A DNA stretch of 64,000 nt from Candidatus Harrisonbacteria bacterium. GTDB lineage: Bacteria > Patescibacteriota > Minisyncoccia > UBA6257 > 02-FULL-45-10c. Under the pieces are notes generated by a model. It did no database searches. It had not been told where the DNA came from and worked only from the letters and a program-made list of their open reading frames with translations. Location of the stretch: positions 458,628-522,627 of the forward strand of contig JACPTS010000001.1 in NCBI GenBank assembly GCA_016192685.1. The letters run 5' to 3'. Shown here in pieces: positions 1 through 64,000 of the stretch; the first letter of the stretch is position 1; the number at the start of each line of letters is the position of its first letter. The translations under genes and the position numbers were made by a program.

Positions 1-1380
1 GCCAAACAGCAAAAAATTAACCTCGGGATTTACTTGATTACGCCGGGAGATTTTGATTTGGCGCTTCGGAAATACTCTCCTTATAAAGATGAGGTGGAAG
101 CGGCCATCCGTTCTTTGGATATCAAGCCGGGAAAGAAAGCCGCCTCCGGAGAGCGGCTGATTTTTTTGGAAGAAGGAGTGGCGGTATCCGAAGAGGCGCC
201 GATTATCCGGCTGGTCGCTTCTACTTTGAAAGAAGCGGTTAATCTGGGGGCTTCGGATATTCATATTGAACCGCAAAGATCCAAGTTGCGGATTCGTTTC
301 CGGATTGACGGCAATTTACAGGAAGTGAGCCAGATGCCGATTGAGCTTCATCAGCCGATTATTTCCCGGATTAAAGTGCTGGCGAATTTGAAATTGGATG
401 AGACCCGGATTCCGCAAGACGGCCGTTTTCGGAGCATTGTTTTTGGCCGGGATATTGATTTTCGGGTGGCGACTTTTCCGACGCCGGCCGGAGAAAAAGC
501 GGCTATTCGGGTGCTGGATCCGACTGTCGGTTTAAAGACGCTGGAAGATCTCGGCTTAACCGGCCGGAACGCGGAAATTCTTAAAGAAGCTCTGGCAGAG
601 CCGTACGGCCTGATTTTAATCACTGGACCGACCGGGTCCGGAAAAACTACCACCTTATACGCCTTGCTCCAGATTTTAAATAATATTCAATCTAATATCG
701 TCAGTTTGGAAGATCCGGTGGAGTATTTTATTGAGGGTGTTAACCAATCCCAGGTTCAACCGGAAATCGGTTATGATTTTGCTTCCGGTCTGCGCCAGAT
801 TCTCCGTCAGGACCCGGATGTGATTATGGTTGGCGAGGTAAGAGACACGGAAACTGCCCAGCTGACTATTCATGCCGCTCTTACCGGCCATATCGTGCTT
901 TCCACCCTGCATACCAACAACGCTGCCGGAGTTATTCCGCGTTTGGTTGATATGAAGGTAGATAGTTTTTTACTGCCGGCTTCTTTAAATGTGATGGTGG
1001 CGCAGAGATTGGTTTCCAAGCTTTGCCAAAAATGCAAAAAGCCGGAAGCGCCCAGCGCCAAAGTGGCGGATATTATCAAGAAAGAATTAGAATCTCTGCC
1101 GGCGGAATTAAAGGGAAAATATAAAGATTTAAAAATTTATCATTCTTCCGGCTGTAAAGCCTGCAATGATAAAGGAATCGCCGGCCGAATTGCCATTTTT
1201 GAAACATTAAAAATGACTCCCCAGCTGAAAGATATTATCAATGCCGGAGTTTCCGAAACGAAATTGGCAGAAGAGGCCAGGCATCAGGGAATGATTACTT
1301 TGCGGCAGGACGGAATTTTAAAGGCTTTGGATGGATTGGTGAGTATGGAGGAAGTGTTAAGGGAAACTGCGGAATTATAA
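1..1380 (+). CDS. pilB: Type IV pilus assembly ATPase PilB/GspE family (5' partial; reading frame open to window start)
   Basis: Walker A GPTGSGKTTT, Asp/His boxes, C-terminal tetracysteine CxxC...CxxC zinc motif; sits upstream of pilT/pilC. Confidence 0.85.
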   Translation, partial: AKQQKINLGIYLITPGDFDLALRKYSPYKDEVEAAIRSLDIKPGKKAASGERLIFLEEGVAVSEEAPIIRLVASTLKEAVNLGASDIHIEPQRSKLRIRFRIDGNLQEVSQMPIELHQPIISRIKVLANLKLDETRIPQDGRFRSIVFGRDIDFRVATFPTPAGEKAAIRVLDPTVGLKTLEDLGLTGRNAEILKEALAEPYGLILITGPTGSGKTTTLYALLQILNNIQSNIVSLEDPVEYFIEGVNQSQVQPEIGYDFASGLRQILRQDPDVIMVGEVRDTETAQLTIHAALTGHIVLSTLHTNNAAGVIPRLVDMKVDSFLLPASLNVMVAQRLVSKLCQKCKKPEAPSAKVADIIKKELESLPAELKGKYKDLKIYHSSGCKACNDKGIAGRIAIFETLKMTPQLKDIINAGVSETKLAEEARHQGMITLRQDGILKALDGLVSMEEVLRETAEL

Positions 1381-1395
1381 GTGTATAATTAGGAT

Positions 1396-2475
1396 ATGCC
1401 CGAAAATATTTATAAACAAAAATTAGATGAATTGCTTTTGACAACGGCGAAACATAATGCTTCTGATTTGCATTTGGCGGTTGGCCGGCGGCCGACTTTG
1501 CGGATTGACGGCGTATTAATCGGCCTTCAGAAAGAATCAGTTTTGACTCCGGAAGCCATGGAGGGTTTGGTGGATGCCCTTTTAACTCCGGAACAGCGAA
1601 GCAAATTTTTGGAAAATAAGCAGTTGGATTTCGCCCATTCTTACGAAGACAAGGCGAGATTCCGGGTGAATGTTTATTTTCAGCGGGGGTATCTGGCGGC
1701 GGCTTTGCGTTTGGTTCCGGCTCAGATTAAAACTATTGAAGAATTGAATTTGCCGCCGATTCTCCATGACTTTGCCCGGCTTTCCCAGGGATTTGTTTTA
1801 GTGGTAGGGCCGGCTGGCCACGGAAAATCAACGACCTTAGCCGCCATTTTAGATGAAATTAATCATCAGCGCACTGACCACATTATTACCGTAGAAGACC
1901 CGATTGAATATTTATTCACGCAGGATCGCTGCATTATTTCCCAGCGGGAGGTGAATAACGACACTTTAAGTTTTCATGACGCGCTTCGCACTTTGCTCAG
2001 GCAAGACCCCGATGTAGTGATGATCGGGGAAATGCGGGACCGGGAATCTATTGCCACGGCCATGACTGCCGCGGAAACCGGCCATCTGGTTTTTTCCACC
2101 CTGCATACCAATTCCGCTTCCCAGACCATTGACCGGATAATTGACAGTTTCCCGCCCGACCAGCAAACCCAGGTAGTTTCTCAGCTGGCGGCTACTTTGG
2201 TAGGAATTGTTTCTTCCCGCTTGGTGCCGCGCATTGACGGCGGCCGGATCCCAGCTTCGGAAATCATGCTGGTTAATTCCGCCATCCGTAATTTGATCCG
2301 GGAAAGAAAAACTTATCAGATTGATTTAGTAATTGAAACCAGTTTGCAGGAAGGAATGACTAATTTAAACCGTTCTTTGGCGGAATTAATCCGCCGCCGT
2401 GAAATTTCTCTGGAAAATGCCGAATTATATTCATTAAATCCGTCGGAATTGAGAATTTTATTAGAGCGAGCATGA
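1396..2475 (+). CDS. pilT: Twitching motility / pilus retraction ATPase PilT
   Basis: Walker A GPAGHGKSTT, ~360 aa PilT-size secretion ATPase with no N-terminal extension. Confidence 0.8.
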   Translation: MPENIYKQKLDELLLTTAKHNASDLHLAVGRRPTLRIDGVLIGLQKESVLTPEAMEGLVDALLTPEQRSKFLENKQLDFAHSYEDKARFRVNVYFQRGYLAAALRLVPAQIKTIEELNLPPILHDFARLSQGFVLVVGPAGHGKSTTLAAILDEINHQRTDHIITVEDPIEYLFTQDRCIISQREVNNDTLSFHDALRTLLRQDPDVVMIGEMRDRESIATAMTAAETGHLVFSTLHTNSASQTIDRIIDSFPPDQQTQVVSQLAATLVGIVSSRLVPRIDGGRIPASEIMLVNSAIRNLIRERKTYQIDLVIETSLQEGMTNLNRSLAELIRRREISLENAELYSLNPSELRILLERA

Positions 2476-3680
2476 AATTTAGATACAACGCCAGAACTAA
2501 ACAAGGAGAATTGCAGACCGGTTTTGTGGACGCGGCGAACCGCGACGCGGCTTTGAATATTTTAACCGGCCATGAGCTTTTTATTTTAAGCCTGGAAAGC
2601 GCCGAGACAATTCAATGGTATCAGAGATTTTTGGATTTATTTAAACGGGTGAAACCGGGCGATTTGATGATTTTTACCCGGCAATTGGCCACCCTGTTGG
2701 ACGCGAAGATTTCTTTGGCTGATTCTTTAAGAAATCTTTACAAACAGACCCGCAACCCGATTTTAAAAGAAACAATTTTTGAACTTTCTTCGGATATTGA
2801 TTCCGGACTTTCGCTGTCTCAGGCCATGGAGCGGCACCCGCATATTTTTTCGGAATTTTATACCAGTATGATCCGTTCCGCGGAAATAACCGGGCGTTTA
2901 GAGGAAGTCAGCGCTTTTATGGCGGATTATTTGGAAAAAGAAGTCGGCCTTTTGTCGCGGGTGCGGAATGCTCTTATTTATCCGGTTCTGGTGATAGTGC
3001 TTTTTACGGCGGTGGTGGGTATTATGGTAGGAGTGGTTTTCCCCCAGTTAGAGCCGATTTTCGCCGAATCGCAGGCGCCGGTTCCGGCAGTTACCAGAAT
3101 TTTGCTTGGCGCCGGCGGCTTTATCGCGGAATGGTGGCTGGCCCTGCTGGTAATCTTGGGAATCTTCATTTTTTTGGCGGTTGATTATTTAAATACGAAA
3201 GAAGGGAAAATTGTCTCTGATGAAATCCGGGTGCGCCTGCCGGTGATCGGCGATTTATACAAAAAACTTTATGTGGCCCGTTTTGCCGAATCAACCAGCG
3301 TTTTAATCCGGGGCGGCATTCCGATCGCCCAATCTTTGGAGATTTCCGGCCATAATATCGGCAGCATTATTTATCGGGACGCGCTTCATGAGGTTGCCGA
3401 AGCGGTGAGAGCCGGCCAACTGATGTCGCAAGCGTTGGCGGAACATGAAAATTATTTTCCGCCGCTGGTTTATCAGATGGTGGCAGTCGGCGAATCAACC
3501 GGCAAATTAGAAGCGTTATTATCGCGGATTTCTTCTTTTTACACGCGGGAGGTGGATGACACCGTTGCCAATTTAGTGGAATTAATCCAGCCGGCAATGA
3601 TGGTTGGCATCGGCGTTTTGGTGGCCATCCTTTTCGCGGCAGTGCTTTTGCCGATTTACAATCTCGCCCAATCTTTCTGA
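2472..3680 (+). CDS. pilC: Type IV pilus inner-membrane platform protein PilC/GspF
   Basis: ~400 aa, duplicated GspF domain pattern, 3 TM segments, 4-nt overlap with pilT. Confidence 0.8.
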   Translation: MKFRYNARTKQGELQTGFVDAANRDAALNILTGHELFILSLESAETIQWYQRFLDLFKRVKPGDLMIFTRQLATLLDAKISLADSLRNLYKQTRNPILKETIFELSSDIDSGLSLSQAMERHPHIFSEFYTSMIRSAEITGRLEEVSAFMADYLEKEVGLLSRVRNALIYPVLVIVLFTAVVGIMVGVVFPQLEPIFAESQAPVPAVTRILLGAGGFIAEWWLALLVILGIFIFLAVDYLNTKEGKIVSDEIRVRLPVIGDLYKKLYVARFAESTSVLIRGGIPIAQSLEISGHNIGSIIYRDALHEVAEAVRAGQLMSQALAEHENYFPPLVYQMVAVGESTGKLEALLSRISSFYTREVDDTVANLVELIQPAMMVGIGVLVAILFAAVLLPIYNLAQSF

Positions 3681-3700
3681 TATGTTATAATATAATTAAT

Positions 3701-4165
3701 ATGAATTTAAATTCTAAAAAAGGTTTTACCCTTATAGAAACTTTAGTGGTTGTTTCCATTATCGGGCTTTTGTCATCGGTCTTTTTGGTCGGATTGGGCG
3801 GTTTTCGTTCCCGGGGCCGAGATGCCCGCCGCATTGCCGATTTGAGGCAGGTTCAAAACGCCTTGGAACTTTATTATTCTAAAAACAGCGCCTATCCGGC
3901 ATTAAGCTGTACCAGCTCCGGCAGTCGAACTTGCTGGGATGGTTTAGAAACAACTTTAGCTGGCGCGGGAATTGGAGTAGCCAAGATAGCCAACGACCCC
4001 AATTCCGCCCAAAGTTATATGTATGCTTCGGATGGCCAGAATTATACTTTAGGAGCTAGGTTTCAAGGCCAAGACCCGGTGTTGAATGATGATATAGACG
4101 GAACATCCAATGGAATTGATTGTATTGGCGGCTCTCCGGAAACGGTTTATTGCCTCCAATTTTAG
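3701..4165 (+). CDS. Type IV (pseudo)pilin, probable major pilin
   Basis: N-terminal prepilin signal KKGFTLIETLVVVSIIGLL (class III signal peptide with cleavage/methylation site). Confidence 0.8.
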   Translation: MNLNSKKGFTLIETLVVVSIIGLLSSVFLVGLGGFRSRGRDARRIADLRQVQNALELYYSKNSAYPALSCTSSGSRTCWDGLETTLAGAGIGVAKIANDPNSAQSYMYASDGQNYTLGARFQGQDPVLNDDIDGTSNGIDCIGGSPETVYCLQF

Positions 4166-4180
4166 TTTACAATTTTTTTA

Positions 4181-5041
4181 ATGTTTACCGCCCTTCTACT
4201 TTTCAGCTTCGGTCTGGTTATCGGCAGTTTTTTAAATGTTGTCTCTTTCCGCTATTCGGAAGAAAAAAATTTATTCCATACCGAGCATTTAGGCGGCCGG
4301 TCAAAATGCCGGCATTGCGAACAGAAGCTCGCTTGGTATGAATTAGTGCCGGTTTTTAGTTTTCTTTTGCAAAAAGGCAAATGTTGGGTTTGTTATAAAA
4401 AATTATCCTGGCAGTATCTTTTGATGGAAGTTGCCGGCGGATTAATTTTTTTATTGCCGTTATATTTATACAACCCCATAATTCCAAATTCATTATTCAT
4501 AATTCAGAGCGCCATTTGGATTTTGGCGTTTCTTACCTTTTTGCTGATTTGGTCAATTGATTTCCGGCTTTATCTTATTCCGGATGAATTAAATCTGGTT
4601 TTAGGAGCATTGGGGCTGGTTCTGGCAGATTATACAAATCTTTACGGACAATTCGGGAATTTTAAAGGTTCTTTTTTAGGCAGTTACGCCGCCCTTTTCG
4701 GCTGGCGGAGCAATATTTGGATTAATCATTTTTCTGCCGCCCTAATCGGCGGGGCGCTGGTTGGACTGATTATTTTTTTATCCAAAGGAAAGGGCATGGG
4801 AATGGGGGATTTAAAAATGATGCTGGCGCTTGGGCTTCTTTACGGATGGCCGGATGTTTTATTTATTTTTATAATTGCTTCGGTAATCGGAGCCGCCGCA
4901 AGCTTGGCGCTGATGCTGTTTCACAAAAAAACTTTGAAAGATGCTTTACCTTTCGGGCCATTTTTAGTAATCGGAGCAATCTTAGTCTTTTTTTGGGGAG
5001 AAGCGATTTTAAGGAGTTATTTTAACTTCTTCGGGCTCTAA
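4181..5041 (+). CDS. pilD: Prepilin peptidase (A24 family)
   Basis: N-terminal CxxC...CxxC zinc motif, multi-TM, conserved Asp-containing GDLKMM motif. Confidence 0.8.
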   Translation: MFTALLLFSFGLVIGSFLNVVSFRYSEEKNLFHTEHLGGRSKCRHCEQKLAWYELVPVFSFLLQKGKCWVCYKKLSWQYLLMEVAGGLIFLLPLYLYNPIIPNSLFIIQSAIWILAFLTFLLIWSIDFRLYLIPDELNLVLGALGLVLADYTNLYGQFGNFKGSFLGSYAALFGWRSNIWINHFSAALIGGALVGLIIFLSKGKGMGMGDLKMMLALGLLYGWPDVLFIFIIASVIGAAASLALMLFHKKTLKDALPFGPFLVIGAILVFFWGEAILRSYFNFFGL

Positions 5042-5057
5042 TGTTAAAATTGAGGTA

Positions 5058-5576
5058 ATGATTGATAAGAATTTTGGCTTCACCCTTGTTGAGATATTGG
5101 TTACTTTAGCTATTACCTCGCTTTTAGTCGGAGTTTTAATAACTTATAATCGCACTGGCGGCCTCCAAATTCTTATTTTTAAGGACCAGGCCAGAGTTAT
5201 TAATATGGTTTTGCGCGCGAAAAGTTTGGCAGTTCAAATTTTCAGCCAATCAATCCCGGTCTGCGGCTATGGCGTCCACTTTGATTCCGTTAATAAATCC
5301 TTTATCCTTTTTAAGGATTTAGCCGATCCCTGCTCCGGTTCCGATAATCGTTATTCCGGTTCAACGGAAGATTTAGAAATAATTAATTTAGATTCCCAAC
5401 TAAAATTTTCCAATTTGGAATTAACGGATATTTTATTTATTCCGCCGGAGCCGATCGTCATCATTGACGGCGATTCCGGTAAAAGCGGGGATTTTCTTAT
5501 TGAATTAGACACGATAAGAGGCGGCAGTCCGAAAATAATTAAGGTCAATAATTTCGGTCAAGTAAGCACTCAATGA
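5058..5576 (+). CDS. Minor pilin / pseudopilin with prepilin-type N-terminus
   Basis: GFTLVEILVTLAITSLLVG N-terminal methylation motif. Confidence 0.6.
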   Translation: MIDKNFGFTLVEILVTLAITSLLVGVLITYNRTGGLQILIFKDQARVINMVLRAKSLAVQIFSQSIPVCGYGVHFDSVNKSFILFKDLADPCSGSDNRYSGSTEDLEIINLDSQLKFSNLELTDILFIPPEPIVIIDGDSGKSGDFLIELDTIRGGSPKIIKVNNFGQVSTQ

Positions 5577-6070
5577 GAACCCATCTTAAAAATAGCTCAT
5601 CCGAATCCGGCCAGTTGATGGTAGAGTCTATCATTGCTATTTCCGTTTTGATAATTGGCTTGTTGGGCATTTTCACCTTGCTTTCCCGCTCCCTAAGCTT
5701 AAATCGGGTAATTGCTGACCAATCCGCGGCAACTCATTTAGCCGCGGAAGGAATTGAGCTGGTGAAAAATTTAATTGACGCTAACGCTATTCAGCGGCGG
5801 CCATGGAATCTAGGTGTTAATCCCGGAGATTATGAGGTGGATTTTAATGACGGCGCTTTAGCAGTTCCTCAAAATCGTAAATTGGATTTTGATTCCGGGT
5901 CTGGCCAGTACAGCTATGACTCCGGCTCGCCAACGACTTTTCAGCGTTTAATCGTCATTAGCCAGCCAAGTCCGGATGAGCTCAAAGTTAATTCTTTAGT
6001 TAAATGGACCACCCGGGGCGGCGGGCAATTTGAGGTCAATTTAGAGGATCATTTCTTTAATTGGAGATAA
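5573..6070 (+). CDS. PilV-like type IV pilus minor pilin
   Basis: N-terminal hydrophobic prepilin-like segment ESIIAISVLIIGLLGIFTLL, operon position. Confidence 0.5.
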   Translation: MRTHLKNSSSESGQLMVESIIAISVLIIGLLGIFTLLSRSLSLNRVIADQSAATHLAAEGIELVKNLIDANAIQRRPWNLGVNPGDYEVDFNDGALAVPQNRKLDFDSGSGQYSYDSGSPTTFQRLIVISQPSPDELKVNSLVKWTTRGGGQFEVNLEDHFFNWR

Positions 6071-6071
6071 T

Positions 6072-6551
6072 ATGAAAAATTCTGGTTTCACCATTGTAGA
6101 ATTATTGGTAGCCATTACTCTTTTTTCCGTTATTGTTGCCATTGCCACCGGCACTTTTATCCAGGCTTTGCGGACTCAGAGAGGGGCGGCGGGTTTAATC
6201 GCGGCCAATAGCAATGCCAGTCTGGCCATAGAACAGATAAGCCGGGAAATTAGGACCGGAAGAGCTTTTTCTTTAAGCGGCGGAGTATTGAATTTTACCA
6301 ATGCCAAGGAACAGGCCGTTTCGTATCGCTTAAACAATGAATCCATTGAAAGGATAGTTGGCGGCGAGGCGGGGATTATTACCGCCGCTAACGCGAAAGT
6401 CGCTAAATTAAATTTCATTTTGGCCGGCGAAAGTTCCACTGACGGCTTGCCGACTAAGATTACCGTGATATTGGAAATCGGAGCGCCGGAAGCGGCCGGA
6501 GCGAAAATTAATCTGCAAACCACCGTCAGTTCCAGAATTTTGGAGGGTTAA
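6072..6551 (+). CDS. Minor pilin / pseudopilin (PilW/GspJ-like)
   Basis: GFTIVELLVAITLFSVIVAIATG prepilin N-terminus. Confidence 0.6.
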   Translation: MKNSGFTIVELLVAITLFSVIVAIATGTFIQALRTQRGAAGLIAANSNASLAIEQISREIRTGRAFSLSGGVLNFTNAKEQAVSYRLNNESIERIVGGEAGIITAANAKVAKLNFILAGESSTDGLPTKITVILEIGAPEAAGAKINLQTTVSSRILEG

Positions 6552-6680
6552 ATTTTCAAAAGCCGATTTTGGTAAGCGGAATTAAAGATTATGCCGGAGT
6601 TTTTTATCCGGACGGCACGGAAATTTTAGGGTATCCAGATAACGTAATTTCTTTTATGAATGTGGAGATAAAATTTTAAT

Positions 6681-6709
6681 TTGACAAAAATTAGATATTA
6701 GATTAGTAT
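6681..6709 (+). promoter_or_regulatory. Candidate sigma70-like promoter (TTGACA, 17-nt spacer, TAGTAT)
   Basis: ttgaca at 6681-6686, tagtat at 6704-6709; precedes a hairpin leader and a small ORF. Confidence 0.3.
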
Positions 6710-6780
6710 ATAAATACTGCAGGGTGGCGTTAGGCGCTATACCCGCAGTTTGTACTTTGTAGCAAAAGGAGTTAGTAGTC

Positions 6781-6876
6781 ATGAAAGGACCAGGAAACGG
6801 ACAAGAAGGCGCAGACAGTCAGTACGAAGGCGATCGCGGACAGGGAGAGGGAACTCACAACGCAGATACTGACTAA
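6781..6876 (+). CDS. Small ORF, 31-aa acidic Gly/Glu/Gln-rich peptide (MKGPGNGQEGADSQYEGDRGQGEGTHNADTD); could instead be part of an sRNA
   Basis: Strong RBS aaaggag 9 nt upstream of ATG, followed immediately by an intrinsic terminator; not in the ORF track (<60 aa). Confidence 0.3.
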   Translation: MKGPGNGQEGADSQYEGDRGQGEGTHNADTD

Positions 6877-6881
6877 GTAAG

Positions 6882-6915
6882 AAAGAGCTCTTTTATAAAA
6901 GAGCTCTTTATTTTA
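6882..6915 (+). terminator. Rho-independent terminator
   Basis: aaagagctctttt/aaaagagctcttt perfect hairpin followed by attttat. Confidence 0.6.
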
Positions 6916-6929
6916 TAATTTAGATAAAT

Positions 6930-8162
6930 ATGAATTTTATTAAAAAAATTACAAAAAGCGGAGTACCGCTTTATATTTTGCCGATGCCTAGTGCCAATAC
7001 GGTTGCTTCTGGTGTTTTAGTTAATGTTGGTTCACGTGACGAAAAAATGCCGGAAGAAGCAGGATTGGCCCATGGTTTTGAGCATATGTTCTGTCAAGGT
7101 AGCAAAAAATTTCCGAATAAAAAATCGTTATTTGAATATATTGAAGAAATCGGAGGTGTCCGTAATGCATTTACCTGGAAAGAAATAACTTTTTTTCATA
7201 ATCAAGTTCCTTTTAATGAATTTGAGCGAGGCGTTGATTTATTAAGTGAACAAATTCAGTATTCTTTAATTCAGGAAGAAAAAGTATCTAAAGAAATGAA
7301 AGTTGTGATGCAGGAATTAAAAAGAAGACAAGATAGTCCGGCTATTTTTTTAGGCGATTTAACTTTTGAGGCGGTTTTCGGTGACCATCCGATTGGGCAT
7401 ATGACTTTAGGAAATGAACAAACCTTACTTAGATTTAATAGAGAAAGTTTTATTAGTTTTTTGAATCGTTATTATAATTCCAGTAATTATACTTTTTTGG
7501 TTGCTGGCAATGTTGACCCAGATTTAGCTTTAGATACTTTTAATAAATATTTTGTTTTAAAAGCGGGTGAAAAAAACATACGTCCACGTTTATCAATACA
7601 GCCAGCAAAAAAAACAGCAGTATTTTATAAGGGAATTAATCAAGCCCACATTAATTTAGCAATTCCTATTGACGTCAATAGTTTAAAAGAGAAATGGTCT
7701 TTAAATTTATTTGCAATGATGATAGGTTATGGTTCGTCTTCACCACTTTATATAGAAATTAGAGATAAGCGTGGTTTATGCTATTCAGTAAATGCTAATT
7801 ATTATTGGGGCACGGATTATGGTCTTTTTAAGATTTATATGGCAACTGATAAAGAAAAGTATAAAGAAGCAATTGATTTGGCATTTTCGGTACTTACTGA
7901 AAATAAAAATAATGCTACTTTATTGGAAAAAGCTAAAAAAATGGAATTGGGAGCATTGGCGCGTCGATTTGAAAATCCTATAAATATTATTTCTGATGCA
8001 GCGGAGAGCGTCGCTTTTACGGGAAGTCCTTATGGATTTCAAGAAGTCGGCAAAGCAATAAAAGATATTACAATTCAAAATATAGAAAAAGTAGTGGATA
8101 AATATCTAAAACCCGAACAATTTACTGCCGTGCTTTTGGCGCCGGAAGATTTTAAAGAATAA
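6930..8162 (+). CDS. M16-family (pitrilysin/insulinase-like) zinc peptidase
   Basis: Inverted zinc-binding motif HGFEHM (HxxEH) near N-terminus, ~410 aa. Confidence 0.6.
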   Translation: MNFIKKITKSGVPLYILPMPSANTVASGVLVNVGSRDEKMPEEAGLAHGFEHMFCQGSKKFPNKKSLFEYIEEIGGVRNAFTWKEITFFHNQVPFNEFERGVDLLSEQIQYSLIQEEKVSKEMKVVMQELKRRQDSPAIFLGDLTFEAVFGDHPIGHMTLGNEQTLLRFNRESFISFLNRYYNSSNYTFLVAGNVDPDLALDTFNKYFVLKAGEKNIRPRLSIQPAKKTAVFYKGINQAHINLAIPIDVNSLKEKWSLNLFAMMIGYGSSSPLYIEIRDKRGLCYSVNANYYWGTDYGLFKIYMATDKEKYKEAIDLAFSVLTENKNNATLLEKAKKMELGALARRFENPINIISDAAESVAFTGSPYGFQEVGKAIKDITIQNIEKVVDKYLKPEQFTAVLLAPEDFKE

Positions 8163-8163
8163 A

Positions 8164-8193
8164 TTTGACAAAATTAGTAAGAAATAGTATACT
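8164..8193 (+). promoter_or_regulatory. Candidate sigma70 promoter (TTGACA, 17 nt, TATACT)
   Basis: Consensus-like -35 and -10 about 65 nt upstream of the 8258 ORF, which has an aaggagg RBS. Confidence 0.4.
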
Positions 8194-8257
8194 TAATTTA
8201 GTAATAACGGTTCGCTTGGGCGTCCGGATTGAAAATAAAAACATAAAGGAGGAGTGA

Positions 8258-8857
8258 ATGAAAGGCTTGCTTGCCGGATTCTTGATGCTGGCTGGTTTTT
8301 TTAGCGCCGAGGCCGCAGATTGGAATTTTCGGTCTGGTCCGGCATTGGCGACTGCCAAAATTGAGGGCACCGAGACGAGTCTGTCTGGATGGACCGTTGA
8401 TGTGTATCGCTTATCTCACCGGAAGTATATTTCTTGGGGTCTGGGGCTTAAAAATCTCTCGGCAGGGATGTATCGCTATACTGGAGGAGATGTGCTGCTG
8501 GGATATTATTCGGATAAAACCAATATGAAAAAAGTCAGTTGGCATATTTCGATAGCGGGCGGTTTGGGGATATTATCGGGTTTGCCAAGTGGTTATTCTA
8601 AATTGCCGGCGGTAAGCTCAGCCGCGCCTGGGAAACAACGCTTGAAATTTCCTTCGGTGTCAGGGCGTGGCGGAATGAATTTTGGGATTAACTACCTGGT
8701 CAAGCCGCCTAAAGATGGCAGTAAATCTTTTCTGGCTTTGACTTTTGACTTGGATAATGGAAGAATCGGTCAAGAGGTTTTTACTTCAGCAAATATTAAA
8801 ACTGATTTTAACTTAGATTATTACGCCCCGATGCTGGGATTAATTTTTTATTGGTAG
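8258..8857 (+). CDS. Secreted hypothetical protein (signal peptide; C-terminus ends ...LIFYW)
   Basis: N-terminal signal MKGLLAGFLMLAGFFSAEA; aromatic C-terminus is beta-barrel-like. Confidence 0.4.
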   Translation: MKGLLAGFLMLAGFFSAEAADWNFRSGPALATAKIEGTETSLSGWTVDVYRLSHRKYISWGLGLKNLSAGMYRYTGGDVLLGYYSDKTNMKKVSWHISIAGGLGILSGLPSGYSKLPAVSSAAPGKQRLKFPSVSGRGGMNFGINYLVKPPKDGSKSFLALTFDLDNGRIGQEVFTSANIKTDFNLDYYAPMLGLIFYW

Positions 8858-8909
8858 TTCTTAACGGCTCCGCAGGCATTTCTGCGGGGCTTTTTATTAT
8901 GGTAATATT

Positions 8910-10808
8910 ATGATTATGGGGATGTCTTCAAAAAATTTTTTTAAAGAAATTTTTTTGGCTTTATTTTTGGTTTTACTTTTTTCCAGTCCCGGAATTGCCG
9001 AGGCTCATTGCAAATGGAGTCATCCGCACCATTGCGTTACTCAAACAGTTGATAATTTTGGTCAGGTAGTTAGTAATATTACAGCTGTCACTGTTAATTT
9101 TTTTATTACTGCTTATAATGTTACCGTGAATGTTGTAGCGGTGGCGTGGGATATGACTGTTGTAGTGGGAACTGGAGGAATTGCTTGCGTGGCAGGCGTG
9201 GATTGCGACGTTCTACTTAGAGACGCGGGTTGCCGAATCAACGATTTAACTCAAGATCCGCGTCACCTCCGTTGTTTTGAGCAAGGAGGAATTTTAACTA
9301 TTGGCGAGATAGCGATTGACGCTCCTGCTTGTTTGGCCGCCGGCGCCGAGCTGACTTTTTATGATGCGGGGCCGCGTTCTCCGGACGAAAAAAATTCCAC
9401 GGTTCAGATTTATCGTTTTACCCTGCCTCAAACCGAGCGTTATTATCCGGTTGGCGGCTTAACCGATGAACAAGCCCAAAACGCGGCAGTGATGAATTGG
9501 ATGGCTGGCCTTGATAATCAAGTCGGCAACGGCCTTATCAGCCCTTATGATTTTATTAAAGAAAGCAGTTATTTTTTGGCCAAAGGAGCCGCGGCCGCGC
9601 CGTTAGTGGAAGTTCCGTACAATAAAGTTTGCGGCGCGAGCGGCGTTTGCAGAATTCGGGACCAAGCCCTGCCCAAAGATAAATTTTTCGCTTATATCGC
9701 GAAAACTGCCGCTGATTACGCGTTAACTATTCCCAAAGGAGCAGTTTATCAGCTTCAGGGTGAATGTCCGGTTGGTAATAGCAGTTACACGACTGGCGGG
9801 AAGATTTATTGCGTAGATGAAGCGGGCCAATACAACTTTAACACTTATAAATTGATGTATTTCTTTATCAGCGATCAGGGCGGCAGAAGGGCGGAAGCGC
9901 GCTACGAAGCTCCGCCTGGCGGCTATGAAAATTCCGACGGGGATTGGGTTCCTTGGTTCGGAGAGCCAAAGTGGTTCATTATTGACGCTAACGGCAAAAG
10001 GATTGACGCGGCTATTGACGCTTCTTTGCTGGAAGACAAAGAAACATCAGAAATTTCCGGCATTAAAAATAATTACGGCAATTATTATTTTAAATTCACG
10101 GAAGATTTCTTTTTTCGGCGGCAAGGAAAATTTTTAAGCGCCAAATCCGGCCAGCCGGTAACGGACACCTATATCGGTTCCCCATTTAATTTGGTTAACG
10201 GCAACGGCATTTTCGGGCCGTTTAAACCGATTGCCGAGACGGCTTGCCCGCCGATTCCGGCGCCAACCGTTATTAGCCAAACCTGCAACGCGGTTACTCT
10301 GGAATCAAAAGAATCAAAGCCACTTAATGTTCTTAGGCGGGTTAAGGGCGATACAGGCGGTTTTATTTTGGCGGGCCAATTTGATTTTTCCGGCGGCAGA
10401 ATTTTTACCGATGCCAATCTTCAGCCGCATACCAATTATGAATATGCTTTGGTGCCGGCTGCCGCGGATGCGGGAACAGTGGTTCAGAATGACCAAATAA
10501 TTGAGGCTTATACTTTTTGCCGGCCAAGTTGCAAAATTTTATCTGAATCTGCCGCCATACCCGAGTTAGGCTCGGCAGATTTAAAGTGGCAGTGTGCTTC
10601 CGATACGGTTCCGATTTCCTGCCAGGTTCAATCCGATGACCGTAAAATCGGCGTTAAATCCGGTTTGAATTCCGCTGGTTCGTTGAAAGTTTCTCCGTCT
10701 GATGATTCCCGATATATTTTAACTTGTATGAATGTTGACGGTTCGGTTACGCTTACGCCGTTTAAGGTTAATATATTGAAGCCCGGTATAAAAGAAGTAA
10801 AGCCATGA
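8910..10808 (+). CDS. Large secreted Cys-rich hypothetical protein
   Basis: Signal peptide, many Cys, no recognisable catalytic motif. Confidence 0.4.
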   Translation: MIMGMSSKNFFKEIFLALFLVLLFSSPGIAEAHCKWSHPHHCVTQTVDNFGQVVSNITAVTVNFFITAYNVTVNVVAVAWDMTVVVGTGGIACVAGVDCDVLLRDAGCRINDLTQDPRHLRCFEQGGILTIGEIAIDAPACLAAGAELTFYDAGPRSPDEKNSTVQIYRFTLPQTERYYPVGGLTDEQAQNAAVMNWMAGLDNQVGNGLISPYDFIKESSYFLAKGAAAAPLVEVPYNKVCGASGVCRIRDQALPKDKFFAYIAKTAADYALTIPKGAVYQLQGECPVGNSSYTTGGKIYCVDEAGQYNFNTYKLMYFFISDQGGRRAEARYEAPPGGYENSDGDWVPWFGEPKWFIIDANGKRIDAAIDASLLEDKETSEISGIKNNYGNYYFKFTEDFFFRRQGKFLSAKSGQPVTDTYIGSPFNLVNGNGIFGPFKPIAETACPPIPAPTVISQTCNAVTLESKESKPLNVLRRVKGDTGGFILAGQFDFSGGRIFTDANLQPHTNYEYALVPAAADAGTVVQNDQIIEAYTFCRPSCKILSESAAIPELGSADLKWQCASDTVPISCQVQSDDRKIGVKSGLNSAGSLKVSPSDDSRYILTCMNVDGSVTLTPFKVNILKPGIKEVKP

Positions 10809-11173
10809 AGGGGCAAGTGATGCTTATAACAGTTTTAGTTCTTTCCGGAACTATTTTGGGGGCAACGGCGATTGCCGGCCTTTTGATGGTTTATCAATTG
10901 CGCCAGTCCAATGATGTCATAAATTCCAATAAAGCGATTTTTGCCGCGGATTCCGGAATTGAATGGCGGCTGTATAAATTTTTTAAAGCCGACAGCCAGA
11001 TTTGCAAAGAATGTCCGGACGGCGGCGTTTGCCCGGGACCCAATTTTGAAAATGGCGCCAGTTTTCAGACTACCTGCGAGCTTTTAGGGGGCGGCGCTGT
11101 CCCAACCGTTAAAGTAAAATCCACCGGCACTGCCGGCAACAATTCCAGGGCTTTTGAAATTATTTTACAGTAA
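10805..11173 (+). CDS. PilX-N-like pilus-associated membrane protein
   Basis: N-terminal TM LITVLVLSGTILGATAIAGLLMVYQLRQS resembles the PilX N-terminal domain; overlaps the downstream S8 gene start. Confidence 0.35.
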   Translation: MKGQVMLITVLVLSGTILGATAIAGLLMVYQLRQSNDVINSNKAIFAADSGIEWRLYKFFKADSQICKECPDGGVCPGPNFENGASFQTTCELLGGGAVPTVKVKSTGTAGNNSRAFEIILQ

Positions 11174-14018
11174 AAAGATTTTGTCCATGAAGCATTTTCT
11201 CATATTTATAATAATTATTTTGATTATCGGTTTTTTCAGCATTGCCGCGACGTGGTTTTTTGAGTATCGCCTGCGATGGCCGGTTGTTTCTTATTTTTTT
11301 TCCGGTTTTGACAGTTGGGAAATGGTTAAGTATCCGAAAAGAGTTATGCTGACTTTGGAAAATTGGAGCGATGCCGAGCAAGCCGCCGCTTTAATTAAAA
11401 AAAACGGCGGGCAGATTATCAAGCTCGTTCATTGGCCGGAAAAAAATGTTGTGATAGCCCTGCTTCCCGATAAAGACGCGGAGCAAATTATCCGCCGGGA
11501 CGCTTTCTGGGGCGGAATCGTTGGTTTTTTCGGTTTTACCGGTGCGGGAAATAAAATCGGAGGCGGTATTGATTCCGTGATTACCGATGGAAAGGTTTCC
11601 GCTGATTCCGCGCAGGTTCCCAATTGGGGCGTTTTGAGAATTAAAGCCAATGAAGCTTGGGCCATGAGCCGCGGCTCGGGCGTTCGCATAGCGTTATTGG
11701 ACAGCGGGATTCAGCGCGACCATCCGGATCTGGCCGCGAATATTAAAGGAGGAATTAATTTTATTGCCGGATTGGGCGCTGACCAATGGGGTGATGACGG
11801 TGGCCACGGAACGCATGTCGCCGGAATTATCGCGGCGCTGGATAATGATTTTGGCGTTGTCGGCGCAGCGCCGGAGGCAAATTTATTCGGGGTTAAGGTG
11901 CTGGACGGGGCTGGCAGCGGATATTGGAGCGATGTGATATCCGGAATTTATTGGGCCGTGGAGAATAACATGAAAATCGCCAATATTAGCTTGGGCGGCC
12001 CGCAGGGATTTGATGAATTAAAAAACGCGGTTGATTACGCTTATCAGCACGGAGTTTTGCTGGTTGCGTCTGCCGGAAACAACGGCGCCAGCGGCGGAGC
12101 AGTCAGTTATCCGGGCGCTTATGATTCCGTGATTGCAGTTTCGGCGACTATTCCGGACGACCGTCTGGCTTCCTTTAGTTCGTACGGGCCTCAGGTTGAA
12201 TTAGCCGCTCCGGGTTCCGAGATTAACTCCACTTCCAATAATAGTTTATATTCCGCGCTTAGCGGCACTTCTTTAGCCGCCCCTTTTGTAAGCGGAGCCG
12301 CCGCGCTGGTATGGGCGAAGAACCCTCAATTTACCGCGGTTCAGGTTCGGGAACAATTGCGCGCCACGGCGATTGATTTGGGAATGCCCGGAAAAGATAA
12401 TCAATACGGATACGGTTTGGTTAATGGGCGGGAGAGCGTGATTGCCAGATTGCCGGCATCGCTGATTTTACTTTCTCCGCGGGGCGGCGAGCAATGGCAG
12501 CAGGGTACGCTTCATAATATTTTTTGGTCTTCGCAAAATTTGAACCAAAATGAAAATGTTGACATCAATTTAATCAGGCAATACACCGTTTATGACGATT
12601 TGTGGGATTCTGCCGGAGTAGTCAGCAGCGGAGGCGCCAGCGCCGGGGCGCAATGCGACCAGTTTTTGTCAACTTATAATCGTATTTACGCTCCCAACGA
12701 AAGATATTCTATTAATACCCACAGGCCGCATTGCACTTTTAATAAATTTATACGGAGGCAGGTTGTCCGGGAGGCTGTGGAAGCAATCAGTATTGCCAAA
12801 GGAACAATTAATGACGGAATGGAAGAGTGGGCCGTGCCGGCTGATTTGCCGCCCGAAGGCCGATATTTTGTTGAGGTAAAATGCGGACAAGATTTTGTCG
12901 GCGTCTGCCAGCCGGGAAAAAGTTCCGAATTCAGTATCGCGTTTACGCCTCCGCAGTCATTTTCAATTCTTTTTCCCAATGGCGGGGAGCAATGGCCGTT
13001 GGGAAGTTCTCAGTCGGTAATTTGGTCTTCCTCATATTACGGTTTAGTCGGCGTGGACATCAGTTTATTTCAAAACAAGAGCACACCTCAATATTCGCTT
13101 GAAAAAGAAATCGGCAGCCCCTGGGTTGGCATTGGAAGCGCGGCTAATCCGGACACTTGCGACGGCAACAGAGCCTCGCGCGAGAATGGCGGGGTCTATG
13201 CCTGCCCGGCAACTAATTCCAACGGGAGTTTTACTTGTTCGGATATCGCGGAATCGCGCGATACTGCCGGATATTATTTCCAGCGGGAGGTGGCCTGTTC
13301 TTATTTGGTGTCCGGCACGACTGATACCTTGGAATTGGTCCGGCTTCTGGAATCCGGCATTAATAATGACGGTTCGGAAATAATTGTTATTCCGGCGGAT
13401 TTGCCGTTAAGCGACCAATATTTCATACAGGTCGGCTGTTCCCGATTTTCCGGTTCCTGCGTTCCCGGCAGGAGCGGGCAAGCGCTAAGCATTGTCAGCG
13501 ATAGTCCCGCCGGTTTATCTATTTTATCTTCCGGCGGAAATGAGCAGTGGCAGGCGGGAAAAATGCAAACAGTCAGCTGGCAGAGCGTTGATTATCCGTC
13601 AGACGGAACCGTTGATATTTATCTCTTGAAAAAGACAACCGGCGCGCTCCGCTCTTTTTTGAACGTCATTACCTTTGACGCGATTAAGGATTATGAAATA
13701 TTTAAGCCTTTAATGCTGGAGGCTCCTAATACCGGAAGGGCAATGATTATTGTTCCGGAGGATATTAATGCCGGAGATGAATATTTAATTCAGATTGTTT
13801 GCGGTAAGAATACTCTGCGGGCTCCCTGCCATGGCGATATCAGCGATAAACCATTTCGCATTTTAGCCCCGAATTTTGATAATTCTTCCGAAGAGAGAAA
13901 TTTTTCTGTTCCTTACGTTGCTTCCACTACTATAATTAATAATCAGACCCGATTTCCATATCGCAGGGCTGTTCAGCCTTCAAAATTAAAACCCGGATTT
14001 TATGAAATTCGTCCTTAA
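11154..14018 (+). CDS. Membrane-anchored subtilisin-like serine protease (S8) with I9-like propeptide and C-terminal repeated GGEQW beta-sandwich domains
   Basis: Catalytic D (DSGIQRDHPDL), H (HGTHVAGIIAA) and S (GTSLAAPFVSGAAAL) motifs; N-terminal TM; three GGEQW...W repeats. Confidence 0.8.
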   Translation: MKLFYSKKILSMKHFLIFIIIILIIGFFSIAATWFFEYRLRWPVVSYFFSGFDSWEMVKYPKRVMLTLENWSDAEQAAALIKKNGGQIIKLVHWPEKNVVIALLPDKDAEQIIRRDAFWGGIVGFFGFTGAGNKIGGGIDSVITDGKVSADSAQVPNWGVLRIKANEAWAMSRGSGVRIALLDSGIQRDHPDLAANIKGGINFIAGLGADQWGDDGGHGTHVAGIIAALDNDFGVVGAAPEANLFGVKVLDGAGSGYWSDVISGIYWAVENNMKIANISLGGPQGFDELKNAVDYAYQHGVLLVASAGNNGASGGAVSYPGAYDSVIAVSATIPDDRLASFSSYGPQVELAAPGSEINSTSNNSLYSALSGTSLAAPFVSGAAALVWAKNPQFTAVQVREQLRATAIDLGMPGKDNQYGYGLVNGRESVIARLPASLILLSPRGGEQWQQGTLHNIFWSSQNLNQNENVDINLIRQYTVYDDLWDSAGVVSSGGASAGAQCDQFLSTYNRIYAPNERYSINTHRPHCTFNKFIRRQVVREAVEAISIAKGTINDGMEEWAVPADLPPEGRYFVEVKCGQDFVGVCQPGKSSEFSIAFTPPQSFSILFPNGGEQWPLGSSQSVIWSSSYYGLVGVDISLFQNKSTPQYSLEKEIGSPWVGIGSAANPDTCDGNRASRENGGVYACPATNSNGSFTCSDIAESRDTAGYYFQREVACSYLVSGTTDTLELVRLLESGINNDGSEIIVIPADLPLSDQYFIQVGCSRFSGSCVPGRSGQALSIVSDSPAGLSILSSGGNEQWQAGKMQTVSWQSVDYPSDGTVDIYLLKKTTGALRSFLNVITFDAIKDYEIFKPLMLEAPNTGRAMIIVPEDINAGDEYLIQIVCGKNTLRAPCHGDISDKPFRILAPNFDNSSEERNFSVPYVASTTIINNQTRFPYRRAVQPSKLKPGFYEIRP

Positions 14019-14056
14019 GATTATCCATAAGGTTAAAAATATGGCATAATAAATTT

Positions 14057-14893
14057 ATGGGCAGAAACAGAAGGGGCTATATAATGGTATCTTTGGCGAT
14101 GGCTTTGTTATTTTTTAATGGGCTGGCAGAGGCCGCTTACGAGGTGAAAGTTAATCTTAATACTCTTGGCGGCGGGACAGGCCGGGTTATTTTTTCCGCG
14201 ACTTCGTCCCGCGATTTTGAATTTTCCGGCTGGTCCGGCGAATCCTGCATAGGCAAAGGACTTTGCGTTCTTGGAGATCTTATTCCGAAAAGTTCTAAAA
14301 TAGTAATCGCCAGCTTTAACGCGCCGCTGTGCACTGAATTTACTTATTCTGATTTCGGCGCCTGCCAATTGGACGGCACGGCGCGGAGAACCGTCACATC
14401 TGCCGGTCCGCTGGGGTGCGTTGGCGGGGATCCGGTAACCAGCCGGGGATGTTTTTATGACCCTTGCGCCAGAGCCCAGACCACAGAAGTGACAGAGCCT
14501 AGTTTGTGGGAAAGGTTTAAGGATATGGTGGGTTCGGTGCAACAAGGTGATTATAAGGAAGCGCTTGATAAAGCTGTTGATTTAGTTACTGGAGGCGGCA
14601 AAAAAGAGCCCCTCTTGGAGATTCCGTCAAGTTTCCCGCCGGGCGGGGGCGCTGGCGGCCCTTCTCAATATGAAGTGGATGTTAGCGACACGACGGTCAT
14701 TCCTGTTTCCGGACCTAAGCCCGAACCTCTTTATGAGCTTCCTGATATTATAATTACTGCTCCTCGTTATGTTGAACCCAAGCCCGAGACTGAGCTTCCT
14801 GATATTATAATTACTGCTCCTCGTGATAAGCCCGGATTTGATTTTCAGTTTGATACTAGTTTTACAGCAGATCCAGGTGTTCGGTGCAAGTAA
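14057..14893 (+). CDS. Secreted hypothetical protein with tandem ELPDIIITAPR repeats
   Basis: Signal peptide; 33-nt DNA unit gagcttcctgatattataattactgctcctcgt present twice. Confidence 0.4.
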   Translation: MGRNRRGYIMVSLAMALLFFNGLAEAAYEVKVNLNTLGGGTGRVIFSATSSRDFEFSGWSGESCIGKGLCVLGDLIPKSSKIVIASFNAPLCTEFTYSDFGACQLDGTARRTVTSAGPLGCVGGDPVTSRGCFYDPCARAQTTEVTEPSLWERFKDMVGSVQQGDYKEALDKAVDLVTGGGKKEPLLEIPSSFPPGGGAGGPSQYEVDVSDTTVIPVSGPKPEPLYELPDIIITAPRYVEPKPETELPDIIITAPRDKPGFDFQFDTSFTADPGVRCK

Positions 14894-14902
14894 GGATTTA
14901 TT

Positions 14903-17635
14903 ATGAACTCGCAAAAAATCATTTTTGTAATATTTTGCATTATCGCAATCGTCATTGCTTTATTTGTAATTAATAAAATTGAAACTGCCCCCCAGCAAGT
15001 TCCAGTTACAACACAGCTAACAGCGTGGGAAATACCGGCGCCAGCACCGCCAACCAAAGCATTGGCTCCGGCCGGCAAAGAAACTCCTCTGGAAAAAGAA
15101 TATCCCAGGCAAGTAATGATTGGATTGCGAGCTTGGAGCGATGTGGAATCCGCGAAGAAAATCATTACTGATAATGGCGGACAAATAATCAAAACTTTGA
15201 AATGGCCGGCCAAAAATGTCATTATCGCGGTCCTGCCGGATAAGAATGTAGAACAGAAAATTCTGAAAAATTCTTTTTGGGGAAAGTTAATCGGAGGAAT
15301 CGGGCTGACTTCTTTGGGAAATAAATTAAGCGGCGGCGTGGATTACGTGGAAAAAGATTTGAAAGTCCCGGCGCAAGCCATTAATCCCATTGATTGGGGA
15401 GTGGCGCGCATTAAGGCGGATAAAGTATGGAATGCGAGTACGGGCAAAGGCGTGAAAGTGGCGGTTATTGATTCCGGCATTCAGCGCGACCATCCGGACT
15501 TGGTTGCCAATATTAAAGGAGGAATCAGTTTTATGCCCGGTTCGCCGGCTCAATGGGATGACGAAGGCGGCCATGGCACTAAAGTCGCCGGCTTAATCGC
15601 CGCCGTGAATAATGATATTGGTTATGTTGGTGTTGCGCCGGAAGCCGATATCTACGCGGTAAAAGTCATGGGTAAAGACGGCCTGGCCGCCACCAGCGAT
15701 ATGATTTCCGGAATTTATTGGGCCGCGGACAATGGGATGGATGTTGTTAATTTGAGCCTTGGCGTCTATATGGACCCTGTTATATATAGTAAGACTATCG
15801 CGGAAGAAAAGGCGGCAGTGGATTATGCTTATTCGCGCGGCGTTGTCCTTATAGCTTCTTCCGGCAATGAGCCAAAAGATGGGCCGGATTGCGACAAGGT
15901 TATTTATCCCGCGGCGCTTGACGCGGTTATCGCGGTGGGCGCGACTGCCCCGGATAATACTGTCGTTGATTTCAGCTGTCATGGTCCGGAGGTTGAGCTG
16001 GCTGCTCCGGGGCTTTTTAATAATGTTCCGGTTATGGGAAGTTCTTATGGTTATGGCAACGGCACTTCCATAGCCGCTCCTTTTGTGTCAGGAGTGGCGG
16101 CGCTTATTTTACAAAAAAATCCTCAATTTACTCCGTCAGAGGTTCGCGAGCGGCTGGATTCCACCGCGGTTGATTTTGGCGCGCCCGGCAGAGATGAATA
16201 CTTTGGCTATGGATTGGTAAACGCGTATGACAGCTTGTTTCCTCCGGTTTTGCCCGTAACCATTACTCTTATCTATCCAAAAGGAGGAGAAAAGTGGTGG
16301 GAAGGCACGCAGCAGAAAGTTAGTTGGAGCGTGGCTAATGTGCCCAGCGGCGAAAAAGTGGATAAAGTGGATATTCAATTGATTCGCCAATCCGGCGGCA
16401 CAATCGAAACCATTCCCCTTGCCTTGGACGCGGTTAATAATGGCAGTTTATTATTGAATGTTCCTTCCGGATTGTTGGTTACCGGCGCGTCTGACAGTTA
16501 TTATCTTCAAGTAAGCTGCGCGAAATCATTTGTCGGAAAATGCCAGCCGGCTAAAAGCGGGCCATTGGATATTACGGCCGTGCCTCCGCAGGCGTTAAAA
16601 ATTATTTCTCCCAACGGAGGCGAGCAGTGGCCGCAGGGGACAATTCAATCCGTGTTGTGGACAGGAAATTATTTTGGCGGGCCGAATGTTGATATTACTC
16701 TTTTGAAAAAAACGCAGATATCGCAGTATTCTCTTAGTTTTCAGAGTCCGGAATCTTGGTATGGGGGCGGTATTTGGGACCCGCGGGGCATAGATACTTG
16801 TAACGGTAATTTTGGCAAGCGCGTTGACGGCGGAGTTTTTTCTTGTCCCGCAACTTATTCATCCGACAGTTTTTCTTGCGTAGATGTCGCTACGGACAAA
16901 AGCGTGTCAGGATGGTACTGGAAAACAAATGTTACTTGCGCATATAAACAAACAGGTTTAACTGACGCGACTACCCCAGTACAAACACTTGCGGCAAATA
17001 TTATAAATAAAGGCTCGGCGGAAATTGCCGTGCCCAGCGATGCGGAGGGAAATAATTATCTTATCCAATTAAGCTGCGCCAATTTTACCGGAGAATGCGC
17101 TAAAGGATTAAGCAACGCTCCATTCAGCATTATCCGTTTGGCGGACCCGGTAGTTCTTACTATCAATAAATTCGGCGCCGGCGCGGTAACTGACGGAAAT
17201 ATTATTTGCGGCAGCAGCAGGGATGCTTGTTTAGAAAATTATGAAAGAGGAACCGCGGTAACTTTATCTGCCGCGTCAACAAATCCTATCGTAATATTTA
17301 CCGGCTGGTCCGGAGCTTGCAGCGGCACCGGAACCTGCCAGGTTACCATGGGCGGGGACCAGTCAGTAACTGCCACGTTTTCCGTGAGAGCGGTAACTCT
17401 TATCGCGGAGGCGGATCCGGGCTCAATATTTACCGGCTGGTCCGGAGCTTGCAGCGGCACCGGAACCTGCCAGGTTACAAGCGACCAACAATCAGTTACG
17501 GCTAATTTTATTAAAAGCCAGGTTATTCAGACGCCGCCACCTCCATCGCCTTCGTCACCGTCTCCGTCTCCGTCTCCGCCGCCAGCCGCTCCAAGTCCAT
17601 TTACTCCAGTGCAACTTCGCGAAGTTAAGCCGTAA
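14903..17635 (+). CDS. Second membrane-anchored S8 subtilisin paralog with C-terminal FTGWSGACSGTGTCQVT repeats and Pro/Ser-rich tail
   Basis: DSGIQRDHPDL, HGTKVAGLIAA, GTSIAAPFVSGVAAL; same domain order as 11154..14018; 50-nt exact DNA repeat at 17291-17340 and 17421-17470. Confidence 0.8.
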   Translation: MNSQKIIFVIFCIIAIVIALFVINKIETAPQQVPVTTQLTAWEIPAPAPPTKALAPAGKETPLEKEYPRQVMIGLRAWSDVESAKKIITDNGGQIIKTLKWPAKNVIIAVLPDKNVEQKILKNSFWGKLIGGIGLTSLGNKLSGGVDYVEKDLKVPAQAINPIDWGVARIKADKVWNASTGKGVKVAVIDSGIQRDHPDLVANIKGGISFMPGSPAQWDDEGGHGTKVAGLIAAVNNDIGYVGVAPEADIYAVKVMGKDGLAATSDMISGIYWAADNGMDVVNLSLGVYMDPVIYSKTIAEEKAAVDYAYSRGVVLIASSGNEPKDGPDCDKVIYPAALDAVIAVGATAPDNTVVDFSCHGPEVELAAPGLFNNVPVMGSSYGYGNGTSIAAPFVSGVAALILQKNPQFTPSEVRERLDSTAVDFGAPGRDEYFGYGLVNAYDSLFPPVLPVTITLIYPKGGEKWWEGTQQKVSWSVANVPSGEKVDKVDIQLIRQSGGTIETIPLALDAVNNGSLLLNVPSGLLVTGASDSYYLQVSCAKSFVGKCQPAKSGPLDITAVPPQALKIISPNGGEQWPQGTIQSVLWTGNYFGGPNVDITLLKKTQISQYSLSFQSPESWYGGGIWDPRGIDTCNGNFGKRVDGGVFSCPATYSSDSFSCVDVATDKSVSGWYWKTNVTCAYKQTGLTDATTPVQTLAANIINKGSAEIAVPSDAEGNNYLIQLSCANFTGECAKGLSNAPFSIIRLADPVVLTINKFGAGAVTDGNIICGSSRDACLENYERGTAVTLSAASTNPIVIFTGWSGACSGTGTCQVTMGGDQSVTATFSVRAVTLIAEADPGSIFTGWSGACSGTGTCQVTSDQQSVTANFIKSQVIQTPPPPSPSSPSPSPSPPPAAPSPFTPVQLREVKP

Positions 17636-17641
17636 AAAATA

Positions 17642-17681
17642 CCCCCACCGAGCACATAACGTTTTATGTGTTCGGTGGGGG
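17642..17681. terminator. Bidirectional intrinsic terminator built on the GAGCACATAA-family palindrome
   Basis: cccccaccgagcacataa cgtt ttatgtgttcggtggggg with T-runs on both sides; lies between convergent genes. Confidence 0.7.
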
Positions 17682-17686
17682 TTTGG

Positions 17687-18796
17687 TTATTTTTTCTTCC
17701 GCTTGGCAATTTCCTCATCGTCCATTTTAATTGCCTTCTCCAAAATTCGCATTGAAAGATCTGCGTGATATCCATTCTGATGTGGTTTGGGGGAAGTATT
17801 TATTTTGAAGTAGTCGTTGATGTAGCTTACAATTTGTAAGAGATAACTCCCGTCTTTCATTTGGCGATGCCGGTGGTTTCTTGGCACTTCCTTAAGATCA
17901 AGCGCGTAGTAGAGCATTTCGTGGGCCACAATATCATAAATTAATGCCTCCCTATCTTCAAAGCTGAATTTGTTATAGACAGATTGCTCGCCTCGAATGA
18001 TCCGGAAAATGCTCTCAAGATAAATTTCCGCTTTCTTATTATTAAAGTCAATTCTTCCCAAGCCCTTCGGATTTCTGCTTTTGAGAAACACAATTCCGGG
18101 CATCGGCGTATTCGGGTCAATTTCGGTGATTTTCACCGCCTCTTTCCAGATATTTTGGATTAACTGCTCATCGGATTTCCATTCTTGGATTAATTTTTCA
18201 TCTTGAATAAATTTCTTATCATCTTCTCGTTTTTCCTCTTCGTCCTCGTCAATTGCTTTCGTCAAAGACTGCATTGAAAGATTTACGTGATATCCATTCC
18301 GATGCGATTTGAAGCCATCGTTGATTTTGAAGTAGTCATTGATATAGCTTAAGACTGGCAAGAGATACCCTTTCTCTTTCATTTGACGATGATGAAGATT
18401 ACCCGGCACATCTTTAAGATAAAGTGCGCCGTGGAGCATTTCGTGAGCTACCGTATTATAAACAGACGCCTCTATCTCTTTATGGCTGAAGTCATAACCA
18501 GATGTTCCGTCAGATTTTTGATAAGCATCTTGTGCTTTCCAAATAAATTCCGTAATACTCCCAAGATAAATCTCTGCTTTATTATATTCGTAGAAGAATT
18601 TTCCTAGAGCTTTTGGTTCTGTTTTTTTGAGAAATATAACTTGAGGCATCGGCGTATTCGGGTCAATTTCGGTGATTTTCACCGCCTCTTTCCAGATATT
18701 TTGGATTAACTGCTCATCGGATTTCCACTCTTCGCATCCGCTCAAAACTATTACTGGCAAGAGCAGCGCGCTCCGGGCCAATTTTTTAAGGTTCAT
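17687..18796 (-). CDS. Lipoprotein with tandemly duplicated putative HExxH metallopeptidase-like domains
   Basis: Lipobox LSGC; repeat 1 carries HEMLH, repeat 2 carries HEMLY; 82-nt exact internal DNA repeat (18100-18181 and 18646-18727). Confidence 0.5.
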   Translation of the reverse strand: MNLKKLARSALLLPVIVLSGCEEWKSDEQLIQNIWKEAVKITEIDPNTPMPQVIFLKKTEPKALGKFFYEYNKAEIYLGSITEFIWKAQDAYQKSDGTSGYDFSHKEIEASVYNTVAHEMLHGALYLKDVPGNLHHRQMKEKGYLLPVLSYINDYFKINDGFKSHRNGYHVNLSMQSLTKAIDEDEEEKREDDKKFIQDEKLIQEWKSDEQLIQNIWKEAVKITEIDPNTPMPGIVFLKSRNPKGLGRIDFNNKKAEIYLESIFRIIRGEQSVYNKFSFEDREALIYDIVAHEMLYYALDLKEVPRNHRHRQMKDGSYLLQIVSYINDYFKINTSPKPHQNGYHADLSMRILEKAIKMDDEEIAKRKKK

Positions 18797-18917
18797 TACT
18801 TTCTCCTATTGAGGTATGCTTTTAGCTTATATAATAATAACATATATTATAAATTTATGCAAGTTCTTTTTGACGGTAATTTAGAATATAATTTACTTAA
18901 CAGATTCCGTTAAAATT

Positions 18918-21113
18918 ATGGACAAAAAATCCGTAAAAGAAAGAATTGAAAAATTAAAAAAAGAAATAGAGAAATACCGGTATGCCTATCATGTTTTGGA
19001 TAAATCGCTGATTTCCGACGCGGCTTTGGATTCTTTAAAAAAAGAGCTTTTTGACCTGGAACAGCAATATCCGGAATTTATTGCGCCGGATTCGCCGACC
19101 CAAAGAATCGGAGGCCAGCCGCTGAAAGAATTTCAAAAAGTCCGGCACGGCCAGCCGATGCTTTCTTTTAACGACGCTTTTTCCAGAGAAGACATGCAAG
19201 ATTGGCTGGAGAGGCTGGAGAAGTACCTCGGAAGAACAATTACTAAGCGAGGCGATGCCTCTTCTCCGAAACCCCCGCAGCCGCGAGGCATGGTGTCGCC
19301 GCAGGCGACCGAGCGGCGAGGACTTAGCGAGTCACGCGCTGGCGGGACGAAGCGGGTTGAGGAAAGAGGTTCGCCGAGCGCCCCTTTCTATTGCGAGTTG
19401 AAGATTGACGGCCTCGCGATTGAACTGGAATATGAAAACGGCGTTTTGATTAGGGGCTCCACGCGCGGCGATGGATTGATAGGCGAGGATGTTACGCAAA
19501 ATCTAAAAACTATTGATGCTATTCCATTAAAATTAAATGTTCCAAGTTCCAAGTTTCAAGTTCCAAGAAAGCTGATTGTAAGGGGCGAAGTTTTTTTGAC
19601 TAAAAAAGAATTTGACCGGCTCAATAAGGAGCAATTAAAAAAAGGGGGAAAAATTTACGCGAATCCCAGGAATGTTGCCGCCGGCTCTATCCGTCAATTA
19701 AACCCGAAAATTACTTCCGGCAGGAAATTAGATTCTTTTCAGTATGATATTGCTTCGCCCTTCGAAGCTTTAGCGAAGGAGGGTATTCATTTTAAATTTC
19801 ACGAACAAGAGCATGAGATTTTAAAAGAAATCGGGTTTAAGATTAATCCCCAGAATGCCCCCGCGGCAACTTTAGACGAGGTTTTTAAATTTCATGAATA
19901 TTGGGCCAAGCATCGGGAGCAATTGCCTTATGAAATTGACGGGATTGTGGTAATCGTAAACAACAATAAAGAATTTGATGATGGAGGAGTGATTGGAAAA
20001 GCGCCGCGGGCGGCCATCGCTTTTAAATTTTCCGCGAAAGAAGCGACTACCATTATTAAAGATATTAAGGTCCAGATTGGAAGAACTGGCGTCCTTACCC
20101 CGGTTGCGGTTTTAAAGCCGGTGCCGGTTAGCGGAGTGACAATCAGCCACGCCACGCTTCATAATGCCGACGAAATTAAGCGGCTGGATGTCCGGGTTGG
20201 GGATACGGTGATTGTCAGCCGGGCCGGAGATGTGATTCCAAAAATCACCAAAGTTTTAAAAGAGCTTCGTCCGCGGGGGGCAAAAGAATTTGAGATGCCG
20301 AAGAAATGTCCGGTGGATAATTCGCCGGTGGTACGGGACGGAGTTGCTTATAAATGCGGCAATAAAAATTGCGGAGCGAGGAATCGGGAACAGCTTTATC
20401 ATTTTGTTTCCCGAAATGCTTTTAATCTGGAAGGCCTTGGCCCCAAAATTATTGACCGATTTTTGGATGAAGGCCTGATTTCCGATGCCGCGGATATTTT
20501 TACTTTAGAGGAAGGGGATATCGCGGTTTTAGAGCGGTTCGGGGAAAAATCAGCAAAAAATATCGTGGCAGAAGTTAAGATTAAGAAAAAAATCAGTTTA
20601 GCGCGGTTTATTTATAGTTTGGGAATTTTGCATGTTGGCGAAGAAACCTCCGGATTATTGGGAAAGGCGCTTTTGAAAATTAATCCGAAAATTGATTCGC
20701 CCAAAGAAGTTTTGGCCGCGGGCTTAAAACTTACTGAAGAAAAATTGTTTGAAATGCCGGATATCGGCCCGGCAGTTTCCAAAAGCATTTTAGAATACTT
20801 TAAAGATGCTCGCCACCAAAATTTGCTGAAAAAATTTGATGAAGTAGGTATAGAAATAGAAAGTTCAAAATTAGAAGTTAAAAGTCAGAAGTTAACTGGT
20901 TTAAGTTTTGTTTTAACCGGCGGGTTGGAATCTATGAGCCGGGAAGCGGCCAAAGAAAAAATCCGCGCTCTTGGCGGCGATGTCAATGAATCGGTTTCTA
21001 AAAATACTTCGTATGTGGTGGCGGGAAGCGAACCCGGCTCAAAATTTGAGAAGGCAAAGAAACTGGGCGTAAAAGTCATAGACGAAAAAGAATTTTTGAA
21101 AATGTTGAGTTAA
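18918..21113 (+). CDS. ligA: NAD-dependent DNA ligase
   Basis: KxDG adenylation motif ELKIDGLA, Zn-finger Cys cluster, HhH and BRCT regions; carries extra in-frame insertions (see findings). Confidence 0.85.
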   Translation: MDKKSVKERIEKLKKEIEKYRYAYHVLDKSLISDAALDSLKKELFDLEQQYPEFIAPDSPTQRIGGQPLKEFQKVRHGQPMLSFNDAFSREDMQDWLERLEKYLGRTITKRGDASSPKPPQPRGMVSPQATERRGLSESRAGGTKRVEERGSPSAPFYCELKIDGLAIELEYENGVLIRGSTRGDGLIGEDVTQNLKTIDAIPLKLNVPSSKFQVPRKLIVRGEVFLTKKEFDRLNKEQLKKGGKIYANPRNVAAGSIRQLNPKITSGRKLDSFQYDIASPFEALAKEGIHFKFHEQEHEILKEIGFKINPQNAPAATLDEVFKFHEYWAKHREQLPYEIDGIVVIVNNNKEFDDGGVIGKAPRAAIAFKFSAKEATTIIKDIKVQIGRTGVLTPVAVLKPVPVSGVTISHATLHNADEIKRLDVRVGDTVIVSRAGDVIPKITKVLKELRPRGAKEFEMPKKCPVDNSPVVRDGVAYKCGNKNCGARNREQLYHFVSRNAFNLEGLGPKIIDRFLDEGLISDAADIFTLEEGDIAVLERFGEKSAKNIVAEVKIKKKISLARFIYSLGILHVGEETSGLLGKALLKINPKIDSPKEVLAAGLKLTEEKLFEMPDIGPAVSKSILEYFKDARHQNLLKKFDEVGIEIESSKLEVKSQKLTGLSFVLTGGLESMSREAAKEKIRALGGDVNESVSKNTSYVVAGSEPGSKFEKAKKLGVKVIDEKEFLKMLS
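19249..19384 (+). repeat. GC-rich palindromic element inserted in-frame in ligA
   Basis: ~135 nt of ~65% GC with internal inverted repeats (ggcgatgcctc...gaggcat), placed just before the KxDG motif; encodes a low-complexity peptide. Confidence 0.45.
19549..19577 (+). repeat. Tandem gttccaag repeats coding VPSSKFQVPRK within ligA
   Basis: gttccaagttccaagtttcaagttccaag. Confidence 0.5.
20861..20907 (+). repeat. AAGTT-periodic insertion in ligA coding ESSKLEVKSQKL
   Basis: aagttcaaaattagaagttaaaagtcagaagttaactggtttaagtt. Confidence 0.45.
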
Positions 21114-21125
21114 GATTATAATTTA

Positions 21126-21413
21126 TTGTATATGCTTACTAAAAAGGATTTAGAACATTTGGCAGAATTGGCGAGGATTGATTTAAAAGCAGGGGAGGAG
21201 GGAAAATTATTGAAAGACCTCGGGGCGATTCTGGATTATTTTAAAGAATTACAGAGTGTGAATACCGATGGCGTAGCGCCGATGACCGGGGGAACGGAGT
21301 TTAAAAATGTATTAAGAGAAGATGCAGCTGGTGGGACTGATGATACTGGAAAGGGATCAGACGCTTTTCCGGATAAACAGGGTAGTTATTTACGAGTTCC
21401 TCCGGTTTTTTGA
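21126..21413 (+). CDS. gatC: Asp/Glu-tRNA(Asn/Gln) amidotransferase subunit C
   Basis: 95 aa, GatC-like sequence, immediately upstream of gatA. Confidence 0.7.
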   Translation: MYMLTKKDLEHLAELARIDLKAGEEGKLLKDLGAILDYFKELQSVNTDGVAPMTGGTEFKNVLREDAAGGTDDTGKGSDAFPDKQGSYLRVPPVF

Positions 21414-22846
21414 TTATGCATTCATTACATTCTTTAACTATAAAGAAATTCCATGATGGGCTATTAAAGAAAGAATTTTCCGCATTAGAAATGGCGCAGA
21501 ATTTTTTTGATTGGATTGAAAAGAAAGACGGCGAAATTATGGCTTATTTGAGTTTGAATAAAGATTTGGCAATGCGGCAGGCAGAGGAGGCGGACATTAA
21601 AATAGCCAAGGGCGAATCGCTTAGCGCCTTGACTGGAGTCCCGCTTGCTATTAAAGACAATATTTTAATTGAAGGATTGACGGCGACTGCCGCTTCCAAA
21701 ATTTTAAAAGATTATACGGCGAGTTATGACGCGACGGTGATTAAAAAACTAAAAACCGCCGGAGCGGTTTTCCTTGGGAAAACCAATTTGGATGAATTTG
21801 CCATGGGGTCTTCAACGGAAAATTCCGCTTTCCAGAAAACTAAAAATCCGCATGACCTTTCGCGCGTTCCCGGCGGTTCTTCCGGCGGTTCAGCGGCGGC
21901 AGTAGCGGCAAATATGGCAGTGGCAGCTCTTGGTTCGGATACCGGCGGTTCTATCCGCCAGCCAGCGGCTTTTTGCGGAGTGGTGGGATTAAAACCTACT
22001 TACGGAGCGGTTTCCCGTTTTGGCTTGATTGCGATGGCTTCCAGTTTAGACCAGATCGGCCCGTTTACGAAAACCGTTGAAGATTCAGCTATTTTATTTA
22101 AAGAAATTTTGGGACAAGATGGTTTAGATGCCACTTCAGCTGAGGTTTCGTATGGCAATGAGCTTTTAAATCCCAAATTGGAGGATATCAAAAAATTAAA
22201 AGTCGGCATTCCGGAAGAATATTTCGTGGAAGGATTGGATAAAGAAGTGACAGAAAAAGTTCAGGAAGCGATTAAAACGATTGAAAGTTTGGGTTTAAAA
22301 ACCAAGAAAATCAGCTTGCCACATACCAAATACGCGCTATCCTGTTATTACATTATTATGCCGGCAGAGGTTAGCTCCAATTTGGAGCGGTTTGACGGCA
22401 TTAGATATGGCACGCGCCAGAAAGCGGATAATTTGTTAGAATTGTATAAGAAAGACAGAGAAATGGGATTCGGCTCGGAAGCTAAGCGAAGGATTCTTCT
22501 TGGAACTTTTGTTTTATCTTCCGGATATTATGACGCGTATTACGCAAAAGCTCAGAAAGTCCGCCAATTGATTAAAAAAGATTTTGAAGAGGCATTTAAG
22601 GAGGTGGATGTAATTCTTACGCCGGTTACGCCAACGCCAGCTTTTAAAATCGGTGAGAAAATCAGCGACCCGCTTTCCATGTATCTTTCCGATGTTTTTA
22701 CTATTCCCGTTAATCTTGCCGGCTTGCCCGCAATTTCCATACCGGCAAAGTCGTCAGGCGGATTGCCGGTTGGTTTTCAATTAATCGGCAAGAAATGGCA
22801 TGAAGCGGATATTTTGGGAATCGGGCAATATTACGAACGTTTATAA
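21410..22846 (+). CDS. gatA: Glutamyl-tRNA(Gln) amidotransferase subunit A
   Basis: Amidase signature GGSSGGSAAAVA, Ser-cisSer-Lys family, 478 aa. Confidence 0.85.
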   Translation: MIMHSLHSLTIKKFHDGLLKKEFSALEMAQNFFDWIEKKDGEIMAYLSLNKDLAMRQAEEADIKIAKGESLSALTGVPLAIKDNILIEGLTATAASKILKDYTASYDATVIKKLKTAGAVFLGKTNLDEFAMGSSTENSAFQKTKNPHDLSRVPGGSSGGSAAAVAANMAVAALGSDTGGSIRQPAAFCGVVGLKPTYGAVSRFGLIAMASSLDQIGPFTKTVEDSAILFKEILGQDGLDATSAEVSYGNELLNPKLEDIKKLKVGIPEEYFVEGLDKEVTEKVQEAIKTIESLGLKTKKISLPHTKYALSCYYIIMPAEVSSNLERFDGIRYGTRQKADNLLELYKKDREMGFGSEAKRRILLGTFVLSSGYYDAYYAKAQKVRQLIKKDFEEAFKEVDVILTPVTPTPAFKIGEKISDPLSMYLSDVFTIPVNLAGLPAISIPAKSSGGLPVGFQLIGKKWHEADILGIGQYYERL

Positions 22847-22851
22847 ATTTT

Positions 22852-23496
22852 ATGGCGGGACCAAAAAAACCAGAAACCAAGAGTACGGCAACCGGTCTAG
22901 AATTATTAGTTTTTATTTTATTGCTTACCGCGATTATTCCGGTTATCGCCGGTTTTTTTGCTTTTACTTTTAACCCGCTGAAGTTTTTATCGGAAGTTCG
23001 GGCGTATTTTGCGCCGTTTTTTGAAAGATATTTATTTTGGCTGGAAGCATCGGCAGTTATTTTTTCGGCGCTTTTTTTGTGGGGAATTATTTATATTTTT
23101 ATCAAAACCAATTATTTAGAAATTAAACGGGAGCAATTTTTGGATATTTTAGGAAAACCCTATGTTTCCCGCCGCCGTTCTTTGAAGGGCTGGAAGCAAA
23201 TCCAAAGCCGCCTGCAGTCGCAAGAGCAGAACCAGTGGAAATTGGCGATTCTGGAAGCCGACCATATTTTAAATGAAATTCTGAAAATGTCCGGCTATCT
23301 TGGGGCGAAATTAGAAGATAAGCTGGAATTGATTACGCCTGCTCAGCTTTCTAATGTGGAAGAGGTGAAAAAAGTTCATCAAATCCGCCATAAAATCGCG
23401 AGCGACCCAGGTTTTCTAATTACCAACGAGGAAGCTCGGGAAATTATTGATATATATAAAAAGTCTTTTATTGAGTTGAATTTAATCCAAGATTAA
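22852..23496 (+). CDS. Hypothetical membrane protein
   Basis: Two TM segments near the N-terminus, no recognised motif. Confidence 0.4.
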   Translation: MAGPKKPETKSTATGLELLVFILLLTAIIPVIAGFFAFTFNPLKFLSEVRAYFAPFFERYLFWLEASAVIFSALFLWGIIYIFIKTNYLEIKREQFLDILGKPYVSRRRSLKGWKQIQSRLQSQEQNQWKLAILEADHILNEILKMSGYLGAKLEDKLELITPAQLSNVEEVKKVHQIRHKIASDPGFLITNEEAREIIDIYKKSFIELNLIQD

Positions 23497-23530
23497 GGTA
23501 TTTTTAAAATAGTTTTGCTTACTAGATATA

Positions 23531-23887
23531 TTGTTTAGGATGAAACTGAAAGCGGGGATTGAGGGGGAGTTTGAGAAGTGGCGATTAAAAATGTTGAATG
23601 CCCAAAGAATGGAAGTGCTAAGGGGATTTTCAGAAATCAGCGAGTTGCTGGAAGCTAATCGTCCCACAAAGGAAGCGGCAGAAATTTTAGCTAGAAGCAA
23701 ATTAAAAATAAGAATTAAATTGCAAGATCTGGGATATCTGGCGTTGGCGGTTTCCCTATTTCATGAAAAAGGCAGAAATTTTCGGTTTCATTGGAATCAA
23801 TTTTGGCAAGGGGAAGATTGGGCTTTGGATATGGAAGTTTCTGGGCGGGAAAGAGTTTTTAGTCCTTATGCCTCAGAAAAAGAATAA
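23531..23887 (+). CDS. Hypothetical protein
   Basis: ORF followed by the terminator aaccccgcttagcggggttt. Confidence 0.35.
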   Translation: MFRMKLKAGIEGEFEKWRLKMLNAQRMEVLRGFSEISELLEANRPTKEAAEILARSKLKIRIKLQDLGYLALAVSLFHEKGRNFRFHWNQFWQGEDWALDMEVSGRERVFSPYASEKE

Positions 23888-23905
23888 CCCCGCTTAGCGG
23901 GGTTT
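23886..23905 (+). terminator. Intrinsic terminator
   Basis: ccccgc ttag gcgggg followed by ttt. Confidence 0.5.
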
Positions 23906-23937
23906 ATGTTTGGTTAGAAAAATGATAAAATTTAAGG

Positions 23938-24612
23938 GTGCCAATATTTAGAACCAAAAACGAAAATTTTTTTAAGAAATGGTCACCAGAAATGGCTTAT
24001 GTTTTAGGATTTTTCGTCGCGGACGGGAATTTAACGCTTGGAAAACGAGGAAATCATTATATTGAATTTACTTCTTGTGATAAAGAAATTTTGGAGAGAA
24101 TAAGGAAAAGTCTTGATAGTAATCATAAAATTAGCGCGCGTAAACTCCAGAAAGAAAATCACAAAATTTGTTACAGGATTCAAGTTGGTAGCAAAATTAT
24201 ATTTGAAGATTTAGTTAATTTTGGCTTCAAACCGAATAAAAGCAAAAGATTGGCTTATCCCAAAGTGCCCTCCGCGTATTTTCATCATTTTGTACGCGGC
24301 TATTTTGATGGCGATGGCCACGTGACAGAAGGATTTTATAAAAGCCGGGATAGAAAAAAGCCAAAACATTTACTTTTTGCCGGTTTTACTTCAGGAACCA
24401 AAAGTTTCTTAGAAAAATTGAAGTATAATTTAACAAAAGTTCGTATAGTTAATGGCGGCACACTATATTATTCAAAGGGCTACAGATTAAATTTTTCAAT
24501 TAGCGATAGTTTAAATCTTTATAAATTTCTTTACAAAAGCCTAGATAATCAATTATACTTAGCAAGGAAGAAAAAAGTATTTGAAAAGTATTTAAATGCG
24601 GTAGTAGCTTAG
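23938..24612 (+). CDS. LAGLIDADG homing endonuclease (double-motif), free-standing
   Basis: Two LAGLIDADG motifs, LGFFVADGNL and VRGYFDGDGHV; last 15 nt overlap the 5' exon of tRNA-Asp. Confidence 0.75.
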   Translation: MPIFRTKNENFFKKWSPEMAYVLGFFVADGNLTLGKRGNHYIEFTSCDKEILERIRKSLDSNHKISARKLQKENHKICYRIQVGSKIIFEDLVNFGFKPNKSKRLAYPKVPSAYFHHFVRGYFDGDGHVTEGFYKSRDRKKPKHLLFAGFTSGTKSFLEKLKYNLTKVRIVNGGTLYYSKGYRLNFSISDSLNLYKFLYKSLDNQLYLARKKKVFEKYLNAVVA

Positions 24613-24886
24613 TGGCCTAAAGCGCCTCCCTGTAGGTAACTGCAGCTCCTAATGGAAACTTTGGGATGAACATTCTGGGATAACGGTGAAGCCTTAAATA
24701 AAATTTATTTATGGTAATACCGTGGGAACCGAGCACATAAATCTTTATGTGCTCGGGCGCCGTAGAGACTAGATACCAGAGCGTCTAACCCTAATTTTAG
24801 GTAAGATGAAGATATAGTCCACGCCATTACGAAAGTAGTGGATTCGTGCACGGAGGAGACCGTGGGTTCAAATCCCATCTACCGCG
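24598..24886 (+). tRNA. tRNA-Asp(GUC) interrupted by a ~215-nt group I intron (exons 24598-24633 and 24849-24886; intron 24634-24848)
   Basis: 5' exon gcggtag ta gctt agtggccta aagc g cctcc ctgt; 3' exon cac ggagg agacc gtggg ttcaaat cccat ctaccgc g. Acceptor and anticodon stems complement perfectly, anticodon loop is CUGUCAC, discriminator G73. Intron has a GTAGAGACTAGA core and an ...AGATATAGTCC P7 strand similar to the Azoarcus tRNA intron; candidate P1 is exon ctgt with intron gcag (24642-45); omega-G at 24848. Confidence 0.75.
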
Positions 24887-24888
24887 CA

Positions 24889-24927
24889 ATTATAAAAGCA
24901 GAGCTTGTGCTCTGCTTTTATAATTTT
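24889..24927 (+). terminator. Intrinsic terminator after tRNA-Asp
   Basis: aattataaaagcagagc ttgt gctctgcttttataatt followed by ttt. Confidence 0.6.
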
Positions 24928-25044
24928 GATTGGAAGGGATTTGAAGGGTATTCCAAAAACATAAACTGCTTTATGTTTTTGGAAACCCCGGCTTTGAAGG
25001 AGGAGCGAGCCTGTGCTTTGCACGTGCGAGCGACGGGTGAAAAG

Positions 25045-25063
25045 AAATCCCATCTACCGCGCA
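25045..25063 (+). repeat. 19-nt direct repeat of the tRNA-Asp 3' end (aaatcccatctaccgcgca) inside a degenerate T-arm-like fragment
   Basis: Exact copy of 24870-24888, 175 nt downstream; preceded by gggtgaaaagaaatccc, which resembles a decayed T-arm. Confidence 0.5.
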
Positions 25064-25130
25064 TTAGAAAATCTTAGCGAAGAATGAGCTTTAGATTTTC
25101 TTATGCCCCGCCATTGGCGGGGCTACTTAA

Positions 25131-25640
25131 TTAATTTTTCACTGGATTTGAAATAACAATAATCCTTTTTTTCCAGCCAGTTAGGAATTTTTTAAGAGAA
25201 ACTGACCTTCGGATATTCTTTTTGGCGTCGGGGTCGTGATAAAAAATTTTATTTTTTTCCATTCCTACCAGTACTATTAAGTGCCCGCCTCTTTTTGGAT
25301 TAAAGGCATTATAAATAGAGGCCAAGAGAGGATGTTTTTTTAGGTGAATTTTTAATTGAGGAACGGCAATGTTTAAATCAAGTTTCGCCCAATCAAAATT
25401 TTTACCTTTGGCGCCATATTTTTTGGCAAGTTCTACCAGGCTGCGATGTTTCCAGCCGATTCCCGGCAAATAAGCGTCAATTTTAAGCCCCAGTTTTAAT
25501 AAATCATCCGGCTTAGTTTTTCTGCCTGAATATTCCAAAAGCATCGCCAGGCTTACAATGCCGCAGCTTTTTTTGCGCCATTTTGGGTCTTTAATATGAA
25601 GGTGTTGGGAATAAGCTGGGACGAGATGCCGGACTTTCAT
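25131..25640 (-). CDS. Papain-like C39-family-like cysteine peptidase
   Basis: Cys motif KKSCGIVSLAML, downstream His GGHLIVLVG; 169 aa. Confidence 0.5.
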   Translation of the reverse strand: MKVRHLVPAYSQHLHIKDPKWRKKSCGIVSLAMLLEYSGRKTKPDDLLKLGLKIDAYLPGIGWKHRSLVELAKKYGAKGKNFDWAKLDLNIAVPQLKIHLKKHPLLASIYNAFNPKRGGHLIVLVGMEKNKIFYHDPDAKKNIRRSVSLKKFLTGWKKRIIVISNPVKN

Positions 25641-26089
25641 AAGATTCTTTTAAGCATAACCACTGGCCCTTTTTCTTTAATAATTTCGTGTAAATTGGTT
25701 TCTTCAACGCCTTTTTTAGATGAGCCGTGAATTACTTTGTTATTGCCAATATACATCGCTACATGGCCAATGTAGACTTCACATTCCGGAAAAAGTTCGT
25801 CATCATAATGGCCTTTGGTCCCGCGGAAAAACAGCAAATCCCCGATTTGTAAATCGGAGATTTGCTGTCCTGAGCTCGTCGAAGGATTTACATTAATTTC
25901 TTTTCCGGCTTGCGCCGCCTGAAGAATGGTGCTTCTTGGAATTTCAATGCCTAGGTGTTTATATACATATTGAGTAAAAGAAGAACAATCTAAAAATTGT
26001 GGAATTTCTTCCGGCTTGGCAGCGTATTTATAAGGAGTGCCAATCAGTGAGTGGGCGATGGTTAAAATTTTTTCTTGATTTTCATTCAT
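25637..26089 (-). CDS. NlpC/P60 family cell-wall hydrolase
   Basis: Catalytic Cys DCSSF, His GHVAMYIG, 150 aa; 4-nt overlap with the downstream peptidase gene. Confidence 0.6.
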   Translation of the reverse strand: MNENQEKILTIAHSLIGTPYKYAAKPEEIPQFLDCSSFTQYVYKHLGIEIPRSTILQAAQAGKEINVNPSTSSGQQISDLQIGDLLFFRGTKGHYDDELFPECEVYIGHVAMYIGNNKVIHGSSKKGVEETNLHEIIKEKGPVVMLKRIL

Positions 26090-26110
26090 ATTCTATATAT
26101 AATATAGCAT

Positions 26111-26431
26111 AGCGGGGTAGAGCAGTAGTTAGCTCGCCTGGCTCAATAACAATATATTTGGGCGTCTTAATAAGTAATTATTAAGAAGATTACTCGTCAA
26201 ATTCGGGGAAGTCTTAAGTTGCATTTTGCGGCCTGATAATCCCGAGCTAAAATTTAATACTTTAATTGTATTAAATAAATGTGTAGAGACTAGATGGCGA
26301 GGTCGCTTTTGGCGATAAGGTATAGTCCAGACCACAAACCGTAGCACATAAAATTTTATGTGCTCGGGCGATGAAAATCGTAGTAGGTAAGCATAACCAG
26401 GAGGCCGTTGGTGCAAATCCAACCCCCGCGA
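26111..26431 (+). tRNA. tRNA(CAU) (Met or Ile2) interrupted by a ~248-nt group I intron (exons 26111-26143 and 26392-26431)
   Basis: 5' exon agcgggg ta gagc agtagtta gctc g cctgg ct; 3' exon cataa ccagg aggcc gttgg tgcaaat ccaac ccccgcg a. Intron carries GTGTAGAGACTAGATGG and TATAGTCC core elements plus a GAGCACATAA-family hairpin in the P9 region; omega-G at 26391. Position 1:72 is an A:G mismatch. The splice site (33/34) is inferred and P1 is not cleanly identified. Confidence 0.6.
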
Positions 26432-26444
26432 CATGTTTTAAACA

Positions 26445-26476
26445 AAAAATACCTTGATATAAGGTATTTTTTGTTA
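26445..26476 (+). terminator. Intrinsic terminator after the intron-containing tRNA(CAU)
   Basis: aaaaaatacctt gatat aaggtatttttt. Confidence 0.6.
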
Positions 26477-26481
26477 GCATT

Positions 26482-26609
26482 GCGGGGGTTGGATAGGGAA
26501 GGGGTCGGGAAACGGGAGTTTCCCGTGTCGGAAGGCACCGAGCACATAAAATATTTTATGTGCTCGGGTCGGAAAACCGAGGGTTTCCGAGCATTCTAAT
26601 CCCCCGCGA
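26482..26609 (+). ncRNA. tRNA-like structured RNA of unknown function (~128 nt) containing a GAGCACATAA-family hairpin
   Basis: Ends pair like an acceptor stem (gcggggg ... cccccgc g); internal hairpins cgggagtttcccg, ccgagcacataaaatattttatgtgctcgg and ggaaaaccgagggtttcc; flanked by two intrinsic terminators; no canonical D or T loops. Confidence 0.3.
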
Positions 26610-26614
26610 CTAAT

Positions 26615-26645
26615 TTAAAAATACCCGTGTGGGTATTTTTAAATT
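26615..26645. terminator. Bidirectional intrinsic terminator
   Basis: aaaaataccc gtgt gggtattttt, between the tRNA-like RNA and a convergent GT2 gene. Confidence 0.55.
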
Positions 26646-27328
26646 TTGAATCTGTATTTTAAAATTGTCCAGATTCCAATCAAGCCATCTTTAAAGGAAA
26701 TTTTCTTCCCTTCTTTAAAAGTTCGCGGCTGGTAGCGGACCGGCACTTCTTTAATAAGGCCGCCGCGCTTTAAAATTTTACAGGTAACTTCTTCGCAGAA
26801 TTCAAAACCATTGCTTTTAAGATTAAGAGATTTAAGAAAATCGGTCCGGAAAAGTTTGTAGCCGGTATTAATGTCCGTAAGATGCGAGCCAAAAAATAAA
26901 TTGGTTATAAAAGTTAAAGACCGGCCGCCAAAATAATAATGAAAATAGCCTCTGCCGGCGTTGCCAAGATTGCGTGACCCATAAACCGCCGCGGTATTTT
27001 CATCCATCACGGTAAGCATCCTCGGCCAATCTGCCGGATCATATTCTAAATCCGCGTCTTGAATTATTGCGTAGTCCCCGGTGAGATGAGGTAGGGCGGT
27101 TTTAATTGCCGCGCCTTTGCCCAGATTTTTTTGGTGGCGCAAAACCAGATATTCCGAACTTAATTTTTCCAGAATCTCTGGGGTTTTATCCGTAGAGCCG
27201 TCATCAACGATAATAATTTGTTTTTGGATTGGGCTAAGATTAACGCTCGCCACCCTCCGCAATATTTCCGCAATGGTATTTTTTTCGTTATAAACCGGAA
27301 TAATTATGGAAAGAGTTTTTAGATTCAT
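26639..27328 (-). CDS. Family 2 glycosyltransferase (dolichol-phosphate mannosyltransferase-like)
   Basis: IIIPVYNE...DDGSTD...DADL motifs (DxD), 229 aa. Confidence 0.7.
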   Translation of the reverse strand: MNLKTLSIIIPVYNEKNTIAEILRRVASVNLSPIQKQIIIVDDGSTDKTPEILEKLSSEYLVLRHQKNLGKGAAIKTALPHLTGDYAIIQDADLEYDPADWPRMLTVMDENTAAVYGSRNLGNAGRGYFHYYFGGRSLTFITNLFFGSHLTDINTGYKLFRTDFLKSLNLKSNGFEFCEEVTCKILKRGGLIKEVPVRYQPRTFKEGKKISFKDGLIGIWTILKYRFKI

Positions 27329-27352
27329 AATAATAGTTTAGAATAAGTAAGT

Positions 27353-28891
27353 ATGAAACGAAATAGCGCCTTATTTTTTGTTTTAGCGGCTGTTTTAATT
27401 TCCGCCTTTTTTAATTTTAGCTCGCCGAATATTCCGGACCCGGACAGTTTTTACCATCTCCGCCACGCGGAAATCCTGCGGCGCAACGGCTTATTAGATG
27501 CCAGTTTTCCTTGGACCTATTTTTCCGCCATTCGGACCGAGGGCGCGGATATTTGGTATGGCTTCCACCTTTTGTTAATCCCATTTATTTTTAGCGGCGG
27601 GACAGCGCTGGGGATTAAAGTTGCCGGTGTTTTTTTAACCGCAACTCTTTTGTTGGCTTATTATTGGGTGGTAAAGCGGCAGAAATTTGTTTGGCCGGCG
27701 CTTTGGCCGTTTTTATTTTTTTTGGCAGTGCCGAACGCGCTATTTCAACTGTTGATGGTGCGGCCGCATATGGTGTCTTTAGCGCTGGCAATGCTTTTAT
27801 TATCTTTTTTAAGCTTCGGTCTTTGGTTTCCGATATTTTTAATCAGCGCGGGAATTACTTTTTTCCATCTGAATTTTTTTTGGATCGGGCCGGGGATAGC
27901 GCTGGCTGTATTTTTAGCGTCTATTTTGGAAAAAACTTTTAGCCGTTCGCTTAAAAAAGTTTTAGCAGTGGCGCTCGGGACAGCGGCTGGCGCGCTGTTT
28001 AGGCCGGAACCAATATCCGCCTTGAAACTTACTTATATTCAGGTAGTGAAGCTGCTGCTTGAAAAACAAAGTGACTTGCCGCTTTTATTCAGCCGGGAAC
28101 TGGCGCCTTTGAGCTTAAAAACGCTTTCCCAGACTTCATTTCTTTTTCTTTTGCTTTGGCTGGCGGCTATCTTGGTTAGCGGTTGGACGCTCTACCATTT
28201 TCGCGAGCAGATTAAAAAAATTCCTTCCGAAGCAAAAATATTCTTACTGACGAGCGGCCTGCTCTCAATTGCTTTTTTCTTAATGAGTCTTTTTATCGCG
28301 CGGCGTTCTTATATTCTATGGGTGGCTTTTGGAACGCTTTTCATCGGAAGCGTTGCCAGTTTTCTTTTCCCGAAAAAATCCCAGCAAGATTGGTTTTTGG
28401 TGCTGACAGCGGTTATTTTTTTGATAATGGTTCCGTATACGCTTTCTCAAAACGGGATTAGTATGGCGCGGAATGCCTCGCCGCCGGATTATTTGCGGGA
28501 AGCGGCGGAATGGCTCCGCAATCACAGTAATTCTGGCGATATTGTTTTTAACACCCATTGGGATAATTTCTCCCCGCTTTTTTTCTGGAATCAGACCAAT
28601 TATTATATCGGCGGCATGGACCCGATTTTCCAATATGCCTATAATTCGGAGCTTTATTGGAAATTTCATCATATTTCCGCTGATGAATTTGGCGATTTGA
28701 CTTGCGGCGCAATCATTTGCGATAAATCCAATGTTCAGGATATTTATTCAGTATTAAAAAAAGATTTTCAGGTAAAATATGTCTTGGTGGAAAAAAGGCG
28801 TAACCCAAATTTTCATCGCTGGCTGGAATTAGACCGGCGTTTTGAAAAGCAGTTTGATAATGGAAAAGAAGTGATTTTTCTGTTAAAATAA
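27353..28891 (+). CDS. Polytopic membrane protein, possible GT-C-type glycosyltransferase
   Basis: More than 10 predicted TM segments, divergently placed next to a GT2 gene; no motif-level proof. Confidence 0.3.
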   Translation: MKRNSALFFVLAAVLISAFFNFSSPNIPDPDSFYHLRHAEILRRNGLLDASFPWTYFSAIRTEGADIWYGFHLLLIPFIFSGGTALGIKVAGVFLTATLLLAYYWVVKRQKFVWPALWPFLFFLAVPNALFQLLMVRPHMVSLALAMLLLSFLSFGLWFPIFLISAGITFFHLNFFWIGPGIALAVFLASILEKTFSRSLKKVLAVALGTAAGALFRPEPISALKLTYIQVVKLLLEKQSDLPLLFSRELAPLSLKTLSQTSFLFLLLWLAAILVSGWTLYHFREQIKKIPSEAKIFLLTSGLLSIAFFLMSLFIARRSYILWVAFGTLFIGSVASFLFPKKSQQDWFLVLTAVIFLIMVPYTLSQNGISMARNASPPDYLREAAEWLRNHSNSGDIVFNTHWDNFSPLFFWNQTNYYIGGMDPIFQYAYNSELYWKFHHISADEFGDLTCGAIICDKSNVQDIYSVLKKDFQVKYVLVEKRRNPNFHRWLELDRRFEKQFDNGKEVIFLLK

Positions 28892-28904
28892 TAATTACAA
28901 AATT

Positions 28905-28976
28905 GCCTGTGTAGCTCAGTGGTAGAGCGAGGTCTTCATAAGGCCGAGGTCGCAGGTTCGATCCCTGCCACAGGCA
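28905..28976 (+). tRNA. tRNA(CAU) (Met or Ile2), intron-less
   Basis: gcctgtg ta gctc agtggta gagc g aggtc ttcataa ggccg aggtc gcagg ttcgatc cctgc cacaggc a. Confidence 0.75.
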
Positions 28977-29005
28977 CTAAATCAGTTCAAAGCAATTTTA
29001 ATTTT

Positions 29006-29017
29006 TGCCACAGGCAC
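29006..29017 (+). repeat. 12-nt direct repeat of the tRNA(CAU) 3' end (tgccacaggcac)
   Basis: Exact copy of 28966-28977, 40 nt downstream, abutting the start of the 29022 ORF. Confidence 0.4.
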
Positions 29018-29021
29018 CACG

Positions 29022-29666
29022 ATGAAAAAGCATTTTGGAAGATTCATTGTTTTAAGCGCAGTTTTGGTTGGCGCGTATTTTTTATTAAATAGAGAAACCG
29101 TTTCCAGTTATACTATTCCGTTTATTGAAGTTCGAACTGGGGAGATTGCCGAAAAACTTAGCGGTTTGACTGGGGGAATAAAAAAATATGCTGGTGGGCA
29201 GGCGACTGTCGCGGTTTCGGAATTAGCAGATGATTTTGTCAGTTCAGTTTCAGAAAAAGGTGGACAGTTGACGCGGCAAATTTTTGACGGCGCTAAAAAT
29301 AATGCCTTTAATTTTTTCCGCCAGGCAGTCAGTGAAAAAGTGGATAGCGTCGGCGCTAATTTAGGAATTGATGTCCAGCAAATTGGTAAGGAAATTACGC
29401 CGTCGGAGCAAGAATCGCCGATTATCTTTGGAATTCAAGCCGGCAGTCCGGCGTATTTTACGATTAAAAATCGAGAACTAGAAAAAATCAGTTATGAGGT
29501 AGATTGGCGGGATGGCAATAAAAAGAACGGTGATGTATCGGTTAAAAAATCAGTGACTGTTTCCCGTATTTGGAGTTCTCCCGGCGAATATTACCCAAGA
29601 TTTAAAATCATTACCTCACGCGGCGAGAAAATTTATGAAATCGCAATTTCCGTGATTTCGTTGTAA
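29022..29666 (+). CDS. Secreted hypothetical protein
   Basis: N-terminal signal/TM segment; no motif. Confidence 0.4.
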   Translation: MKKHFGRFIVLSAVLVGAYFLLNRETVSSYTIPFIEVRTGEIAEKLSGLTGGIKKYAGGQATVAVSELADDFVSSVSEKGGQLTRQIFDGAKNNAFNFFRQAVSEKVDSVGANLGIDVQQIGKEITPSEQESPIIFGIQAGSPAYFTIKNRELEKISYEVDWRDGNKKNGDVSVKKSVTVSRIWSSPGEYYPRFKIITSRGEKIYEIAISVISL

Positions 29667-29676
29667 AATTCTTACT

Positions 29677-30756
29677 ATGAGAATAGATTTGGAAAAATTA
29701 AAAAAAGAGGCTTTGGGGCTGATTAGCGGCGTAAAAGACGCTAAAGCTTTGGAAGATTTGCGGATTAAGTATTTGGGGCGGACTAATGGCGAATTAACGA
29801 AACTGATGAAATCTTTGCCGAAAATGTCTTTGGCGGACCGGCGGAAATTTGGTCCGCTTTTGAATTCTTTAAAACGTGAATTGGAAGCGGCGCTGGAAAA
29901 TAAATTAGCGGCCCTCAAAGCTCAAAGCTCAAAGCTCAAAGCTAGTATTGATATTACTATGCCTGGCAAAAAAGTTTCACTTGGCCACCTTCACCCTTTG
30001 ACTATGGTAGAAAAAGAAATCCGGGAGATTTTTACCGCTCTTAATTTTTCGATAGTGGAAGGTCCGGAAGTGGAATCGGAATATTATAATTTTGACGCTT
30101 TAAATATTCCCAAAGACCATCCGGCGCGGGAGATGTGGGACACATTTTGGCTTCGCCAAAATGAACAATTAACTAATAACAAAAAACAATTAACAAAAAG
30201 TGAAAAGTTAAAAGTTAATAGTTCAAAGTTATTGCTTAGGACTCATACTTCGCCGGTGCAAATCCGTTATATGGAAACTCATCAGCCTCCGTTTCAGATT
30301 ATTGTTCCGGGCCGGGTATTCCGCTATGAAGCCACGGACGTTTCCCACGAAACTAATTTTCATCAAGTAGAGGGGTTGATGGTTGGGAAGGACATTAATT
30401 TGGCGAATTTTAAATTTGTAATTGGAGAGTTTTTTAAGCGTTTATTCAAAAAAAATGTTGTGATTCGGCTTCGGCCCAGCTATTTTCCTTTTGTGGAGCC
30501 GGGATTGGAAGTTGACGTGAAATGCGTTCGTTGCGGCGGAAAAGGTTGCGGCTTGTGTAAAGAATCCGGCTGGCTGGAAGTAATGGGCGCGGGCATGGTG
30601 CATCCCAAAGTTTTTGAGGCCGCCGGCTATAACCCGCGCGACTTTCGGGGATTTGCTTTTGGTTTGGGATTGGAGCGGATAGCCATGATTAAATATAATA
30701 TTCCGGATATCCGGCTGTTTTACTCCGGAGATTTGCGGTTTATTAAGCAATTTTAG
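29677..30756 (+). CDS. pheS: Phenylalanyl-tRNA synthetase alpha subunit
   Basis: Class II aaRS motifs (FRYEATDVSHETNFHQVEG, GFAFGLGLERIAM), C-terminal Zn Cys cluster; contains tandem-repeat insertions. Confidence 0.85.
   Translation: MRIDLEKLKKEALGLISGVKDAKALEDLRIKYLGRTNGELTKLMKSLPKMSLADRRKFGPLLNSLKRELEAALENKLAALKAQSSKLKASIDITMPGKKVSLGHLHPLTMVEKEIREIFTALNFSIVEGPEVESEYYNFDALNIPKDHPAREMWDTFWLRQNEQLTNNKKQLTKSEKLKVNSSKLLLRTHTSPVQIRYMETHQPPFQIIVPGRVFRYEATDVSHETNFHQVEGLMVGKDINLANFKFVIGEFFKRLFKKNVVIRLRPSYFPFVEPGLEVDVKCVRCGGKGCGLCKESGWLEVMGAGMVHPKVFEAAGYNPRDFRGFAFGLGLERIAMIKYNIPDIRLFYSGDLRFIKQF
29914..29943 (+). repeat. Tandem ctcaaag x4 within pheS
   Basis: ctcaaagctcaaagctcaaagctcaaagct coding LKAQSSKLKAS. 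Confidence 0.5.
30196..30230 (+). repeat. AAGTT-periodic in-frame insertion in pheS coding KSEKLKVNSSKLL
   Basis: aaaagtgaaaagttaaaagttaatagttcaaagtt. Confidence 0.5.
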
Positions 30757-30759
30757 AAT

Positions 30760-31143
30760 ATGGAAGGGAATTTTGAAAAAAATATAAAAAGAGAATTAAT
30801 CCAAGAACAGATTGATGCCGTTTTAAAAACTATCAGCGAATTTTCCGGCCTTAAAAAAGAAGCGGCTGATTTAAAAGAGAAAGGCGAGAAATATGACCCT
30901 CATTTTGATTCTATAGATCCCGCTGTTATTCAGGTAAAAGAGGCGGAACTATGGCAAAAGATGAAGATTATAGATTCAAAAGAAAAATACAATGATTTTG
31001 TGCAAGAATTAAGAGCGTACCGGAATGCGCTTCAGAAGGAATTAAGAGAAGCTGGCCAGGAAAGAGATACCAATCCGCACGCCGCTTTTGCCGCTTATTT
31101 AAGCAATAAAACAATGGGAGTGTATGAAAAATTAGAAGAATAA
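30760..31143 (+). CDS. Hypothetical protein
   Basis: 127 aa, charged and coiled-coil-like; lies between pheS and pheT. Confidence 0.35.
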   Translation: MEGNFEKNIKRELIQEQIDAVLKTISEFSGLKKEAADLKEKGEKYDPHFDSIDPAVIQVKEAELWQKMKIIDSKEKYNDFVQELRAYRNALQKELREAGQERDTNPHAAFAAYLSNKTMGVYEKLEE

Positions 31144-31150
31144 TAACGGT

Positions 31151-33100
31151 ATGAAATTCAGCTTTTCTTTAATTAAAAAATTAGTTCCCGGCCGATATAC
31201 CAAATCTGAACTGACGGAGAAATTAAATTTGCATTCTTTTGAAACGGCGGATTTGGGCGGCGATGTTTTGGAAATTGCCGTGACACCGAATCGTTTTTCC
31301 GATGCCGCTTCGCATTTGGGGATCGCCAGGGAAGCGGCCGCCATTTTTGGCATCCCATTAAAAGATCCTCTGGAAGAAAAATTAAAATATGGCCATAAAG
31401 ACCAGGGCGTGTTTCGGGTCAATGTTAAAGAAAAGAATTTATGCCGCCGGTATCTGGCGTCTTACGTGAGTAAGATAAAAGTTGGGCCGTCGCCAAAATG
31501 GCTGAAAGAAGTTCTGGAAACTTGCGGGCTTCGTTCCATTAATAATGTCGTGGATATTATGAATTACGTGATGCTGGAAATCGGCCAGCCGCTCCATGCG
31601 TTTGACGCGGATAAGGTTTCCGGCGGATTGGTGGCGCGCCGCGCCCAAAAAGGAGAAACGATTACTACCATTGATAATCAAAAATTTAATTTGGATTCGG
31701 AAGTGTTGGTGATTGCGGACGCGAAACAGCCGCTCGCCATTGCCGGCATTAAAGGCGGCAAATCCAGCGAAGTAACCAGCGGCACTAAACGGATTTTAGT
31801 GGAAGCCGCTCATTTTGAAAGCGCTAATATTTACAAAACTTCCCGTAAATTAGCCTTGCGAACCGATGCGTCGGTGCGTTTTTCCCATTTTTTAAGTCCG
31901 GAATTGCCGGAATTGGGAATGCGCCGGGCGCTCGCGCTTCTTCAAGAATTGGCTGCCGCCACTATTCATCCGCCGATAGATGTTTATGCTAAAAAAGCAG
32001 GATTGCGGCTGGTTCCTTTTAACCTTAAAAAAATGAGCGATTTAATCGGCGAACATTTTAAAGAAAAAGAAGTTTTGCAAGTTCTTTCCAATCTTGGTTT
32101 TAAAAAGAAAGGTAAAAGTTTGTCGGTGCCGGCGTTGAGGATGGATATTGATGGTTTAGAAGACATAGCGGAAGAAGTAGCGCGGATTAAGGGTTACAAT
32201 AATTTGCCTTCCCGGCCGCCAAGCATCGCTCTCGGAGCGGCTCAAGAAGAAGAACAAATTAATTTGAAGAACCGGCTGCGGAAGTTTTCGGCCGGCGTTG
32301 GTTTTAGCGAAGTTTATAATTATTCTTTTTTGGCGGAAAAGGAAGTCGGCAGCCGGGCCGTGGCTATTGCCAATCCTATTAGCAGCCAAGCCGGATTTTT
32401 GCGGGATAGTTTAAAAATGGGATTAAGGAAAAATTTGGAAAGCAATAAGCGATTTTTTGAGGAAGTCCGCGTTTTTGAAATTGGCAAGGTTTTTTCGGAA
32501 GAAAAGGGCAGGGTGGAGGAAAGATTAATGCTGGGAATGGGGATTTTGGCTAAAAATAGTTATTTAGAAATCAAAGGAGTTTTGGATTCTTTGCTGACCG
32601 GATTGGGCATTATTGAATATGAATTAATCGAGAAGAACCCCGCCCGTTTAGAAGTGAAATTGGAAAATTTGCTCGTTGGAAATTTAGATTTGATTTCGGA
32701 ATTAAAAAACGCGGCCGTTTTAGAATTGAATCTGGACCTTTTATTAAAAGAAATGGACGAAGAAAGGGAATTCGCGCCTTTACCGAAATTTCCGGTGATT
32801 ACCCGTGATCTTTCTATTTTTGTTCCGGAAGAAACGCGCGTGGGAGAAGTTTTAGAAATGATCCAGCGGGTTAGCGCTAAATTAGTGAATGACGTGGACT
32901 TGATTGACTTTTATGAGCCGGATGAAAAATTGCGGCCGAAACAAGACCGCAGCGAGACACAGGAAAAAAGGCGGAAAAGCTTGACTTTCCGGATTGTTTT
33001 TCAAGCCGAAGACCGTACTTTAACCGATGCGGAAGCGGATAGGGAAATGGCGGCCATTAATCAAATTTTGATTGATAAATTTGACGCGGAATTAAGGTAA
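31151..33100 (+). CDS. pheT: Phenylalanyl-tRNA synthetase beta subunit (compact form)
   Basis: B3/4 and B5 domain-like regions, 649 aa, positioned after pheS. Confidence 0.75.
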   Translation: MKFSFSLIKKLVPGRYTKSELTEKLNLHSFETADLGGDVLEIAVTPNRFSDAASHLGIAREAAAIFGIPLKDPLEEKLKYGHKDQGVFRVNVKEKNLCRRYLASYVSKIKVGPSPKWLKEVLETCGLRSINNVVDIMNYVMLEIGQPLHAFDADKVSGGLVARRAQKGETITTIDNQKFNLDSEVLVIADAKQPLAIAGIKGGKSSEVTSGTKRILVEAAHFESANIYKTSRKLALRTDASVRFSHFLSPELPELGMRRALALLQELAAATIHPPIDVYAKKAGLRLVPFNLKKMSDLIGEHFKEKEVLQVLSNLGFKKKGKSLSVPALRMDIDGLEDIAEEVARIKGYNNLPSRPPSIALGAAQEEEQINLKNRLRKFSAGVGFSEVYNYSFLAEKEVGSRAVAIANPISSQAGFLRDSLKMGLRKNLESNKRFFEEVRVFEIGKVFSEEKGRVEERLMLGMGILAKNSYLEIKGVLDSLLTGLGIIEYELIEKNPARLEVKLENLLVGNLDLISELKNAAVLELNLDLLLKEMDEEREFAPLPKFPVITRDLSIFVPEETRVGEVLEMIQRVSAKLVNDVDLIDFYEPDEKLRPKQDRSETQEKRRKSLTFRIVFQAEDRTLTDAEADREMAAINQILIDKFDAELR

Positions 33101-33179
33101 TTTTTTGTTTGATTTTAACTAGTAGATTTGCTATACTAATAAAGTAGAAATAGATATAAAAAGGCCGGGCCTTTTTTAA

Positions 33180-35129
<1,950 letters not shown>

Positions 35130-35132
35130 TTC

Positions 35133-35268
35133 GCTACCTATCTGTCTACCGGCACCGGCGTTCGCCGACTCCTGCGGTCGGCGCCGCCTACGCCTCGCCC
35201 CGATTTTTCGCCTTCGGCGAAACCTAGCAAATCGGGGCTCCGTAGTTGCCGTACGACAGACAGGTAGC
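35133..35268. repeat. GC-rich, highly palindromic intergenic element (~136 nt) with 14-bp terminal inverted repeats
   Basis: gctacctatctgtc ... gacagacaggtagc termini; internal hairpins ccccgattt..aaatcgggg and cgcc ttcg gcga; ~65% GC in an AT-rich genome. Confidence 0.6.
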
Positions 35269-35313
35269 TCACTCTGATTGACGGGGGGTGAATGAATTAG
35301 GTATAATATTAAA

Positions 35314-35502
35314 ATGTTTTCAAAACTAACCTCATTTTTACAAGAATCCAAGCAAGAGCTGATGCGGGTTAATTGGCCGAGCCGGGAAGATACTACCCGG
35401 CTAACTCTGGCAGTTATTGTAATTTCTTTGCTGGTAGCGCTTTTTTTGGGAGTCCTGGATTTTATTTTCAGCAGCCTTTTGAATACTTTTTTACTAAAAT
35501 AA
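35314..35502 (+). CDS. secE: Preprotein translocase subunit SecE
   Basis: 62 aa, single C-terminal TM, position upstream of nusG. Confidence 0.7.
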   Translation: MFSKLTSFLQESKQELMRVNWPSREDTTRLTLAVIVISLLVALFLGVLDFIFSSLLNTFLLK

Positions 35503-35506
35503 TTTA

Positions 35507-36076
35507 ATGAAAGCTAATAAAGAATCAAAAATAGTGGAAATTAAGAGCAAAGAACGGCATTGGTATGCGGTGCATACTTATTCCGGCTATGAAGACGCCG
35601 TGGCGCGCTATTTGAAACAGCGGGTGGATTCGCTATCCATGAATGATAAAATTTTCAATGTTTTAGTTCCGAAAGAAACCAAAATTAAGATTAAAAACGG
35701 CAAGCGCCGGACTGTGGAGGAAAAAATTTATCCTGGCTATGTGCTGGTGGATATGACTTTAACCGAAGATTCCTGGTATGTGGTTCGGAATACGCCGCGA
35801 GTGACCGGTTTTGTCGGGCCGGACTCCACCACCCCAGTCCCGCTTTCTAAAGATGAAATTGACGTCTTGATGGCCCGAATGTCGGGGGAGGAAAAGAAGT
35901 TTAAGATTGAATTGAGGCCTGGAGAAATGGTAAAAGTTATTGACGGCCCGTTTAAGGATTACGACGCGAAAGTGGCGGAAGTGGATGATGAAAAAGCTAA
36001 GGTGAAAGTGCTGGTTCCGATTTTCGGCCGCGACACCGCGGTAGAGTTAGATTCATTACAAGTACAAAAGATATAA
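35507..36076 (+). CDS. nusG: Transcription termination/antitermination factor NusG
   Basis: NGN domain plus KOW (GEMVKVIDGPFKDYDAKV); secE-nusG-rplK order. Confidence 0.85.
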   Translation: MKANKESKIVEIKSKERHWYAVHTYSGYEDAVARYLKQRVDSLSMNDKIFNVLVPKETKIKIKNGKRRTVEEKIYPGYVLVDMTLTEDSWYVVRNTPRVTGFVGPDSTTPVPLSKDEIDVLMARMSGEEKKFKIELRPGEMVKVIDGPFKDYDAKVAEVDDEKAKVKVLVPIFGRDTAVELDSLQVQKI

Positions 36077-36088
36077 TAAATTAAAGTT

Positions 36089-36514
36089 ATGGCAAAAATA
36101 GTTAAAACAATTCTTAAATTACAGCTGGAAGCCGGAAAAGCAAATCCTGCTCCTCCAGTGGGCACGGCGCTTGGGCCGCATGGCGTGAATATTCAGGATT
36201 TCTGCAAGAAATTTAATGACGCGACCAAAGATATGGCCGGTGATGTGGTGCCGGCGGAAATTACGATCTATGAAGACCGGAGTTTTGATTTTAAATTAAA
36301 AACCCCGCCAGCATCGGCGCTTCTTAAAAAAGCCGCGGGCATTGAAAAAGGTTCTGGCGATTCGCTTAAAAATAAGGTTGGTAAAGTTACTAAAGCGGAG
36401 GTACGGAAAATTGCGGAGCGGAAGATGGTGGATTTAAATGCTTATGACCTGGATGCCGCGGAAAAAATCATTGCCGGCACCGCCCGGAATATGGGGATTG
36501 AGGTGGTTGATTAG
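36089..36514 (+). CDS. rplK: 50S ribosomal protein L11
   Basis: 141 aa, conserved L11 N-terminus [14 protein letters not shown]. Confidence 0.9.
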
Positions 36515-36519
36515 AAGTT

Positions 36520-36555
36520 TAAAAACTGCTACTTTATGAAGTAGCAGTTTTTAAT
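36520..36555 (+). terminator. Intrinsic terminator after rplK
   Basis: aaaaactgctactt tatg aagtagcagttttt. Confidence 0.65.
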
Positions 36556-36568
36556 TTATAATTTAAAA

Positions 36569-37309
36569 ATGGATAAACCGAGGGGAAGATTTATTGTTTT
36601 GGATGGTTTGCCGGGATGCGGGAAAAGCACACAGGCGAGATTGCTTTCGGAAAGATTGCTGAACGCGGTTTTAAACGTTGAGCCGACTAAGGCGCTGTTC
36701 GGCGCCGTAATCCGCGCTTATATTGAACGCCAAGCAATTCCGGAGGAATTGCTGGAACAATGTTATCGTTATAAATCTTCGGAAAATGATTTTTGGCCAA
36801 TTGCCCATCACATTATTAATCAGCTGAAACTGAAAATGCCGCTGGGCGAGATGGAAAGGCAAATTCTTTTTGTGGCTGACAGGGTTTATGATTTAGAAAT
36901 GAATATTTTGCCGGCTTTGGCTGCTGGCAAAACCGTTATTCAGGACCGCTATTTTTTCAGCACTTTGGCCTTTGGCTATTCGGGAGGGTTAGAGATTGAG
37001 TGGTTATGGAAAATTCACCAGGAGGCTTTTGCCGCCAGTTCTAAAATTGGGGGTCTTTGGAAGCCGGATTTAACAGTTATTTTTGATTTGGATCCCGCAG
37101 TATCAATGGCCCGGCAAAAAGCCTCCGGAAAAGTTTTGGATATTTTTGAAGAAAAACCGGAACGATTGGATAAAATAAGAGAGGCATATCTTCAATTATC
37201 TAAAAGAACTGATCTTTCTACCGGCATTTCTGTTATCAATGCCGATCAGCCCGCAGAAAAAGTTTTTTCGCAATTGGAGCAATTAATTAAATATCAAACT
37301 GCCGTTTAA
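36569..37309 (+). CDS. tmk: Thymidylate kinase family (d)NMP kinase
   Basis: P-loop LDGLPGCGKSTQ, DRY-like QDRYFFS; 246 aa. Confidence 0.5.
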   Translation: MDKPRGRFIVLDGLPGCGKSTQARLLSERLLNAVLNVEPTKALFGAVIRAYIERQAIPEELLEQCYRYKSSENDFWPIAHHIINQLKLKMPLGEMERQILFVADRVYDLEMNILPALAAGKTVIQDRYFFSTLAFGYSGGLEIEWLWKIHQEAFAASSKIGGLWKPDLTVIFDLDPAVSMARQKASGKVLDIFEEKPERLDKIREAYLQLSKRTDLSTGISVINADQPAEKVFSQLEQLIKYQTAV

Positions 37310-37353
37310 GAGGCAGTTTTTAATTTTTTAAAATTTCTGTTAAATTTAAATAA

Positions 37354-38658
37354 ATGATAGCTAAATTACCGGTTCAAAAAATTGTTTCCGACCCGATTTT
37401 GGGGCTGATTGATATCAGCAAGGTTTTGCCGATGGTGGATGTCCGGGAATTCCAGTCGCTGGCTTATAAATATCAGCTTGGTTTGGCGTTTTTGCTTTTC
37501 CCTTCCGCCACTCACACCCGCAAACAGCATTGCTTGGGCGCTTACCAGCGGACTAAAGAATTAACCGGGCGCTGGGTGGAAAGCGGGATGATTACTAAAG
37601 ACCAGGCCCGGAATGTCAATGCTTACGCGCTTTATCATGATATCGGCCATGGTCCGTTTTCCCATACCGTGGAGCCGCTTTTTGACCTTTTACCCGGAGC
37701 AAAAAAATCAAAATTGCGCGCTGATGACGCCATGGGAATTGAGATAGCGCGAAATTTGAAAAAGGAGATTGAGGCGACCGGAGCCGAATTTGAATCTTTA
37801 ATGAAATTTATGAAACACGAAGACCCTTTGTACTTGGCAGTTCATGATAAGAATTTAGGAATGGAAAAATTTGATTATTTAACCAGAGACGCTTTTTACA
37901 CCATTAAAGAAATGCCGGGGGTGGATTATTTATCCCGCTATATCTATTTTGTGGATGGGCAAGTGGCGGTAGATGAGCGGGTGATTGACCAGGCAAAAGC
38001 AATCCAGGAATTTTATATAAAAATGTCCAAGCATGTTTATTTGCGCAAAAAATCCGCGATTTTACAGCGTTTAGTCCAAAAAATGGCTTACGAGCTGTTA
38101 AAAGAAGGGATGACGGTCGGGGAGATTTGGAAACTTACGGATTTTGGGCTTTTGGGAAGATTGGAAATTTCTCCCAACCCGCTTATCAGGAATTATTATG
38201 GTCGGCTGATGGCGGGTGATTTGCCGAAGATTGCCATTGAATTTAAGCAGGAGCAATTTGTTCAATTAGATGAAAAGCGGGGAGATAAGTCTTTGCACAC
38301 TTTTGGGCTGCCGGAGAAGGTTTTAAATAAAGTTCTTGCCCAAGAAGAGGTTTCCGGCATTAAATTTTTAGCTGATTTTGAAAAAGGAATTGCCGCGGCC
38401 GCCGGCATTCCGGAGGACAGCGTTATGGTGGTACCGCCGATGTCTCACCACCGTTTTGTTCCGGAAGACGTGAAAGTTTACGGCCGAGACGGCAGTATTG
38501 TTCTTCTTAGCGATTTTTACCCCAATCATTTTGCCGCTATGACTGAATACGGAAAATCCCATCATCTTTTGCGGATTTGCGCCTTTCCGGAGCATCGGGA
38601 TAATTTGGAAGCCAAAGCAGAGAAAATTAAGGATTATCTTTTGGAATTTTCAAAATGA
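37354..38658 (+). CDS. HD-domain phosphohydrolase (dGTPase-like)
   Basis: HD motif H...HDIGHGPFSH...D. Confidence 0.55.
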   Translation: MIAKLPVQKIVSDPILGLIDISKVLPMVDVREFQSLAYKYQLGLAFLLFPSATHTRKQHCLGAYQRTKELTGRWVESGMITKDQARNVNAYALYHDIGHGPFSHTVEPLFDLLPGAKKSKLRADDAMGIEIARNLKKEIEATGAEFESLMKFMKHEDPLYLAVHDKNLGMEKFDYLTRDAFYTIKEMPGVDYLSRYIYFVDGQVAVDERVIDQAKAIQEFYIKMSKHVYLRKKSAILQRLVQKMAYELLKEGMTVGEIWKLTDFGLLGRLEISPNPLIRNYYGRLMAGDLPKIAIEFKQEQFVQLDEKRGDKSLHTFGLPEKVLNKVLAQEEVSGIKFLADFEKGIAAAAGIPEDSVMVVPPMSHHRFVPEDVKVYGRDGSIVLLSDFYPNHFAAMTEYGKSHHLLRICAFPEHRDNLEAKAEKIKDYLLEFSK

Positions 38659-40172
38659 AATATATGCCAACAATTGGTTTAGAGATTCATTCGGAGCTTA
38701 AAACAGCAACGAAAATGTTTTGTGATTGTCCGAACGACCCGGATGAGAAGCACCCCAATACCAATGTCTGCCCGATTTGCTTGGGACATCCGGGAGTTTT
38801 ACCGACCATTAATAAAAAAGCCGTAGAGTCAATTATTAAAATTGGTTTCACGGTTAGCGGGAAAATTAATGAAAATTTTAAATTTGACCGGAAAAATTAT
38901 TTTTATCCGGATTTGCCGAAAGGTTACCAGATTTCCCAATATGATTTGCCGATTGTGAAAGGCGGCAGTCTGGATATTTCCGATAGACTGGGAATGACTA
39001 AAATTGTTTATTTAGATAGAGTGCATTTAGAAGAAGACGCCGCGAGGCTAGTACACGGCGGTAGCCCTTCGACAAGGGCTTCGACTGAGCTCAGCCGAAT
39101 GTCCTCAGGGCAACAAGCTTCGCTTGTTGATTTTAATCGTGGCGGTGTTCCGCTGATGGAGTTAGTTACCGAACCCAATATGCATACAGCCGAAGAAGCG
39201 GTAGCTTTTGCCAAAGAATTACAGTTGATTTTGCGGTATTTGGAAGTTTCGGACGCGGATTTGGAAAGAGGCCAGATGAGATTTGACGCGAATATTAGTT
39301 TGACGAACGATCAACAACCAACGACTAACGACAAGTTAGGGACTAAAGTTGAAATCAAGAATTTAAATTCTTTTGCGGCATTGGAACAAGCAATTCAACA
39401 CGAAATAGAGCGCCAAACCGAAGTTTTAGAAAGCAGTAAGTTTGTAAAGCAAGAAACTCGCGGCTGGGATGACGTAAAAAAGAAAACTGTCAGCCAGCGG
39501 TCAAAAGAAGAAGCCCATGATTACCGTTATTTCCCGGAACCGGATTTGCCGCCGCTGGAAGCTTCGGCTTTTGATTTAGCGAGTTTGAAACTAGCTGTTC
39601 CGGAATTGCCCAAAGAAAAAAGGCAGCGTTTTAAAGAACAGCTTGGCTTAAATTTTGAGCAGGCCGATCTTTTGGCGGAAGATCGCCAAGCCGCCGCTTA
39701 TTTTGAAGAAGCGATTTCGGAATTAGAGGCAGACAGCGGTTTATCAGCCGGCAAAGAAAAAATCCAGCTGGCATTTAATTATTTAACCAGTGATCTCCGC
39801 GGTTTGATGAAAGAATACGAATTAAGCTTTGAAAGCTTAAAAATTACTCCGGAGAACTTTGGGGATTTAATTGAGATGATTTCTAAAAAAGAAATTTCCA
39901 GCCGCACCGCCAAAGATTTATTAGTGAAGATGCTGGAGGGCGTAGACCCCCGAACACTGGTAGAAAATGAAGGACTGGCTCAAGTATCGGAGGAAAGCGC
40001 CTTATTAGAAACCATTAAAAAGGTTATTTCGGAAAATCCGGCGGCAGTTGCGGATTATAAAAAAGGAAAATCCAACGCCTTGCAGTTTTTAGTTGGCAAA
40101 GCAATGGCGGAACTTGGGGGCAGAGGGAACCCATCGGTTTTAAAATCCTTATTTGAAAAAGAATTGGAGTGA
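38655..40172 (+). CDS. gatB: Asp/Glu-tRNA amidotransferase subunit B
   Basis: GatB N-terminal CxxC, HLEEDA motif, C-terminal GatB_Yqey region; contains a GC-rich in-frame insertion. Confidence 0.85.
   Translation: MKYMPTIGLEIHSELKTATKMFCDCPNDPDEKHPNTNVCPICLGHPGVLPTINKKAVESIIKIGFTVSGKINENFKFDRKNYFYPDLPKGYQISQYDLPIVKGGSLDISDRLGMTKIVYLDRVHLEEDAARLVHGGSPSTRASTELSRMSSGQQASLVDFNRGGVPLMELVTEPNMHTAEEAVAFAKELQLILRYLEVSDADLERGQMRFDANISLTNDQQPTTNDKLGTKVEIKNLNSFAALEQAIQHEIERQTEVLESSKFVKQETRGWDDVKKKTVSQRSKEEAHDYRYFPEPDLPPLEASAFDLASLKLAVPELPKEKRQRFKEQLGLNFEQADLLAEDRQAAAYFEEAISELEADSGLSAGKEKIQLAFNYLTSDLRGLMKEYELSFESLKITPENFGDLIEMISKKEISSRTAKDLLVKMLEGVDPRTLVENEGLAQVSEESALLETIKKVISENPAAVADYKKGKSNALQFLVGKAMAELGGRGNPSVLKSLFEKELE
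39035..39130 (+). repeat. GC-rich palindromic element inserted in-frame in gatB
   Basis: Hairpins agccctt cgac aagggct, ctgagctcag and caacaagc ttcg cttgttg directly after the HLEEDA motif; shares the 9-mer ccgcgaggc with the ligA element. Confidence 0.45.
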
Positions 40173-40198
40173 TGGTATAATTTATTTAGTTTTAATTT

Positions 40199-40432
40199 AT
40201 GGAGCCAGAAATGAATCCGCATAAAGAAATTGAAGAGATTATTAGGCAGACGCAAAAAGAGCGTTTAAGAAAAGAGAGATTAATGGCGGAACAAAAAATT
40301 CTGGCGCGCGAGAAAGCCATCAGAGAAACAGAAGAAGGAATAAAGCAAGCAGGCGTTACGGCCGAAGATATAGAACAATTAGAAAAGGCAGTCCGAATTC
40401 AAAGATTAAAAAAACCCGATTCTCAAATATAA
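40199..40432 (+). CDS. Hypothetical small charged protein
   Basis: 77 aa, coiled-coil-like. Confidence 0.3.
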   Translation: MEPEMNPHKEIEEIIRQTQKERLRKERLMAEQKILAREKAIRETEEGIKQAGVTAEDIEQLEKAVRIQRLKKPDSQI

Positions 40433-40459
40433 TGACCGCTCCCGGAGCGGTCATTTTTT
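40431..40459. terminator. Bidirectional intrinsic terminator
   Basis: aatgaccgctcc cgga gcggtcatt followed by tttt; convergent with thrS. Confidence 0.65.
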
Positions 40460-42221
40460 ATGACGAGTTTGTCCTATTTTTTATTTCTTCCCTAAGCTTT
40501 TCTTTTAAGGATTCCAATTTCATATTGCCAAGAACGCCGGTTTTATAATGGCGGACATTCGCGCTATTTTGTTCAATTTCTTTATCTCCAGCCACTAATA
40601 TATAAGGAATTTTTTGAAGCTGGGCGTTTCGGATTTTTTTACCCAGCGTTTCATTTTCTTCGGAAATTTCCGCGCGGAATTCGGAAAGTTCTGACTTTAA
40701 TTTTTTCGCGTAATCAAGATGTTTTTCGGAAATCGGGACAATGGCGATTTGAACCGGCGCGAGCCAAAGCGGAAAAGCGCCGCCGAAGTGTTCAATAAGA
40801 ATTCCCAAAAATCTTTCGGTGGAACCAAGGATAGCGCGGTGAATTACTACCGGCTGCTGTTTTTTCCCAGCGGCATCGGTATATTCCAGTTCAAATCTTT
40901 TTGGCAGGTTCATATCCAATTGGATGGTAGACAGCTGCCATTCGCGGCCAAGGACATCTTTTAATATGAAATCCAGTTTTGGCCCGTAAAATGCGGCTTC
41001 GCCCACGCCGATTTCACTGCGCCAGCCGCGCTTGGCAATCAGGGTTTTCAGAGCGGCTTCTGATTCTTGCCAGACTTTCGGATTGCCGATGTATTTCTCT
41101 TTATTTTTTGGGTCGCTGACGGAAATTCTTATCCAAAAATCTTTAAAGCCAAAATCTTGATAAGCTTGGCCAATCATATCCAGCATCAGATTGATTTCGG
41201 ATTCAATTTGTTCCGGAGCGCAAAATACGTGGCAATCGTCCTGGGTTAGCGCCCGAACTCTGGTTAAACCGGAAAGCTCGCCGCTTTTTTCATAGCGGTA
41301 GTTGGTGGTGGTGGCAGTGTAGCGAAGCGGCAAATCGCGGTAAGAATGAGGTTCGGTTTTATAAAGCATCATAAAATGCGGGCAGTTCATCGGTTTCAGA
41401 TAATAATCAGCCTCATCTTTTAATTTCATTGGCGGATACATCGCGTCGTATTTATCTAAATGCCCGGAAATTTTATAAAGTTCGCCTTTAGTAATATGCG
41501 GTATCCAGATTGGCACATAGCCGTTTTTTTCCTGGAGTTCAATGATATAGTTTTCCACCAAGCGGCGGAGAATCGCGCCTTTGGGATAAAAAAGCGGCAG
41601 GCCCGGACCAATTTCATCAATAATGGTAAATAAGCCGAGTTCTTTTCCAAGTTTTCTATGGTCGCGTTTTTTTGCTTCTTCCACCATTTTTAAATGTTCT
41701 TCCAGTTCTTGTTTAGTATTAAAAGCCAGGCCGTAGATTCTGGTGAGCATTGGATTTTTTTCACTGCCGCGCCAATAAGCGCCAGCCAAGTGAGTTAATT
41801 TAAATGATTCAGGATTAATTTCTTTGGTATTTTTCACATGCCCCCCGCGGCAAAGGTCGGTAAAGATATCACCAGTATGATAAATAGTCAGCGGTTTTTT
41901 ATCTTTAGAAAATTCTTTAATTAAATCTAGCTTAAACGGCTGGCCTTTAAACATTTTTTTAGCCTTTAGGGGCGTGAGTTTTTCGCCTTTAAAATCCAGG
42001 CCGGCTTTAATCAGCGAGCGCATTTCGTTTTCCAGCCGTTCTAAATCAGCTTCAGCTATCGGTTTGGGAAACTGGAAATCATAATAAAACCCGTTTTCAA
42101 TCACCGGACCAATGCCGAGTTTAGTTTTCGGATATTTTTTAAGCACTGCCGCCGCCAGCAAGTGCGCCAGCGAGTGCCGAATTTCTTCTAGTGATGACAT
42201 AAAGACTTGCGAAGTTAACAT
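40458..42221 (-). CDS. thrS: Threonyl-tRNA synthetase
   Basis: Class II motifs, HRAILGSTERF, N-terminal second additional domain (SAD, HxxxH Zn motif), C-terminal anticodon-binding domain; 587 aa. Confidence 0.85.
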   Translation of the reverse strand: MLTSQVFMSSLEEIRHSLAHLLAAAVLKKYPKTKLGIGPVIENGFYYDFQFPKPIAEADLERLENEMRSLIKAGLDFKGEKLTPLKAKKMFKGQPFKLDLIKEFSKDKKPLTIYHTGDIFTDLCRGGHVKNTKEINPESFKLTHLAGAYWRGSEKNPMLTRIYGLAFNTKQELEEHLKMVEEAKKRDHRKLGKELGLFTIIDEIGPGLPLFYPKGAILRRLVENYIIELQEKNGYVPIWIPHITKGELYKISGHLDKYDAMYPPMKLKDEADYYLKPMNCPHFMMLYKTEPHSYRDLPLRYTATTTNYRYEKSGELSGLTRVRALTQDDCHVFCAPEQIESEINLMLDMIGQAYQDFGFKDFWIRISVSDPKNKEKYIGNPKVWQESEAALKTLIAKRGWRSEIGVGEAAFYGPKLDFILKDVLGREWQLSTIQLDMNLPKRFELEYTDAAGKKQQPVVIHRAILGSTERFLGILIEHFGGAFPLWLAPVQIAIVPISEKHLDYAKKLKSELSEFRAEISEENETLGKKIRNAQLQKIPYILVAGDKEIEQNSANVRHYKTGVLGNMKLESLKEKLREEIKNRTNSS

Positions 42222-42271
42222 TATTTATTATATACTATTTTTAGCACAGTTACATTAAAGTTTGGGGCAGA

Positions 42272-42652
42272 ATGTTGAGTGAAAAAGAAGTAGAAAATAT
42301 TTGTAGAAAAGCCAAAGAAGGTAAGCTTAGCGAAATCGCCGCTTTTTTAAAAGATAAACTTGGAAGCAGATTGACTACTTTAATTAGCGGCAAACATGAC
42401 GCAAGCATTTTGGATTTATGGATAAGTGGACAAGAAAAGCCAACTAACATAGAAGAATTGCGTTTGCGTTACGGGTATGAAGCAACGGCGTTAGTAGTTG
42501 CTGAATTTGGCGCCGAAACAGCTAGGGCATGGTTTATGGGCACCCACGAAGAGTTGAATGATGGTTCTCCAGCTTGTTGGTTAGCAGATCATGAAAAAGA
42601 AGAGGATTTAAAATTAGTTGTTAGTGACGTAAAAGGTTTCCTTTATAGATAA
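42272..42652 (+). CDS. Hypothetical protein
   Basis: 126 aa, followed by a terminator-like hairpin. Confidence 0.35.
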   Translation: MLSEKEVENICRKAKEGKLSEIAAFLKDKLGSRLTTLISGKHDASILDLWISGQEKPTNIEELRLRYGYEATALVVAEFGAETARAWFMGTHEELNDGSPACWLADHEKEEDLKLVVSDVKGFLYR

Positions 42653-42751
42653 ATAGTTTTATAAAACCTCGCATCCTGCGGGGTTTTTTTAATTTGATAT
42701 TTTATTTAAACCCTGTTATTTTATTTATAGCAAATTGAAAAGGCATTAGAG

Positions 42752-44140
42752 ATGGAAGAACAGACAGCGGTTGAAGAAGATAAGAAGGTTTGGAGTTTAT
42801 TGGTGAATGATATGTTATTTGGATTGGCAGGCAAACCTAGAAAGTGGGAAGATTGGAAGTTCTCCCAACCCCTTCAAGAACGAAGAATATTCGTTTTTAA
42901 TACATTAAAGGAAACAATCAAAGCTGATAGGAAGAAAAATCGCTTAGCCTGCAAGCAAGCCATAATTCTTGCCAGGCACTTCAAGCTTTTGGAAACAGAA
43001 CCCTTGGAAATCCAGGAATTGTATCTCCAAGTTTTTGTGATGACCGAATTTATGTTATCCGGACCAAATAGTTTTTCTAATTTGATAGAAAATCCGTTTT
43101 TATTTGAAGAGCAGCTGTTTTGGCGGCAAATTGCCGTTCATAATCTTAGTTTGTCACATGAATTTCAGAAGTATAATCTTAATTGGGAACATTGGTTAAA
43201 TTATCCTCCTGCCCGTTTTGAATCAAGAGTTAATAATGAAAATCAAGATGTTCTATGGGCTAAGCTTAATCAAGAATTGGATGCGCTAGTGGCGATGTTT
43301 GCGAATCATTCGTTACAACCAAGCCTTAGAAAAGATTGCATTGCCATTAAGAAAATGAAAAAAGAAATTCTGGCTGGCGAATTGGTTTTGTTGCGACGGT
43401 TTTTCCCGCGGTTTTTCCCGCTATATTATAAAACTCTTGATTATTTAAAGAAAAAAGGTCAACCAATCAGCGATCTATTGTCTAAGTTTGAAAGACCGGA
43501 TTTAATTAAGCAATTAATTTTGGAATTGGGGGAAATTAAAAGTAGGAATTTTATAATCAAGCTTTGGGAACGCGATTTTGGAAACTTATATTCGGGTAAT
43601 TATATAGGCAATTGTTTGGCAATTGGAAATAAAGGTTCTTGTCCAGTCATAACTCTTCCTGGGGTTCCGGGGGAAAAACGGCCGGCTGGAATTTTGGATT
43701 ACTTAGTTGATAAGGGGATTCAAGTGGTGGAGATTATGGAATGTAAAAATGGAGATGAGTATTATGTCGGGCAATGCTATCTTTATGTTTTTTTGGACAA
43801 TGGCAAGCCGGTTTTAATGGCGGATTCCATTGATTTTCGTCCGATTTATCAGTTAAGCCGCCGGAAATCTTTAAATTTTAAAATTAGAACCGAGCTGTTT
43901 AAATTTTTAATGGGTTATGCCAGCGCTATCGGCATTGAAAGGGTGGTAATAGCTAAAAATGGTCCGATATTGGAATCCGGTAAAAATAAAGGGGAGAGGC
44001 ACGTGATCGGCAATGACGTGGATGTTTCGGATTTGCTGGAAGTTAATTTTGAAAAGATTGAGAAGCTTGGCGGCTACTGGAATCATCAGCCTTATTTTCT
44101 GGAAAGCGTCGGCGGCACGGAAGCTTTTGTCATTAGGTAA
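42752..44140 (+). CDS. Hypothetical protein
   Basis: 462 aa, no recognisable motif. Confidence 0.4.
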   Translation: MEEQTAVEEDKKVWSLLVNDMLFGLAGKPRKWEDWKFSQPLQERRIFVFNTLKETIKADRKKNRLACKQAIILARHFKLLETEPLEIQELYLQVFVMTEFMLSGPNSFSNLIENPFLFEEQLFWRQIAVHNLSLSHEFQKYNLNWEHWLNYPPARFESRVNNENQDVLWAKLNQELDALVAMFANHSLQPSLRKDCIAIKKMKKEILAGELVLLRRFFPRFFPLYYKTLDYLKKKGQPISDLLSKFERPDLIKQLILELGEIKSRNFIIKLWERDFGNLYSGNYIGNCLAIGNKGSCPVITLPGVPGEKRPAGILDYLVDKGIQVVEIMECKNGDEYYVGQCYLYVFLDNGKPVLMADSIDFRPIYQLSRRKSLNFKIRTELFKFLMGYASAIGIERVVIAKNGPILESGKNKGERHVIGNDVDVSDLLEVNFEKIEKLGGYWNHQPYFLESVGGTEAFVIR

Positions 44141-44144
44141 ATCT

Positions 44145-44172
44145 AAAACCTCGTATTGCGAGGTTTTTTTAT
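44145..44172 (+). terminator. Intrinsic terminator
   Basis: aaaacctcg tatt gcgaggttttttt; followed by a 34-nt near-perfect palindrome agttaacaatgctacgatcgtagcgttgttaact at the dnaE 3' end. Confidence 0.6.
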
Positions 44173-44214
44173 TTAGTTAACAATGCTACGATCGTAGCGT
44201 TGTTAACTAAAAGG

Positions 44215-47200
44215 CTAAAGTTCTTTTACGGAATCGCAAATCAGTTTTGGTTCGCCGTTCCGCCAAGACATTTTTCCGGAGACCAGTACGGCGTTATTTT
44301 CCCGCCAGACCGGCAGAGTTTTTTGGAGCGTGTCGGAAAAGACGATGACTTCCAGAGAATCATTAAAATCTTCCACTTTGGCAAAAACCATTTGTTGGCC
44401 GAGCTTGGTCATTACTCGCTGGACTTTGGAAACAATGCCGGCAATTTTCGGCCTGGGCGCGTATCCGTCTTCAGTTTTAACAAGCAAATTTTTTATCGGT
44501 TGGGAACCGGATTTTTCAATTTTATCTCTGTGCTGGTTCAGGGGGTGGTCGGAAATATAAAGTCCCAGCAATTCTTTTTCCCAGGTGAGTTTTTCCTGTG
44601 ATGTCGCGGTTGGGGCAGATTTTAATTTGAGCGCGTTTGAGGAAACAGTATGGCCGCCAAAAAGAGAAAATTGGTTAGTCTGTTTGGATTTTCTAAGAGT
44701 GTTCGCGAAACTGATAATTTCTTCAATATTAGCAAGTCCGGCGTTTCTTTCCATGCCAAGAGAATCCAGCGCCCCGCATTTTAACAAGCTTTCCAGAGAT
44801 TTTTTATTTAAATCCTTGTGCTCCACCCTTTGGAGAAAATCAGTAAAATTTTTATAGGGGCCGGATTTTTGCCGTTCGGCAACAATGGCTTCCACCACAT
44901 TTTGCCCGACATTTTTGATGGCCAGAAGCCCAAACCGGATATTTTTTTGGTCGGGCGTGAAATTCGCAAGGCTGGCATTGATATCCGGCGGCAATACATT
45001 TATTCCGGCTTTTTTCGCTTCCGCGATTAAAAAGGCCATTCGTTCCACGTCGCCGGCATCCGCATTGAATAAACTGGTGTAAAATTCCACCGGATAATGG
45101 GCGCGAAGATAAGCAGTCTGGTAGCCAATGATCGCGTAACAGGCGGCGTGCGACCGGTTGAACCCATACCGGTCAAAAGGTTCTATGAGAGTCCAGAAAT
45201 GTTCCGCGATTTCTTTTTTTACGCCGTTTTTAATCGCCCCGTTGATAACTTTTTCTTTTTGTTCCTGCATCAGCGATTTTATTTTTTTGCCGACAGCTTT
45301 CCGAAGAAGATCTGCTTCCGATAGCGTGAATCCGGAGAGCGCCCGCACGCCTGCCATTAATTGTTCTTGATAAATCATAATACCGTAGGTATTTTTTAAA
45401 ACCGGCTCCAAAAGCGGATGAAGATAAGCCACTCGTTCTTTGCCGAATTTTCTTTTCAGGTATTGCGGAATAAGTTCCATCGGCCCGGGACGGTAAAGAG
45501 AAATCATGGCAATAATATCTTCCAGTTCGGTAGGTTTTAATTCTTTTAAATATCTGCGCATGCCGCTGGATTCCAGCTGGAAAACTCCGGTGGTATCGGC
45601 AGCTTGTAAAATTGCGAAAGTTTTTTTATCATCCAGCGGAATTCGGCTGATGTTAATTCTTTCTCTGCCCGCGTCTTCAACGAGCCGCAAGGTGTCTTCA
45701 ATTATGGTTAAGTTTTTAATTCCCAGAAGATCCATTTTTAAAAGTCCCAAATCTTCCACGCTGTGCATTTCAAATTGGGTGATAATGGTATTTTCATCTT
45801 GCGGCGCGTATTGGATCGGCATATATTCGGTTAGGGGCTCTTTGGAAATAACAATGCCGCAGGCGTGGACTGAAGCATGCCGAACAACGCCCTCTAAATT
45901 TCTAGCGGCATCCAGCACCCGTTTTGCGTCCGGATTGTCGCGATACATCGCCTTTAGTTCAGAGACATTTTTTAAACATTCATCCAGCCAGCCCTCTTTC
46001 ATTCCTTGAGTCGGATTAAAAGGAATAAGTTTGGCGATTTGGTCGCAAAATCCATAATTTAATCCCATAGCCCGGCCGGCATCGCGAATTGCCGCGCGGG
46101 CCGCCATAGTTCCAAAAGTAATAATTTGCGCAACGTGATTTTTGCCGTATTTTTCTTCAATGTATCCCAACACTTCATTCCGGCGGGTGTCGGCAAAGTC
46201 CAAGTCAATATCCGGCATAGAGATTCTTTCCGGATTTAAAAACCTTTCAAAAAGAAGATTGTATTGCAGGGGATCAAGGTCAGTGATATTTAAAATATAA
46301 GAGATTATACTGCCGGCGGCCGAGCCTCGGCCCGGACCAACGACAATGCCGTGATCTTTTGCCCAGTTCACAAAGTCTTGGACAATCAAGAAATAGTCGG
46401 CAAACCCCATTTTTCCAATTACTTCCAGTTCAAATTCAATCCGTTTTTGGATTTCCGGAGTCAAATTAAGATAGCGGACCGAAGTTCGTTCAGTTACTAA
46501 TTCGCAAAGATAAGCATTAGCGGTTTTTTTGTCTGGGACATCAAATTTCGGCAGTTGGATTTTCCCGAGTTCCAATTCTAAATTACATTCGTTGGCTATT
46601 TTAACAGTATTAGCAATGGCTTCGGGGGCATCTTTAAAAAATTCCGCCATTTCTTCAGGAGAACGCAGGGAAAAATCATCATCTTTTAAAGTCAGGCGGT
46701 CGGCATCGGAAAGTTTATTGCCGGTTTGGACGGCGAGTAGGATATCGTGATACGGAGCATCTTCTTTTTTAACGTAATGGATGTCTTGGGTGGCAACGAG
46801 CGGGATGCCGGTGCTGGCAGAGATTTTTTTTAACCCCTCGTTAGCTTTTATGGTTGGCGTGATTCCCGGATGATGGCCGATTTCCAGATAAAAATTTCCC
46901 TTTCCGAAAATTTCCTCGTATTCCCTAGCGGTTTTTTCCGCTCCGGATAAATTATTTTGTAAAATTAATTTTGCCACCTCGCCGGTAATGCAGGCAGAAA
47001 GCGCGATTAACCCCTCATGGTATTGGCGGAGCAAATTTTTGTCTACCCGCGGTTTATAATAGTAGCCTTTGAGATGAGAAATGGTGACTAATTGGATTAA
47101 ATTTTTCCAGCCGGTCTGGTTTTTGGCTAAAAGAATCAGGTGGTAATATTTATTTTCGCCGTTGGAATTTTTTTCTAAATGGTTTTTAGGCGCCACGTAA

Positions 47201-47403
47201 GCTTCCATGCCCAAAATTGGTTTTACTCCGGCCTTTTTCGCCTTTTTATAAAATTCAATGGCGCCGTAGAGCGCGCCATGATCCGTGAGAGCGATAGAAT
47301 CCATTCCCAGTTCTTTAGCGTGGTTTACAATAGCGTCAATTTTTCCAAGGCCGTCAAGAAGCGAGTAGTGGGAATGGGTATGTAAATGGACAAAGCGAGA
47401 CAT
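44215..47403 (-). CDS. dnaE: DNA polymerase III alpha subunit
   Basis: N-terminal PHP domain HLHTHSHYSLLDG, polymerase core, 1062 aa. Confidence 0.9.
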   Translation of the reverse strand: MSRFVHLHTHSHYSLLDGLGKIDAIVNHAKELGMDSIALTDHGALYGAIEFYKKAKKAGVKPILGMEAYVAPKNHLEKNSNGENKYYHLILLAKNQTGWKNLIQLVTISHLKGYYYKPRVDKNLLRQYHEGLIALSACITGEVAKLILQNNLSGAEKTAREYEEIFGKGNFYLEIGHHPGITPTIKANEGLKKISASTGIPLVATQDIHYVKKEDAPYHDILLAVQTGNKLSDADRLTLKDDDFSLRSPEEMAEFFKDAPEAIANTVKIANECNLELELGKIQLPKFDVPDKKTANAYLCELVTERTSVRYLNLTPEIQKRIEFELEVIGKMGFADYFLIVQDFVNWAKDHGIVVGPGRGSAAGSIISYILNITDLDPLQYNLLFERFLNPERISMPDIDLDFADTRRNEVLGYIEEKYGKNHVAQIITFGTMAARAAIRDAGRAMGLNYGFCDQIAKLIPFNPTQGMKEGWLDECLKNVSELKAMYRDNPDAKRVLDAARNLEGVVRHASVHACGIVISKEPLTEYMPIQYAPQDENTIITQFEMHSVEDLGLLKMDLLGIKNLTIIEDTLRLVEDAGRERINISRIPLDDKKTFAILQAADTTGVFQLESSGMRRYLKELKPTELEDIIAMISLYRPGPMELIPQYLKRKFGKERVAYLHPLLEPVLKNTYGIMIYQEQLMAGVRALSGFTLSEADLLRKAVGKKIKSLMQEQKEKVINGAIKNGVKKEIAEHFWTLIEPFDRYGFNRSHAACYAIIGYQTAYLRAHYPVEFYTSLFNADAGDVERMAFLIAEAKKAGINVLPPDINASLANFTPDQKNIRFGLLAIKNVGQNVVEAIVAERQKSGPYKNFTDFLQRVEHKDLNKKSLESLLKCGALDSLGMERNAGLANIEEIISFANTLRKSKQTNQFSLFGGHTVSSNALKLKSAPTATSQEKLTWEKELLGLYISDHPLNQHRDKIEKSGSQPIKNLLVKTEDGYAPRPKIAGIVSKVQRVMTKLGQQMVFAKVEDFNDSLEVIVFSDTLQKTLPVWRENNAVLVSGKMSWRNGEPKLICDSVKEL

Positions 47404-47516
47404 AATAATTAAATTTTACTGCCGGAGCGAAGTTAGAAGCAAGAAATATTGGGGATAAAGGATTGACTTCTTTAAAATCCATGTTAATATTAGAAAATTA
47501 AGATATTTTTATAATT

Positions 47517-47681
47517 ATGGGTGGCGTACCAGTAAAACATCGTTCTAAGTCCGCGGTTGGACATACTCGTTCTCATCAGGCCTTGAAAAAGGTGCCGGTT
47601 TTAGTTTGTTCCAATTGTAGGGCGCCAGTTTTGCCGCACCGAATTTGTCCCAATTGCAAGCAATATCGAAAAAGCGACTAG
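47517..47681 (+). CDS. rpmF: 50S ribosomal protein L32
   Basis: 54 aa MGGVPVKHRSKSAVGHTRSHQALKK...CSNC...CPNC zinc ribbon; not in the ORF track. Confidence 0.8.
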   Translation: MGGVPVKHRSKSAVGHTRSHQALKKVPVLVCSNCRAPVLPHRICPNCKQYRKSD

Positions 47682-47748
47682 TGTTTAGCGACTAGCGACT
47701 AGTAAATTTTAAATAAATACTAGTGGCTAGTGGCTAGTGGCTAGTCCA
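47674..47748 (+). repeat. CTAG-dense inverted tandem repeats forming a long hairpin (3x gcgactag / 3x ctagtggc)
   Basis: 7 CTAG tetramers in 75 nt; arms are complementary with G-U wobbles; AT-rich loop; located between rpmF and nusB. Confidence 0.5.
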
Positions 47749-47755
47749 CTAATGA

Positions 47756-48211
47756 ATGGCAACTCGACAACTTTGCAGATCAATAGTATTGCAATCCCTT
47801 TACGAGTGGGATTTTTATAAACAGAAATCGGATTTGACCGGGATTTTAGAGCGTAATCTCCAGGAGTTCGGCCCGGGAATTGACGAGCCGGAATTTGCCT
47901 GGAAAATTTTAAAAGGCATTATTGACCACAGAAAAGAAATTGATGAGATTATTGAAAAGGCGGCTCCGGATTGGCCGTTAGAGCAGATAGCGATTATTGA
48001 CCGCAACGCGCTCCGGGTCGGCCTTTATGAACTTTTATTCGCGGACCGGCAGGAGGTTCCGCCGAAAGTGGCGATTAACGAAGCCATTGAGATTGCTAAA
48101 AATTACGGCGGCCCGAATTCCGGAAAATTCATAAACGGCGTTTTGGGCACAATTTACCGGGAAATCGGCGAACCGGGCAAGGATGATAAGGCTCCGGAAA
48201 AAAAGGGATGA
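47756..48211 (+). CDS. nusB: Transcription antitermination factor NusB
   Basis: 151 aa NusB-like helical protein upstream of rnc. Confidence 0.7.
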
Positions 48212-48897
48212 ATTCAGACAAATTAGAAAATTTAATTTCTTACGATTTTAAAAATAAGGACCTTTTAAAAGAAGCGCTGACTCACCGTTCTTATTTAAAT
48301 GAAAATCCGAAATGGCCGTTGCCGCATAACGAACGGCTGGAATTTTTGGGCGATGCCGTCTTGGAATTGGCGATTACCGAATCTTTATATGAGCAATTTC
48401 CAAAAGAAAGCGAGGGGAAATTAACTACTTTGCGGGCGGCGCTTGTCAATTATCAGATGTTAGCCGGTTTATCCAAGCAGATTAGTCTGGAGAAATTTTT
48501 GCTGATGTCACGAGGGGAGGCCAAAGACACCGGCCGGGCGCGGGAAGTGATTTTGGCTAACGCGATGGAAGCGCTAATCGGAGCGATTTATTTGGATGCG
48601 GATTTTAAACAAGTAAAAAGTTTTGTTTTGAAATTCATTTTTCCGGAAATTAAAGAAGTGCTTCAAAAAGGCCTTGACCGCGACCCTAAAAGCTTGCTTC
48701 AGGAATGGTCGCAGGCAAATTTAAAAATAACCCCGCTTTACAAGCTGATCAGCGAGAAAGGGCCGGATCATAAGAAAGTTTTTACGGTGGCGGTTTATTT
48801 TGGTAAAGAAGAAATAGCGCGAGGCGAAGGAATGTCTAAGCAGGACGCGGAAGTGGAAGCCGCTAAAAAAGCACTTGCAATCAAAGCAATTTTATAG
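48208..48897 (+). CDS. rnc: Ribonuclease III
   Basis: Signature [12 protein letters not shown]-terminal dsRBD. Confidence 0.9.
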
Positions 48898-48936
48898 TTT
48901 TATTTAAGTAGTCTTTGCTCTTAGAAAATTGAATAA

Positions 48937-50739
48937 GTGAATCGTACTTCAATGGGATTGATTTTATGGGTTGGCGTTTTTCTGCTGTTATTTAATTTTT
49001 CCAATGCCTTGAGAAAAATTGATCAGCCGGAAAAGGTGTCGGCATCGGAAATCAAAACTCATTTTCTTTCTGGTAAAGTTAAAGGTGTTGTTTTTGAGAT
49101 TGAAACTTTGAATGTCCAATGGGAGGAGCCTGCCAATAATCCGCCGGCAATTAAAAAATTTATTGCTCGAGCTGCCGGACAAGGCCATTTTAATGAATTA
49201 GTGGCTTTAGCCGAAAAAGAGAAAATTCCTTTTGATCCGGCTCCGCCGCCAAATTATTTTTGGCAGTCTTTGCTTAGCAATCTTTTGTGGGTGGTATTGC
49301 TGGTTGTTTTCTGGATTTGGATGATGAAAAAACAAACCGAACAAGTATCCGGCCGAGGAGGGCCGTTCGGTTTCGGCCAATCAAAGGCAAAGTTAATTGC
49401 GCAGAAGGCAGAAAAAACTTTTGCCGATGTGGCAGGCTGTGAAGAAGCTAAGGAAGAAATTAAAGAAATTGTTGATTTTTTAAAAAACCCGTCCGGTTTT
49501 GCTCGTTTAGGAGCCAGGATTCCCAAGGGAGTGCTTTTATACGGCCTTCCGGGAACCGGAAAAACTCTTTTAGCTAAGGCGGTTGCCGGAGAAGCCGGAG
49601 TTCCGTTTTTATCAACTAACGGCTCAAAATTCATTGAAATGTTTGTCGGCGTCGGCGCTTCCAGGGTAAGGGATTTATTTGAAAGCGCGAGAAAATTAGC
49701 TCCTTGCGTGGTGTTTATTGATGAAATTGACGCGGTGGGCAAAAAAAGAGGTTTTGCCATTGGCGGCGGCCATGACGAAAGAGAGCAAACCCTGGATGCT
49801 TTATTGGAAGAATTAGACGGTTTTGATAAAAATTGCGGCATTGTGGTGATGGCGGCGACTAACCGGCCGGATATTCTAGACGAAGCTTTGGTTCGGCCAG
49901 GGAGATTTGACCGCCAAATTATGGTTCCCAAACCGGAATTAACCGGCAGAGAAATGATTTTAAAAATTCACGCCAGAAATGCCGTCCTTGGTCCGGAGGT
50001 TAATTTATTGGAAGTTGCCAAAGATACGGCCGGAATGGTTGGCGCGGACTTGGAAAACGTTGTTAATGAGGCGGTATTGATCGCCACCAGAAAAAAGAAA
50101 GATTATGTTGAGCAGTCGGATTTCAGCGAGGCCGTGGATAAAGTATCCATGGGTCCGGCAAGAAAATCGGTAAAACTTACCGAAAAAGAAAAACAGCGCA
50201 CTGCTTATCACGAAGCCGGCCATACTTTGGCGGCTATGCTTACTGAAGGAGCGGACCCGGTCCACAAAGTCACGATTATACCGCGCGGTCCGGCGCTGGG
50301 TTTTACCAAGCAGTTGCCGGAAGACAGGCATTCTATTACCAAAAAGGAGTTAGAAGCAATGGTGGCGGTTTGCGTTGCCGGACGGGCCGCGGAAGAAGTG
50401 AAATTCGGAGAAATTACCACTGGCCACTCCAATGATTTTGAGAAGGCCACGCTTCTTTTAAAGAAAATGATTTATGAACTTGGCATGGATGAGGAAACGG
50501 GTATGGCGGTTTATAAAGAGAAAGCTGATTTTTGGGGAAATCCCACCGGCCTGGACGCTTCTCAAAAAACTAAGGAGCTTTTAGAAAGGGCAGTAAAAAC
50601 AAAATTAGCTAAGATTTATAATGATGTTAAAGAACTTTTGGTAAGAGAAGTGAATAAGCTTGATAAGTTAGCCGGCCAGCTTATGGAAAAAGAAACATTG
50701 GATGCCAATGAAATTCGGGCTATTATAAATTCCTCCTAA
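48937..50739 (+). CDS. ftsH: ATP-dependent zinc metalloprotease FtsH
   Basis: AAA Walker A GPPGTGKT, second region of homology (SRH), HEAGH zinc site, 2 N-terminal TM segments. Confidence 0.9.
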   Translation: MNRTSMGLILWVGVFLLLFNFSNALRKIDQPEKVSASEIKTHFLSGKVKGVVFEIETLNVQWEEPANNPPAIKKFIARAAGQGHFNELVALAEKEKIPFDPAPPPNYFWQSLLSNLLWVVLLVVFWIWMMKKQTEQVSGRGGPFGFGQSKAKLIAQKAEKTFADVAGCEEAKEEIKEIVDFLKNPSGFARLGARIPKGVLLYGLPGTGKTLLAKAVAGEAGVPFLSTNGSKFIEMFVGVGASRVRDLFESARKLAPCVVFIDEIDAVGKKRGFAIGGGHDEREQTLDALLEELDGFDKNCGIVVMAATNRPDILDEALVRPGRFDRQIMVPKPELTGREMILKIHARNAVLGPEVNLLEVAKDTAGMVGADLENVVNEAVLIATRKKKDYVEQSDFSEAVDKVSMGPARKSVKLTEKEKQRTAYHEAGHTLAAMLTEGADPVHKVTIIPRGPALGFTKQLPEDRHSITKKELEAMVAVCVAGRAAEEVKFGEITTGHSNDFEKATLLLKKMIYELGMDEETGMAVYKEKADFWGNPTGLDASQKTKELLERAVKTKLAKIYNDVKELLVREVNKLDKLAGQLMEKETLDANEIRAIINSS

Positions 50740-50767
50740 CGGAGGAATTTTTGTTATAATAAATCCG

Positions 50768-52945
50768 ATGTATCTTAAACATTTGGAATTGATAGGTTTT
50801 AAATCTTTTGCCCCTAAAACCATTTTGGATTTTCCGGCGGGCATTATCGGAATCGTCGGTCCCAACGGCAGCGGCAAAAGCAATATTATTGACGCAGTTC
50901 GCTGGATTTTAGGCGAACGGGAAGCCAAGAATCTTCGCGGCGGAAAAGCCGAAGATTTAATTTTTGCCGGCACTCCCAAGAGGCCGCGGATGGGCATGGC
51001 GCAGGTGACGCTTACTTTTGATAATGCCTCCGGATTTTTCCCGGTGGATTACAAAGAAGTTTCTATTCAACGCCGGATTGAGCGGGACGGTAATTCCCAT
51101 TATTTTTTGAATAAAGCTGAAGTCCGCTTGCGGGATATTATTGATTTTTTCGCGAAAGTCCGGCTCGGCACCCGCGGGCTTTCTATCATTAACCAGGGTT
51201 CCAGCGATTTATTTGTCCGGGCTGCTCCGGAAGAGCGGCGGGCGATGATTGAAGAAATTTTAGGTTTGCGGCAATACCAATTAAAAAAGCATGAAGCTGA
51301 CCGGAAATTAAAAAACACCCGGATTAACATTGAAAAAGTGCGGGCGATGATTGAGGAGGTGGCGCCCCACCTTAGGTTTTTAAAGCGGCAGACCGCCAAA
51401 TGGGGAAAGCTTTCCGATTTGGAAAAAGAAATAAAAGACCTGGAAAATATTTATTTTGCCCATAAATTGAAAGAAATTCGGGAGGGCGTTGAGAGATTGG
51501 ATCCCCAGATTAAAAAATTAGACAGCGAAATCGGCGGCAAACAAAATCAACTGCGGGTTTTGAAAATGGTCGTGGAAAAAATTGAAGCCGGAAAGCCGGG
51601 AAAAAATTCCGGCGGTGAATTGCGGAAAAAGCGGGAAGTTTTGCTCCAGGAACGTTCGGAGATTGAAAGGGAAGTCGGCAAATTGGAAGCGAAAATTGAA
51701 TTTTTGAATTCGGTAGCGGCCAGCGAAAATTTAGACCTGCGCTCCGGCGAACTTTTAACGGTTTTGGAAGAAGTAAAAGACAGTCTGGAAAAGCTGATGC
51801 AAGAAAAGAATTTAGAAAAGGTTCATTCGGATTTGCGGGCGCTGCTGGAGAAAGTGGCCGGCGTTACTGACCGGTCTTCAAAAAAGAAAAACGAAATTGC
51901 TGATTTAAAATCAGTCAAAGATGCTTTGTTAAAAAAGCTGGTTCCGATCCGGGACGAACTATCCGCTTTAACCTCTAAGGAAGAAGCCTCGGCAAAAGAA
52001 TTTGAAGAGTTTAACGACCAATTCCGCGGCGCTTTTGAAAAAATGGAAATTAAGAAAGAAGAAATTTCCGGATTAGACAAAGAAAAAAATAAGCTGCTTT
52101 TTGATTTAGAGCGATTTAATCTTAGAAAACAGGATTTGGAAATGCAGATAAATCAGATTGGCAGAAAGTTGGACGAGTTTATAAGTCCAATAAGTCCTAT
52201 AGGTCTTATAGACGATTTACCGGCGCTGGAAAGGAAGATGCTTAGGCTTCGTTCGGAAATCGCCGGGATTGGGGAGGTGGACCAGGCTTTAATTAAAGAG
52301 GCCGAGGAAACCGAAACCCGCCATAATTTTTTGGCTGGCCAGCTGGCGGATTTGGAAAAAGCGGCCACCGACCTGGAACAGCTGATTCAAGAGTTGGAAG
52401 AAAAAATTGATAATGAATTCCAGCAATCTTTCAGGAAAATCAATACGGAATTTGATAAATTTTTTAATTTGATGTTCGGCGGCGGCAAAGCGAAATTGGT
52501 TTTAGAAAAGCCTGAGCCGAAAGTCCAGGCGGCGGTGGAGGGGGTAACGGATCCGGAAATGAAAGAGCATCGGAAGGAAACCGAAGATTTGGAAACCGAG
52601 GAATTAAAGCAAACCGGAATTGAAATTGATTTAAGCTTGCCGCGGAAACGGATTCATGGATTGGATATGCTCTCCGGCGGCGAAAAAAGTTTGGTTTCCA
52701 TTGCGGCCCTTTTTGCCTTGATTTCGGTCAGCCCGCCGCCGTTTTTGGTACTGGATGAAGTGGACGCGGCTTTGGATGAAAAAAATACCAAGCGGTTTGC
52801 CGATATTGTCCGGGATTTTTCAAAAAAAACCCAGTTTTTAATTGTCACCCATAACCGCGCCACCATGGAAGCCGCTAATATTCTTTACGGCGTCACGATG
52901 GAAGAAGACGGAGTATCTAAAGTTTTATCATTAAAGCTTGAATAG
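50768..52945 (+). CDS. smc: SMC-family chromosome partition ATPase (short, 725 aa)
   Basis: N-terminal Walker A GPNGSGKSN, C-terminal signature LSGGEKSL and Walker B LVLDEVDAALD; coiled-coil middle, shorter than canonical SMC. Confidence 0.6.
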   Translation: MYLKHLELIGFKSFAPKTILDFPAGIIGIVGPNGSGKSNIIDAVRWILGEREAKNLRGGKAEDLIFAGTPKRPRMGMAQVTLTFDNASGFFPVDYKEVSIQRRIERDGNSHYFLNKAEVRLRDIIDFFAKVRLGTRGLSIINQGSSDLFVRAAPEERRAMIEEILGLRQYQLKKHEADRKLKNTRINIEKVRAMIEEVAPHLRFLKRQTAKWGKLSDLEKEIKDLENIYFAHKLKEIREGVERLDPQIKKLDSEIGGKQNQLRVLKMVVEKIEAGKPGKNSGGELRKKREVLLQERSEIEREVGKLEAKIEFLNSVAASENLDLRSGELLTVLEEVKDSLEKLMQEKNLEKVHSDLRALLEKVAGVTDRSSKKKNEIADLKSVKDALLKKLVPIRDELSALTSKEEASAKEFEEFNDQFRGAFEKMEIKKEEISGLDKEKNKLLFDLERFNLRKQDLEMQINQIGRKLDEFISPISPIGLIDDLPALERKMLRLRSEIAGIGEVDQALIKEAEETETRHNFLAGQLADLEKAATDLEQLIQELEEKIDNEFQQSFRKINTEFDKFFNLMFGGGKAKLVLEKPEPKVQAAVEGVTDPEMKEHRKETEDLETEELKQTGIEIDLSLPRKRIHGLDMLSGGEKSLVSIAALFALISVSPPPFLVLDEVDAALDEKNTKRFADIVRDFSKKTQFLIVTHNRATMEAANILYGVTMEEDGVSKVLSLKLE

Positions 52946-52994
52946 AGGATGCTTGACACTAAAAGCTAAAACCTATAAGCTAAAAGCTACTTTT

Positions 52995-53333
52995 ATGTTA
53001 ATGATTCGTCTCCAGCGCCGAGGGAAAAAGCACCAAGCGGCTTATCGCGTGGTGGTCGGCGAGAAAAGATCTAAATTGCTCGGCAAGCAGACCGATGATT
53101 TGGGCTGGTATGATCCGCATTCTGCCAAATTGGATTTGAATAAAGACCGCCTTCAACACTGGCTTTCCGCGGGAGCCAAAATGAGTGATACCGTGAATAA
53201 TCTTTTAGTTAGTGCTGGTATGGTTCCGGGTAAAAAAATTGCAGTTCATAAAAAAGCGCAAATTTCCGGCGGCCAAAAATCTGAAGCAGCTCCAGCAGTT
53301 GCTGAAACTCCAAAAACTGAAACGTCAAAATAG
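52995..53333 (+). CDS. rpsP: 30S ribosomal protein S16 with Lys/Ala-rich C-terminal extension
   Basis: MLMIRLQRRGKKHQAAYRVVV S16 N-terminus; ORF track start 52938 is probably too far upstream. Confidence 0.75.
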   Translation: MLMIRLQRRGKKHQAAYRVVVGEKRSKLLGKQTDDLGWYDPHSAKLDLNKDRLQHWLSAGAKMSDTVNNLLVSAGMVPGKKIAVHKKAQISGGQKSEAAPAVAETPKTETSK

Positions 53334-53336
53334 GAT

Positions 53337-53365
53337 TTGACAAATATTTTATTATCTGATATATT
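53337..53365 (+). promoter_or_regulatory. Candidate sigma70 promoter (TTGACA, 17 nt, TATATT)
   Basis: Upstream of the KH-domain gene. Confidence 0.3.
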
Positions 53366-53414
53366 ATTATAAATTAGCTCAAAGGTCGGTAAAGGTAAGT
53401 AAATAAAATCAAGA

Positions 53415-53747
53415 ATGTTCGGAAAAGCTAAAGATAAAGATATGGCACAGAAACCACATGATCAGGAATTTCTGGAATATCTCGTCAAGTCTATTGTTGA
53501 GAATCCAGATAAAGTAGAAGTTGACCGTAAGGTAGACGAAATGGGAGTTCTGCTTTCTTTGAAAGTGGACCCGAAAGATATGGGTCTGGTTGTCGGAAGA
53601 CAAGGTTCCACGGCCAAGGCCATCCGCTCGCTTTTGAGAATCGTCGGCGTTCGGAATAACGCCCGCGTTAATCTCAAGATTGAAGAGCCGGAAGGTTCTA
53701 CCCGCGGTCCGCGCATGGAGCGCGGAGACAGAGATATGAATCTCTAA
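53415..53747 (+). CDS. KH-domain RNA-binding protein (YlqC/UPF0109-like)
   Basis: GxxG-containing KH fold VGRQGSTAKAIRSLLR; sits in the rpsP-KH-trmD conserved neighbourhood. Confidence 0.65.
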   Translation: MFGKAKDKDMAQKPHDQEFLEYLVKSIVENPDKVEVDRKVDEMGVLLSLKVDPKDMGLVVGRQGSTAKAIRSLLRIVGVRNNARVNLKIEEPEGSTRGPRMERGDRDMNL

Positions 53748-53759
53748 AAGTATTTCGCT

Positions 53760-53784
53760 AAAATCCCCCAAAGCGGGGGATTTT
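53760..53784 (+). terminator. Intrinsic terminator
   Basis: aaaatccccc aaag cgggggatttt. Confidence 0.6.
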
Positions 53785-53828
53785 AGTTTATAATAAGTCT
53801 TATAGACTTATCGGACTTATTTAATTTT

Positions 53829-54488
53829 ATGCGTTTTGATATAATAACAATTTTCCCGAAAATTTTAGATTCTTATTTCAGCGAATCACTTTTAAAAAAA
53901 GCCCAAGATAAGGGTTTAATTAAAATTCAAATTCATAATCTTAGAGATTTCACCGGCGATAAACATCATAAGGTTGACGATACGCCGTATGGCGGCGGGC
54001 CTGGGATGGTATTAAAAGCTGAACCGGTTTATAAGGCGGTTCAAGCTATAAAGTTAAAAGTTAAAAGTTCTAAGTTAAAAGTTAGGACAATTTTATTGTC
54101 CTTGCGCGGCAAAAAGTTTGACCAGAAAGAAGCGCATCGTTTGGCAAAATACGGCCAATTGGTTTTTATTTGCGGCCGTTATGAGGGCGTGGATGAGCGG
54201 GTGGCAAAATATGTGGCGGATGAGGAGCTGTCAATCGGTGATTATGTGCTTTCCGGCGGCGAATTGCCGGCTGCGATTGTGATTGAAGCAGTGAGCCGGC
54301 TTATTCCCGGCATGCTTGGAAAATCCGAGTCTTTGGAGGAGCGCAAGGGAACTTATCCGGTTTATACCAAGCCGGAAAGAATAGAGTTGAAAGTGAAAAG
54401 TGGAAAGTTAAAAGTATTTAAAGTTCCGCCAATTTTGTTATCCGGAGACCATAAAAAAATTGAAGAATGGAGGGAGAAAAATTCTTAG
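53829..54488 (+). CDS. trmD: tRNA (guanine37-N1)-methyltransferase
   Basis: MRFDIITIFP N-terminus, SPOUT knot region GRYEGVDERV; carries two AAGTT-repeat insertions. Confidence 0.85.
   Translation: MRFDIITIFPKILDSYFSESLLKKAQDKGLIKIQIHNLRDFTGDKHHKVDDTPYGGGPGMVLKAEPVYKAVQAIKLKVKSSKLKVRTILLSLRGKKFDQKEAHRLAKYGQLVFICGRYEGVDERVAKYVADEELSIGDYVLSGGELPAAIVIEAVSRLIPGMLGKSESLEERKGTYPVYTKPERIELKVKSGKLKVFKVPPILLSGDHKKIEEWREKNS
54051..54083 (+). repeat. AAGTT-periodic in-frame insertion in trmD coding KLKVKSSKLKV
   Basis: aagttaaaagttaaaagttctaagttaaaagtt. Confidence 0.5.
54386..54425 (+). repeat. Second AAGTT-periodic insertion in trmD coding ELKVKSGKLKVFKV
   Basis: gttgaaagtgaaaagtggaaagttaaaagtatttaaagtt. 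Confidence 0.5.
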
Positions 54489-54531
54489 GGGCTTGCGGTA
54501 ATTACTAAGTTTATATATAATGTAACTCTAT

Positions 54532-55296
54532 ATGGAAGATTTATTGACTAGGGAAGAATTAAATAATAATCCGGATAACTTGCCGGTTCTGGAAGAAATG
54601 ATGAAGGCCGGTTTGTTTGTCGGCCGCAGGAGTTCTAAAACTCATCCGAAAATGCGGGGTTTTATTTTAGGCATCCGGAATAAATCTTCGTTAATTGATT
54701 TGGAAGAGACTTTGAAAATGCTGGAAAAAGCAATGGAATTTATAAAAACTAAAGCCGCGGAAAAAGAAGGGAATATTTTATTAGTCGGTACCGCGCCGGT
54801 GGCTAAAAACTCCGTTGAAAAAACCGCCAAACAGCTGGATTTGCCTTTTGTAACGGAGCGTTGGCTGGGCGGGACTTTGACTAATTTTAAGACTTTGTCA
54901 AAAAGGATTGTTTATTTCAAAAAATTAAAAAGCGATAAAGAGGCGGGACGGCTGGATAAATATACCAAAAAAGAACGTTTGGATATTGACCGTCAAATTC
55001 AAAAAATGACCACGATGTTTAGCGGCGTGGAGAAAATGGAATCTTTGCCGGCGGCGCTTTTCGTGGCTGACGTTAATGCGCATTTGACTGCGGTCAGGGA
55101 AGCGAGGCGTTTGAAAATCCCCATTGTCGGGATTATGAATACCGATACTGACCCGGAATTAGTAGACTATCCGATTCTTGCCAATGATCGCAGTAAAGTC
55201 AGCATTGATTGGATTTTAGCGCGTCTGGAAAAGGCGGTGGAAGAAGGACGGGCGCTGGCAAGAGAAGCGGGAAAAGCCGAAGATAAAAAAAGTTAA
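54532..55296 (+). CDS. rpsB: 30S ribosomal protein S2
   Basis: 254 aa with conserved S2 regions; rpsB-tsf order. Confidence 0.85.
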   Translation: MEDLLTREELNNNPDNLPVLEEMMKAGLFVGRRSSKTHPKMRGFILGIRNKSSLIDLEETLKMLEKAMEFIKTKAAEKEGNILLVGTAPVAKNSVEKTAKQLDLPFVTERWLGGTLTNFKTLSKRIVYFKKLKSDKEAGRLDKYTKKERLDIDRQIQKMTTMFSGVEKMESLPAALFVADVNAHLTAVREARRLKIPIVGIMNTDTDPELVDYPILANDRSKVSIDWILARLEKAVEEGRALAREAGKAEDKKS

Positions 55297-55298
55297 TC

Positions 55299-55739
55299 GT
55301 GACTACTGTTATCCAAAAATTAAGGGAGGAAACCGGCGCCGGAGTGATGGATTGCAAGCGGGCTTTGGAGGAAGCCGGCGGAGATTTTAATTTAGCGAAA
55401 CAACTTATTGAAAAACAGGGGCTGGTGAAAGCGGCCAAAAAAGCCGAGCGGGCCACTGGCGCTGGCCTTTTAGAGGCTTATGTGCATAACGGCCGGGTCG
55501 GAGTTTTGCTGGAGCTTCGTTCCGAAACTGATTTTGTTGCTCACTCGGAGCCTGTTAAAGCGTTAGCCCATAATTTGGCGCTTCACGTTGCGGCTATGGC
55601 TCCGGAGACGGTTGATGATTTATTAAAACAGCCGTATGCGAGGGATGAGGCAAAAACCGTAGAGGAAGTAATTAAGGGAACGATTGCTATAGTTGGTGAG
55701 AATTTAAAGGTGGCCAGATTTTCCCGATATCAGATATAA
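55299..55739 (+). CDS. tsf: Elongation factor Ts (short form)
   Basis: N-terminal UBA-like IQKLREETGAGVMDCKRALEEAGGD; 146 aa. Confidence 0.8.
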   Translation: MTTVIQKLREETGAGVMDCKRALEEAGGDFNLAKQLIEKQGLVKAAKKAERATGAGLLEAYVHNGRVGVLLELRSETDFVAHSEPVKALAHNLALHVAAMAPETVDDLLKQPYARDEAKTVEEVIKGTIAIVGENLKVARFSRYQI

Positions 55740-55753
55740 GATATAATAGAATC

Positions 55754-56080
55754 GTGTACAACTTTATCCTTCAAACCATTGTAATGTTGAGCCTCGGCGC
55801 CTTGATTTATCTGGTGGCGCGGGCTGTACCGCGAGTTTCCGAAACCGAGATTAAAACTTTCTCTCCCGGTGATTCTCTTGATCGGTGGATTAAAAAGTTG
55901 CCGCTGGAAAAAATGGACGCTTGGTTAAGCAGCCAATTGGAAAAATTCTTGCGGAAATTTAAAGTAGCGGTTTTGAAATTAGATAATCTTTTAACTAAGC
56001 ATCTTTCTAATTTAAAATCCGTCGCTACCGAAGAAAAACCAACCTTATTTGAAAAAAAAGAGGACAATGATATAAAGTAA
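55754..56080 (+). CDS. Hypothetical small membrane protein
   Basis: N-terminal TM segment, 108 aa. Confidence 0.35.
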   Translation: MYNFILQTIVMLSLGALIYLVARAVPRVSETEIKTFSPGDSLDRWIKKLPLEKMDAWLSSQLEKFLRKFKVAVLKLDNLLTKHLSNLKSVATEEKPTLFEKKEDNDIK

Positions 56081-56092
56081 AAAGTAGAATCT

Positions 56093-56179
56093 GGGCAGAT
56101 ACCAAAGCGGTCAAATGGGACTGGCTGTAGACCAGTTGGCTTTACGCCTTCGGGGGTTCGAATCCCTCTCTGCCCACCA
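56093..56179 (+). tRNA. tRNA-Tyr(GUA), long variable arm, CCA encoded
   Basis: gggcaga ta cca aagcggtcaaa tgg g actgg ctgtaga ccagt + variable arm + ggggg ttcgaat ccctc tctgccc a cca. Confidence 0.8.
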
Positions 56180-56240
56180 TTGAAATATAAAATTATCTTT
56201 GATAAGCTATTTTTAGCGTTAACCTTAAAAACCGAATAAG

Positions 56241-56486
56241 ATGACTCGTAATGAACTTATCTTAAAGATTCAAGCGGCTTCCAAAGAGGATGATAAAGAG
56301 TTTCAGGAAATTATCGCCACCCTGCTTGATCAAGGTTTTTTGACAGAAACAGATTTATGCCGAGAGATTGGTGCTTCAAAACCAACTATTCGCAGATGGA
56401 AAGAAGGAAAAAGTTCTCCGCTTCCGTTGATGCGACTACATCTTTTCAAACGATTGATTAAAAAACTTCAAGAAAACGACCTTTAA
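56241..56486 (+). CDS. Hypothetical protein, possible HTH DNA-binding
   Basis: 81 aa; segment TDLCREIGASKPTIRRWKEG is helix-turn-helix-like. Confidence 0.3.
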   Translation: MTRNELILKIQAASKEDDKEFQEIIATLLDQGFLTETDLCREIGASKPTIRRWKEGKSSPLPLMRLHLFKRLIKKLQENDL

Positions 56487-56527
56487 AATAACTTGCGTCA
56501 GCAAGTTATTTTTAATATTCTAAGTTT

Positions 56528-56860
56528 ATGCCTTATATTGCCCCAAAAGACAGAAAAAAGATTGACCCGCTGATTGATAAATTGGCTGGCGCGATTGTAA
56601 AAGAAGCCAAAGAATCTAAATATGACGCCGCTTTTGCCGGTTTATTGAATTACACTTGCACTCGTTTAGCTTTGAAAGTCACCCGGGCTTTGTTCGGTAA
56701 AATGCGCTACTGGATTATTGCCACGGTTATCGGAACTTTTAACAATATCGCGGACGAATTTTACCGCCGGATCGGCCTTCCTTATGAAAATAAACAAATG
56801 AAAAAGAGCGGCGATGTTGATCTTTACGAGGAATATCAAAAGGAAATAGAGTTAGATTAA
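56528..56860 (+). CDS. Hypothetical protein
   Basis: 110 aa, no motif. Confidence 0.3.
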   Translation: MPYIAPKDRKKIDPLIDKLAGAIVKEAKESKYDAAFAGLLNYTCTRLALKVTRALFGKMRYWIIATVIGTFNNIADEFYRRIGLPYENKQMKKSGDVDLYEEYQKEIELD

Positions 56861-56869
56861 TTTTTGTAA

Positions 56870-56940
56870 GCCTCCTTAGCTTAGTGGCAAAGCAACGGTT
56901 TTGTAAACCGTAGACGTCAGTTCGATTCTGACAGGAGGCT
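56870..56940 (+). tRNA. tRNA-Thr(UGU)
   Basis: gcctcct ta gctt agtggca aagc a acggt tttgtaa accgt agac gtcag ttcgatt ctgac aggaggc t. Confidence 0.8.
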
Positions 56941-56988
56941 CAATTTGAAAAATATTTCTAAGACAGTTATAATTAATAACAGATTTTT

Positions 56989-57277
56989 GCCGATGTAGCT
57001 CAGTGGTAGAGCAACTCCATGGTGGGTCGCAAGATCCTGGGAAGTCAGACTTCCATCCGCCCATTCGCCGAGTAATTGGTGAATGAATCCCGAATAACGG
57101 TTAAAAACCAAGTCAAACTTGGCTAAGACCGTGGCCGCCGTAGGCGGCCCGAACGACTGACAAGGGGCTCCGGTAATTTCGGAGTAAGATACAGTCTAGT
57201 CCTCTTATAATCCCTTATTGGAGAAATAGAGGTGTAAGCGAAGGAGTAGGTCGTCGGTTCAATCCCGACCATCGGCT
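56989..57277 (+). tRNA. tRNA-Thr(GGU) interrupted by a ~217-nt group I intron (exons 56989-57023 and 57241-57277)
   Basis: 5' exon gccgatg ta gctc agtggta gagc a actcc atggt; 3' exon aa ggagt aggtc gtcgg ttcaatc ccgac catcggc t. Exons restore perfect acceptor and anticodon stems. Intron has gactg...cagtc P7-like pairing and a ...AAGATACAGTCTAGTCC segment; omega-G at 57240. Confidence 0.6.
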
Positions 57278-57321
57278 CAAATTTGATTTTTGAGTCAATA
57301 TAAAGTAAAATAAATTACTAT

Positions 57322-57492
57322 ATGAGCGAGTCAAAGTTTTCTAAAAACTTAATCAAGCTTCGGTGCGAAGTCTGCAAGATGGTTAATTATTATACCCGCA
57401 AGAATAAAAAGAAAGTGGAACGGAAGATTGAAACCAGCAAATTCTGCAAACATTGCCGGAGGCACACTAAACATAAAGAAGCCAAAAAATAA
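57322..57492 (+). CDS. rpmG: 50S ribosomal protein L33
   Basis: 56 aa [30 protein letters not shown]...[12 protein letters not shown], four-Cys zinc ribbon; not in the ORF track. Confidence 0.8.
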
Positions 57493-57523
57493 TCGAGCAC
57501 ATAAACTTGTTATGTGCTCGATT
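57491..57523 (+). terminator. Intrinsic terminator built on the GAGCACATAA-family palindrome
   Basis: aatcgagcacataa acttg ttatgtgctcgatt followed by atttttt. Confidence 0.65.
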
Positions 57524-57551
57524 ATTTTTTAGTATTAGAATATTCCTATAA

Positions 57552-57622
57552 GGGGGCGTCGTATAATGGTAGTACAGCGGTCTCCAAAACCGTTAGTCAG
57601 GGTTCGATTCCTTGCGCCCCCG
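57552..57622 (+). tRNA. tRNA-Trp(CCA)
   Basis: gggggcg tc gtat aatggta gtac a gcggt ctccaaa accgt tagt caggg ttcgatt ccttg cgccccc g. Confidence 0.8.
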
Positions 57623-59077
57623 CATTTCAAGTAAAGTGGTAGGTTTTGATGATATTGTTGCAAGTTCTTGATAGCCATTTTTGAATGTAAAACTCGCTAT
57701 TTTTTGATTTCTAATTTTGCAGTTCGAAAGTAAATTATTTAGCAATTCTCTCTTTTCTTCATTTTTTGCAAATTTAAATACTTTTGCCGCTGTTTGTGCT
57801 TTAAAAAAGGCATTTCTCATTTGTTCGAAAGTAATAACATCCTTCTGATCATTTTCATTTGTTTTGGTTTCTAAACTTACTACCTCATTCTGTAGTTCCC
57901 TCATTTTTGATTCATAAACCTCTTTAGAAATGATTCCGGAGATATAAGTGTCTAATAATCTATTCTTTTTATCCTTAACGCTATTAAGCTCTTTTAAACG
58001 CATTTCTTCCATCTTTTCTGAACGATCATACTCAACCTTATATTTTTCTTTGTCAGCTTCAAATGCCAATTCAACCAATTTTTCATCAAACTGAAGTTTT
58101 TGTAGAAGTTTAGAGATAAGATTCTCGGCATCTTTGGAAGTAAGGTGTTTATTCCTTTGGTTGCAGATTCCTTTTCCGTTTGTGCAGTAATAGTAAATAT
58201 ATTTTCCTTTTTGAAGCGTAGCGGTTAGTAGGCATCCACAAACATCACAATTCATAAACCCACGAAGGGGGAAGCAATTCTTTTTCTTTTTTGATTTATT
58301 ATTTCCACCAAGGATTTCATTTGCTTTATCGAATAAATCTTTGCTTATAAGCGGTTCATGATTGCCGCGATAATAAATTCCTTGTTTAAGCATTACCCCA
58401 TAATAAAAAGGATTTCTAAGAATAAAATAAATTGTGCTTTTGGAAATTTTTTGACCAGACTTTGGTCTGTACCCATCTTCGTAAAGTATATCCGCAAGTT
58501 CTTTTGGGGTGTATTTTTCAGTTGCGAACAATTCAAATATTCTTTTAATAACTAATGAGTATTTGGGGTCAATAATAATAGTCTGATTTGATTTGTCATT
58601 TAAATATCCAAAAGGAGCAATGCCTGGCCAACCGCCTTTTTCTAATTTGGCCCTAATACCTCGCTTTACATTTACCGATAAATCATCAACATACTTCTTA
58701 GCAATACCGAAGTCTAAGCTCATCATGAATTTGTCGTCAGAGATATTACGGAATACTTTTTCCGGAGTTTTGATTTCAGTAATTAAACCTCTATCCATAA
58801 ACCAAGATACCTTTCCACCATCTAAGGCATTACGAGCTAAACGATCTAATTTCCAAACTAACAGACCACAATTATTTTTCTTTTCTATGAATTTCAGCAT
58901 TTCTTCAAAGATAGGTCTTCCCGGAGCTTTGGCTGACATGGATTCTTTATAGATTTTAATAACATTTAAACTATCTTTTTTAGCTAAACATAATAGTTCT
59001 GATTCTTGAGAATCTATTGATTGCACCTGACGATCTTCTGCCTCTGATGATTTACGACAATAAATTATATAGTTCAT
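57593..59077 (-). CDS. Large serine recombinase (resolvase/integrase family)
   Basis: N-terminal catalytic domain YCRKSS...QSIDSQ, recombinase domain, C-terminal zinc ribbon CDVCGC...YYYCTNGKGIC; 494 aa. Confidence 0.8.
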   Translation of the reverse strand: MNYIIYCRKSSEAEDRQVQSIDSQESELLCLAKKDSLNVIKIYKESMSAKAPGRPIFEEMLKFIEKKNNCGLLVWKLDRLARNALDGGKVSWFMDRGLITEIKTPEKVFRNISDDKFMMSLDFGIAKKYVDDLSVNVKRGIRAKLEKGGWPGIAPFGYLNDKSNQTIIIDPKYSLVIKRIFELFATEKYTPKELADILYEDGYRPKSGQKISKSTIYFILRNPFYYGVMLKQGIYYRGNHEPLISKDLFDKANEILGGNNKSKKKKNCFPLRGFMNCDVCGCLLTATLQKGKYIYYYCTNGKGICNQRNKHLTSKDAENLISKLLQKLQFDEKLVELAFEADKEKYKVEYDRSEKMEEMRLKELNSVKDKKNRLLDTYISGIISKEVYESKMRELQNEVVSLETKTNENDQKDVITFEQMRNAFFKAQTAAKVFKFAKNEEKRELLNNLLSNCKIRNQKIASFTFKNGYQELATISSKPTTLLEMRGRKESNPD

Positions 59078-59808
59078 AATTTTTCTTTTAAATAAAATTT
59101 CTTTGTGATTTTACCAGTAAAGTAATTTTCTCCAGACCAATTTTTGAATGATTCTTTTTTATCATACCGGCGCTTAAGTTCTTCAGCAAGTTTTCCGCGG
59201 ATAACTATTTCTTTTGGAAATCCGTGAGATATGCGTAGTAGTCGCATCGCATTAAATAAAACTTCTCCAGCACCTTTAGTTATATATTTACTTATATAAT
59301 ACGCCAACTTTCTAGAACCATCAGTCTTTCGCGCATCCACAAAACCTTGTCCCCATAATTTCGCAAGGATTCGGGTTTTACGTTCATCTCCGTAAGAAAT
59401 AATCCGTCTACCAATTTTCGTATCTCCAAGAGACAAGGGCACGTTAAAAACAAGGCCATGAAAATGGATTCGTCCTCGCGGGGAGAGTTCTGGAACAAAG
59501 AGGGATTGGGCTTTAGGAAATTTAGTTTGCAACCGCACTTGGAAGCGGCGAAGGGAATCGTTTGCAAATGAAGCATCTGAGGCGTCACCTTTAAAGGTGA
59601 GCGTAACCAAGAGCGGGCATCCAAATTCTTCAAGAGCAGAAGACAAGCGCCGCACACATATTTGTTTTGTTCGCCAAATATTATCGCGTCTTCGAGGACC
59701 GTATATAATACGCCTTGCCCTGGGAGAGTATACGCGTATTTTGGATGGCTCTTTTTCGGTTTCTGTGATTTCAACGATTTCGCCATATTTTCGATAAATA
59801 ACTGGCAT
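59074..59808 (-). CDS. HUH rolling-circle replication initiator (pC194/Rep_1-like)
   Basis: Motif I LLVTLTF, motif II HFHGLVF (HUH), motif III YYISKYITK (Y..K); 4-nt overlap with the recombinase start. Confidence 0.6.
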   Translation of the reverse strand: MPVIYRKYGEIVEITETEKEPSKIRVYSPRARRIIYGPRRRDNIWRTKQICVRRLSSALEEFGCPLLVTLTFKGDASDASFANDSLRRFQVRLQTKFPKAQSLFVPELSPRGRIHFHGLVFNVPLSLGDTKIGRRIISYGDERKTRILAKLWGQGFVDARKTDGSRKLAYYISKYITKGAGEVLFNAMRLLRISHGFPKEIVIRGKLAEELKRRYDKKESFKNWSGENYFTGKITKKFYLKEKL

Positions 59809-59837
59809 TGATTAAATATCAGTTTTACAACTGTGAG

Positions 59838-59882
59838 GATATATCAAGTCAGGAGGAGTCCTCGCAGAGCGAGGACTCCTCC
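59838..59882 (-). promoter_or_regulatory. Candidate double-strand origin (dso): CTTGATA nick motif adjacent to a 14-bp GC-rich perfect hairpin
   Basis: Minus-strand cttgata (plus-strand tatcaag at 59842-59848), next to ggaggagtcctcgc aga gcgaggactcctcc (59852-59882), ~45 nt upstream of the rep start. Confidence 0.45.
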
Positions 59883-60114
59883 TTCTTAATAGGGAAAACC
59901 CGACAGACTAATCCAGCTAAATTCGCCAAAGACGATAAAAATTCAGCCGCGCCCTCTTTACTAATTGGCCGACCTTTTATTTCAAAATATTGAATTGTTT
60001 TATTGATTAGTTCTTCGCTGAATTGATCCATAAGCAAACTTTAATTTGCCCATTTGACGGAAAACGGGTATAAACTTACAGATAAGTTCAAAATTCAGCT
60101 AACTTTCGTTTTTT

Positions 60115-61044
60115 ATGCTTAAAAAACTATTTGGAAATAAAGTTAAAAAAATACCCAGGGTTTTCCCAAGTGGAGTTTTAACATTTGAAAAATCTGGTCA
60201 CACATTAACTCAAGATAAAAATTTCTATGTGTGTTCTAAAAAACAAAAAGGAGTGTGTGAAAATGATAATGAAACTCGCCTAAAAGCAGAAATTTTTCAA
60301 AGGAATTTTTCTAGATTAGCTATGAAATTTTCTATACCTGACGGGAATCAAGCGTTTCTTTCTAAAAATATGGTAGCCAAAATTTTACATGCTTTTATAG
60401 ATGAAATAACCGAATCCAATTTAGACACCGAGTTTTTTGATACAACTATTGATGTAATGGAGCAAGAATCTGGAATTAATAAAAAACAATATAAAACCGA
60501 CTTTAAAGATGCAAAAAATAGCTATGTAGCCATACAAAATGAAAATACAATATTGCCTCTTGCCTCAATACTTATTTCAGTAATCATAACTTTTATAAGA
60601 CAAGACAAATCAGAAGCAGAAATGGGAGCAGTTCTAGCGTATTTATCCGATAAAGTTTATTTATCTGATAGCGGCAAAATTAACAAAATTAAATTTAACA
60701 AATTAGGAAATTATATAGTGCAATATATTCAAAAATATCTCCCAAACTATGGAAATTCATTTAAGCATTTACTTACTAATGCTGAAAAATTTGAGACTTT
60801 AGAATTTAAAAATGTAGCAAAATTAATACGAAAAGGAGAAATGGATAATTTGCTTCCGTATGATCCATTTCAATCTAGCTATACTATTAGCAAATACATA
60901 AAATTAACCTTTTCAAATATCTTAGAACTAAAACCGGAAAGGGCAATTGATCATTTAAAGTTTCTTGGCTCTGACCTACAATGGTGGGCGATAAATAATT
61001 TATTAAGATTAATTGGAATAAAGCCAGTTAAAAAAGATGAATGA
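60115..61044 (+). CDS. Hypothetical protein (element cargo)
   Basis: 309 aa, AT-rich codon usage, no motif. Confidence 0.35.
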   Translation: MLKKLFGNKVKKIPRVFPSGVLTFEKSGHTLTQDKNFYVCSKKQKGVCENDNETRLKAEIFQRNFSRLAMKFSIPDGNQAFLSKNMVAKILHAFIDEITESNLDTEFFDTTIDVMEQESGINKKQYKTDFKDAKNSYVAIQNENTILPLASILISVIITFIRQDKSEAEMGAVLAYLSDKVYLSDSGKINKIKFNKLGNYIVQYIQKYLPNYGNSFKHLLTNAEKFETLEFKNVAKLIRKGEMDNLLPYDPFQSSYTISKYIKLTFSNILELKPERAIDHLKFLGSDLQWWAINNLLRLIGIKPVKKDE

Positions 61045-61098
61045 ATAAGTTATACTTTAACTAACAATTTAATTGCCTAAACCTTAATTTATTAGGGC

Positions 61099-62361
61099 AT
61101 GGCTAAAAGACCCGATGAAGATACTGAACCCCGCGTTCAGCAACTCTTCATCGGGCCATATTGGGAAACTGATATGGGGTCGCAAGACCTAGCTGGTGCG
61201 GGGTTTAGTATTTATATGGCATTAACTAAATGTAATGAATGTGGCGGAGAAGTATCAGATAAAGCATCTATTTGCCCGCATTGTGGTAATCCAATTCATA
61301 CTGAACCTAACTCAATAATTAACCCCCCACCTTTACCAATTTCAGAAATAAATATAGAAGAAAAACCGGGGATTCTTTTTAAAATTACTTATACAATATT
61401 ATGGATATTTGCTGTATTAATAATAGTTTTTGTTCTCATACTTGTAATTGGGCCATTTATACTCCCAAATAATCTTTATAAAGACCTTATATTACAAGAA
61501 CTGACGAATTCACCAACAAACCTTTTCCAAAAGCAGTGGTGGCAAGAATTTCAACAGAAGATACCACAAACAAAAGATTCTTCCCCAACGTCATCAACAA
61601 AAATTATTTTTAATCCAAAACTTATTTCTGATAGTAAATTTTCATTCTATACATTGAACGTAGGAAAGAACGAAGACCATAATATATCTTATAGAGACGA
61701 GCAAGGAATAATAAAATTACTTAATACAATAAATTATCCACCCAAATTAACACAAAATTTAATCATAATTTTTATAAATCCAGATGATGTAACTTCAGAT
61801 ATGATACTTGTAAATCCGGATAAAACTTGGTTAAATTTTTCTGATAATAGAACTGCAGAGGGTGGGCTTTATGCAACAAATAAAAATTGGCATTGGATTG
61901 AAATTAATAAACCAGTACCATCATTTACTGGAGCAATTTTAATTCATGAGCTCGGTCATCGTGTAGCTACAGAATTAACTCAACAAGAATGGGATAATTA
62001 CTATAAACTCCGAGGTATATCAGCTAATACATCAAGAAATATAAATAATTGGATTTTATCCCCACAAGAAGATTTTGCCGAAGTTTTTAAATATATTTTT
62101 CGCCAAGGAGACCCTAAAATATCCGTAGAATGGCAGATCCGAACTCAATATGGAAATGTTATACCAACAAATGAATTGATTGAACCAGTAATAACGGGAT
62201 GTGATTCTTTATTCGGAAGAGCCGATCAAAAGAAATTACAAAGTTGTAGAAATGCTAATAGCGGAGCGCTCGATTGGGTTGGTAGGCCTTTATATTTTAG
62301 GGTTACTGATTCAGCAACAGAACAATTTATCAGAAATATTATTAAAAGATTATTGCAATAA
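61099..62361 (+). CDS. Membrane-anchored protein with N-terminal zinc ribbon and C-terminal HExxH zincin-like domain
   Basis: CNECGG...CPHCGN zinc ribbon, one TM helix (ILWIFAVLIIVFVLILVIGPFIL), HELGH motif with downstream Glu. Confidence 0.45.
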   Translation: MAKRPDEDTEPRVQQLFIGPYWETDMGSQDLAGAGFSIYMALTKCNECGGEVSDKASICPHCGNPIHTEPNSIINPPPLPISEINIEEKPGILFKITYTILWIFAVLIIVFVLILVIGPFILPNNLYKDLILQELTNSPTNLFQKQWWQEFQQKIPQTKDSSPTSSTKIIFNPKLISDSKFSFYTLNVGKNEDHNISYRDEQGIIKLLNTINYPPKLTQNLIIIFINPDDVTSDMILVNPDKTWLNFSDNRTAEGGLYATNKNWHWIEINKPVPSFTGAILIHELGHRVATELTQQEWDNYYKLRGISANTSRNINNWILSPQEDFAEVFKYIFRQGDPKISVEWQIRTQYGNVIPTNELIEPVITGCDSLFGRADQKKLQSCRNANSGALDWVGRPLYFRVTDSATEQFIRNIIKRLLQ

Positions 62362-62368
62362 TTTAATT

Positions 62369-62842
62369 ATGAAAAATATTGAATTTTCAAGAGAATTAAT
62401 AAAGGGCAGGATTGCTGAAGTAATATTTGAACAAATGATCCGTGAGGAAGAAAAATATACTGTTATACCATTTGGCTATGAGCATACTATGCCCACACTT
62501 GCTCAATACAGGCATCTCGCAGAAATCCCTAAAATTATTGATAATATTGCAGACGCTCCCGACTTCGCTCTTATTTCAGAAAATAACAATGAAATCTTTC
62601 TTGTTGAAGTGAAGTATCAACACAAACTTAATCTCGCCAAACTCGAAGAATATGCTAATAAATTATTAAACCGATGGGACTACCCATGGCTTTTTGTGGC
62701 AACGCTTGATGGCTTTTATTGTGGTTTATGTAAATGGATTGTTGATGAGAAAAAGATCAACAAATTATCAGAAAATTGGGTTACAAAAGAACGCCAAGTA
62801 GAATACTTAGAATTATTGAAAGAATTTGAAAAACAGTCTTAA
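62369..62842 (+). CDS. PD-(D/E)xK nuclease-fold protein
   Basis: Motif PDFALI...EIFLVEVKYQ (D...E-x-K); the ORF-track start at 62201 overlaps the upstream gene, and the ATG at 62369 is preferred. Confidence 0.45.
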   Translation: MKNIEFSRELIKGRIAEVIFEQMIREEEKYTVIPFGYEHTMPTLAQYRHLAEIPKIIDNIADAPDFALISENNNEIFLVEVKYQHKLNLAKLEEYANKLLNRWDYPWLFVATLDGFYCGLCKWIVDEKKINKLSENWVTKERQVEYLELLKEFEKQS

Positions 62843-62907
62843 TTCTTGCTTGATTATCTTAAAATTTAGATATATTATTTATCATGGCTTGAAGAAACTT
62901 TTTAATT

Positions 62908-63549
62908 ATGGACGATGAATTTATCTATACATTATTTTTTACAAAAGAAGAGATAAAAAAGTTTTTGGAAGATTATAGTATACCAGAAACGAAAGATTAC
63001 GAATTTGTTGTCGCAGTTATTTTTCACCATTATTTTTCTGAAAAAAACCAAAGAAATAAATACTGGATTGGTTTCAAAATACGGTTAGATTACTTAAAAA
63101 TTTTACCATCCCGTGGCTCTAAGGAGCCAAGAAAGCTATCAGAAATTGCAGAACTTTTTAGAAAAGGCATTGACGAAAACTCTATTATTGATTTTATTAT
63201 CGCAAAAGAAGTAAATATAAAAAAAGCAGAAGTAAAAACTTTTCAAGTAAAACGATTTGGTATAGGTAGAACAAAAAAAGACACAAATGAATTAATTGCT
63301 TATCTTAAAAATTTATTCATGCGTAAATATGGTAAAAAAGCAAAAACCGATCTTGTTGTTGTTCTAGATAATGGAGTAAACATTGATATGAAAAAATTAT
63401 ATGCCGAGATTAATACAGTTAATAATCCCTTCGATAGAGTATTATTTATATGGTTTGACGATAAGATGGTCTATCTAAGTCATGTATATCCACGAGGCGG
63501 TATAGAGAAGTGTCCGATTATTGATATTTTCCCCACATTAACACTATGA
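62908..63549 (+). CDS. Hypothetical protein (element cargo)
   Basis: 213 aa, no motif. Confidence 0.3.
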   Translation: MDDEFIYTLFFTKEEIKKFLEDYSIPETKDYEFVVAVIFHHYFSEKNQRNKYWIGFKIRLDYLKILPSRGSKEPRKLSEIAELFRKGIDENSIIDFIIAKEVNIKKAEVKTFQVKRFGIGRTKKDTNELIAYLKNLFMRKYGKKAKTDLVVVLDNGVNIDMKKLYAEINTVNNPFDRVLFIWFDDKMVYLSHVYPRGGIEKCPIIDIFPTLTL

Positions 63550-63731
63550 AGCAATAAGATTTACATTATCTTACTTTCTATTAATTTGGTTCGAAAATCG
63601 TTTAATACAGCCCGCCAGCTGATTATTCTTTATTAAGCTATTTTTATTGAGGAATTTTTTCTTGATTTTTGGGTTTTTAAATCGTAGTATACATAAGAAA
63701 GTTCTTTAATAAATTGGGGAGCGCCCATATA

Positions 63732-64000
63732 TGCAAAATTTTGATTTGTTTGCCAGGTTTTTAGTAGAATCAAACTTAATTGAAAATATAGAAGATAATT
63801 TGGATTTTGTCAGGGAAGAATTAAGATGCGGCGCAAAAGACGGCCATGCCGGGGCGATTCTTTATCTGGAAAAGTTAGCACAGGATAAAAGCCATCTGCT
63901 GATTGAGGCGGATATAAAAAAGGTTCAAGGTTTAATTACCAAAGAGCAGGGAGAAAAAAGATTTGATCTTATTTTAAAACCAAAGTGGATAGGCAATTAT
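63732..64000 (+). CDS. Hypothetical protein, 3' partial at window end
   Basis: ATG at 63732 with an open frame to the end of the window (MQNFDLFARFLVESNLIENIED...). Confidence 0.25.

Follow-up and report, generated by a model that had tools for sequence, protein, structure and literature searches.

Why should the type IV pilus (T4P) cluster of an ultrasmall bacterium contain two subtilisin genes, and could the proteases be carried on the pilus itself? The Harrisonbacteria group belongs to the ultrasmall CPR/Patescibacteria, and positions 1-18.8 kb of the window (the whole 64,000-nt stretch of DNA analysed) are the right-hand part of a T4P cluster from a Candidatus Harrisonbacteria MAG, in which accessory surface-protein genes are interspersed with minor-pilin genes and ligA forms the right-hand border. 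An initial annotation had read this region as a surface module joining pilus genes, an M16 peptidase, secreted proteins and membrane-anchored subtilisins in a coupling not previously described. Its observations prove mostly real, and its interpretation is partly supported: the gene order holds up, and M16 membership, membrane anchoring of the mature proteases and novelty of the coupling do not.

The pilus genes stand as first described, with pilB, pilT, pilC, pilin, pilD and three minor pilins all borne out by Pfam or NCBIfam matches (mp2 only weakly PilV-like). The extension ATPase gene pilB (34-1380; coordinates are window positions on the plus strand unless stated otherwise; Pfam T2SSE, 428 bits) is cut at its 5' end by the window edge. 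The window encodes 448 aa of its product; contig L001 encodes 576 aa or more of it, MshEN domain included. Because the window begins inside pilB, the earlier statement that pilMNO is missing cannot be concluded from it; a PilO homologue (27 bits against a gathering score of 22) is encoded 5' of pilB in L011, a related locus, and no secretin was seen in the region. There follow the retraction ATPase gene pilT (1396-2475; T2SSE, 151 bits), whose product shares 80-82% identity with the PilT proteins of L008, L011 and L025, and the genes for the platform protein PilC (2472-3680; Pfam T2SSF, two stretches matched), the major pilin (3701-4165; MNLNSKKG/FTLIE; Pfam N_methyl, NCBIfam IV_pilin_GFxxxE, weakly GspG-like) and the prepilin peptidase PilD (4181-5041; Pfam A24_N_bact and Peptidase_A24). 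Four core minor pilins make a complete set. Three carry Glu at +5, namely mp1 (5058-5576; G/FTLVE; Pfam N_methyl), with orthologues at the same position in L011, L017, L019 and L025, mp2 (5573-6070; G/QLMVE; NCBIfam type_IV_pilV E = 7.7e-4, below cutoff), with a single hydrophobic N-terminal helix and syntenic orthologues, and mp3 (6072-6551; G/FTIVE; Pfam N_methyl, weak ComGF match).

The fourth, which lacks this Glu, is a PilX/GspK-like cap pilin (10805-11173; MKG/QVMLI) whose gene is paired with that of p632 (8922-10808). The latter protein is secreted and rich in Cys; its body is variable, and at the C-terminus it has a conserved Ig-like domain and a short tail. The likeness of the cap pilin to PilX-N, pointed out earlier, is present at a sub-threshold level only (PilX_N PF14341, E = 0.19 in the window); 8 of 11 members of the PilX-like family match PF14341 at E <= 10 (best E 0.0017), and the family alignment (A11) shows high conservation. 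The ATG of the PilX-like gene overlaps the p632 stop codon (ATGA), and p632-like and PilX-like genes overlap in this way in four loci, the pair being often translationally coupled. A p632-family gene lies directly 5' of a PilX-like gene in 10 of the 12 informative loci; the two are adjacent in the window, L010, L016, L017, L020, L021/23, L022, L026 and L027, lie within 2.1 kb of each other in L024, and the 5.7 kb that follow a p632-like gene in L025 contain no PilX-like gene. p632 itself has no Pfam or NCBIfam match and no PilY1/PilC propeller. An exhaustive phmmer search gave 47 matches, mostly to residues 445-628 and reaching the very C-terminus. These homologues have bodies that vary, with lengths of 280-980 aa, fn3-like domains and, in P0123, a Kelch propeller, and their architecture looks adhesin-like.

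The two secreted proteins placed downstream of M16 are p632 and p199 (8258-8857), whose 199 residues are modelled by AF2 as a secreted barrel of the OmpW/OmpX/OprG type with eight long strands (pLDDT 85.6, pTM 0.77; Foldseek matches OprG 2x27, E = 1.4e-5, OmpW, NspA and OmpX, probability 1.00). Patescibacteria are treated as monoderm, and the modelled OmpW/OmpX-like barrel would be odd in a presumed monoderm. The p199 gene is flanked by a promoter-like site (8165-8193) and a hairpin (8866-8891), and its homologues adjoin p632-like genes in L018 and L020 and share a T4P cluster with them in L010 and L017. The M16 zinc peptidase (6930-8162) is confirmed by both Pfam halves (Peptidase_M16 and M16_C) and an HGFEH zinc motif. 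Its place in the module is not: signal peptide and hydrophobic segments are both absent, no homologue was detected in the T4P clusters of L008, L011, L017, L019 and L025, and among related loci one was detected only in the close-relative contig L010. M16 is probably cytoplasmic and probably not part of the system. Next to ligA, p369 (17687-18796, minus strand) is a predicted lipoprotein with an LSGC lipobox, two repeated domains (HEMLH/HEMLY) and a weak SprT-like match across the HExxH region; its homologue in L026 (58% identity) likewise lies between an S8 gene and ligA. The pilD-ligA interval is highly variable among relatives, with contents that include Lnt-like genes, OMP-like barrels, giant fn3/Fib_succ proteins, spermidine synthase and aromatic amino-acid lyase.

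From p632 to S8-B the genes have an operon layout, with gaps of -4, -20 or 13, 38 and 9 nt separating p632, pilX, S8-A, p278 and S8-B, and the run closes with a strong intrinsic-terminator hairpin (17641-17682; 19-bp stem), where S8-B and p369 converge. The reported overlap of the PilX-like gene with S8-A (11154-14018) exists if translation starts at TTG 11154 (20 nt) and becomes a 13-nt gap from ATG 11187, the start in public gene calls. S8-A and S8-B (14903-17635) are indeed paralogues of the S8 protease family (Pfam S8, 214 bits and 206 bits) that share 44% identity in alignment A1 and 48% over the best local match, with Asp/His/Ser/Asn catalytic columns invariant in the S8 alignment and one strongly hydrophobic segment each, an N-terminal signal or anchor feature (Kyte-Doolittle 2.97 and 3.34). 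In S8-A this anchor is followed by an I9-like propeptide, the S8 domain, three GGEQW Ig-like domains and the tail. S8-B has a Pro-rich linker, an I9-like propeptide and the S8 domain after the anchor; then come a pair of Ig-like GGEQW domains, a Cys insert, Flg_new_2 repeats, the PSPS-rich stalk noted earlier and the tail. The Pfam I9 profile does not match the propeptides; their I9-like nature is supported by a phmmer alignment of S8-B 72-441 to pro-subtilisin E 3whi 11-360, by 3whi as the best Foldseek match, and by a βαββαβ fold over region 69-151 in the AF2 model, where the propeptide and β-domains reach pLDDT about 80 and the tail is disordered. The repeated GGEQW β-sandwiches are Pfam Kre9_KNH Ig-like domains in both proteins (E = 2e-15 in S8-A), and the FTGWSG repeats of S8-B are Flg_new_2/InlB B-repeats. 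Where three repeats and a 50-nt duplication had been counted, there are two exact copies of FTGWSGACSGTGTCQVT and an exact 54-nt duplication (17293-17346 = 17425-17478, span 17293-17478) encoding IFTGWSGACSGTGTCQVT; a third, degenerate copy (FSGWSGESCIGKGLC) sits in p278. The latter (14057-14893; alignment A7) is a secreted, Cys-rich partner protein that carries an InlB-B-repeat-like domain at its N-terminus, a body of low complexity and a Cys close to the C-terminus. Its homologues lie directly 5' of S8 in L007, L008/L012, L011, L013, L014, L026, L027, L028 and L029, always immediately upstream of a gene from the S8-A/S8-B family.

A link between protease and pilus stronger than co-localization, missed in the initial annotation, is the sharing of a C-terminal tail with the p632 family. 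p632, S8-A and S8-B have a common extreme C-terminal peptide, Φ-x-E-[VI]-x-P-COOH, or more fully, over ~8-10 residues, (P-G)-x-Φ-[KRY]-E-[VI]-[KRN]-P-COOH: PGIKEVKP in p632 (10782-10805), PGFYEIRP in S8-A (13992-14015) and, after the PSPS stalk, VQLREVKP in S8-B (17609-17632). Among window ORFs of at least 60 aa only these three end in [KR]P. Their tail codons differ (CCA/CCT/CCG; GTA/ATT/GTT), so the tail is conserved at the protein level; a Shine-Dalgarno or DNA repeat is ruled out on the same ground. Ten of the 12 close S8 relatives end in the tail, none of the 110 generic S8 matches does, and 38 of the 46 remote, non-self p632 homologues have it 0-4 residues from the C-terminus. In L008/L012 the S8 gene is part of a T4P cluster and its product has no tail. 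Across the whole pilB-to-ligA cluster of L011, S8 is the only tail-bearing gene, and it occupies the usual p632 slot between mp3 and pilX.

Gene order, which could have been random, links the [p278-like + S8] pair to the T4P minor-pilin cluster in several relatives and in three different arrangements: after pilX (window, L010, L020, L026 and L027), between mp3 and pilX (L011), and between mp1 and mp2 (L008/L012). Since the linkage survives rearrangement, the gene orders speak for selection and against frozen synteny. The pair is not bound to the cluster, because in L007 and L013 it has no T4P gene within the flanks, and part of the synteny may be inherited, because the loci all stem from a single, rather narrow clade (PilT identity about 80%). 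S8-A, an additional paralogue, is missing from L026.

We hypothesize, with a probability of about 0.45, that p632 and both subtilisins dock on the cap pilin by this tail, and that the pilus may thus bear a tip protease. The model is PilC/PilY1, whose last ~10 residues strand-complement PilK and are required, and in part enough, for assembly and for retention at the tip; MshQ was found through synteny beside a PilK homologue, and strand docking was modelled for it (10.64898/2026.02.14.705861). By analogy, p632 would be a PilY1/MshQ counterpart and the proteases would use the same docking strand. Unlike PilY1/PilC, p632 has no propeller by Pfam. C-terminal-strand docking of tip proteins was described in 2026 (10.64898/2026.02.14.705861), so that the claim of an undescribed coupling falls; what is new is the common tail, the p632-PilX-like gene pairing and the placement of the [p278 + S8] pair in the T4P cluster. 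The tail of S8-B is disordered in the AF2 model and therefore not docked intramolecularly. Counting against docking are the tail-bearing S8 genes of L007 and L013 with no T4P gene in their flanks, the tailless S8 of L008/L012, the unpaired p632-like gene of L025 and the narrowness of the clade. In addition, the C-terminus of the PilX-like protein, RAFEIILQ, is itself β-strand-like, so that its sequence gives no obvious reason for a strand supplied in trans.

Less probably, the tail is a general surface retention or sorting tag of these Parcubacteria, binding S-layer, wall or the p199 barrel or recognized by an unknown transpeptidase, and the T4P locus an envelope-gene hotspot whose proteases scavenge nutrients at the cell surface, not on the pilus. 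The flexible stalk that attaches the S8 tail resembles those of wall-sorting signals, the tail-bearing S8 genes of L007 and L013 lie apart from T4P genes, the pilD-ligA region varies, and p199-type barrels lie beside p632-like genes (window, L018, L020; related barrels in L019, L021 and L025). However, among 533 ORFs of at least 80 aa from the window and related loci, a T4P-biased sample of neighbourhoods, the motif is limited to S8-family and p632-family proteins, and other large secreted island proteins, such as a 1408-aa protein of L008, lack it. Nor is there a sortase-like gene, the TM-plus-basic-tail architecture of known CTERM signals, or an NCBIfam or Pfam sorting-domain match, and the tight p632-pilX coupling with its ATGA overlap would go unexplained.

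It is improbable that the pilus machinery serves as a protease secretion device, as a T2SS-like piston or in the manner of Dichelobacter nodosus, with the tail a transient signal and the proteases released. In D. nodosus, subtilase secretion requires type IV fimbriae (PMC3480457). The proteases here appear co-transcribed with the cap pilin, and the presence of OmpW-like barrels and Lnt-like genes in these clusters may point to a further envelope layer to cross. But for a presumed monoderm with no secretin, export by Sec should be enough, each protease has a Sec-type signal/anchor of its own at the N-terminus, and the same tail occurs on adhesin-like p632-family proteins (Kelch, fn3); T2SS cargo, moreover, lacks strand complementation on PilK (10.64898/2026.02.14.705861). 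Equally doubtful is a mobile surface-protease cassette sitting by chance in this clade's T4P locus, its tail a structural remnant or product of local recombination between neighbouring genes: pairs outside T4P loci, the single clade and the local gene turnover implied by the absence of S8-A from L026 fit it, but it accounts poorly for linkage across three gene orders, for the S8 in the p632 slot of L011, and for a tail kept through synonymous codon changes across roughly 45% divergent proteins and even in the unlinked S8 genes.

Returning to docking on the cap pilin, we infer that the proteases are physically associated with the pilus. The tail would be a trans-acting C-terminal β-strand completing the small β-sheet of a PilX/PilK-type cap pilin, p632 a PilY1-like tip protein with a variable head and a conserved docking end, and the two subtilisins alternative or additional cargo on the same tip complex, with p278 a co-translated secreted partner of the protease and M16 an unrelated insertion. 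The subtilisins would be made as zymogens held in the membrane by their N-terminal helix. "Membrane-anchored" would then not describe the mature state: autocatalytic removal of the I9 propeptide would cut this tether and free the enzyme, leaving the C-terminal strand as the sole retention device. Pilus extension may thereby bring the protease in active form, together with its binding domains of the Ig-like and InlB-repeat types, to the surface of a host or prey.

Three proteins of the window share the extreme C-terminal peptide Φ-x-E-[VI]-x-P-COOH (hereafter the tail): p632, a 632-aa secreted Cys-rich protein (8922..10808 +) that ends in LKPGIKEVKP, and two subtilisins, S8-A (11154..14018 +) and S8-B (14903..17635 +), which end in LKPGFYEIRP and PVQLREVKP, respectively. 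No other ORF of 60 aa or more ends in [KR]P anywhere in the 64-kb window, and among 533 ORFs of at least 80 aa from the window and related loci the motif was found on nothing outside the S8 and p632 families. Within these families it recurs in 38 of the 46 remote p632 homologues, in the form ...PG[IL]KE[VI][KR]P, and in close S8 relatives (P0003, P0005, P0007, P0008, P0009 and the proteins of loci L010, L011 and L013), where it always follows a Ser/Pro/Gly-rich linker; it is missing from the S8 protein of L008/L012 and from all ~110 generic subtilisins retrieved. Because the codons differ among the three tails and a terminator comes after S8-B, the tail is conserved at the protein level. For the same reasons, and because S8 genes unlinked to pilus genes keep the tail, we rejected an encoded Shine-Dalgarno sequence or DNA repeat serving the next gene. 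Nor does the tail, which comprises the last 6-10 residues with no transmembrane segment beyond, resemble known C-terminal sorting signals (LPXTG, PEP-CTERM, GlyGly-CTERM, PGF-CTERM and others); there was no NCBIfam sorting-domain match and no sortase-like gene among the genes of the region. In the AlphaFold2 (AF2) model of S8-B the tail is disordered, suggesting that it is not used intramolecularly. What is new here is a C-terminal peptide that crosses families and links two subtilisins to a putative tip-protein family encoded next to PilX.

The surrounding type IV pilus (T4P) genes are as the initial annotation had them, since pilB-pilT-pilC-pilin-pilD and three minor pilins (mp1, mp2, mp3) were borne out by Pfam and NCBIfam matches: T2SSE twice (PilB, PilT), T2SSF (PilC), A24_N_bact and Peptidase_A24 (PilD), and N_methyl (pilin). 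The cluster encodes extension and retraction ATPases, a platform protein, a prepilin peptidase and, with its class III signal (G↓F-x-x-x-E), a major pilin; in itself it is ordinary for CPR bacteria. As to the alignment complex PilM/N/O, the window opens inside pilB, so that PilB is 448 aa here versus at least 576 aa on contig L001, and in related locus L011 a PilO homologue is encoded 5' of pilB (27 bits; gathering score 22). Prepilin sites are legible in the pilin (KKG↓FTLIE), mp1 (NFG↓FTLVE), mp2 (ESG↓QLMVE) and mp3 (NSG↓FTIVE). Glu at +5 is present in mp1, mp2 and mp3 and absent from the 122-aa PilX-like protein (10805..11173 +; MKG↓QVMLI), as in GspK/PilK/PilX-type cap pilins. The Pfam PilX_N match of this protein is sub-threshold, yet PilX_N ranks first among families for 8 of 11 orthologues; its family profile found nothing meaningful among PDB sequences. 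With the PilX-like protein counted, the locus has the usual four core minor pilins. Some PilX-like proteins of related loci extend past the usual ...RAFEIILQ, by 8 aa (KDYKMEKE) in L008:23202-23756, by 6 aa in L022:1869-2321 and by a ~95-aa Cys-rich sequence in L027:1001-1666.

The genes for p632, PilX-like, S8-A, p278 (a secreted Cys-rich protein; 14057..14893 +) and S8-B follow one another at spacings of -4 to 38 nt, and the run closes at a terminator with a 19-bp stem; p199, a secreted barrel-type protein (8258..8857 +), has its own apparent promoter-like site and hairpin. G+C is 37-49% across the region, which comes from a metagenome-assembled genome of Candidatus Harrisonbacteria (CPR/Patescibacteria). 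Past ligA (18918) the window codes for housekeeping proteins (GatB, PheT, GyrB, ThrRS, DnaE, FtsH, SMC), and the surface module therefore stops at about 18.8 kb. LigA itself (18918-21113) carries a ~42-residue basic Ser/Pro/Gly-rich insertion at residues ~109-150, immediately N-terminal of the KxDG adenylation motif, that is missing from its 67%-identical L017 orthologue. The M16 peptidase was correctly named, with both Pfam halves and an HGFEH motif, but its place in the surface module was not supported: a signal peptide was looked for and none was seen, and among the related loci no M16 homologue was detected other than in L010. The 380-nt gap between mp3 and M16 (6552-6929) is low in G+C and has promoter-like sites at 6681-6709 and 6892-6919, an AT-rich hairpin with a 12-bp stem (6882-6909) and, in public gene calls, a 31-aa ORF. 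It looks like the junction of an insertion that delivered M16.

A word-indexed search gave p632 alone, but its apparent orphan status was discarded, as an exhaustive phmmer search found 47 proteins, most of which align to residues 445-628 and extend to their own C-terminus. What is conserved is a four-Cys Ig-like domain of ~90 aa together with the tail; the bodies, of 280-980 aa, are variable, with a Kelch propeller in one member (P0123) and fn3-like domains. No Pfam or NCBIfam match was obtained for p632 at E ≤ 0.1, and it thus lacks a recognizable PilY1/PilC β-propeller; the Kelch repeats of P0123 come with no PilY1 domain, and a profile of the p632 C-terminal domain found nothing meaningful among PDB sequences. 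Right behind the signal peptide, 29 of 41 members have a second hydrophobic, TM-like segment. A pilin-like Glu/Asp at +5 past the signal-peptidase site, as placed by a crude predictor, occurs in 15 of 41 and was dropped as a family trait. A subset carries the His/Cys-rich motif AEA↓HCKW(S/Y/N)HPHHC just past the predicted cleavage site, which looks metal-binding; the carriers are p632 (N-terminus, 8922-9230), P0124, P0125, P0158 and L021:1073-3148.

S8-A and S8-B are indeed paralogous, at 44% identity in the S8 family alignment A1, in which the catalytic columns are invariant: D190, H224, N322 and S389 form the Asp-His-Ser triad in subtilisin order together with the oxyanion Asn. The S8 domains score 206-214 bits in Pfam and are 40-47% identical to subtilisins, and each protein has a single very hydrophobic segment, at the N-terminus. 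The I9-like propeptides were likewise confirmed, although the Pfam I9 model itself gave no match: S8-B 72-441 aligns with pro-subtilisin E (3whi) 11-360 in phmmer, 3whi is the best structural match of S8-B in Foldseek (382 columns), and AF2 gives βαββαβ for residues 69-151. That model, of full-length S8-B from 9 sequences (pLDDT 61.5), is poor in the catalytic domain and usable for the propeptide and β-domains alone; Foldseek with it returned subtilisins only and was hence uninformative on the C-terminal domains. The repeated GGEQW domains described in both proteases correspond to Kre9_KNH Ig-like domains in Pfam, and S8-B additionally has Flg_new_2 repeats and a PSPS stalk. Two details of S8-B needed correction: its exact FTGWSGACSGTGTCQVT copies are present but number two rather than three, and its exact DNA duplication exists but spans 54 nt rather than 50 nt. 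The reported overlap of pilX with the S8-A gene hinges on whether S8-A starts at TTG 11154 or ATG 11187; it may be real, because the longer N-terminus (FYSKKIL) resembles the N-termini of the family (FWSLRKII). A mycosin identity (T7SS, TIGR03921) was rejected for both proteins, as they score 226 and 243 bits against an equivalog cutoff of 278.75, their hydrophobic segment is N-terminal rather than C-terminal, and there are no ESX genes nearby.

To explore gene neighborhoods, related loci were collected by exact look-ups, a genome scan with the family-specific propeptide (a 5-sequence alignment, which gave 4 useful loci) and a scan of metagenomes for the tail domain. Genes are usually arranged as pilB-T-C-pilin-pilD-mp1-mp2-mp3-[variable]-p632like-pilX-ligA. 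The p632-like gene lies directly 5' of the PilX-like gene in the window, L010, L016, L017, L020, L021/23, L022, L026 and L027, with an ATGA overlap of the two genes in four loci, and in L024 the PilX-like gene follows within 2.1 kb. A p632-like gene thus adjoins a PilX-like pilin gene within the minor-pilin operon, the location expected of PilC/PilY1-family genes, in 10 of 12 informative loci; L025 is an exception, and L018 and L019 end too early to judge. A p278-like gene is always 1-18 nt ahead of the S8 gene, and this pair follows pilX in the window, L010, L020, L026 and L027, and separates mp3 from pilX in L011 and mp1 from mp2 in L008/L012. In L011 the S8 gene is the sole tail-bearing gene of the whole cluster and occupies the p632 slot. 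The gene order proposed to be conserved is therefore kept as a p278-S8/T4P linkage through three arrangements, although in L007 and L013 the pair is apart from any T4P gene. In L027 a gene for an 85-aa GIY-YIG nuclease-domain protein (1696-1953) separates the PilX-like gene from the p278-S8 pair, and may mark mobility of the protease cassette.

Members of the p278 family (window 14057-14893; L007:8977-9999; L008:9016-9984; L011:8633-9754) have, besides a signal peptide, a domain like the InlB repeat and a body of low complexity, with a Cys placed 1-3 residues short of the C-terminus; most end in ...PC[RQ][KQ]-COOH. The body has an internal ELPDIIITAPR repeat that corresponds to a 37-nt direct repeat, 97% identical (in the window, 14734-14770 and 14791-14827), and the N-terminal domain of the family is similar to the Flg_new_2 repeats found in the protease encoded next. 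On the other strand, p369 (17687-18796 -) is a predicted lipoprotein with an LSGC lipobox, a weak SprT-like match and a duplicated domain bearing HEMLH and HEMLY (HExxH-like), and it may be a surface metallopeptidase. A homologue in L026 (5591-6232 -) is conserved between the S8 gene and ligA, and a weaker relative, L007:3-989 (-), lies about 9 kb from the S8 gene.

A precedent for the tail exists in type IVa/MSHA pili with the PilC/PilY1 adhesins, whose last ~10 residues form a β-strand that completes the sheet of a PilK/PilX-type cap pilin and is buried at the PilJ-PilK interface (Ellison, Litt et al. 2026, 10.64898/2026.02.14.705861). Pilus assembly requires this strand, which is also partly sufficient for it and which retains the adhesin at the tip; MshQ was recognized as an analogue by synteny beside a PilK homologue together with its C-terminal strand, and GspK and CpaL provide the strand in cis (10.64898/2026.02.14.705861). 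The PilX-like extension in L008, where the cluster has no tail-bearing gene, could likewise be a strand supplied in cis. Like PilC/PilY1/MshQ, p632 is a large Sec-exported non-pilin whose gene neighbors that of the cap pilin in the minor-pilin operon, with a variable head, a conserved C-terminal part and a conserved ~10-residue end peptide. Unlike PilC/PilY1, its conserved part is a four-Cys Ig-like domain rather than a β-propeller, its gene is upstream instead of downstream of the cap pilin, and it belongs to a CPR bacterium with no secretin seen in the region. A further difference is that the tail is also borne by enzymes, the subtilisins. Because the same operational features are found and the propeller is absent, we read the p632 family as functioning like PilY1 or MshQ without belonging to that family.

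Subtilisins mature by autocatalytic cleavage of the propeptide. In S8-A and S8-B such self-cleavage would separate the mature enzyme from its N-terminal membrane helix, and the enzyme would then be lost unless something at its C-terminus retained it. As both carry the shared peptide at the end of a flexible stalk, it is simplest to suppose that their tails would dock to the same cap-pilin site as the p632 tail. We put the probability of this tip-docking reading at about 0.45, slightly short of even. The fuller picture, a retractile T4P of this Parcubacteria clade that takes interchangeable heads on a minimal PilX-type cap via a common docking strand, with one head an active subtilisin, we regard as rather unlikely.

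The main alternative is that the tail is a general surface-retention tag. The unlinked S8 genes of L007 and L013 and the variable "surface island" character of the region favor such a tag, which sits less easily with a tail found in two families only and with the coupling of p632 to pilX. Possible, too, is pilus-dependent secretion of the proteases as in Dichelobacter nodosus, whose protease genes are located outside the pilus locus. There, secretion of the subtilases AprV2/AprV5/BprV depends on type IV fimbriae (PMC3480457 and its references 7, 8, 26), which parallels the coupling, read here from genes, of a T4P to S8 subtilisins with pro-regions and C-terminal extensions. However, the D. nodosus proteases are released, and no shared C-terminal tag or tip docking is described for them (PMC3480457); moreover, this route seems needless where no secretin is seen, and strand complementation is not used by T2SS cargo (10.64898/2026.02.14.705861). 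Pure coincidence is unlikely, because the linkage outlasts three rearrangements and the tail persists among proteins only about 45% identical.

Tip docking by a shared tail also differs from other pili with elaborate tips. The Saccharibacteria TM7x proteins PilX1/PilX2 are accessory-domain minor pilins (PMC11623550) of another patescibacterial T4P, in which host binding is likewise attributed to a large tip protein with a lectin-like/propeller domain, and the TM7x proteins lack a PilD-type signal (PMC11623550). In TM7x, however, the domain is fused to the minor pilin itself, whereas here a minimal PilX-like protein (122 aa) is accompanied by separate tail-bearing polypeptides. The Myxococcus xanthus Kil Tad pilus has interchangeable minor-pilin "Tips" (PMC12075869), so that one pilus takes alternative tip modules exposing different domains to prey or host, as proposed here; what alternates there are minor-pilin complexes on a Tad (T4c) pilus, with no protease head and no shared C-terminal peptide described.

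The envelope presents a separate matter. AF2 models p199 as an eight-stranded antiparallel barrel (pLDDT 85.6, pTM 0.77) whose closest folds in Foldseek are OprG, OmpW, NspA and OmpX (probability 1.00, TM 0.4-0.6), and it shares with these outer-membrane barrels a signal peptide, a C-terminal aromatic residue and alternating hydrophobic strands. Unlike them, p199 matches no Pfam OMP family, and its lineage is regarded as monoderm. The p199 family is small (8 matches in 5.8 billion proteins) and tied to T4P clusters: its genes adjoin p632-like genes in L018 and L020 and share a T4P cluster with them in L010 and L017. Inside T4P clusters, related barrels are found at L019:6373-7011, L025:10426-10980 and in L021; hhalign of the p199 subfamily against related-locus barrels reached no more than 60% probability, over 29 columns. 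Two of those barrels, the L008 proteins 14656-15534(-) and 20756-21628(-), score above the Pfam OMP_b-brl gathering score. Additionally, T4P clusters contain Lnt-like genes, with LNT_N and CN_hydrolase in L017:5444-6991 and L025:7856-9214 and CN_hydrolase alone in L019:3830-5053; similar membrane-protein ORFs (L020:576-1946, L022:1-474(-)) are Lnt-like by N-terminal resemblance only. Such genes recur in relatives between the minor-pilin genes and the p632-like gene, where the window has M16 instead. Bacteria of this kind are treated as monoderm (e.g. PMC12102498), and OMP-type barrels and Lnt-like genes in the T4P loci of a presumed monoderm CPR clade are unexpected, raising the question of envelope architecture in Parcubacteria. 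A further and less likely step would have the OmpW-like barrel encoded here insert itself into a second membrane, either of the host or of the bacterium; this would challenge the strictly monoderm view of these CPR bacteria.

A large part of bacterial diversity belongs to the CPR/Patescibacteria, whose members live attached to other microbes and for which the T4P is the best-supported host-interaction organelle. The tail turns an argument from co-localization into a specific docking hypothesis that can be tested without culturing the organism, through multimer modeling and peptide-pilin binding assays with recombinant proteins. If true, it would give a searchable C-terminal peptide as a handle for cataloguing tip cargo in uncultivated lineages, and would extend the "C-terminal strand licensing" of PilY1 to a deep-branching group of monoderms as well as to proteins lacking a PilY1 domain. 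It would also place on a pilus tip the first enzyme, rather than adhesin: a protease-tipped pilus would be thrust at the surface of a host or prey, cutting surface proteins for attachment, envelope breaching or peptide harvest.

What the first reader, a model, noticed from the sequence alone, without database searches (positions are those of the whole stretch)
19249..39130. GC-rich palindromic elements: two in-frame (ligA, gatB) and one intergenic copy (gyrB/secE)
Three 95-136 nt segments of ~60-65% GC stand out against the AT-rich background, and each is densely self-complementary. They are 19249-19384 inside ligA just before the KxDG motif, 39035-39130 inside gatB just after HLEEDA, and 35133-35268 between gyrB and secE. 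The intergenic copy has 14-bp terminal inverted repeats. All three contain tetraloop hairpins (cgcc ttcg gcga; caacaagc ttcg cttgttg) and shared short motifs (ccgcgaggc, gttcgcc). The genic copies preserve reading frame and add low-complexity Gly/Ser/Arg/Pro peptides. This is the pattern expected of a MITE/RPE-like element that tolerates insertion into ORFs. A spurious 81-aa Arg-rich minus-strand ORF (35106..35351) is a by-product of the intergenic copy.
Basis: seen in the sequence. Interest (0 to 1): 0.7.

Follow-up and report, generated by a model that had tools for sequence, protein, structure and literature searches.

The report
In-frame palindromic mobile elements in Patescibacteria
Two of the three flagged GC-rich segments (inside the DNA ligase gene and between gyrB and secE) are copies of one apparently undescribed family of about 150-base folded, hairpin-like repeats that is scattered through the genomes of the tiny "candidate phyla radiation" bacteria and can sit, translated, inside essential genes; the third segment (in gatB) is only a variable protein loop.

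Summary
The window is from a Candidatus Harrisonbacteria (Patescibacteria/CPR) genome, 42% GC. All three segments exist and are GC-rich, but they are not one thing.

The ligA segment (19242-19382, 47 codons, ending 6 residues before the catalytic KxDG lysine) and the gyrB/secE spacer segment (35126-35274) belong to one family. It has a conserved five-helix single-strand fold. The spacer copy lies in the opposite orientation, with its sense strand on the minus strand. A covariance model built without the spacer copy finds it at 45 bits, against 18 bits or less for anything else in the window.

I found about 40 copies in about 25 Patescibacteria genomes and metagenomes, up to 9 in one genome. 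They lie in spacers and in-frame in LigA, MnmA, LepA, TsaD and a class-V aminotransferase, in both orientations.

Syntenic relatives lack the spacer copy. LigAs that carry the insert are polyphyletic.

The outer stem differs between copies but stays complementary. Cores can be 100% identical within a genome while the arms differ.

The gatB segment is not a member. It is a hypervariable loop with a 27-nt local expansion.

Best reading: a new family of non-autonomous mobile elements that behaves like Rickettsia palindromic elements (RPEs). How it moves is unknown. No Rfam match or literature was found.

The parts
19242..19382 (+). Family copy 1, in-frame in ligA (47 codons, LigA residues 109-155). 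The outer stem arms are about 19248-19267 and 19361-19380. The core GAAACC...GGGTTGA is 19268-19360. The P4 hairpin is 19295-19309.
   Evidence: The covariance model R1 scores 111 bits over 19244-19380. The insert falls cleanly between residues 113 and 114 of solved E. faecalis LigA, and the catalytic lysine K162 lies 6 residues after the insert ends. The insert is absent from the nearest LigA homologues. AlphaFold gives pLDDT below 50 for residues 111-153, with confident flanks.
35126..35274 (-). Family copy 2, a divergent subfamily. It sits in the gyrB-secE spacer with its sense strand on the minus strand. The hairpin proper is 35133-35268.
   Evidence: R1 scores 45.1 bits at E about 5e-10 over the full model length, and this copy was not in the seed. 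Fold z = -8.1 on the minus strand. The copy is absent from the syntenic relatives L003 and L005, whose spacers are 48 and 41 nt against 184 nt here. Close relatives occur in L038 and L005.
18918..21113 (+). ligA, the host gene of copy 1 (NAD-dependent DNA ligase, 731 aa).
   Evidence: Pfam domains and a split adenylation-domain match; homologues.
33183..35129 (+). gyrB. Its stop codon lies 3 nt before the hairpin of copy 2.
35278..35307 (+). A sigma-70-like promoter for secE (TTGACG-18-TATAAT), immediately downstream of copy 2. In relatives the equivalent promoter directly follows the gyrB stop codon.
35314..35502 (+). secE.
35106..35351 (-). An 81-aa Arg-rich ORF created by read-through of copy 2. 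It is most likely not a gene.
   Evidence: no Pfam family. ORF callers make similar small ORFs over spacer copies elsewhere, such as P0241 and P0243.
39057..39119 (+). NOT a family member. This is the hypervariable GatB loop after HLEEDAxxLxH: 21 aa here against 6 aa in canonical relatives. Within it, 39077-39103 is a 27-nt expansion absent from the closest homologue.
   Evidence: No R1 hit. Sense-strand fold z = -1.4.

Best explanation
The ligA insert and the gyrB/secE spacer element are two copies of a non-autonomous, mobile (or formerly mobile) palindromic repeat family specific to Patescibacteria. The family behaves like Rickettsia palindromic elements.

Anatomy. Each copy is about 140-200 nt, and one strand folds into a defined shape:
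- P1: a long outer stem whose sequence differs from copy to copy.
- A near-invariant tandem G.A/G.A internal loop (33/38 and 30/38 copies on its two sides).
- P2: a short stem, AACCy/GGGTT.
- A three-way junction carrying two branches.
- Branch one is P3, then a 7-nt bulge (GCATGGT), then the variable hairpin P4.
- Branch two is the P5 hairpin, with loop (C)GCTG(G).
- Conserved linkers join these parts: GAGGAC-AAGCGA and CGAAGC.

Behaviour. Copies land, or persist, only where they do no harm. That means spacers, and surface loops of proteins when the insert is in-frame and free of stop codons. In proteins it is translated into a disordered Gly/Ser/Arg/Pro-rich loop. In this window that loop lies 6 residues before the LigA active-site lysine. 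Within a genome the cores are kept alike or exchanged between copies, while the arms stay with the site.

Shown here:
- family membership;
- the fold, supported by covariation;
- asymmetry between the two strands;
- multiple copies per genome;
- filled and empty orthologous sites;
- in-frame occupancy of five protein families, in both orientations.

Inferred, not shown:
- that the folded single strand (ssDNA or RNA) is the substrate of an unidentified enzyme acting in trans;
- that the insert is translated and nearly neutral;
- that core similarity within a genome reflects gene conversion or re-insertion.
For: Family and fold. Conserved blocks and a common architecture appear in 6, then 32, then 38 copies.

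Covariation on the MAFFT alignment A8: 81.6% of cells paired against 65.9% in shuffles; 35 of 46 pairs changed on both sides; score 0.448 against 0.189 or less when the pairing is slid.

Covariation on the 38-copy model-fitted alignment A9: 89.5% paired; 41 of 46 pairs changed on both sides; score 0.56 against 0.17.

Outer arms co-vary copy by copy. Cognate arm duplexes average -13.2 kcal/mol against -4.6 for non-cognate arms, with 0 of 10000 permutations as low.

Strand asymmetry inside the pairs: G.T 72 against A.C 10; G.A/A.G 127 against T.C/C.T 7.

Both window copies are found by one model, at 111 and 45 bits. The next hits are 17.7 bits or less and are plain hairpins.

Dispersal. There are 30 exact-pattern matches in species-representative genomes, almost all Patescibacteria and up to 9 in one MAG. 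The model finds further copies.

In-frame hosts are LigA, MnmA (3 genomes, same site, antisense), LepA, TsaD (antisense) and a class-V aminotransferase.

Presence/absence. The gyrB-secE spacer is empty in two syntenic relatives. The ligA site is empty in the sister lineages. LigAs that carry the insert form at least four separate lineages, and short 'SASA' remnants occur at the site in two homologues.

Core against arms. Cores are 100% identical at three sites of one genome where the arms are 61-79% identical. MnmA copies from two genomes have arms 84% identical but cores only 51% identical. The spacer copy and L038 share about 75 identical core nucleotides, yet P1 and P3 are wholly replaced by other complementary sequences.

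Peptide. The insert is predicted to be disordered while its flanks are confident.
Against: - No transposase, or any other recurrent neighbouring gene, was found.
- No target-site duplication could be defined.
- No movement has been observed, and I could not search the rest of this genome.
- The G.T against A.C asymmetry comes mainly from spacer copies; counts for genic copies are too small.
- The same site is occupied in several lineages (LigA, MnmA). This could reflect old inheritance with losses rather than repeated insertion.
- A9 is fitted to the model, so its pair counts lean towards the structure.
- Translation of the insert is inferred only from the preserved frame.
Confidence: 0.7

Rival explanations
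1. The family is primarily a functional structured RNA: a small RNA, a cis-regulatory or stability element, or a ribozyme. On this view its genes and pseudo-copies happen to be dispersed, and the genic copies are by-products.
For: There is very strong covariation in five helices, with highly conserved unpaired nucleotides and tandem G.A motifs. The non-Watson-Crick pairs are strand-specific. Conservation extends across distant Patescibacteria.
Against: Copies lie in both orientations relative to their host transcripts, including antisense inside MnmA and TsaD and antisense to the gyrB-secE operon. There is no conserved genomic neighbourhood. Presence is patchy even between close relatives. No Rfam family matches. 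I did not look for promoter or terminator signals around the family copies; the one scan run covered the window's gyrB-secE spacer.
Confidence: 0.15
2. There is no mobility. The inserts are old, vertically inherited protein loops (lineage-specific extensions under protein-level selection), and the spacer copies are unrelated look-alikes.
For: The same LigA and MnmA sites are occupied in several genomes. The element is only slightly better conserved than the flanking ligA sequence: 83-90% for the core against 73-82%. The arm-encoded peptides are conserved between MnmA orthologues.
Against: The same nucleotide family occurs in spacers and in five unrelated proteins, in different frames and in both orientations, so no common peptide is conserved. 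Conservation follows base pairing, not codons. Identical cores sit at different sites of one genome. The LigA peptide is predicted to be disordered.
Confidence: 0.05
3. The segments arise locally and independently through mutation that generates hairpins (quasi-palindrome template switching or slippage) in permissive loops, without any transposing unit.
For: This fits the gatB loop: a 27-nt expansion with short perfect palindromes inside an older insert. It also fits the 7-mer array at the LigA loop of L045. Arm-to-arm correction could keep stems complementary.
Against: It cannot explain the long conserved primary-sequence blocks shared by about 40 copies at unrelated sites and in unrelated genomes.
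Confidence: 0.05

Closest known systems
Rickettsia palindromic elements (RPEs; Ogata et al. 2000, as summarised in PMC10969869)
   Same: Both are palindromic repeats of about 100-150 bp with no coding capacity of their own, present in many copies. A large share of copies is inserted in-frame into unrelated housekeeping genes, adding a peptide that the protein fold tolerates. The mobilising machinery is unknown. (RPE features; features here.)
   Different: The host phylum is different (Patescibacteria, not Rickettsiales), and no sequence relationship to RPEs was tested. This family has a GC-rich branched core (a three-way junction with five covarying helices and tandem G.A motifs) rather than a simple hairpin. 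Its outer stems are specific to each copy. Its cores are homogenised within genomes. Copies occur in both orientations within genes.
Bacterial MITEs that fuse to ORFs (for example Coxiella QMITE, intragenic ERIC, Correia elements; PMC5896051, PMC10969869)
   Same: All are small, non-autonomous, capable of forming a hairpin, dispersed, and sometimes in-frame within genes.
   Different: This family has no constant terminal inverted repeats, because the arms differ between copies. No target-site duplication was recognised and no related insertion sequence was found. Conservation lies in internal junction nucleotides, not at the termini.
REP/REPIN elements mobilised by RAYT (IS200/IS605-like) transposases, and other elements that move as folded single-stranded DNA
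   Same: All rely on a fold of one strand, with conserved unpaired bases, as the likely recognition feature. All are multicopy and mostly intergenic.
   Different: REPs are 20-40 nt and carry GTAG or CGTC tags (PMC3733652). No RAYT or TnpA gene was seen near any copy. REPs are extragenic, whereas this family is often intragenic.
GC clusters and translational-bypass 'byp' elements of AT-rich yeast mitochondrial genomes (from my own knowledge, not tested here)
   Same: Both are GC-rich palindromic mobile sequences in an AT-rich genome that can sit inside protein-coding genes.
   Different: The organelle elements are much shorter. Byp elements are skipped by the ribosome, whereas here the frame and the absence of stop codons are preserved, which argues that the insert is translated.

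Membership tests
RPE-like in-frame palindromic repeats (functional class) | A dispersed, multicopy repeat of about 100-200 nt that is capable of forming a hairpin. | tested here: met
   About 40 copies, up to 9 in one MAG. Fold energies run from -57 to -109 kcal/mol, with a common architecture.
RPE-like in-frame palindromic repeats (functional class) | In-frame, stop-free insertion in unrelated housekeeping ORFs. | tested here: met
   LigA, MnmA, LepA, TsaD and a class-V aminotransferase.
RPE-like in-frame palindromic repeats (functional class) | The inserted peptide is compatible with the host protein fold (on the surface, away from the core). | tested here: inconclusive
   The LigA insert maps between residues 113 and 114 of a solved LigA. 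It is modelled as a disordered excursion with confident flanks. It lies only 6 residues from the catalytic lysine, and enzyme activity was not tested.
Rickettsia RPE families proper (RPE-1 to RPE-10) | Sequence homology to the Rickettsia RPE consensus sequences. | not tested
   No RPE consensus sequences were available in the tools. The host phylum differs. I do not file the element as an RPE.
MITE | Constant terminal inverted repeats shared by all copies. | tested here: not met
   The arms are complementary within a copy but differ between copies: mean identity is 0.41 for the outer 18 nt of the 5' arm, and the cognate 3' arm is the best partner in 23 of 32 copies.
MITE | Target-site duplication flanking the element. 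| tested here: inconclusive
   No consistent direct repeat appears at the hairpin ends. In ligA the filled allele replaces 15 nt of the empty allele rather than duplicating them.
MITE | A parent insertion sequence or transposase with matching ends. | tested here: not met
   No gene family recurs within 2.5 kb of the copies apart from the host genes. This was a limited test, since partners need not be adjacent.
Any described RNA family (Rfam 15) | A match to a curated covariance model. | tested here: not met
   There was no gathering-threshold hit at either copy. Only chance-level hits appeared at E<=10.
Intein, or group I/II intron, in ligA | A Hint/splicing domain, or an intron RNA core. | tested here: not met
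   The insert is 47 aa with no Pfam domain and is predicted to be disordered. No intron model matched. The same window does contain a genuine group I intron elsewhere, and Rfam detected it.
The family described here (model R1) | Membership of the gatB segment 39035-39130. | tested here: not met
   No R1 match at E<=10 with filters off. No closing stem, and sense-strand fold z = -1.4. Part of the segment is conserved coding sequence.

The most novel reading that the evidence does not exclude
The conserved core, bounded by the tandem G.A junction (invariant in about 80-87% of copies), may itself be an active unit. It could be a folded single-stranded DNA or RNA cassette that swaps between pre-existing arm pairs. 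On that reading it would be a new kind of site-specific 'core exchange' or homing, or a new ribozyme or retro-mobile RNA, and not a passive MITE. This would explain three observations:
- Cores are 100% identical across sites in one genome while the arms stay with their site.
- P1 and P3 can be wholly replaced by other complementary sequences next to about 75 unchanged nucleotides.
- The same sites in LigA and MnmA carry different core subfamilies in different genomes.
Probability: 0.2. Interest if true: 0.85.

Novelty: new variant of a known kind. Interest (0 to 1): 0.66.

Why it matters
In-frame 'selfish DNA' inside essential genes has been a textbook curiosity, documented at high frequency essentially only in Rickettsia. 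How it moves has remained unknown for 25 years.

This is a second system: independent, far more widespread and structurally much better defined. It occurs in a huge uncultivated radiation with tiny genomes. That gives comparative leverage: hundreds of genomes, clear covariation, and filled and empty alleles. With it one can ask what mobilises such elements and how they shape proteins, here by adding a disordered loop next to the LigA active site.

It also matters for practical work. These elements inflate protein lengths, create spurious Arg-rich ORFs, and can mislead alignments and phylogenies of CPR marker genes.

Tried and rejected
- One sequence family for all three segments. Pairwise alignments are at chance level, and no repeat family links them. 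The family link between ligA and the spacer emerged only with homologues and a covariance model. GatB stayed outside it.
- A census of host proteins using the inserted peptide. The profile search of 1.84 billion representative proteins gave only two true hits, both small ORFs over spacer copies, plus one false hit, P0242. The word-indexed search with a 15-peptide alignment gave six small ORFs and did not even return LigA. The approach is uninformative, probably because of low complexity and mixed reading frames.
- The idea that the variable P3 stem is a guide or is copied from the target. The longest matches between P3 and the 300-nt flanks are at chance level. The ligA arms are not derived from the empty-site sequence.
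- A target-site duplication. None could be recognised, and extended folds pick up spurious outer pairs.
- An associated transposase or other neighbouring gene. None was found.
- A phage vector. There were 0 matches in the viral contigs.
- An intrinsic terminator role for the spacer copy. No T-run follows it, and the scan found no terminator there.
- An integron attC analogy (AAC...GTT boxes, single-strand fold). Rejected on context: the copies are not in cassette arrays and sit inside housekeeping genes.
- The gatB insert as a copy of another dispersed repeat. The only other hit in the window to its CCTTCGACAAGCTYAGGGC motif has three mismatches inside an unrelated ORF. Among the loci, only the orthologous gatB matched.
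- The metagenome scan with a 20-mer from the spacer copy. It gave 6 hits, of which only L038 is a true copy.
- Literature. Four keyword searches and one sequence-string search found no description of such elements in CPR. Absence from that library is not proof of novelty.


Full report
**Source and observation**

The window has 42% GC. Its LigA and GatB are identical to proteins of a Candidatus Harrisonbacteria MAG (Patescibacteria/CPR) on a 608-kb contig.

Their GC contents are 69.9%, 64.0% and 59.4%. The first is the GC maximum of the window, the second is in the top 0.2%, and the gatB segment only in the top 1.7%.

Folded alone, only the spacer segment is exceptional: z = -7.4 on the plus strand and -8.1 on the minus strand. 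The ligA segment gives -1.5 and the gatB segment -1.4 on their sense strands.

The three segments share no significant sequence. GTTCGCC occurs 11 times in the window. CCGCGAGGC in gatB is conserved coding sequence.

**ligA**

The insert is LigA residues 109-155 (19242-19382). In solved E. faecalis LigA, residues 113 and 114 are contiguous. The window protein aligns up to residue 113 on one side and from residue 114 on the other, and the catalytic KxDG lysine (K162) lies 6 residues after the insert ends.

Among 120 close LigA homologues, most have a 9-12 residue loop at this position. Six carry a related insert (SPKPPQPRG...KRVEE). Three carry a variant of it. Several carry unrelated inserts.

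In a tree built without the loop, the LigAs that carry the insert fall in at least four separate lineages. The window's LigA is nested among homologues that lack the insert. Two homologues keep short 'SASA' remnants at the site.

At the DNA level the empty allele reads GRKIK-SNEKT-FYCELK. The filled allele replaces the SNEKT codons.

AlphaFold models residues 111-153 as a low-confidence coil (pLDDT about 30) between a confident helix and the strand that carries the active site.

**A real family**

A profile of the inserted peptide hit two small ORFs. These proved to be spacer copies of the same DNA element in other CPR contigs.

DNA from three LigA homologues, plus those two spacer copies, showed long conserved blocks around variable but complementary stretches.

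A pattern from the 3' block matched 30 places in species-representative genomes. Almost all are Patescibacteria, with 9 in one MAG and 2 in a Harrisonbacteria genome. There were no matches in viral contigs.

Individual folds agree on a single architecture:
- P1: a long outer stem.
- A tandem G.A/G.A internal loop.
- P2: AACCy/GGGTT.
- A three-way junction.
- P3, then a 7-nt bulge (GCATGGT), then the hairpin P4.
- The linker GAGGAC-AAGCGA.
- P5: a hairpin with loop (C)GCTG(G), often with internal tandem G.A.
- CGAAGC, leading back into P2.

**Structure tests**

On the MAFFT alignment A8 (18 copies):
- 81.6% of cells pair, against 65.9% in shuffles (0 of 500 as high).
- 35 of 46 pairs change on both sides.
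- The covariation score is 0.448, against 0.189 or less when the pairing is slid.

On the 38 model-aligned copies (A9) the figures are 89.5% paired, 41 of 46 pairs, and 0.56 against 0.17. This alignment is fitted to the model, so it leans towards the structure.

The outer arms are specific to each copy. Cognate arms bind at -13.2 kcal/mol on average and non-cognate arms at -4.6, with 0 of 10000 permutations as low.

Non-canonical cells are lopsided between strands. There are 72 G.T against 10 A.C, and 127 G.A/A.G against 7 T.C/C.T. One strand is therefore the one that folds. This signal comes mainly from spacer copies.

**The spacer copy is a member and gatB is not**

Model R1 was built from 18 copies and did not include the spacer element. 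I ran it over the whole window with filters off.
- It scores the ligA copy at 111 bits.
- It scores the gyrB/secE element at 45.1 bits (E about 5e-10) on the minus strand, over the full model length, with all helices and the conserved bulge, loop and linkers aligned.
- Everything else scores 17.7 bits or less and matches only the outer stem (plain hairpins).
- Nothing is found in gatB.

The spacer copy belongs to a subfamily with further members in a metagenome contig (L038, 49 bits) and in a Harrisonbacteria relative (L005, 39 bits).

Two syntenic relatives have gyrB-secE spacers of only 48 and 41 nt, with the secE promoter directly after the gyrB stop codon. In the window the 136-nt hairpin sits exactly between the stop codon and the -35 box.

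**Host range**

Copies lie in spacers and, in-frame and free of stop codons, in these proteins:

| Host protein | Where found | Orientation |
|---|---|---|
| LigA | 4 loci | sense |
| Class-V aminotransferase | 1 locus | sense |
| LepA | 1 locus | sense |
| MnmA | 3 genomes, same site | antisense |
| TsaD | 1 locus | antisense |

The reading frames differ between hosts, so no single peptide is conserved.

No gene family recurs next to the copies. No target-site duplication could be defined. The variable stems do not match the flanking DNA.

**Arms and cores**

- In MAG CAYIWD01 three copies, one of them inside MnmA, have 100% identical cores, but their arms are only 61-79% identical.
- The MnmA copies of two different genomes have arms 84% identical and cores only 51% identical.
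- The window's spacer copy and L038 share about 75 identical core nucleotides, while P1 and P3 are entirely different yet still complementary.
- The same LigA and MnmA sites carry different core subfamilies in different genomes.

So the arms travel with the site and the cores with the genome. This points to gene conversion or re-insertion of cores. I cannot tell which.

**gatB**

After HLEEDAxxLxH the canonical loop is 6 residues. The window has 21, and CPR relatives range widely, with many unrelated inserts.

The closest homologue already has a shorter version (GGSPSTSLGQQT). The window adds 27 nt (39077-39103) that contain short perfect palindromes.

This is local expansion in a permissive loop, not a copy of the family.

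**Interpretation**

The best reading is a new Patescibacteria-wide family of non-autonomous palindromic elements that works like Rickettsia palindromic elements (features of those from PMC10969869).

It differs from them in several ways: a branched, covarying, strand-specific fold; outer stems specific to each copy; and cores homogenised within genomes.

It is not in Rfam 15. I found no description of it in the searchable literature.

How it moves is unknown. The strand-specific fold suggests a single-stranded DNA or RNA intermediate recognised by an enzyme acting in trans.

Noticed in passing
window 26112-26433 (+): A tRNA-Met(CAT) gene is interrupted in its anticodon loop by a 248-nt group I intron (26144-26391). 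Rfam Intron_gpI scores 62.4 bits. ARAGORN missed the gene in the genomic sequence but calls tRNA-Met on the spliced sequence.
   Followed up: yes
window 61074-61190 (+): A LOOT RNA (RF03000) match at 84.8 bits, overlapping the start of the ORF 61099-62361.
   Followed up: no
window 17650-17673, 24731-24754, 26342-26365; similar hairpin at 57483-57532: A second small palindromic repeat, GAGCACATAA-n4-TTATGTGCTC, occurs three times (0 of 100 shuffles give three). One copy lies inside the group I intron. The others look like terminators after genes.
   Followed up: partly
window 17293-17346 and 17425-17478: A 54-nt perfect direct repeat, 132 nt apart, inside the large ORF 14903-17635.
   Followed up: no
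GatB homologues P0141, P0171, P0215, P0234 (other CPR genomes): These GatB proteins carry a 139-aa in-frame PD-(D/E)XK (PF13366, GxxExxY) domain at a different GatB site. This is another kind of insertion into an essential gene in the same radiation.
   Followed up: no
LigA loop before KxDG in homologues P0016, P0055, P0104, P0113, P0116; L045:10001-11971: The same loop carries unrelated inserts in other CPR LigAs (for example ...IRVNPLLPQRNPRQSVS and ...ACLPAGRQ...). In the window's sister lineage it carries a tandem array of the 7-mer CCTACGA. The loop is a general hotspot, or a permissive site.
   Followed up: partly
L002:1287-1470, L012:211-399, L024 (two copies), L036:3371-3557: A 36-nt perfect hairpin (CCCCGTAAACTCAACTGAGTTGAGTTACGGGG plus CGAG) is nested inside the family core, with a 4-nt duplication (CGAG). 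This is a palindrome inserted within a palindrome.
   Followed up: partly
L007:13363-13725, L045:1-99: Genes with 23S_rRNA_IVP/bAvd domains lie near ligA/gatCA in relatives. The L007 gene lies between gatC and gatA; the L045 gene is truncated at the locus edge, about 10 kb upstream of ligA. These are accessory proteins of diversity-generating retroelements. No link to the repeat family was established.
   Followed up: no
L015, L023 (QYPD01, labelled Spirochaetia MAG): Two family copies occur in a MAG labelled Spirochaetia. A neighbouring ORF is similar to a protein of the window, so the contigs may be mis-binned CPR DNA rather than evidence of a wider host range.
   Followed up: no

What the first reader, a model, noticed from the sequence alone, without database searches (positions are those of the whole stretch)
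24598..57277. Three group I intron-containing tRNA genes (Asp-GUC, CAU, Thr-GGU) in one 33-kb stretch
In each case the exon halves reconstruct a canonical cloverleaf with perfect acceptor and anticodon-stem complementarity across a 215-250 nt insert in the anticodon loop. The inserts carry group I core signatures (GTAGAGACTAGA and the ...ATAGTCC P7 strand, Azoarcus-like) and end in G. Bacterial tRNA group I introns are known mainly in tRNA-Leu(UAA), fMet, Ile and Arg of cyanobacteria and proteobacteria. Introns in tRNA-Asp and tRNA-Thr, and three intron-bearing tRNAs so close together, would be unusual. The inferred insertion positions differ between genes (35/36 for Asp, 36/37 for Thr, 33/34 for CAU).
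Basis: partly seen in the sequence, partly recalled or inferred. Interest (0 to 1): 0.6.

Follow-up and report, generated by a model that had tools for sequence, protein, structure and literature searches.

The report
Three transfer-RNA genes (Asp, initiator-type Met, Thr) in this ultra-small-bacterium (Patescibacteria) chromosome are each split in the anticodon loop by a short group I (self-splicing ribozyme) intron; this is real and correctly read, and it extends a known but thinly documented kind rather than being a new one.

Summary
Removing the inserts gives clean cloverleafs. Relatives carry uninterrupted orthologs with matching junction sequence at all three sites.

Introns 1 and 2 pass Rfam's group I threshold (59.0 and 62.4 bits; cut-off 50). 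They belong to a large family of tRNA-resident introns that is also abundant in phage contigs.

Intron 3 gets no Rfam match, so its case is indirect:
- homologs sit at the same site in three related contigs;
- an explicit P1-P9 group I structure shows double changes in 19 of 49 pairs, against 1-4 in slid controls;
- those homologs score E about 1e-10 on my tRNA-intron model and E about 1e-6 on Rfam's.

The host is a Paceibacteria-like Patescibacterium. Group I introns in Patescibacteria tRNA genes are already the subject of a 2025 preprint that I could not read, so this is a new member of a known kind.

The most interesting extra is an intact free-standing LAGLIDADG endonuclease gene that abuts tRNA-Asp. 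It is present in 4 of 4 intron-bearing loci and 6 of 22 intron-less loci. That suggests a two-part mobile unit, which I could not test. Splicing itself is inferred, not shown.

The parts
24598..24633 (+). tRNA-Asp(GUC) 5' exon (ends ...CUGU, U35)
   Evidence: ARAGORN intron mode and spliced cloverleaf. Aligns to uninterrupted tRNA-Asp of L124 up to the junction.
24634..24848 (+). Group I intron 1 (215 nt). P1 = exon CUGU + AG (24630-24635) with CUGCAG (24640-24645), with a U.G wobble at the splice site. P7 = GACUA 24767-24771 with UAGUC 24815-24819. The 3'-terminal G is at 24848.
   Evidence: RF00028 59.0 bits, gathering 50. 100.6 bits on my model R1. Homologous introns at the same site in L125, L157 and L160, with compensatory changes.
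24849..24886 (+). tRNA-Asp(GUC) 3' exon (starts CAC GGAGG; G73 discriminator; no encoded CCA)
26111..26143 (+). Initiator-type tRNA(CAU) 5' exon (ends ...GGCU, U33)
   Evidence: ARAGORN. A1xG72 mismatch, A11-U24 and A73 read from the sequence. Uninterrupted ortholog L124:5311-5386.
26144..26391 (+). Group I intron 2 (248 nt). P1 = exon GCU + CAA (26141-26146) with UUGGGC (26158-26163), with a U.G wobble. P7 = GACUA 26288-26292 with UAGUC 26323-26327. The 3'-terminal G is at 26391.
   Evidence: RF00028 62.4 bits. 102.4 bits on R1 although left out of its training set. Orthologous introns at the same site in L128 and L130.
26392..26431 (+). Initiator-type tRNA(CAU) 3' exon (starts CAUAA CCAGG)
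56989..57023 (+). tRNA-Thr(GGU) 5' exon (ends ...AUGGU, U36)
   Evidence: L121 has an uninterrupted Thr(GGU) with the same anticodon arm, and uninterrupted Thr(GGU) genes occupy the same place in L324, L334, L337 and L341.
57024..57240 (+). Group I intron 3 (217 nt), a divergent lineage. P1 = exon GGU + GGGU (57021-57027) with AUCCGCC (57055-57061), with a U.G wobble. P7 = GACUG 57155-57159 with CAGUC 57192-57196. The 3'-terminal G is at 57240.
   Evidence: No RF00028 hit. 18.5 bits, E about 2e-4, on R1, the third-best hit in the window. Fold z-score -4.8. Homologs at the same site in L336, L338 and L340. 91.8% of cells paired and 19 of 49 pairs with double changes. Homologs score 39-40 bits on R1 and 37-39 bits on RF00028.
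57241..57277 (+). tRNA-Thr(GGU) 3' exon (starts AA GGAGU)
23938..24612 (+). Free-standing double-motif LAGLIDADG endonuclease gene (224 aa). Its last four codons and stop are the first 15 nt of tRNA-Asp.
   Evidence: PF14528 51.8 bits. PDB 2dch 'putative homing endonuclease' E=8e-5. phrog_4645 'endonuclease' E=5e-40. Ten intact copies, all next to tRNA-Asp; 4 of 4 intron-bearing loci against 6 of 22 intron-less loci. It is an indel relative to L124.
24729..24756 (+). Genome-wide repeat hairpin (CCGAGCACAUAAA..UUAUGUGCUCGG) forming the distal P6 of intron 1
   Evidence: Four copies in the window against 0 expected. Absent from the homologous introns of L125, L157 and L160.
26344..26363 (+). The same repeat hairpin inside intron 2, in the loop of the small hairpin between P7 and P9
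24530..24559 (+). Promoter-like hexamers upstream of tRNA-Asp, inside the end of the LAGLIDADG ORF
   Evidence: 10 of 12 match. Consensus match only.
26075..26103 (+). Promoter-like hexamers 8 nt upstream of the CAU tRNA
   Evidence: 10 of 12 match. Consensus match only.
56945..56973 (+). Promoter-like hexamers 16 nt upstream of tRNA-Thr(GGU)
   Evidence: 11 of 12 match. Consensus match only.

Best explanation
Three ORF-less group I introns interrupt the anticodon loops of tRNA-Asp(GUC), an initiator-type tRNA(CAU) and tRNA-Thr(GGU) on the chromosome of a Paceibacteria-like Patescibacterium.

Proposed mechanism. Each pre-tRNA is transcribed from its own promoter-like site. The intron folds into the P3-P9 core. 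Its internal guide sequence pairs with the anticodon-loop nucleotides to form P1, placing a U.G wobble at the 5' splice site: U35, U33 and U36 respectively. A free guanosine bound in P7 attacks there. The intron's 3'-terminal G then enters the same pocket, and the freed 5' exon attacks the 3' splice site. The exons are held together by the anticodon stem. The ligated product is a normal tRNA, to which CCA is added later.

The sequence, the structure, the covariation and the exact junctions are shown. The catalysis and its efficiency are inferred from family membership.

The introns are sporadic among close relatives, so they are gained and lost like mobile elements. Mobility probably depends on endonucleases supplied in cis in some alleles (a 152-aa ORF inside the L128/L130 version of intron 2) or from an adjacent gene (the LAGLIDADG gene abutting tRNA-Asp).
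For: Junctions and exons.

Group I membership of introns 1 and 2: RF00028 59.0 and 62.4 bits. RNAalifold on 36 tRNA-resident introns recovers P2-P6 and P8, with compensatory changes in 26 of 33 pairs. Intron 2, held out of training, scores 102 bits on the model built from that set.

Intron 3: a full-length 18.5-bit hit, E about 2e-4, the third-best in the window. Three distinct homologs at the same site. 91.8% of cells paired and 19 of 49 pairs with double changes, against 1-4 in slid controls and 0 of 500 shuffles as good. Homologs L338 and L340 score 39.8 and 39.0 bits on R1 and 39.5 and 37.5 bits on RF00028, E about 1e-6. The model built from intron 3's family cross-hits RF00028-certified introns.

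All three have U at -1, G at the 3' end and a U.G wobble in P1 (read from the sequence; invariant).

Sporadic distribution: Asp interrupted in 3 of 26 relatives' loci; CAU interrupted in L128 and L130 but not in L124 or L131; Thr interrupted in L336, L338 and L340 but not in L121, L324-L334, L337 or L341.

Host: LigA, GatA, GyrB, DnaE, S2 and L33. The closest genome is Ca. Paceibacter. L33 homologs are all Paceibacterota/Parcubacteria.
Against: No expression or splicing data. Intron 3 fails RF00028 outright, and its own score on my model is modest, with rough E-values. The covariation test rests on 5 sequences (4 effectively distinct), aligned by a model built from the tested structure. Introns 1 and 2 carry an extra repeat hairpin that could impair folding, although it sits in peripheral loops. 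I cannot see the rest of the genome, so intact second copies of these tRNAs cannot be excluded.
Confidence: 0.85

Rival explanations
1. The inserts are decayed, no longer splicing introns, so the three genes are pseudogenes and functional copies lie elsewhere in the genome.
For: No splicing data. Repeat hairpins have invaded introns 1 and 2. Intron 3 has a very low RF00028 score. Only 64 kb of the genome is visible.
Against: The catalytic core strings are intact, and the helices keep pairing through compensatory changes across homologs, which implies selection on the fold. The exons are undamaged and closely match relatives' functional genes, with the same anticodon arms in the nearest orthologs. 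The genes sit in the conserved single-copy arrangement Tyr-Thr-Thr-rpmG-Trp. The hairpins lie in peripheral loops (P6, and the hairpin before P9) that vary freely in the family. No intact Asp, Thr-GGU or initiator gene is found in the window.
Confidence: 0.07
2. Insert 3 is not a group I intron but some other structured insertion in tRNA-Thr, removed by another route or not at all.
For: No RF00028 match even at a lax threshold on 341 nt. Its core strings differ from those of introns 1 and 2. Its P1 has an unusually long, variable loop.
Against: It can be laid out in full as P1-P9 with the P3/P7 pseudoknot, and that layout covaries. It has U at -1 with a U.G wobble, and a terminal G. Its homologs reach E about 1e-10 on the tRNA-intron model and E about 1e-6 on RF00028. 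Its family model hits certified group I introns. The strings GACTGA...AAGATACAGTC occur in many RF00028 introns scoring up to 100 bits.
Confidence: 0.05
3. Gene 3 is tRNA-Arg(GCG) with the insert at 33/34, as ARAGORN labels it.
For: ARAGORN's call.
Against: That splice choice puts A, or with the other register a 5' G, at positions where group I introns need G and U. Uninterrupted genes at the syntenic site are Thr(GGU), with the same anticodon arm in L121. G1-C72 and C2-G71 fit Thr.
Confidence: 0.01
4. Assembly artefact: the inserts are chimeric joins in a metagenome assembly.
For: The window probably comes from a metagenome-assembled genome.
Against: Homologous introns at the same three sites occur in independent contigs from other samples (L125, L157, L160; L128, L130; L336, L338, L340).
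Confidence: 0.01

Closest known systems
Group I introns (commonly classed as subgroup IC3; subgroup from memory, untested here) in bacterial and plastid tRNA anticodon loops: cyanobacterial/plastid tRNA-Leu(UAA), cyanobacterial tRNA-fMet, Azoarcus tRNA-Ile(CAU), Agrobacterium tRNA-Arg(CCU)
   Same: Small (about 200-250 nt), ORF-less or ORF-optional, inserted 3' of a U in the anticodon loop, with the exons paired in the anticodon stem. Introns 1 and 2 share the GUAGAGACUAGA core string with Azoarcus (Azoarcus sequence from memory) and score above the RF00028 gathering threshold. The review literature places bacterial group I introns mainly in tRNA and rRNA genes (PMC3984707, PMC4090602).
   Different: The host tRNAs Asp(GUC) and Thr(GGU), and the 35/36 site, are not in the classic list (from memory and from searches). 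The host phylum is Patescibacteria. Intron 3 is outside the usual tRNA-intron lineage.
[quoted passage not shown] 2025, bioRxiv 10.1101/2025.07.03.662931; remark in Lui et al. 2021, PMC8172020)
   Same: Same phylum, same kind of element in the same kind of gene. Lui et al. state that some CPR tRNAs have group I introns that hide them from tRNA finders.
   Different: I could read only the preprint's title. I do not know whether Asp-GUC, Thr-GGU or the sites 33/34, 35/36 and 36/37 are reported there, or what its 'novel insertion site' is.
tRNA-resident group I introns in phage contigs
   Same: Intron 2 matches the phage tRNA-Met(CAU) introns L091, L097 and L115 in site (U33|C34), core and 3' tail (...CGUAGURGUAAG).
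   Different: Those sit on viral contigs and are mostly in Leu(UAA). The window is a bacterial chromosome.
[quoted passage not shown]
   Same: An ORF-less intron with an intact endonuclease gene immediately next to the interrupted gene. Here the endonuclease gene ends 21 nt upstream of the intron insertion site, so the two would be co-converted.
   Different: The known cases are phage protein-coding genes. Here the gene is a bacterial tRNA and the enzyme is a LAGLIDADG. The cleavage target is unknown, and six loci have the endonuclease without the intron.

Membership tests
Group I intron (Rfam RF00028) | Score at or above the family's gathering threshold (50 bits) | tested here: met
   Intron 1: 59.0 bits. 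Intron 2: 62.4 bits. This row applies to introns 1 and 2 only.
Group I intron (Rfam RF00028) | Same threshold, for intron 3 | tested here: not met
   No hit at E<=10 on 341 nt. Its homologs at the same site, L338 and L340, reach 39.5 and 37.5 bits (E 1e-6 and 5e-6), still below 50. The threshold is not decisive here: L125, a close homolog of intron 1, also falls below it at 46.7 bits.
Group I intron | P1 helix between the end of the 5' exon and an internal guide sequence, with a U.G wobble at the splice site | tested here: met
   Read from the sequence for all three. For intron 3 the three exon pairs, including U.G, are invariant in 5 of 5 sequences while the P1 loop varies from 10 to 35 nt.
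Group I intron | Guanosine as the last intron nucleotide | tested here: met
   G at 24848, 26391 and 57240. These positions are fixed by comparison with uninterrupted orthologs.
Group I intron | Conserved core: P3-P8 with the P3/P7 pseudoknot, and the P4-P6 domain, supported by covariation | tested here: met
   Family of introns 1 and 2: 26 of 33 predicted pairs have compensatory changes. Family of intron 3: 19 of 49 pairs have double changes against 1-4 in slid controls; P7 is invariant. Caveat: few sequences, and the alignment was fitted to the structure.
Group I intron | Guanosine-dependent self-splicing | not testable with these tools
   Needs an in vitro transcript with GTP and Mg2+, or RNA-seq across the junctions.
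tRNA-resident intron family (my model R1, used as a proxy; conventionally subgroup IC3, which I did not test) | Significant full-length match to a covariance model built from 36 tRNA-resident introns | tested here: met
   Intron 2 (held out) 102.4 bits. Intron 1 100.6 bits. Intron 3 18.5 bits, E about 2e-4, so weak. Its homologs score 39-40 bits, E about 1e-10. I file introns 1 and 2 as members and intron 3 as a divergent relative.
Functional tRNA after splicing | Canonical cloverleaf, with the expected anticodon loop and identity elements | tested here: met
   ARAGORN on the spliced sequences. The Asp loop is CUGUCAC with G73. The CAU tRNA has a 1x72 mismatch, A11-U24 and A73, but only two of the three G-C pairs usual in initiator anticodon stems. 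Thr has G1-C72 and C2-G71. Orthologs are uninterrupted.
Collaborative homing unit (free-standing endonuclease + ORF-less intron) | Intact homing-endonuclease gene adjacent to the intron-bearing gene, and an intron without an ORF | tested here: met
   LAGLIDADG ORF 23938-24612, with both catalytic motifs conserved in 10 of 10 copies. No ORF of 60 aa or more on the sense strand of the intron.
Collaborative homing unit | The endonuclease cleaves the intron-less allele at or near the intron insertion site, and the intron-bearing allele is immune | not testable with these tools
   Only an association: 4 of 4 against 6 of 22, Fisher p=0.014, with no phylogenetic correction.

The most novel reading that the evidence does not exclude
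The tRNA-Asp intron and the LAGLIDADG gene that overlaps the 5' end of the tRNA form a two-part mobile unit on a bacterial chromosome (collaborative homing). The endonuclease would cut HEG-less tRNA-Asp genes, and the intron 21 nt downstream would be carried along and/or protect its own allele. A second, unclassified 152-aa ORF family plays the same role for the CAU and Thr introns: it is found inside the intron in L128 and L130, and free-standing against the intron-bearing tRNA-Thr in L338. If so, Patescibacteria tRNA genes would be a natural series of stages in the assembly of mobile introns from separate ribozyme and endonuclease parts.
Probability: 0.3. Interest if true: 0.6.

Novelty: new member of a known kind. 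Interest (0 to 1): 0.42.

Why it matters
Standard tRNA finders miss such genes. Default ARAGORN and Rfam's tRNA model saw 4 of the 7 tRNA genes here. As a result, genomes of Patescibacteria look as if they lack essential tRNAs, here Asp, the initiator and Thr-GGU. The case adds host tRNAs and an insertion position (35/36) to the classic short list, and it supports one simple rule: every site lies 3' of a U in the anticodon loop.

If these are the only copies, the cell's translation depends on three ribozymes working.

The presence/absence series among close relatives, with endonuclease genes inside, beside or absent from the introns, offers material for studying how mobile introns are assembled and lost.

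Tried and rejected
1. Whole-window Rfam at gathering found only intron 2. Intron 1 was lost to the speed filters and appeared only in the narrower scan.
2. A focused Rfam scan of insert 3 found nothing.
3. The core-string pattern GTAGAGACTAGA..RTATAGTCC proved generic, with at least 120 viral hits, so I ran no further search on it.
4. The insert 3 string GACTGA..AAGATACAGTC is also generic and sits mostly in non-tRNA introns.
5. The S2-based genome scan gave only two loci, one of them useful.
6. Most L33-neighbour look-ups gave uninterrupted Thr genes. Only the third round found homologs of intron 3.
7. ARAGORN's long-insert calls in L147 (Gly) and L197 (Ala) have no Rfam support at all. R1 and R2 found nothing there either. 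I treat them as false positives. Its L130 'Leu-CAA' call was a mislabelled interrupted initiator-type tRNA.
8. The 152-aa ORF inside the L128/L130 intron has no Pfam, NCBIfam or meaningful PDB match, and shows no similarity to the window's LAGLIDADG.
9. The exact window L33 is not on record, so the source sample stays unknown.
10. The 2025 preprint and Paquin et al. 1997 are not held, so I could not verify the published insertion site of the cyanobacterial fMet intron.

Full report
**Observation.** Default ARAGORN and Rfam's tRNA model find four uninterrupted tRNA genes in the window: Met 28905, Tyr 56093, Thr-UGU 56870 and Trp 57552. With introns allowed, ARAGORN adds three split genes at 24598-24887, 26111-26432 and 56989-57278, with inserts of 215, 248 and 217 nt. 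All three gave canonical cloverleafs: Asp(GUC), a CAU tRNA and Thr(GGU).

**Junctions.** The junctions are fixed by comparison with relatives.
- The closest relative without introns, L124, aligns to the window through both halves of tRNA-Asp and of the CAU tRNA, with the inserts missing at the predicted points.
- Uninterrupted tRNA-Thr(GGU) genes sit at the same syntenic spot (Tyr, Thr-UGU, Thr-GGU, rpmG, Trp) in L121, L324-L334, L337 and L341. L121 has the same anticodon arm as the spliced gene 3.
- This overrules ARAGORN's label for gene 3, Arg-GCG with the insert at 33/34.
- The Asp site (U35|C36) and the Thr site (U36|A37) are unique. The CAU site is formally ambiguous over a CA repeat. 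Only U33|C34 gives a U before the intron and a G at its end.

**Host.** The window encodes LigA, GatA, GyrB, DnaE, S2, a short EF-Ts and L33. The nearest species genome is a Candidatus Paceibacter MAG, with S2 at 72% identity. All named L33 homologs are Paceibacterota, Parcubacteria or Patescibacteria. The host is therefore a Patescibacteria (CPR) chromosome.

**Introns 1 and 2.**
- RF00028 scores them 59.0 and 62.4 bits against a gathering score of 50. The whole-window run lost intron 1 to the speed filters.
- By eye, P1 is CUGU|AG with CUGCAG in intron 1 and GCU|CAA with UUGGGC in intron 2. Each has a U.G wobble at the splice site.
- Their core string is not specific to this genome. The pattern GTAGAGACTAGA..RTATAGTCC has at least 120 hits in viral contigs, and 85 of 122 motif hits lie inside split tRNA genes.
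- I aligned intron 1, three homologous tRNA-Asp introns from relatives (L125, L157, L160) and 32 phage tRNA introns. RNAalifold then recovered P2, P3, P4, P5, P6 and P8, with compensatory changes in 26 of 33 pairs.
- A covariance model built from that alignment (R1) scores intron 2 at 102.4 bits, although intron 2 was left out of the training set. It scores intron 1 at 100.6 bits.
- R1 also found orthologs of intron 2 in L128 and L130 (108.5 and 106.5 bits; RF00028 55.6 and 54.9). They sit at the same U33|C34 site of the same initiator-type tRNA.

**Intron 3.**
- RF00028 gives nothing, even on a 341-nt slice.
- Its core reads CGACUGA...AAGAUACAGUC. This is a P7 variant with G-C in place of A-U. 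The string is common in RF00028-certified introns of phage and giant-virus contigs, but only 1 of 136 such hits is in a tRNA.
- The insert folds far better than shuffles (z = -4.8) into P2, P4-P5, P6, P7 enclosing P8, and P9.
- With filters off, R1 ranks it third in the whole window at 18.5 bits (E about 2e-4, full length). The next hit scores 12.9 bits. So the window holds no further intron of this type.
- Following L33 neighbours, I found homologs at the same site in L336, L338 and L340, plus a partial one in L339.
- Across them the P1 3' strand (...GCC, directly before P2) always pairs with G34-G35-U36, with a U.G wobble. The P1 loop ranges from 10 to 35 nt.
- I built a model from these four sequences using my manual structure (R2). 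It finds a phage-contig element, L290, at 61.7 bits. Weaker hits coincide with RF00028 introns of 55-110 bits.
- On the five-sequence alignment, the explicit P1-P9 structure with the P3/P7 pseudoknot has 91.8% of cells paired. 19 of 49 pairs show double changes, against 1-4 when partners are slid. 0 of 500 shuffles do as well.
- Caveats: there are few sequences, the alignment was fitted to the structure, and the structure was derived from one of the sequences.
- Independent of that alignment, L338 and L340 score 39.8 and 39.0 bits on R1 (E about 1e-10) and 39.5 and 37.5 bits on RF00028 (E about 1e-6).
- I conclude that intron 3 is a group I intron of a lineage distinct from the usual tRNA type. 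Its nearest relative found, L290, interrupts a phage ORF that looks like a lytic transglycosylase.

**Mechanism.** The sequence shows every element the group I pathway needs: a U.G wobble in P1, a P7 pocket, a terminal G, and exons that pair as the anticodon stem. Anabaena pre-tRNA splicing is reported to need that exon pairing (title of Zaug et al. 1993, listed in PMC3984707). Promoter-like hexamers sit 8-39 nt upstream of each gene. No CCA is encoded. Self-splicing to mature tRNA is therefore the most likely reading, and it is inferred rather than shown.

**Insertion sites.** In the phage set the sites are U33|C34 (Met-CAU: L091, L097, L115), U34|N35 (Leu-UAA, Thr-UGU, Arg-UCU) and U36|A37 (L070 CAU). 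Together with U35|C36 here, every site is simply 3' of a U in the anticodon loop.

**Distribution and mobility.**
- The introns are sporadic. tRNA-Asp is interrupted in 3 of 26 relatives' loci. The CAU tRNA is interrupted in L128 and L130 but not in L124, L131, L176, L177 or L202. Thr-GGU is interrupted in three distinct loci and uninterrupted in at least five.
- None of the window's introns has an ORF. The L128/L130 version of intron 2 carries a 152-aa antisense ORF in its P1 loop. That ORF has no family match. A 30%-identical homolog lies free-standing against the intron-bearing tRNA-Thr of L338.
- In the window, ORF 23938-24612 is an intact double-motif LAGLIDADG endonuclease: PF14528; PDB 2dch at E=8e-5; phrog_4645 at E=5e-40.
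- Its last codons and stop are the first 15 nt of tRNA-Asp, so it ends 21 nt upstream of the intron site.
- Ten intact copies with conserved catalytic motifs occupy this position in relatives. The gene is an indel relative to L124.
- It accompanies the intron in 4 of 4 loci and is present in 6 of 22 intron-less loci (Fisher p=0.014, not corrected for phylogeny). No locus has the intron without it.
- This matches the layout of 'collaborative homing' described for phages (PMC3984707). The enzyme's target is unknown, and a maturase or unrelated role is not excluded.

**Known or new.** Reviews place bacterial group I introns mainly in tRNA and rRNA genes (PMC3984707, PMC4090602). From memory, the classic tRNA hosts are Leu-UAA, fMet, Ile-CAU and Arg-CCU. 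For Patescibacteria, Lui et al. 2021 remark that some tRNAs have group I introns. [quoted passage not shown] Searches found no report of Asp-GUC or Thr-GGU hosts in the held library. I therefore rate this a new member of a known kind. Three of the seven tRNA genes in the window are interrupted, a higher share than in the relatives sampled.

**Verdict.** Interest is moderate. The endonuclease-intron pairing is the part most worth pursuing.

Noticed in passing
window 23938-24612 (+): An intact free-standing LAGLIDADG endonuclease gene whose last codons and stop codon lie inside the first 15 nt of tRNA-Asp. The same arrangement occurs in 9 relatives. It is found in all 4 intron-bearing tRNA-Asp loci and in 6 of 22 intron-less ones.
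   Followed up: yes
window 24733-24752, 26344-26363, 26542-26563, 57497-57517: Four copies of a palindromic hairpin GCACATAA..TATGTGC, with 0 expected by chance. Two are inside peripheral loops of introns 1 and 2. One forms the rpmG terminator. One lies downstream of the CAU tRNA. This looks like a genome-wide repeat or terminator element that has also entered the introns.
   Followed up: partly
window 57593-59808 (-), next to tRNA-Trp 57552-57623: A large serine recombinase ORF (57593-59077) whose end overlaps the 3' part of tRNA-Trp, followed by a Rep-like ORF (PF23343, 59074-59808). This is probably an element integrated at tRNA-Trp. Relatives have other genes after tRNA-Trp.
   Followed up: no
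window 61074-61190 (+): Strong Rfam match to LOOT RNA (84.8 bits, gathering 46.4). It overlaps the start of ORF 61099-62361, inside the putative integrated element.
   Followed up: no
L001-L120 (IMG/VR viral contigs): 85 of 122 hits of the group I core motif lie inside split tRNA genes on viral contigs. Most are Leu-UAA; others are Thr-UGU, Arg-UCU, Met-CAU and a UCA suppressor-type tRNA. A 2014 review (PMC3984707) stated that all phage introns then known were in protein-coding genes. ARAGORN mislabels many of the Leu-UAA genes as 'Tyr(ata)'.
   Followed up: partly
L130:10562-11020 (-), L128:4252-4707 (-), L338:459-1076 (+): A 152-aa ORF family with no Pfam, NCBIfam or PDB match. It is encoded antisense in the P1 loop of the initiator-tRNA intron in L128 and L130. 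It also occurs free-standing, overlapping the start of the intron-bearing tRNA-Thr(GGU), in L338. It is a candidate new homing-endonuclease family.
   Followed up: partly
L121:4633-4893; L334:1623-1892; L335:153-422; L341:1974-2222 and 2673-2936: Small GIY-YIG ORFs (PF01541) sit beside tRNA-Thr(GGU) and rpmG in several relatives whose Thr gene is uninterrupted. None is seen in the intron-bearing loci (window, L336, L338). There are too few loci to test this.
   Followed up: no
window 23531-23904: A 118-aa ORF with no family match (23531-23887), followed by a strong bidirectional terminator-like hairpin (23886-23904). It is absent from the closest relatives L123, L124 and L125, so it is a further insertion just upstream of the LAGLIDADG gene.
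   Followed up: no
L290:5895-6122: The closest relative of intron 3 outside tRNA-Thr is on a viral contig, where it interrupts an ORF with lytic-transglycosylase-like motifs (...ESGGNPRAINLWDINARRG | ...IDPTFRAYAMPG). This hints at exchange of this intron lineage between phages and Patescibacteria.
   Followed up: partly
L321:5551-6024 (-): A viral-contig tRNA-Asn(GUU) with a 388-nt insert that carries the GACTGA..AAGATACAGTC core but gets no RF00028 hit at gathering. It is another tRNA intron of the intron 3 type of core.
   Followed up: no
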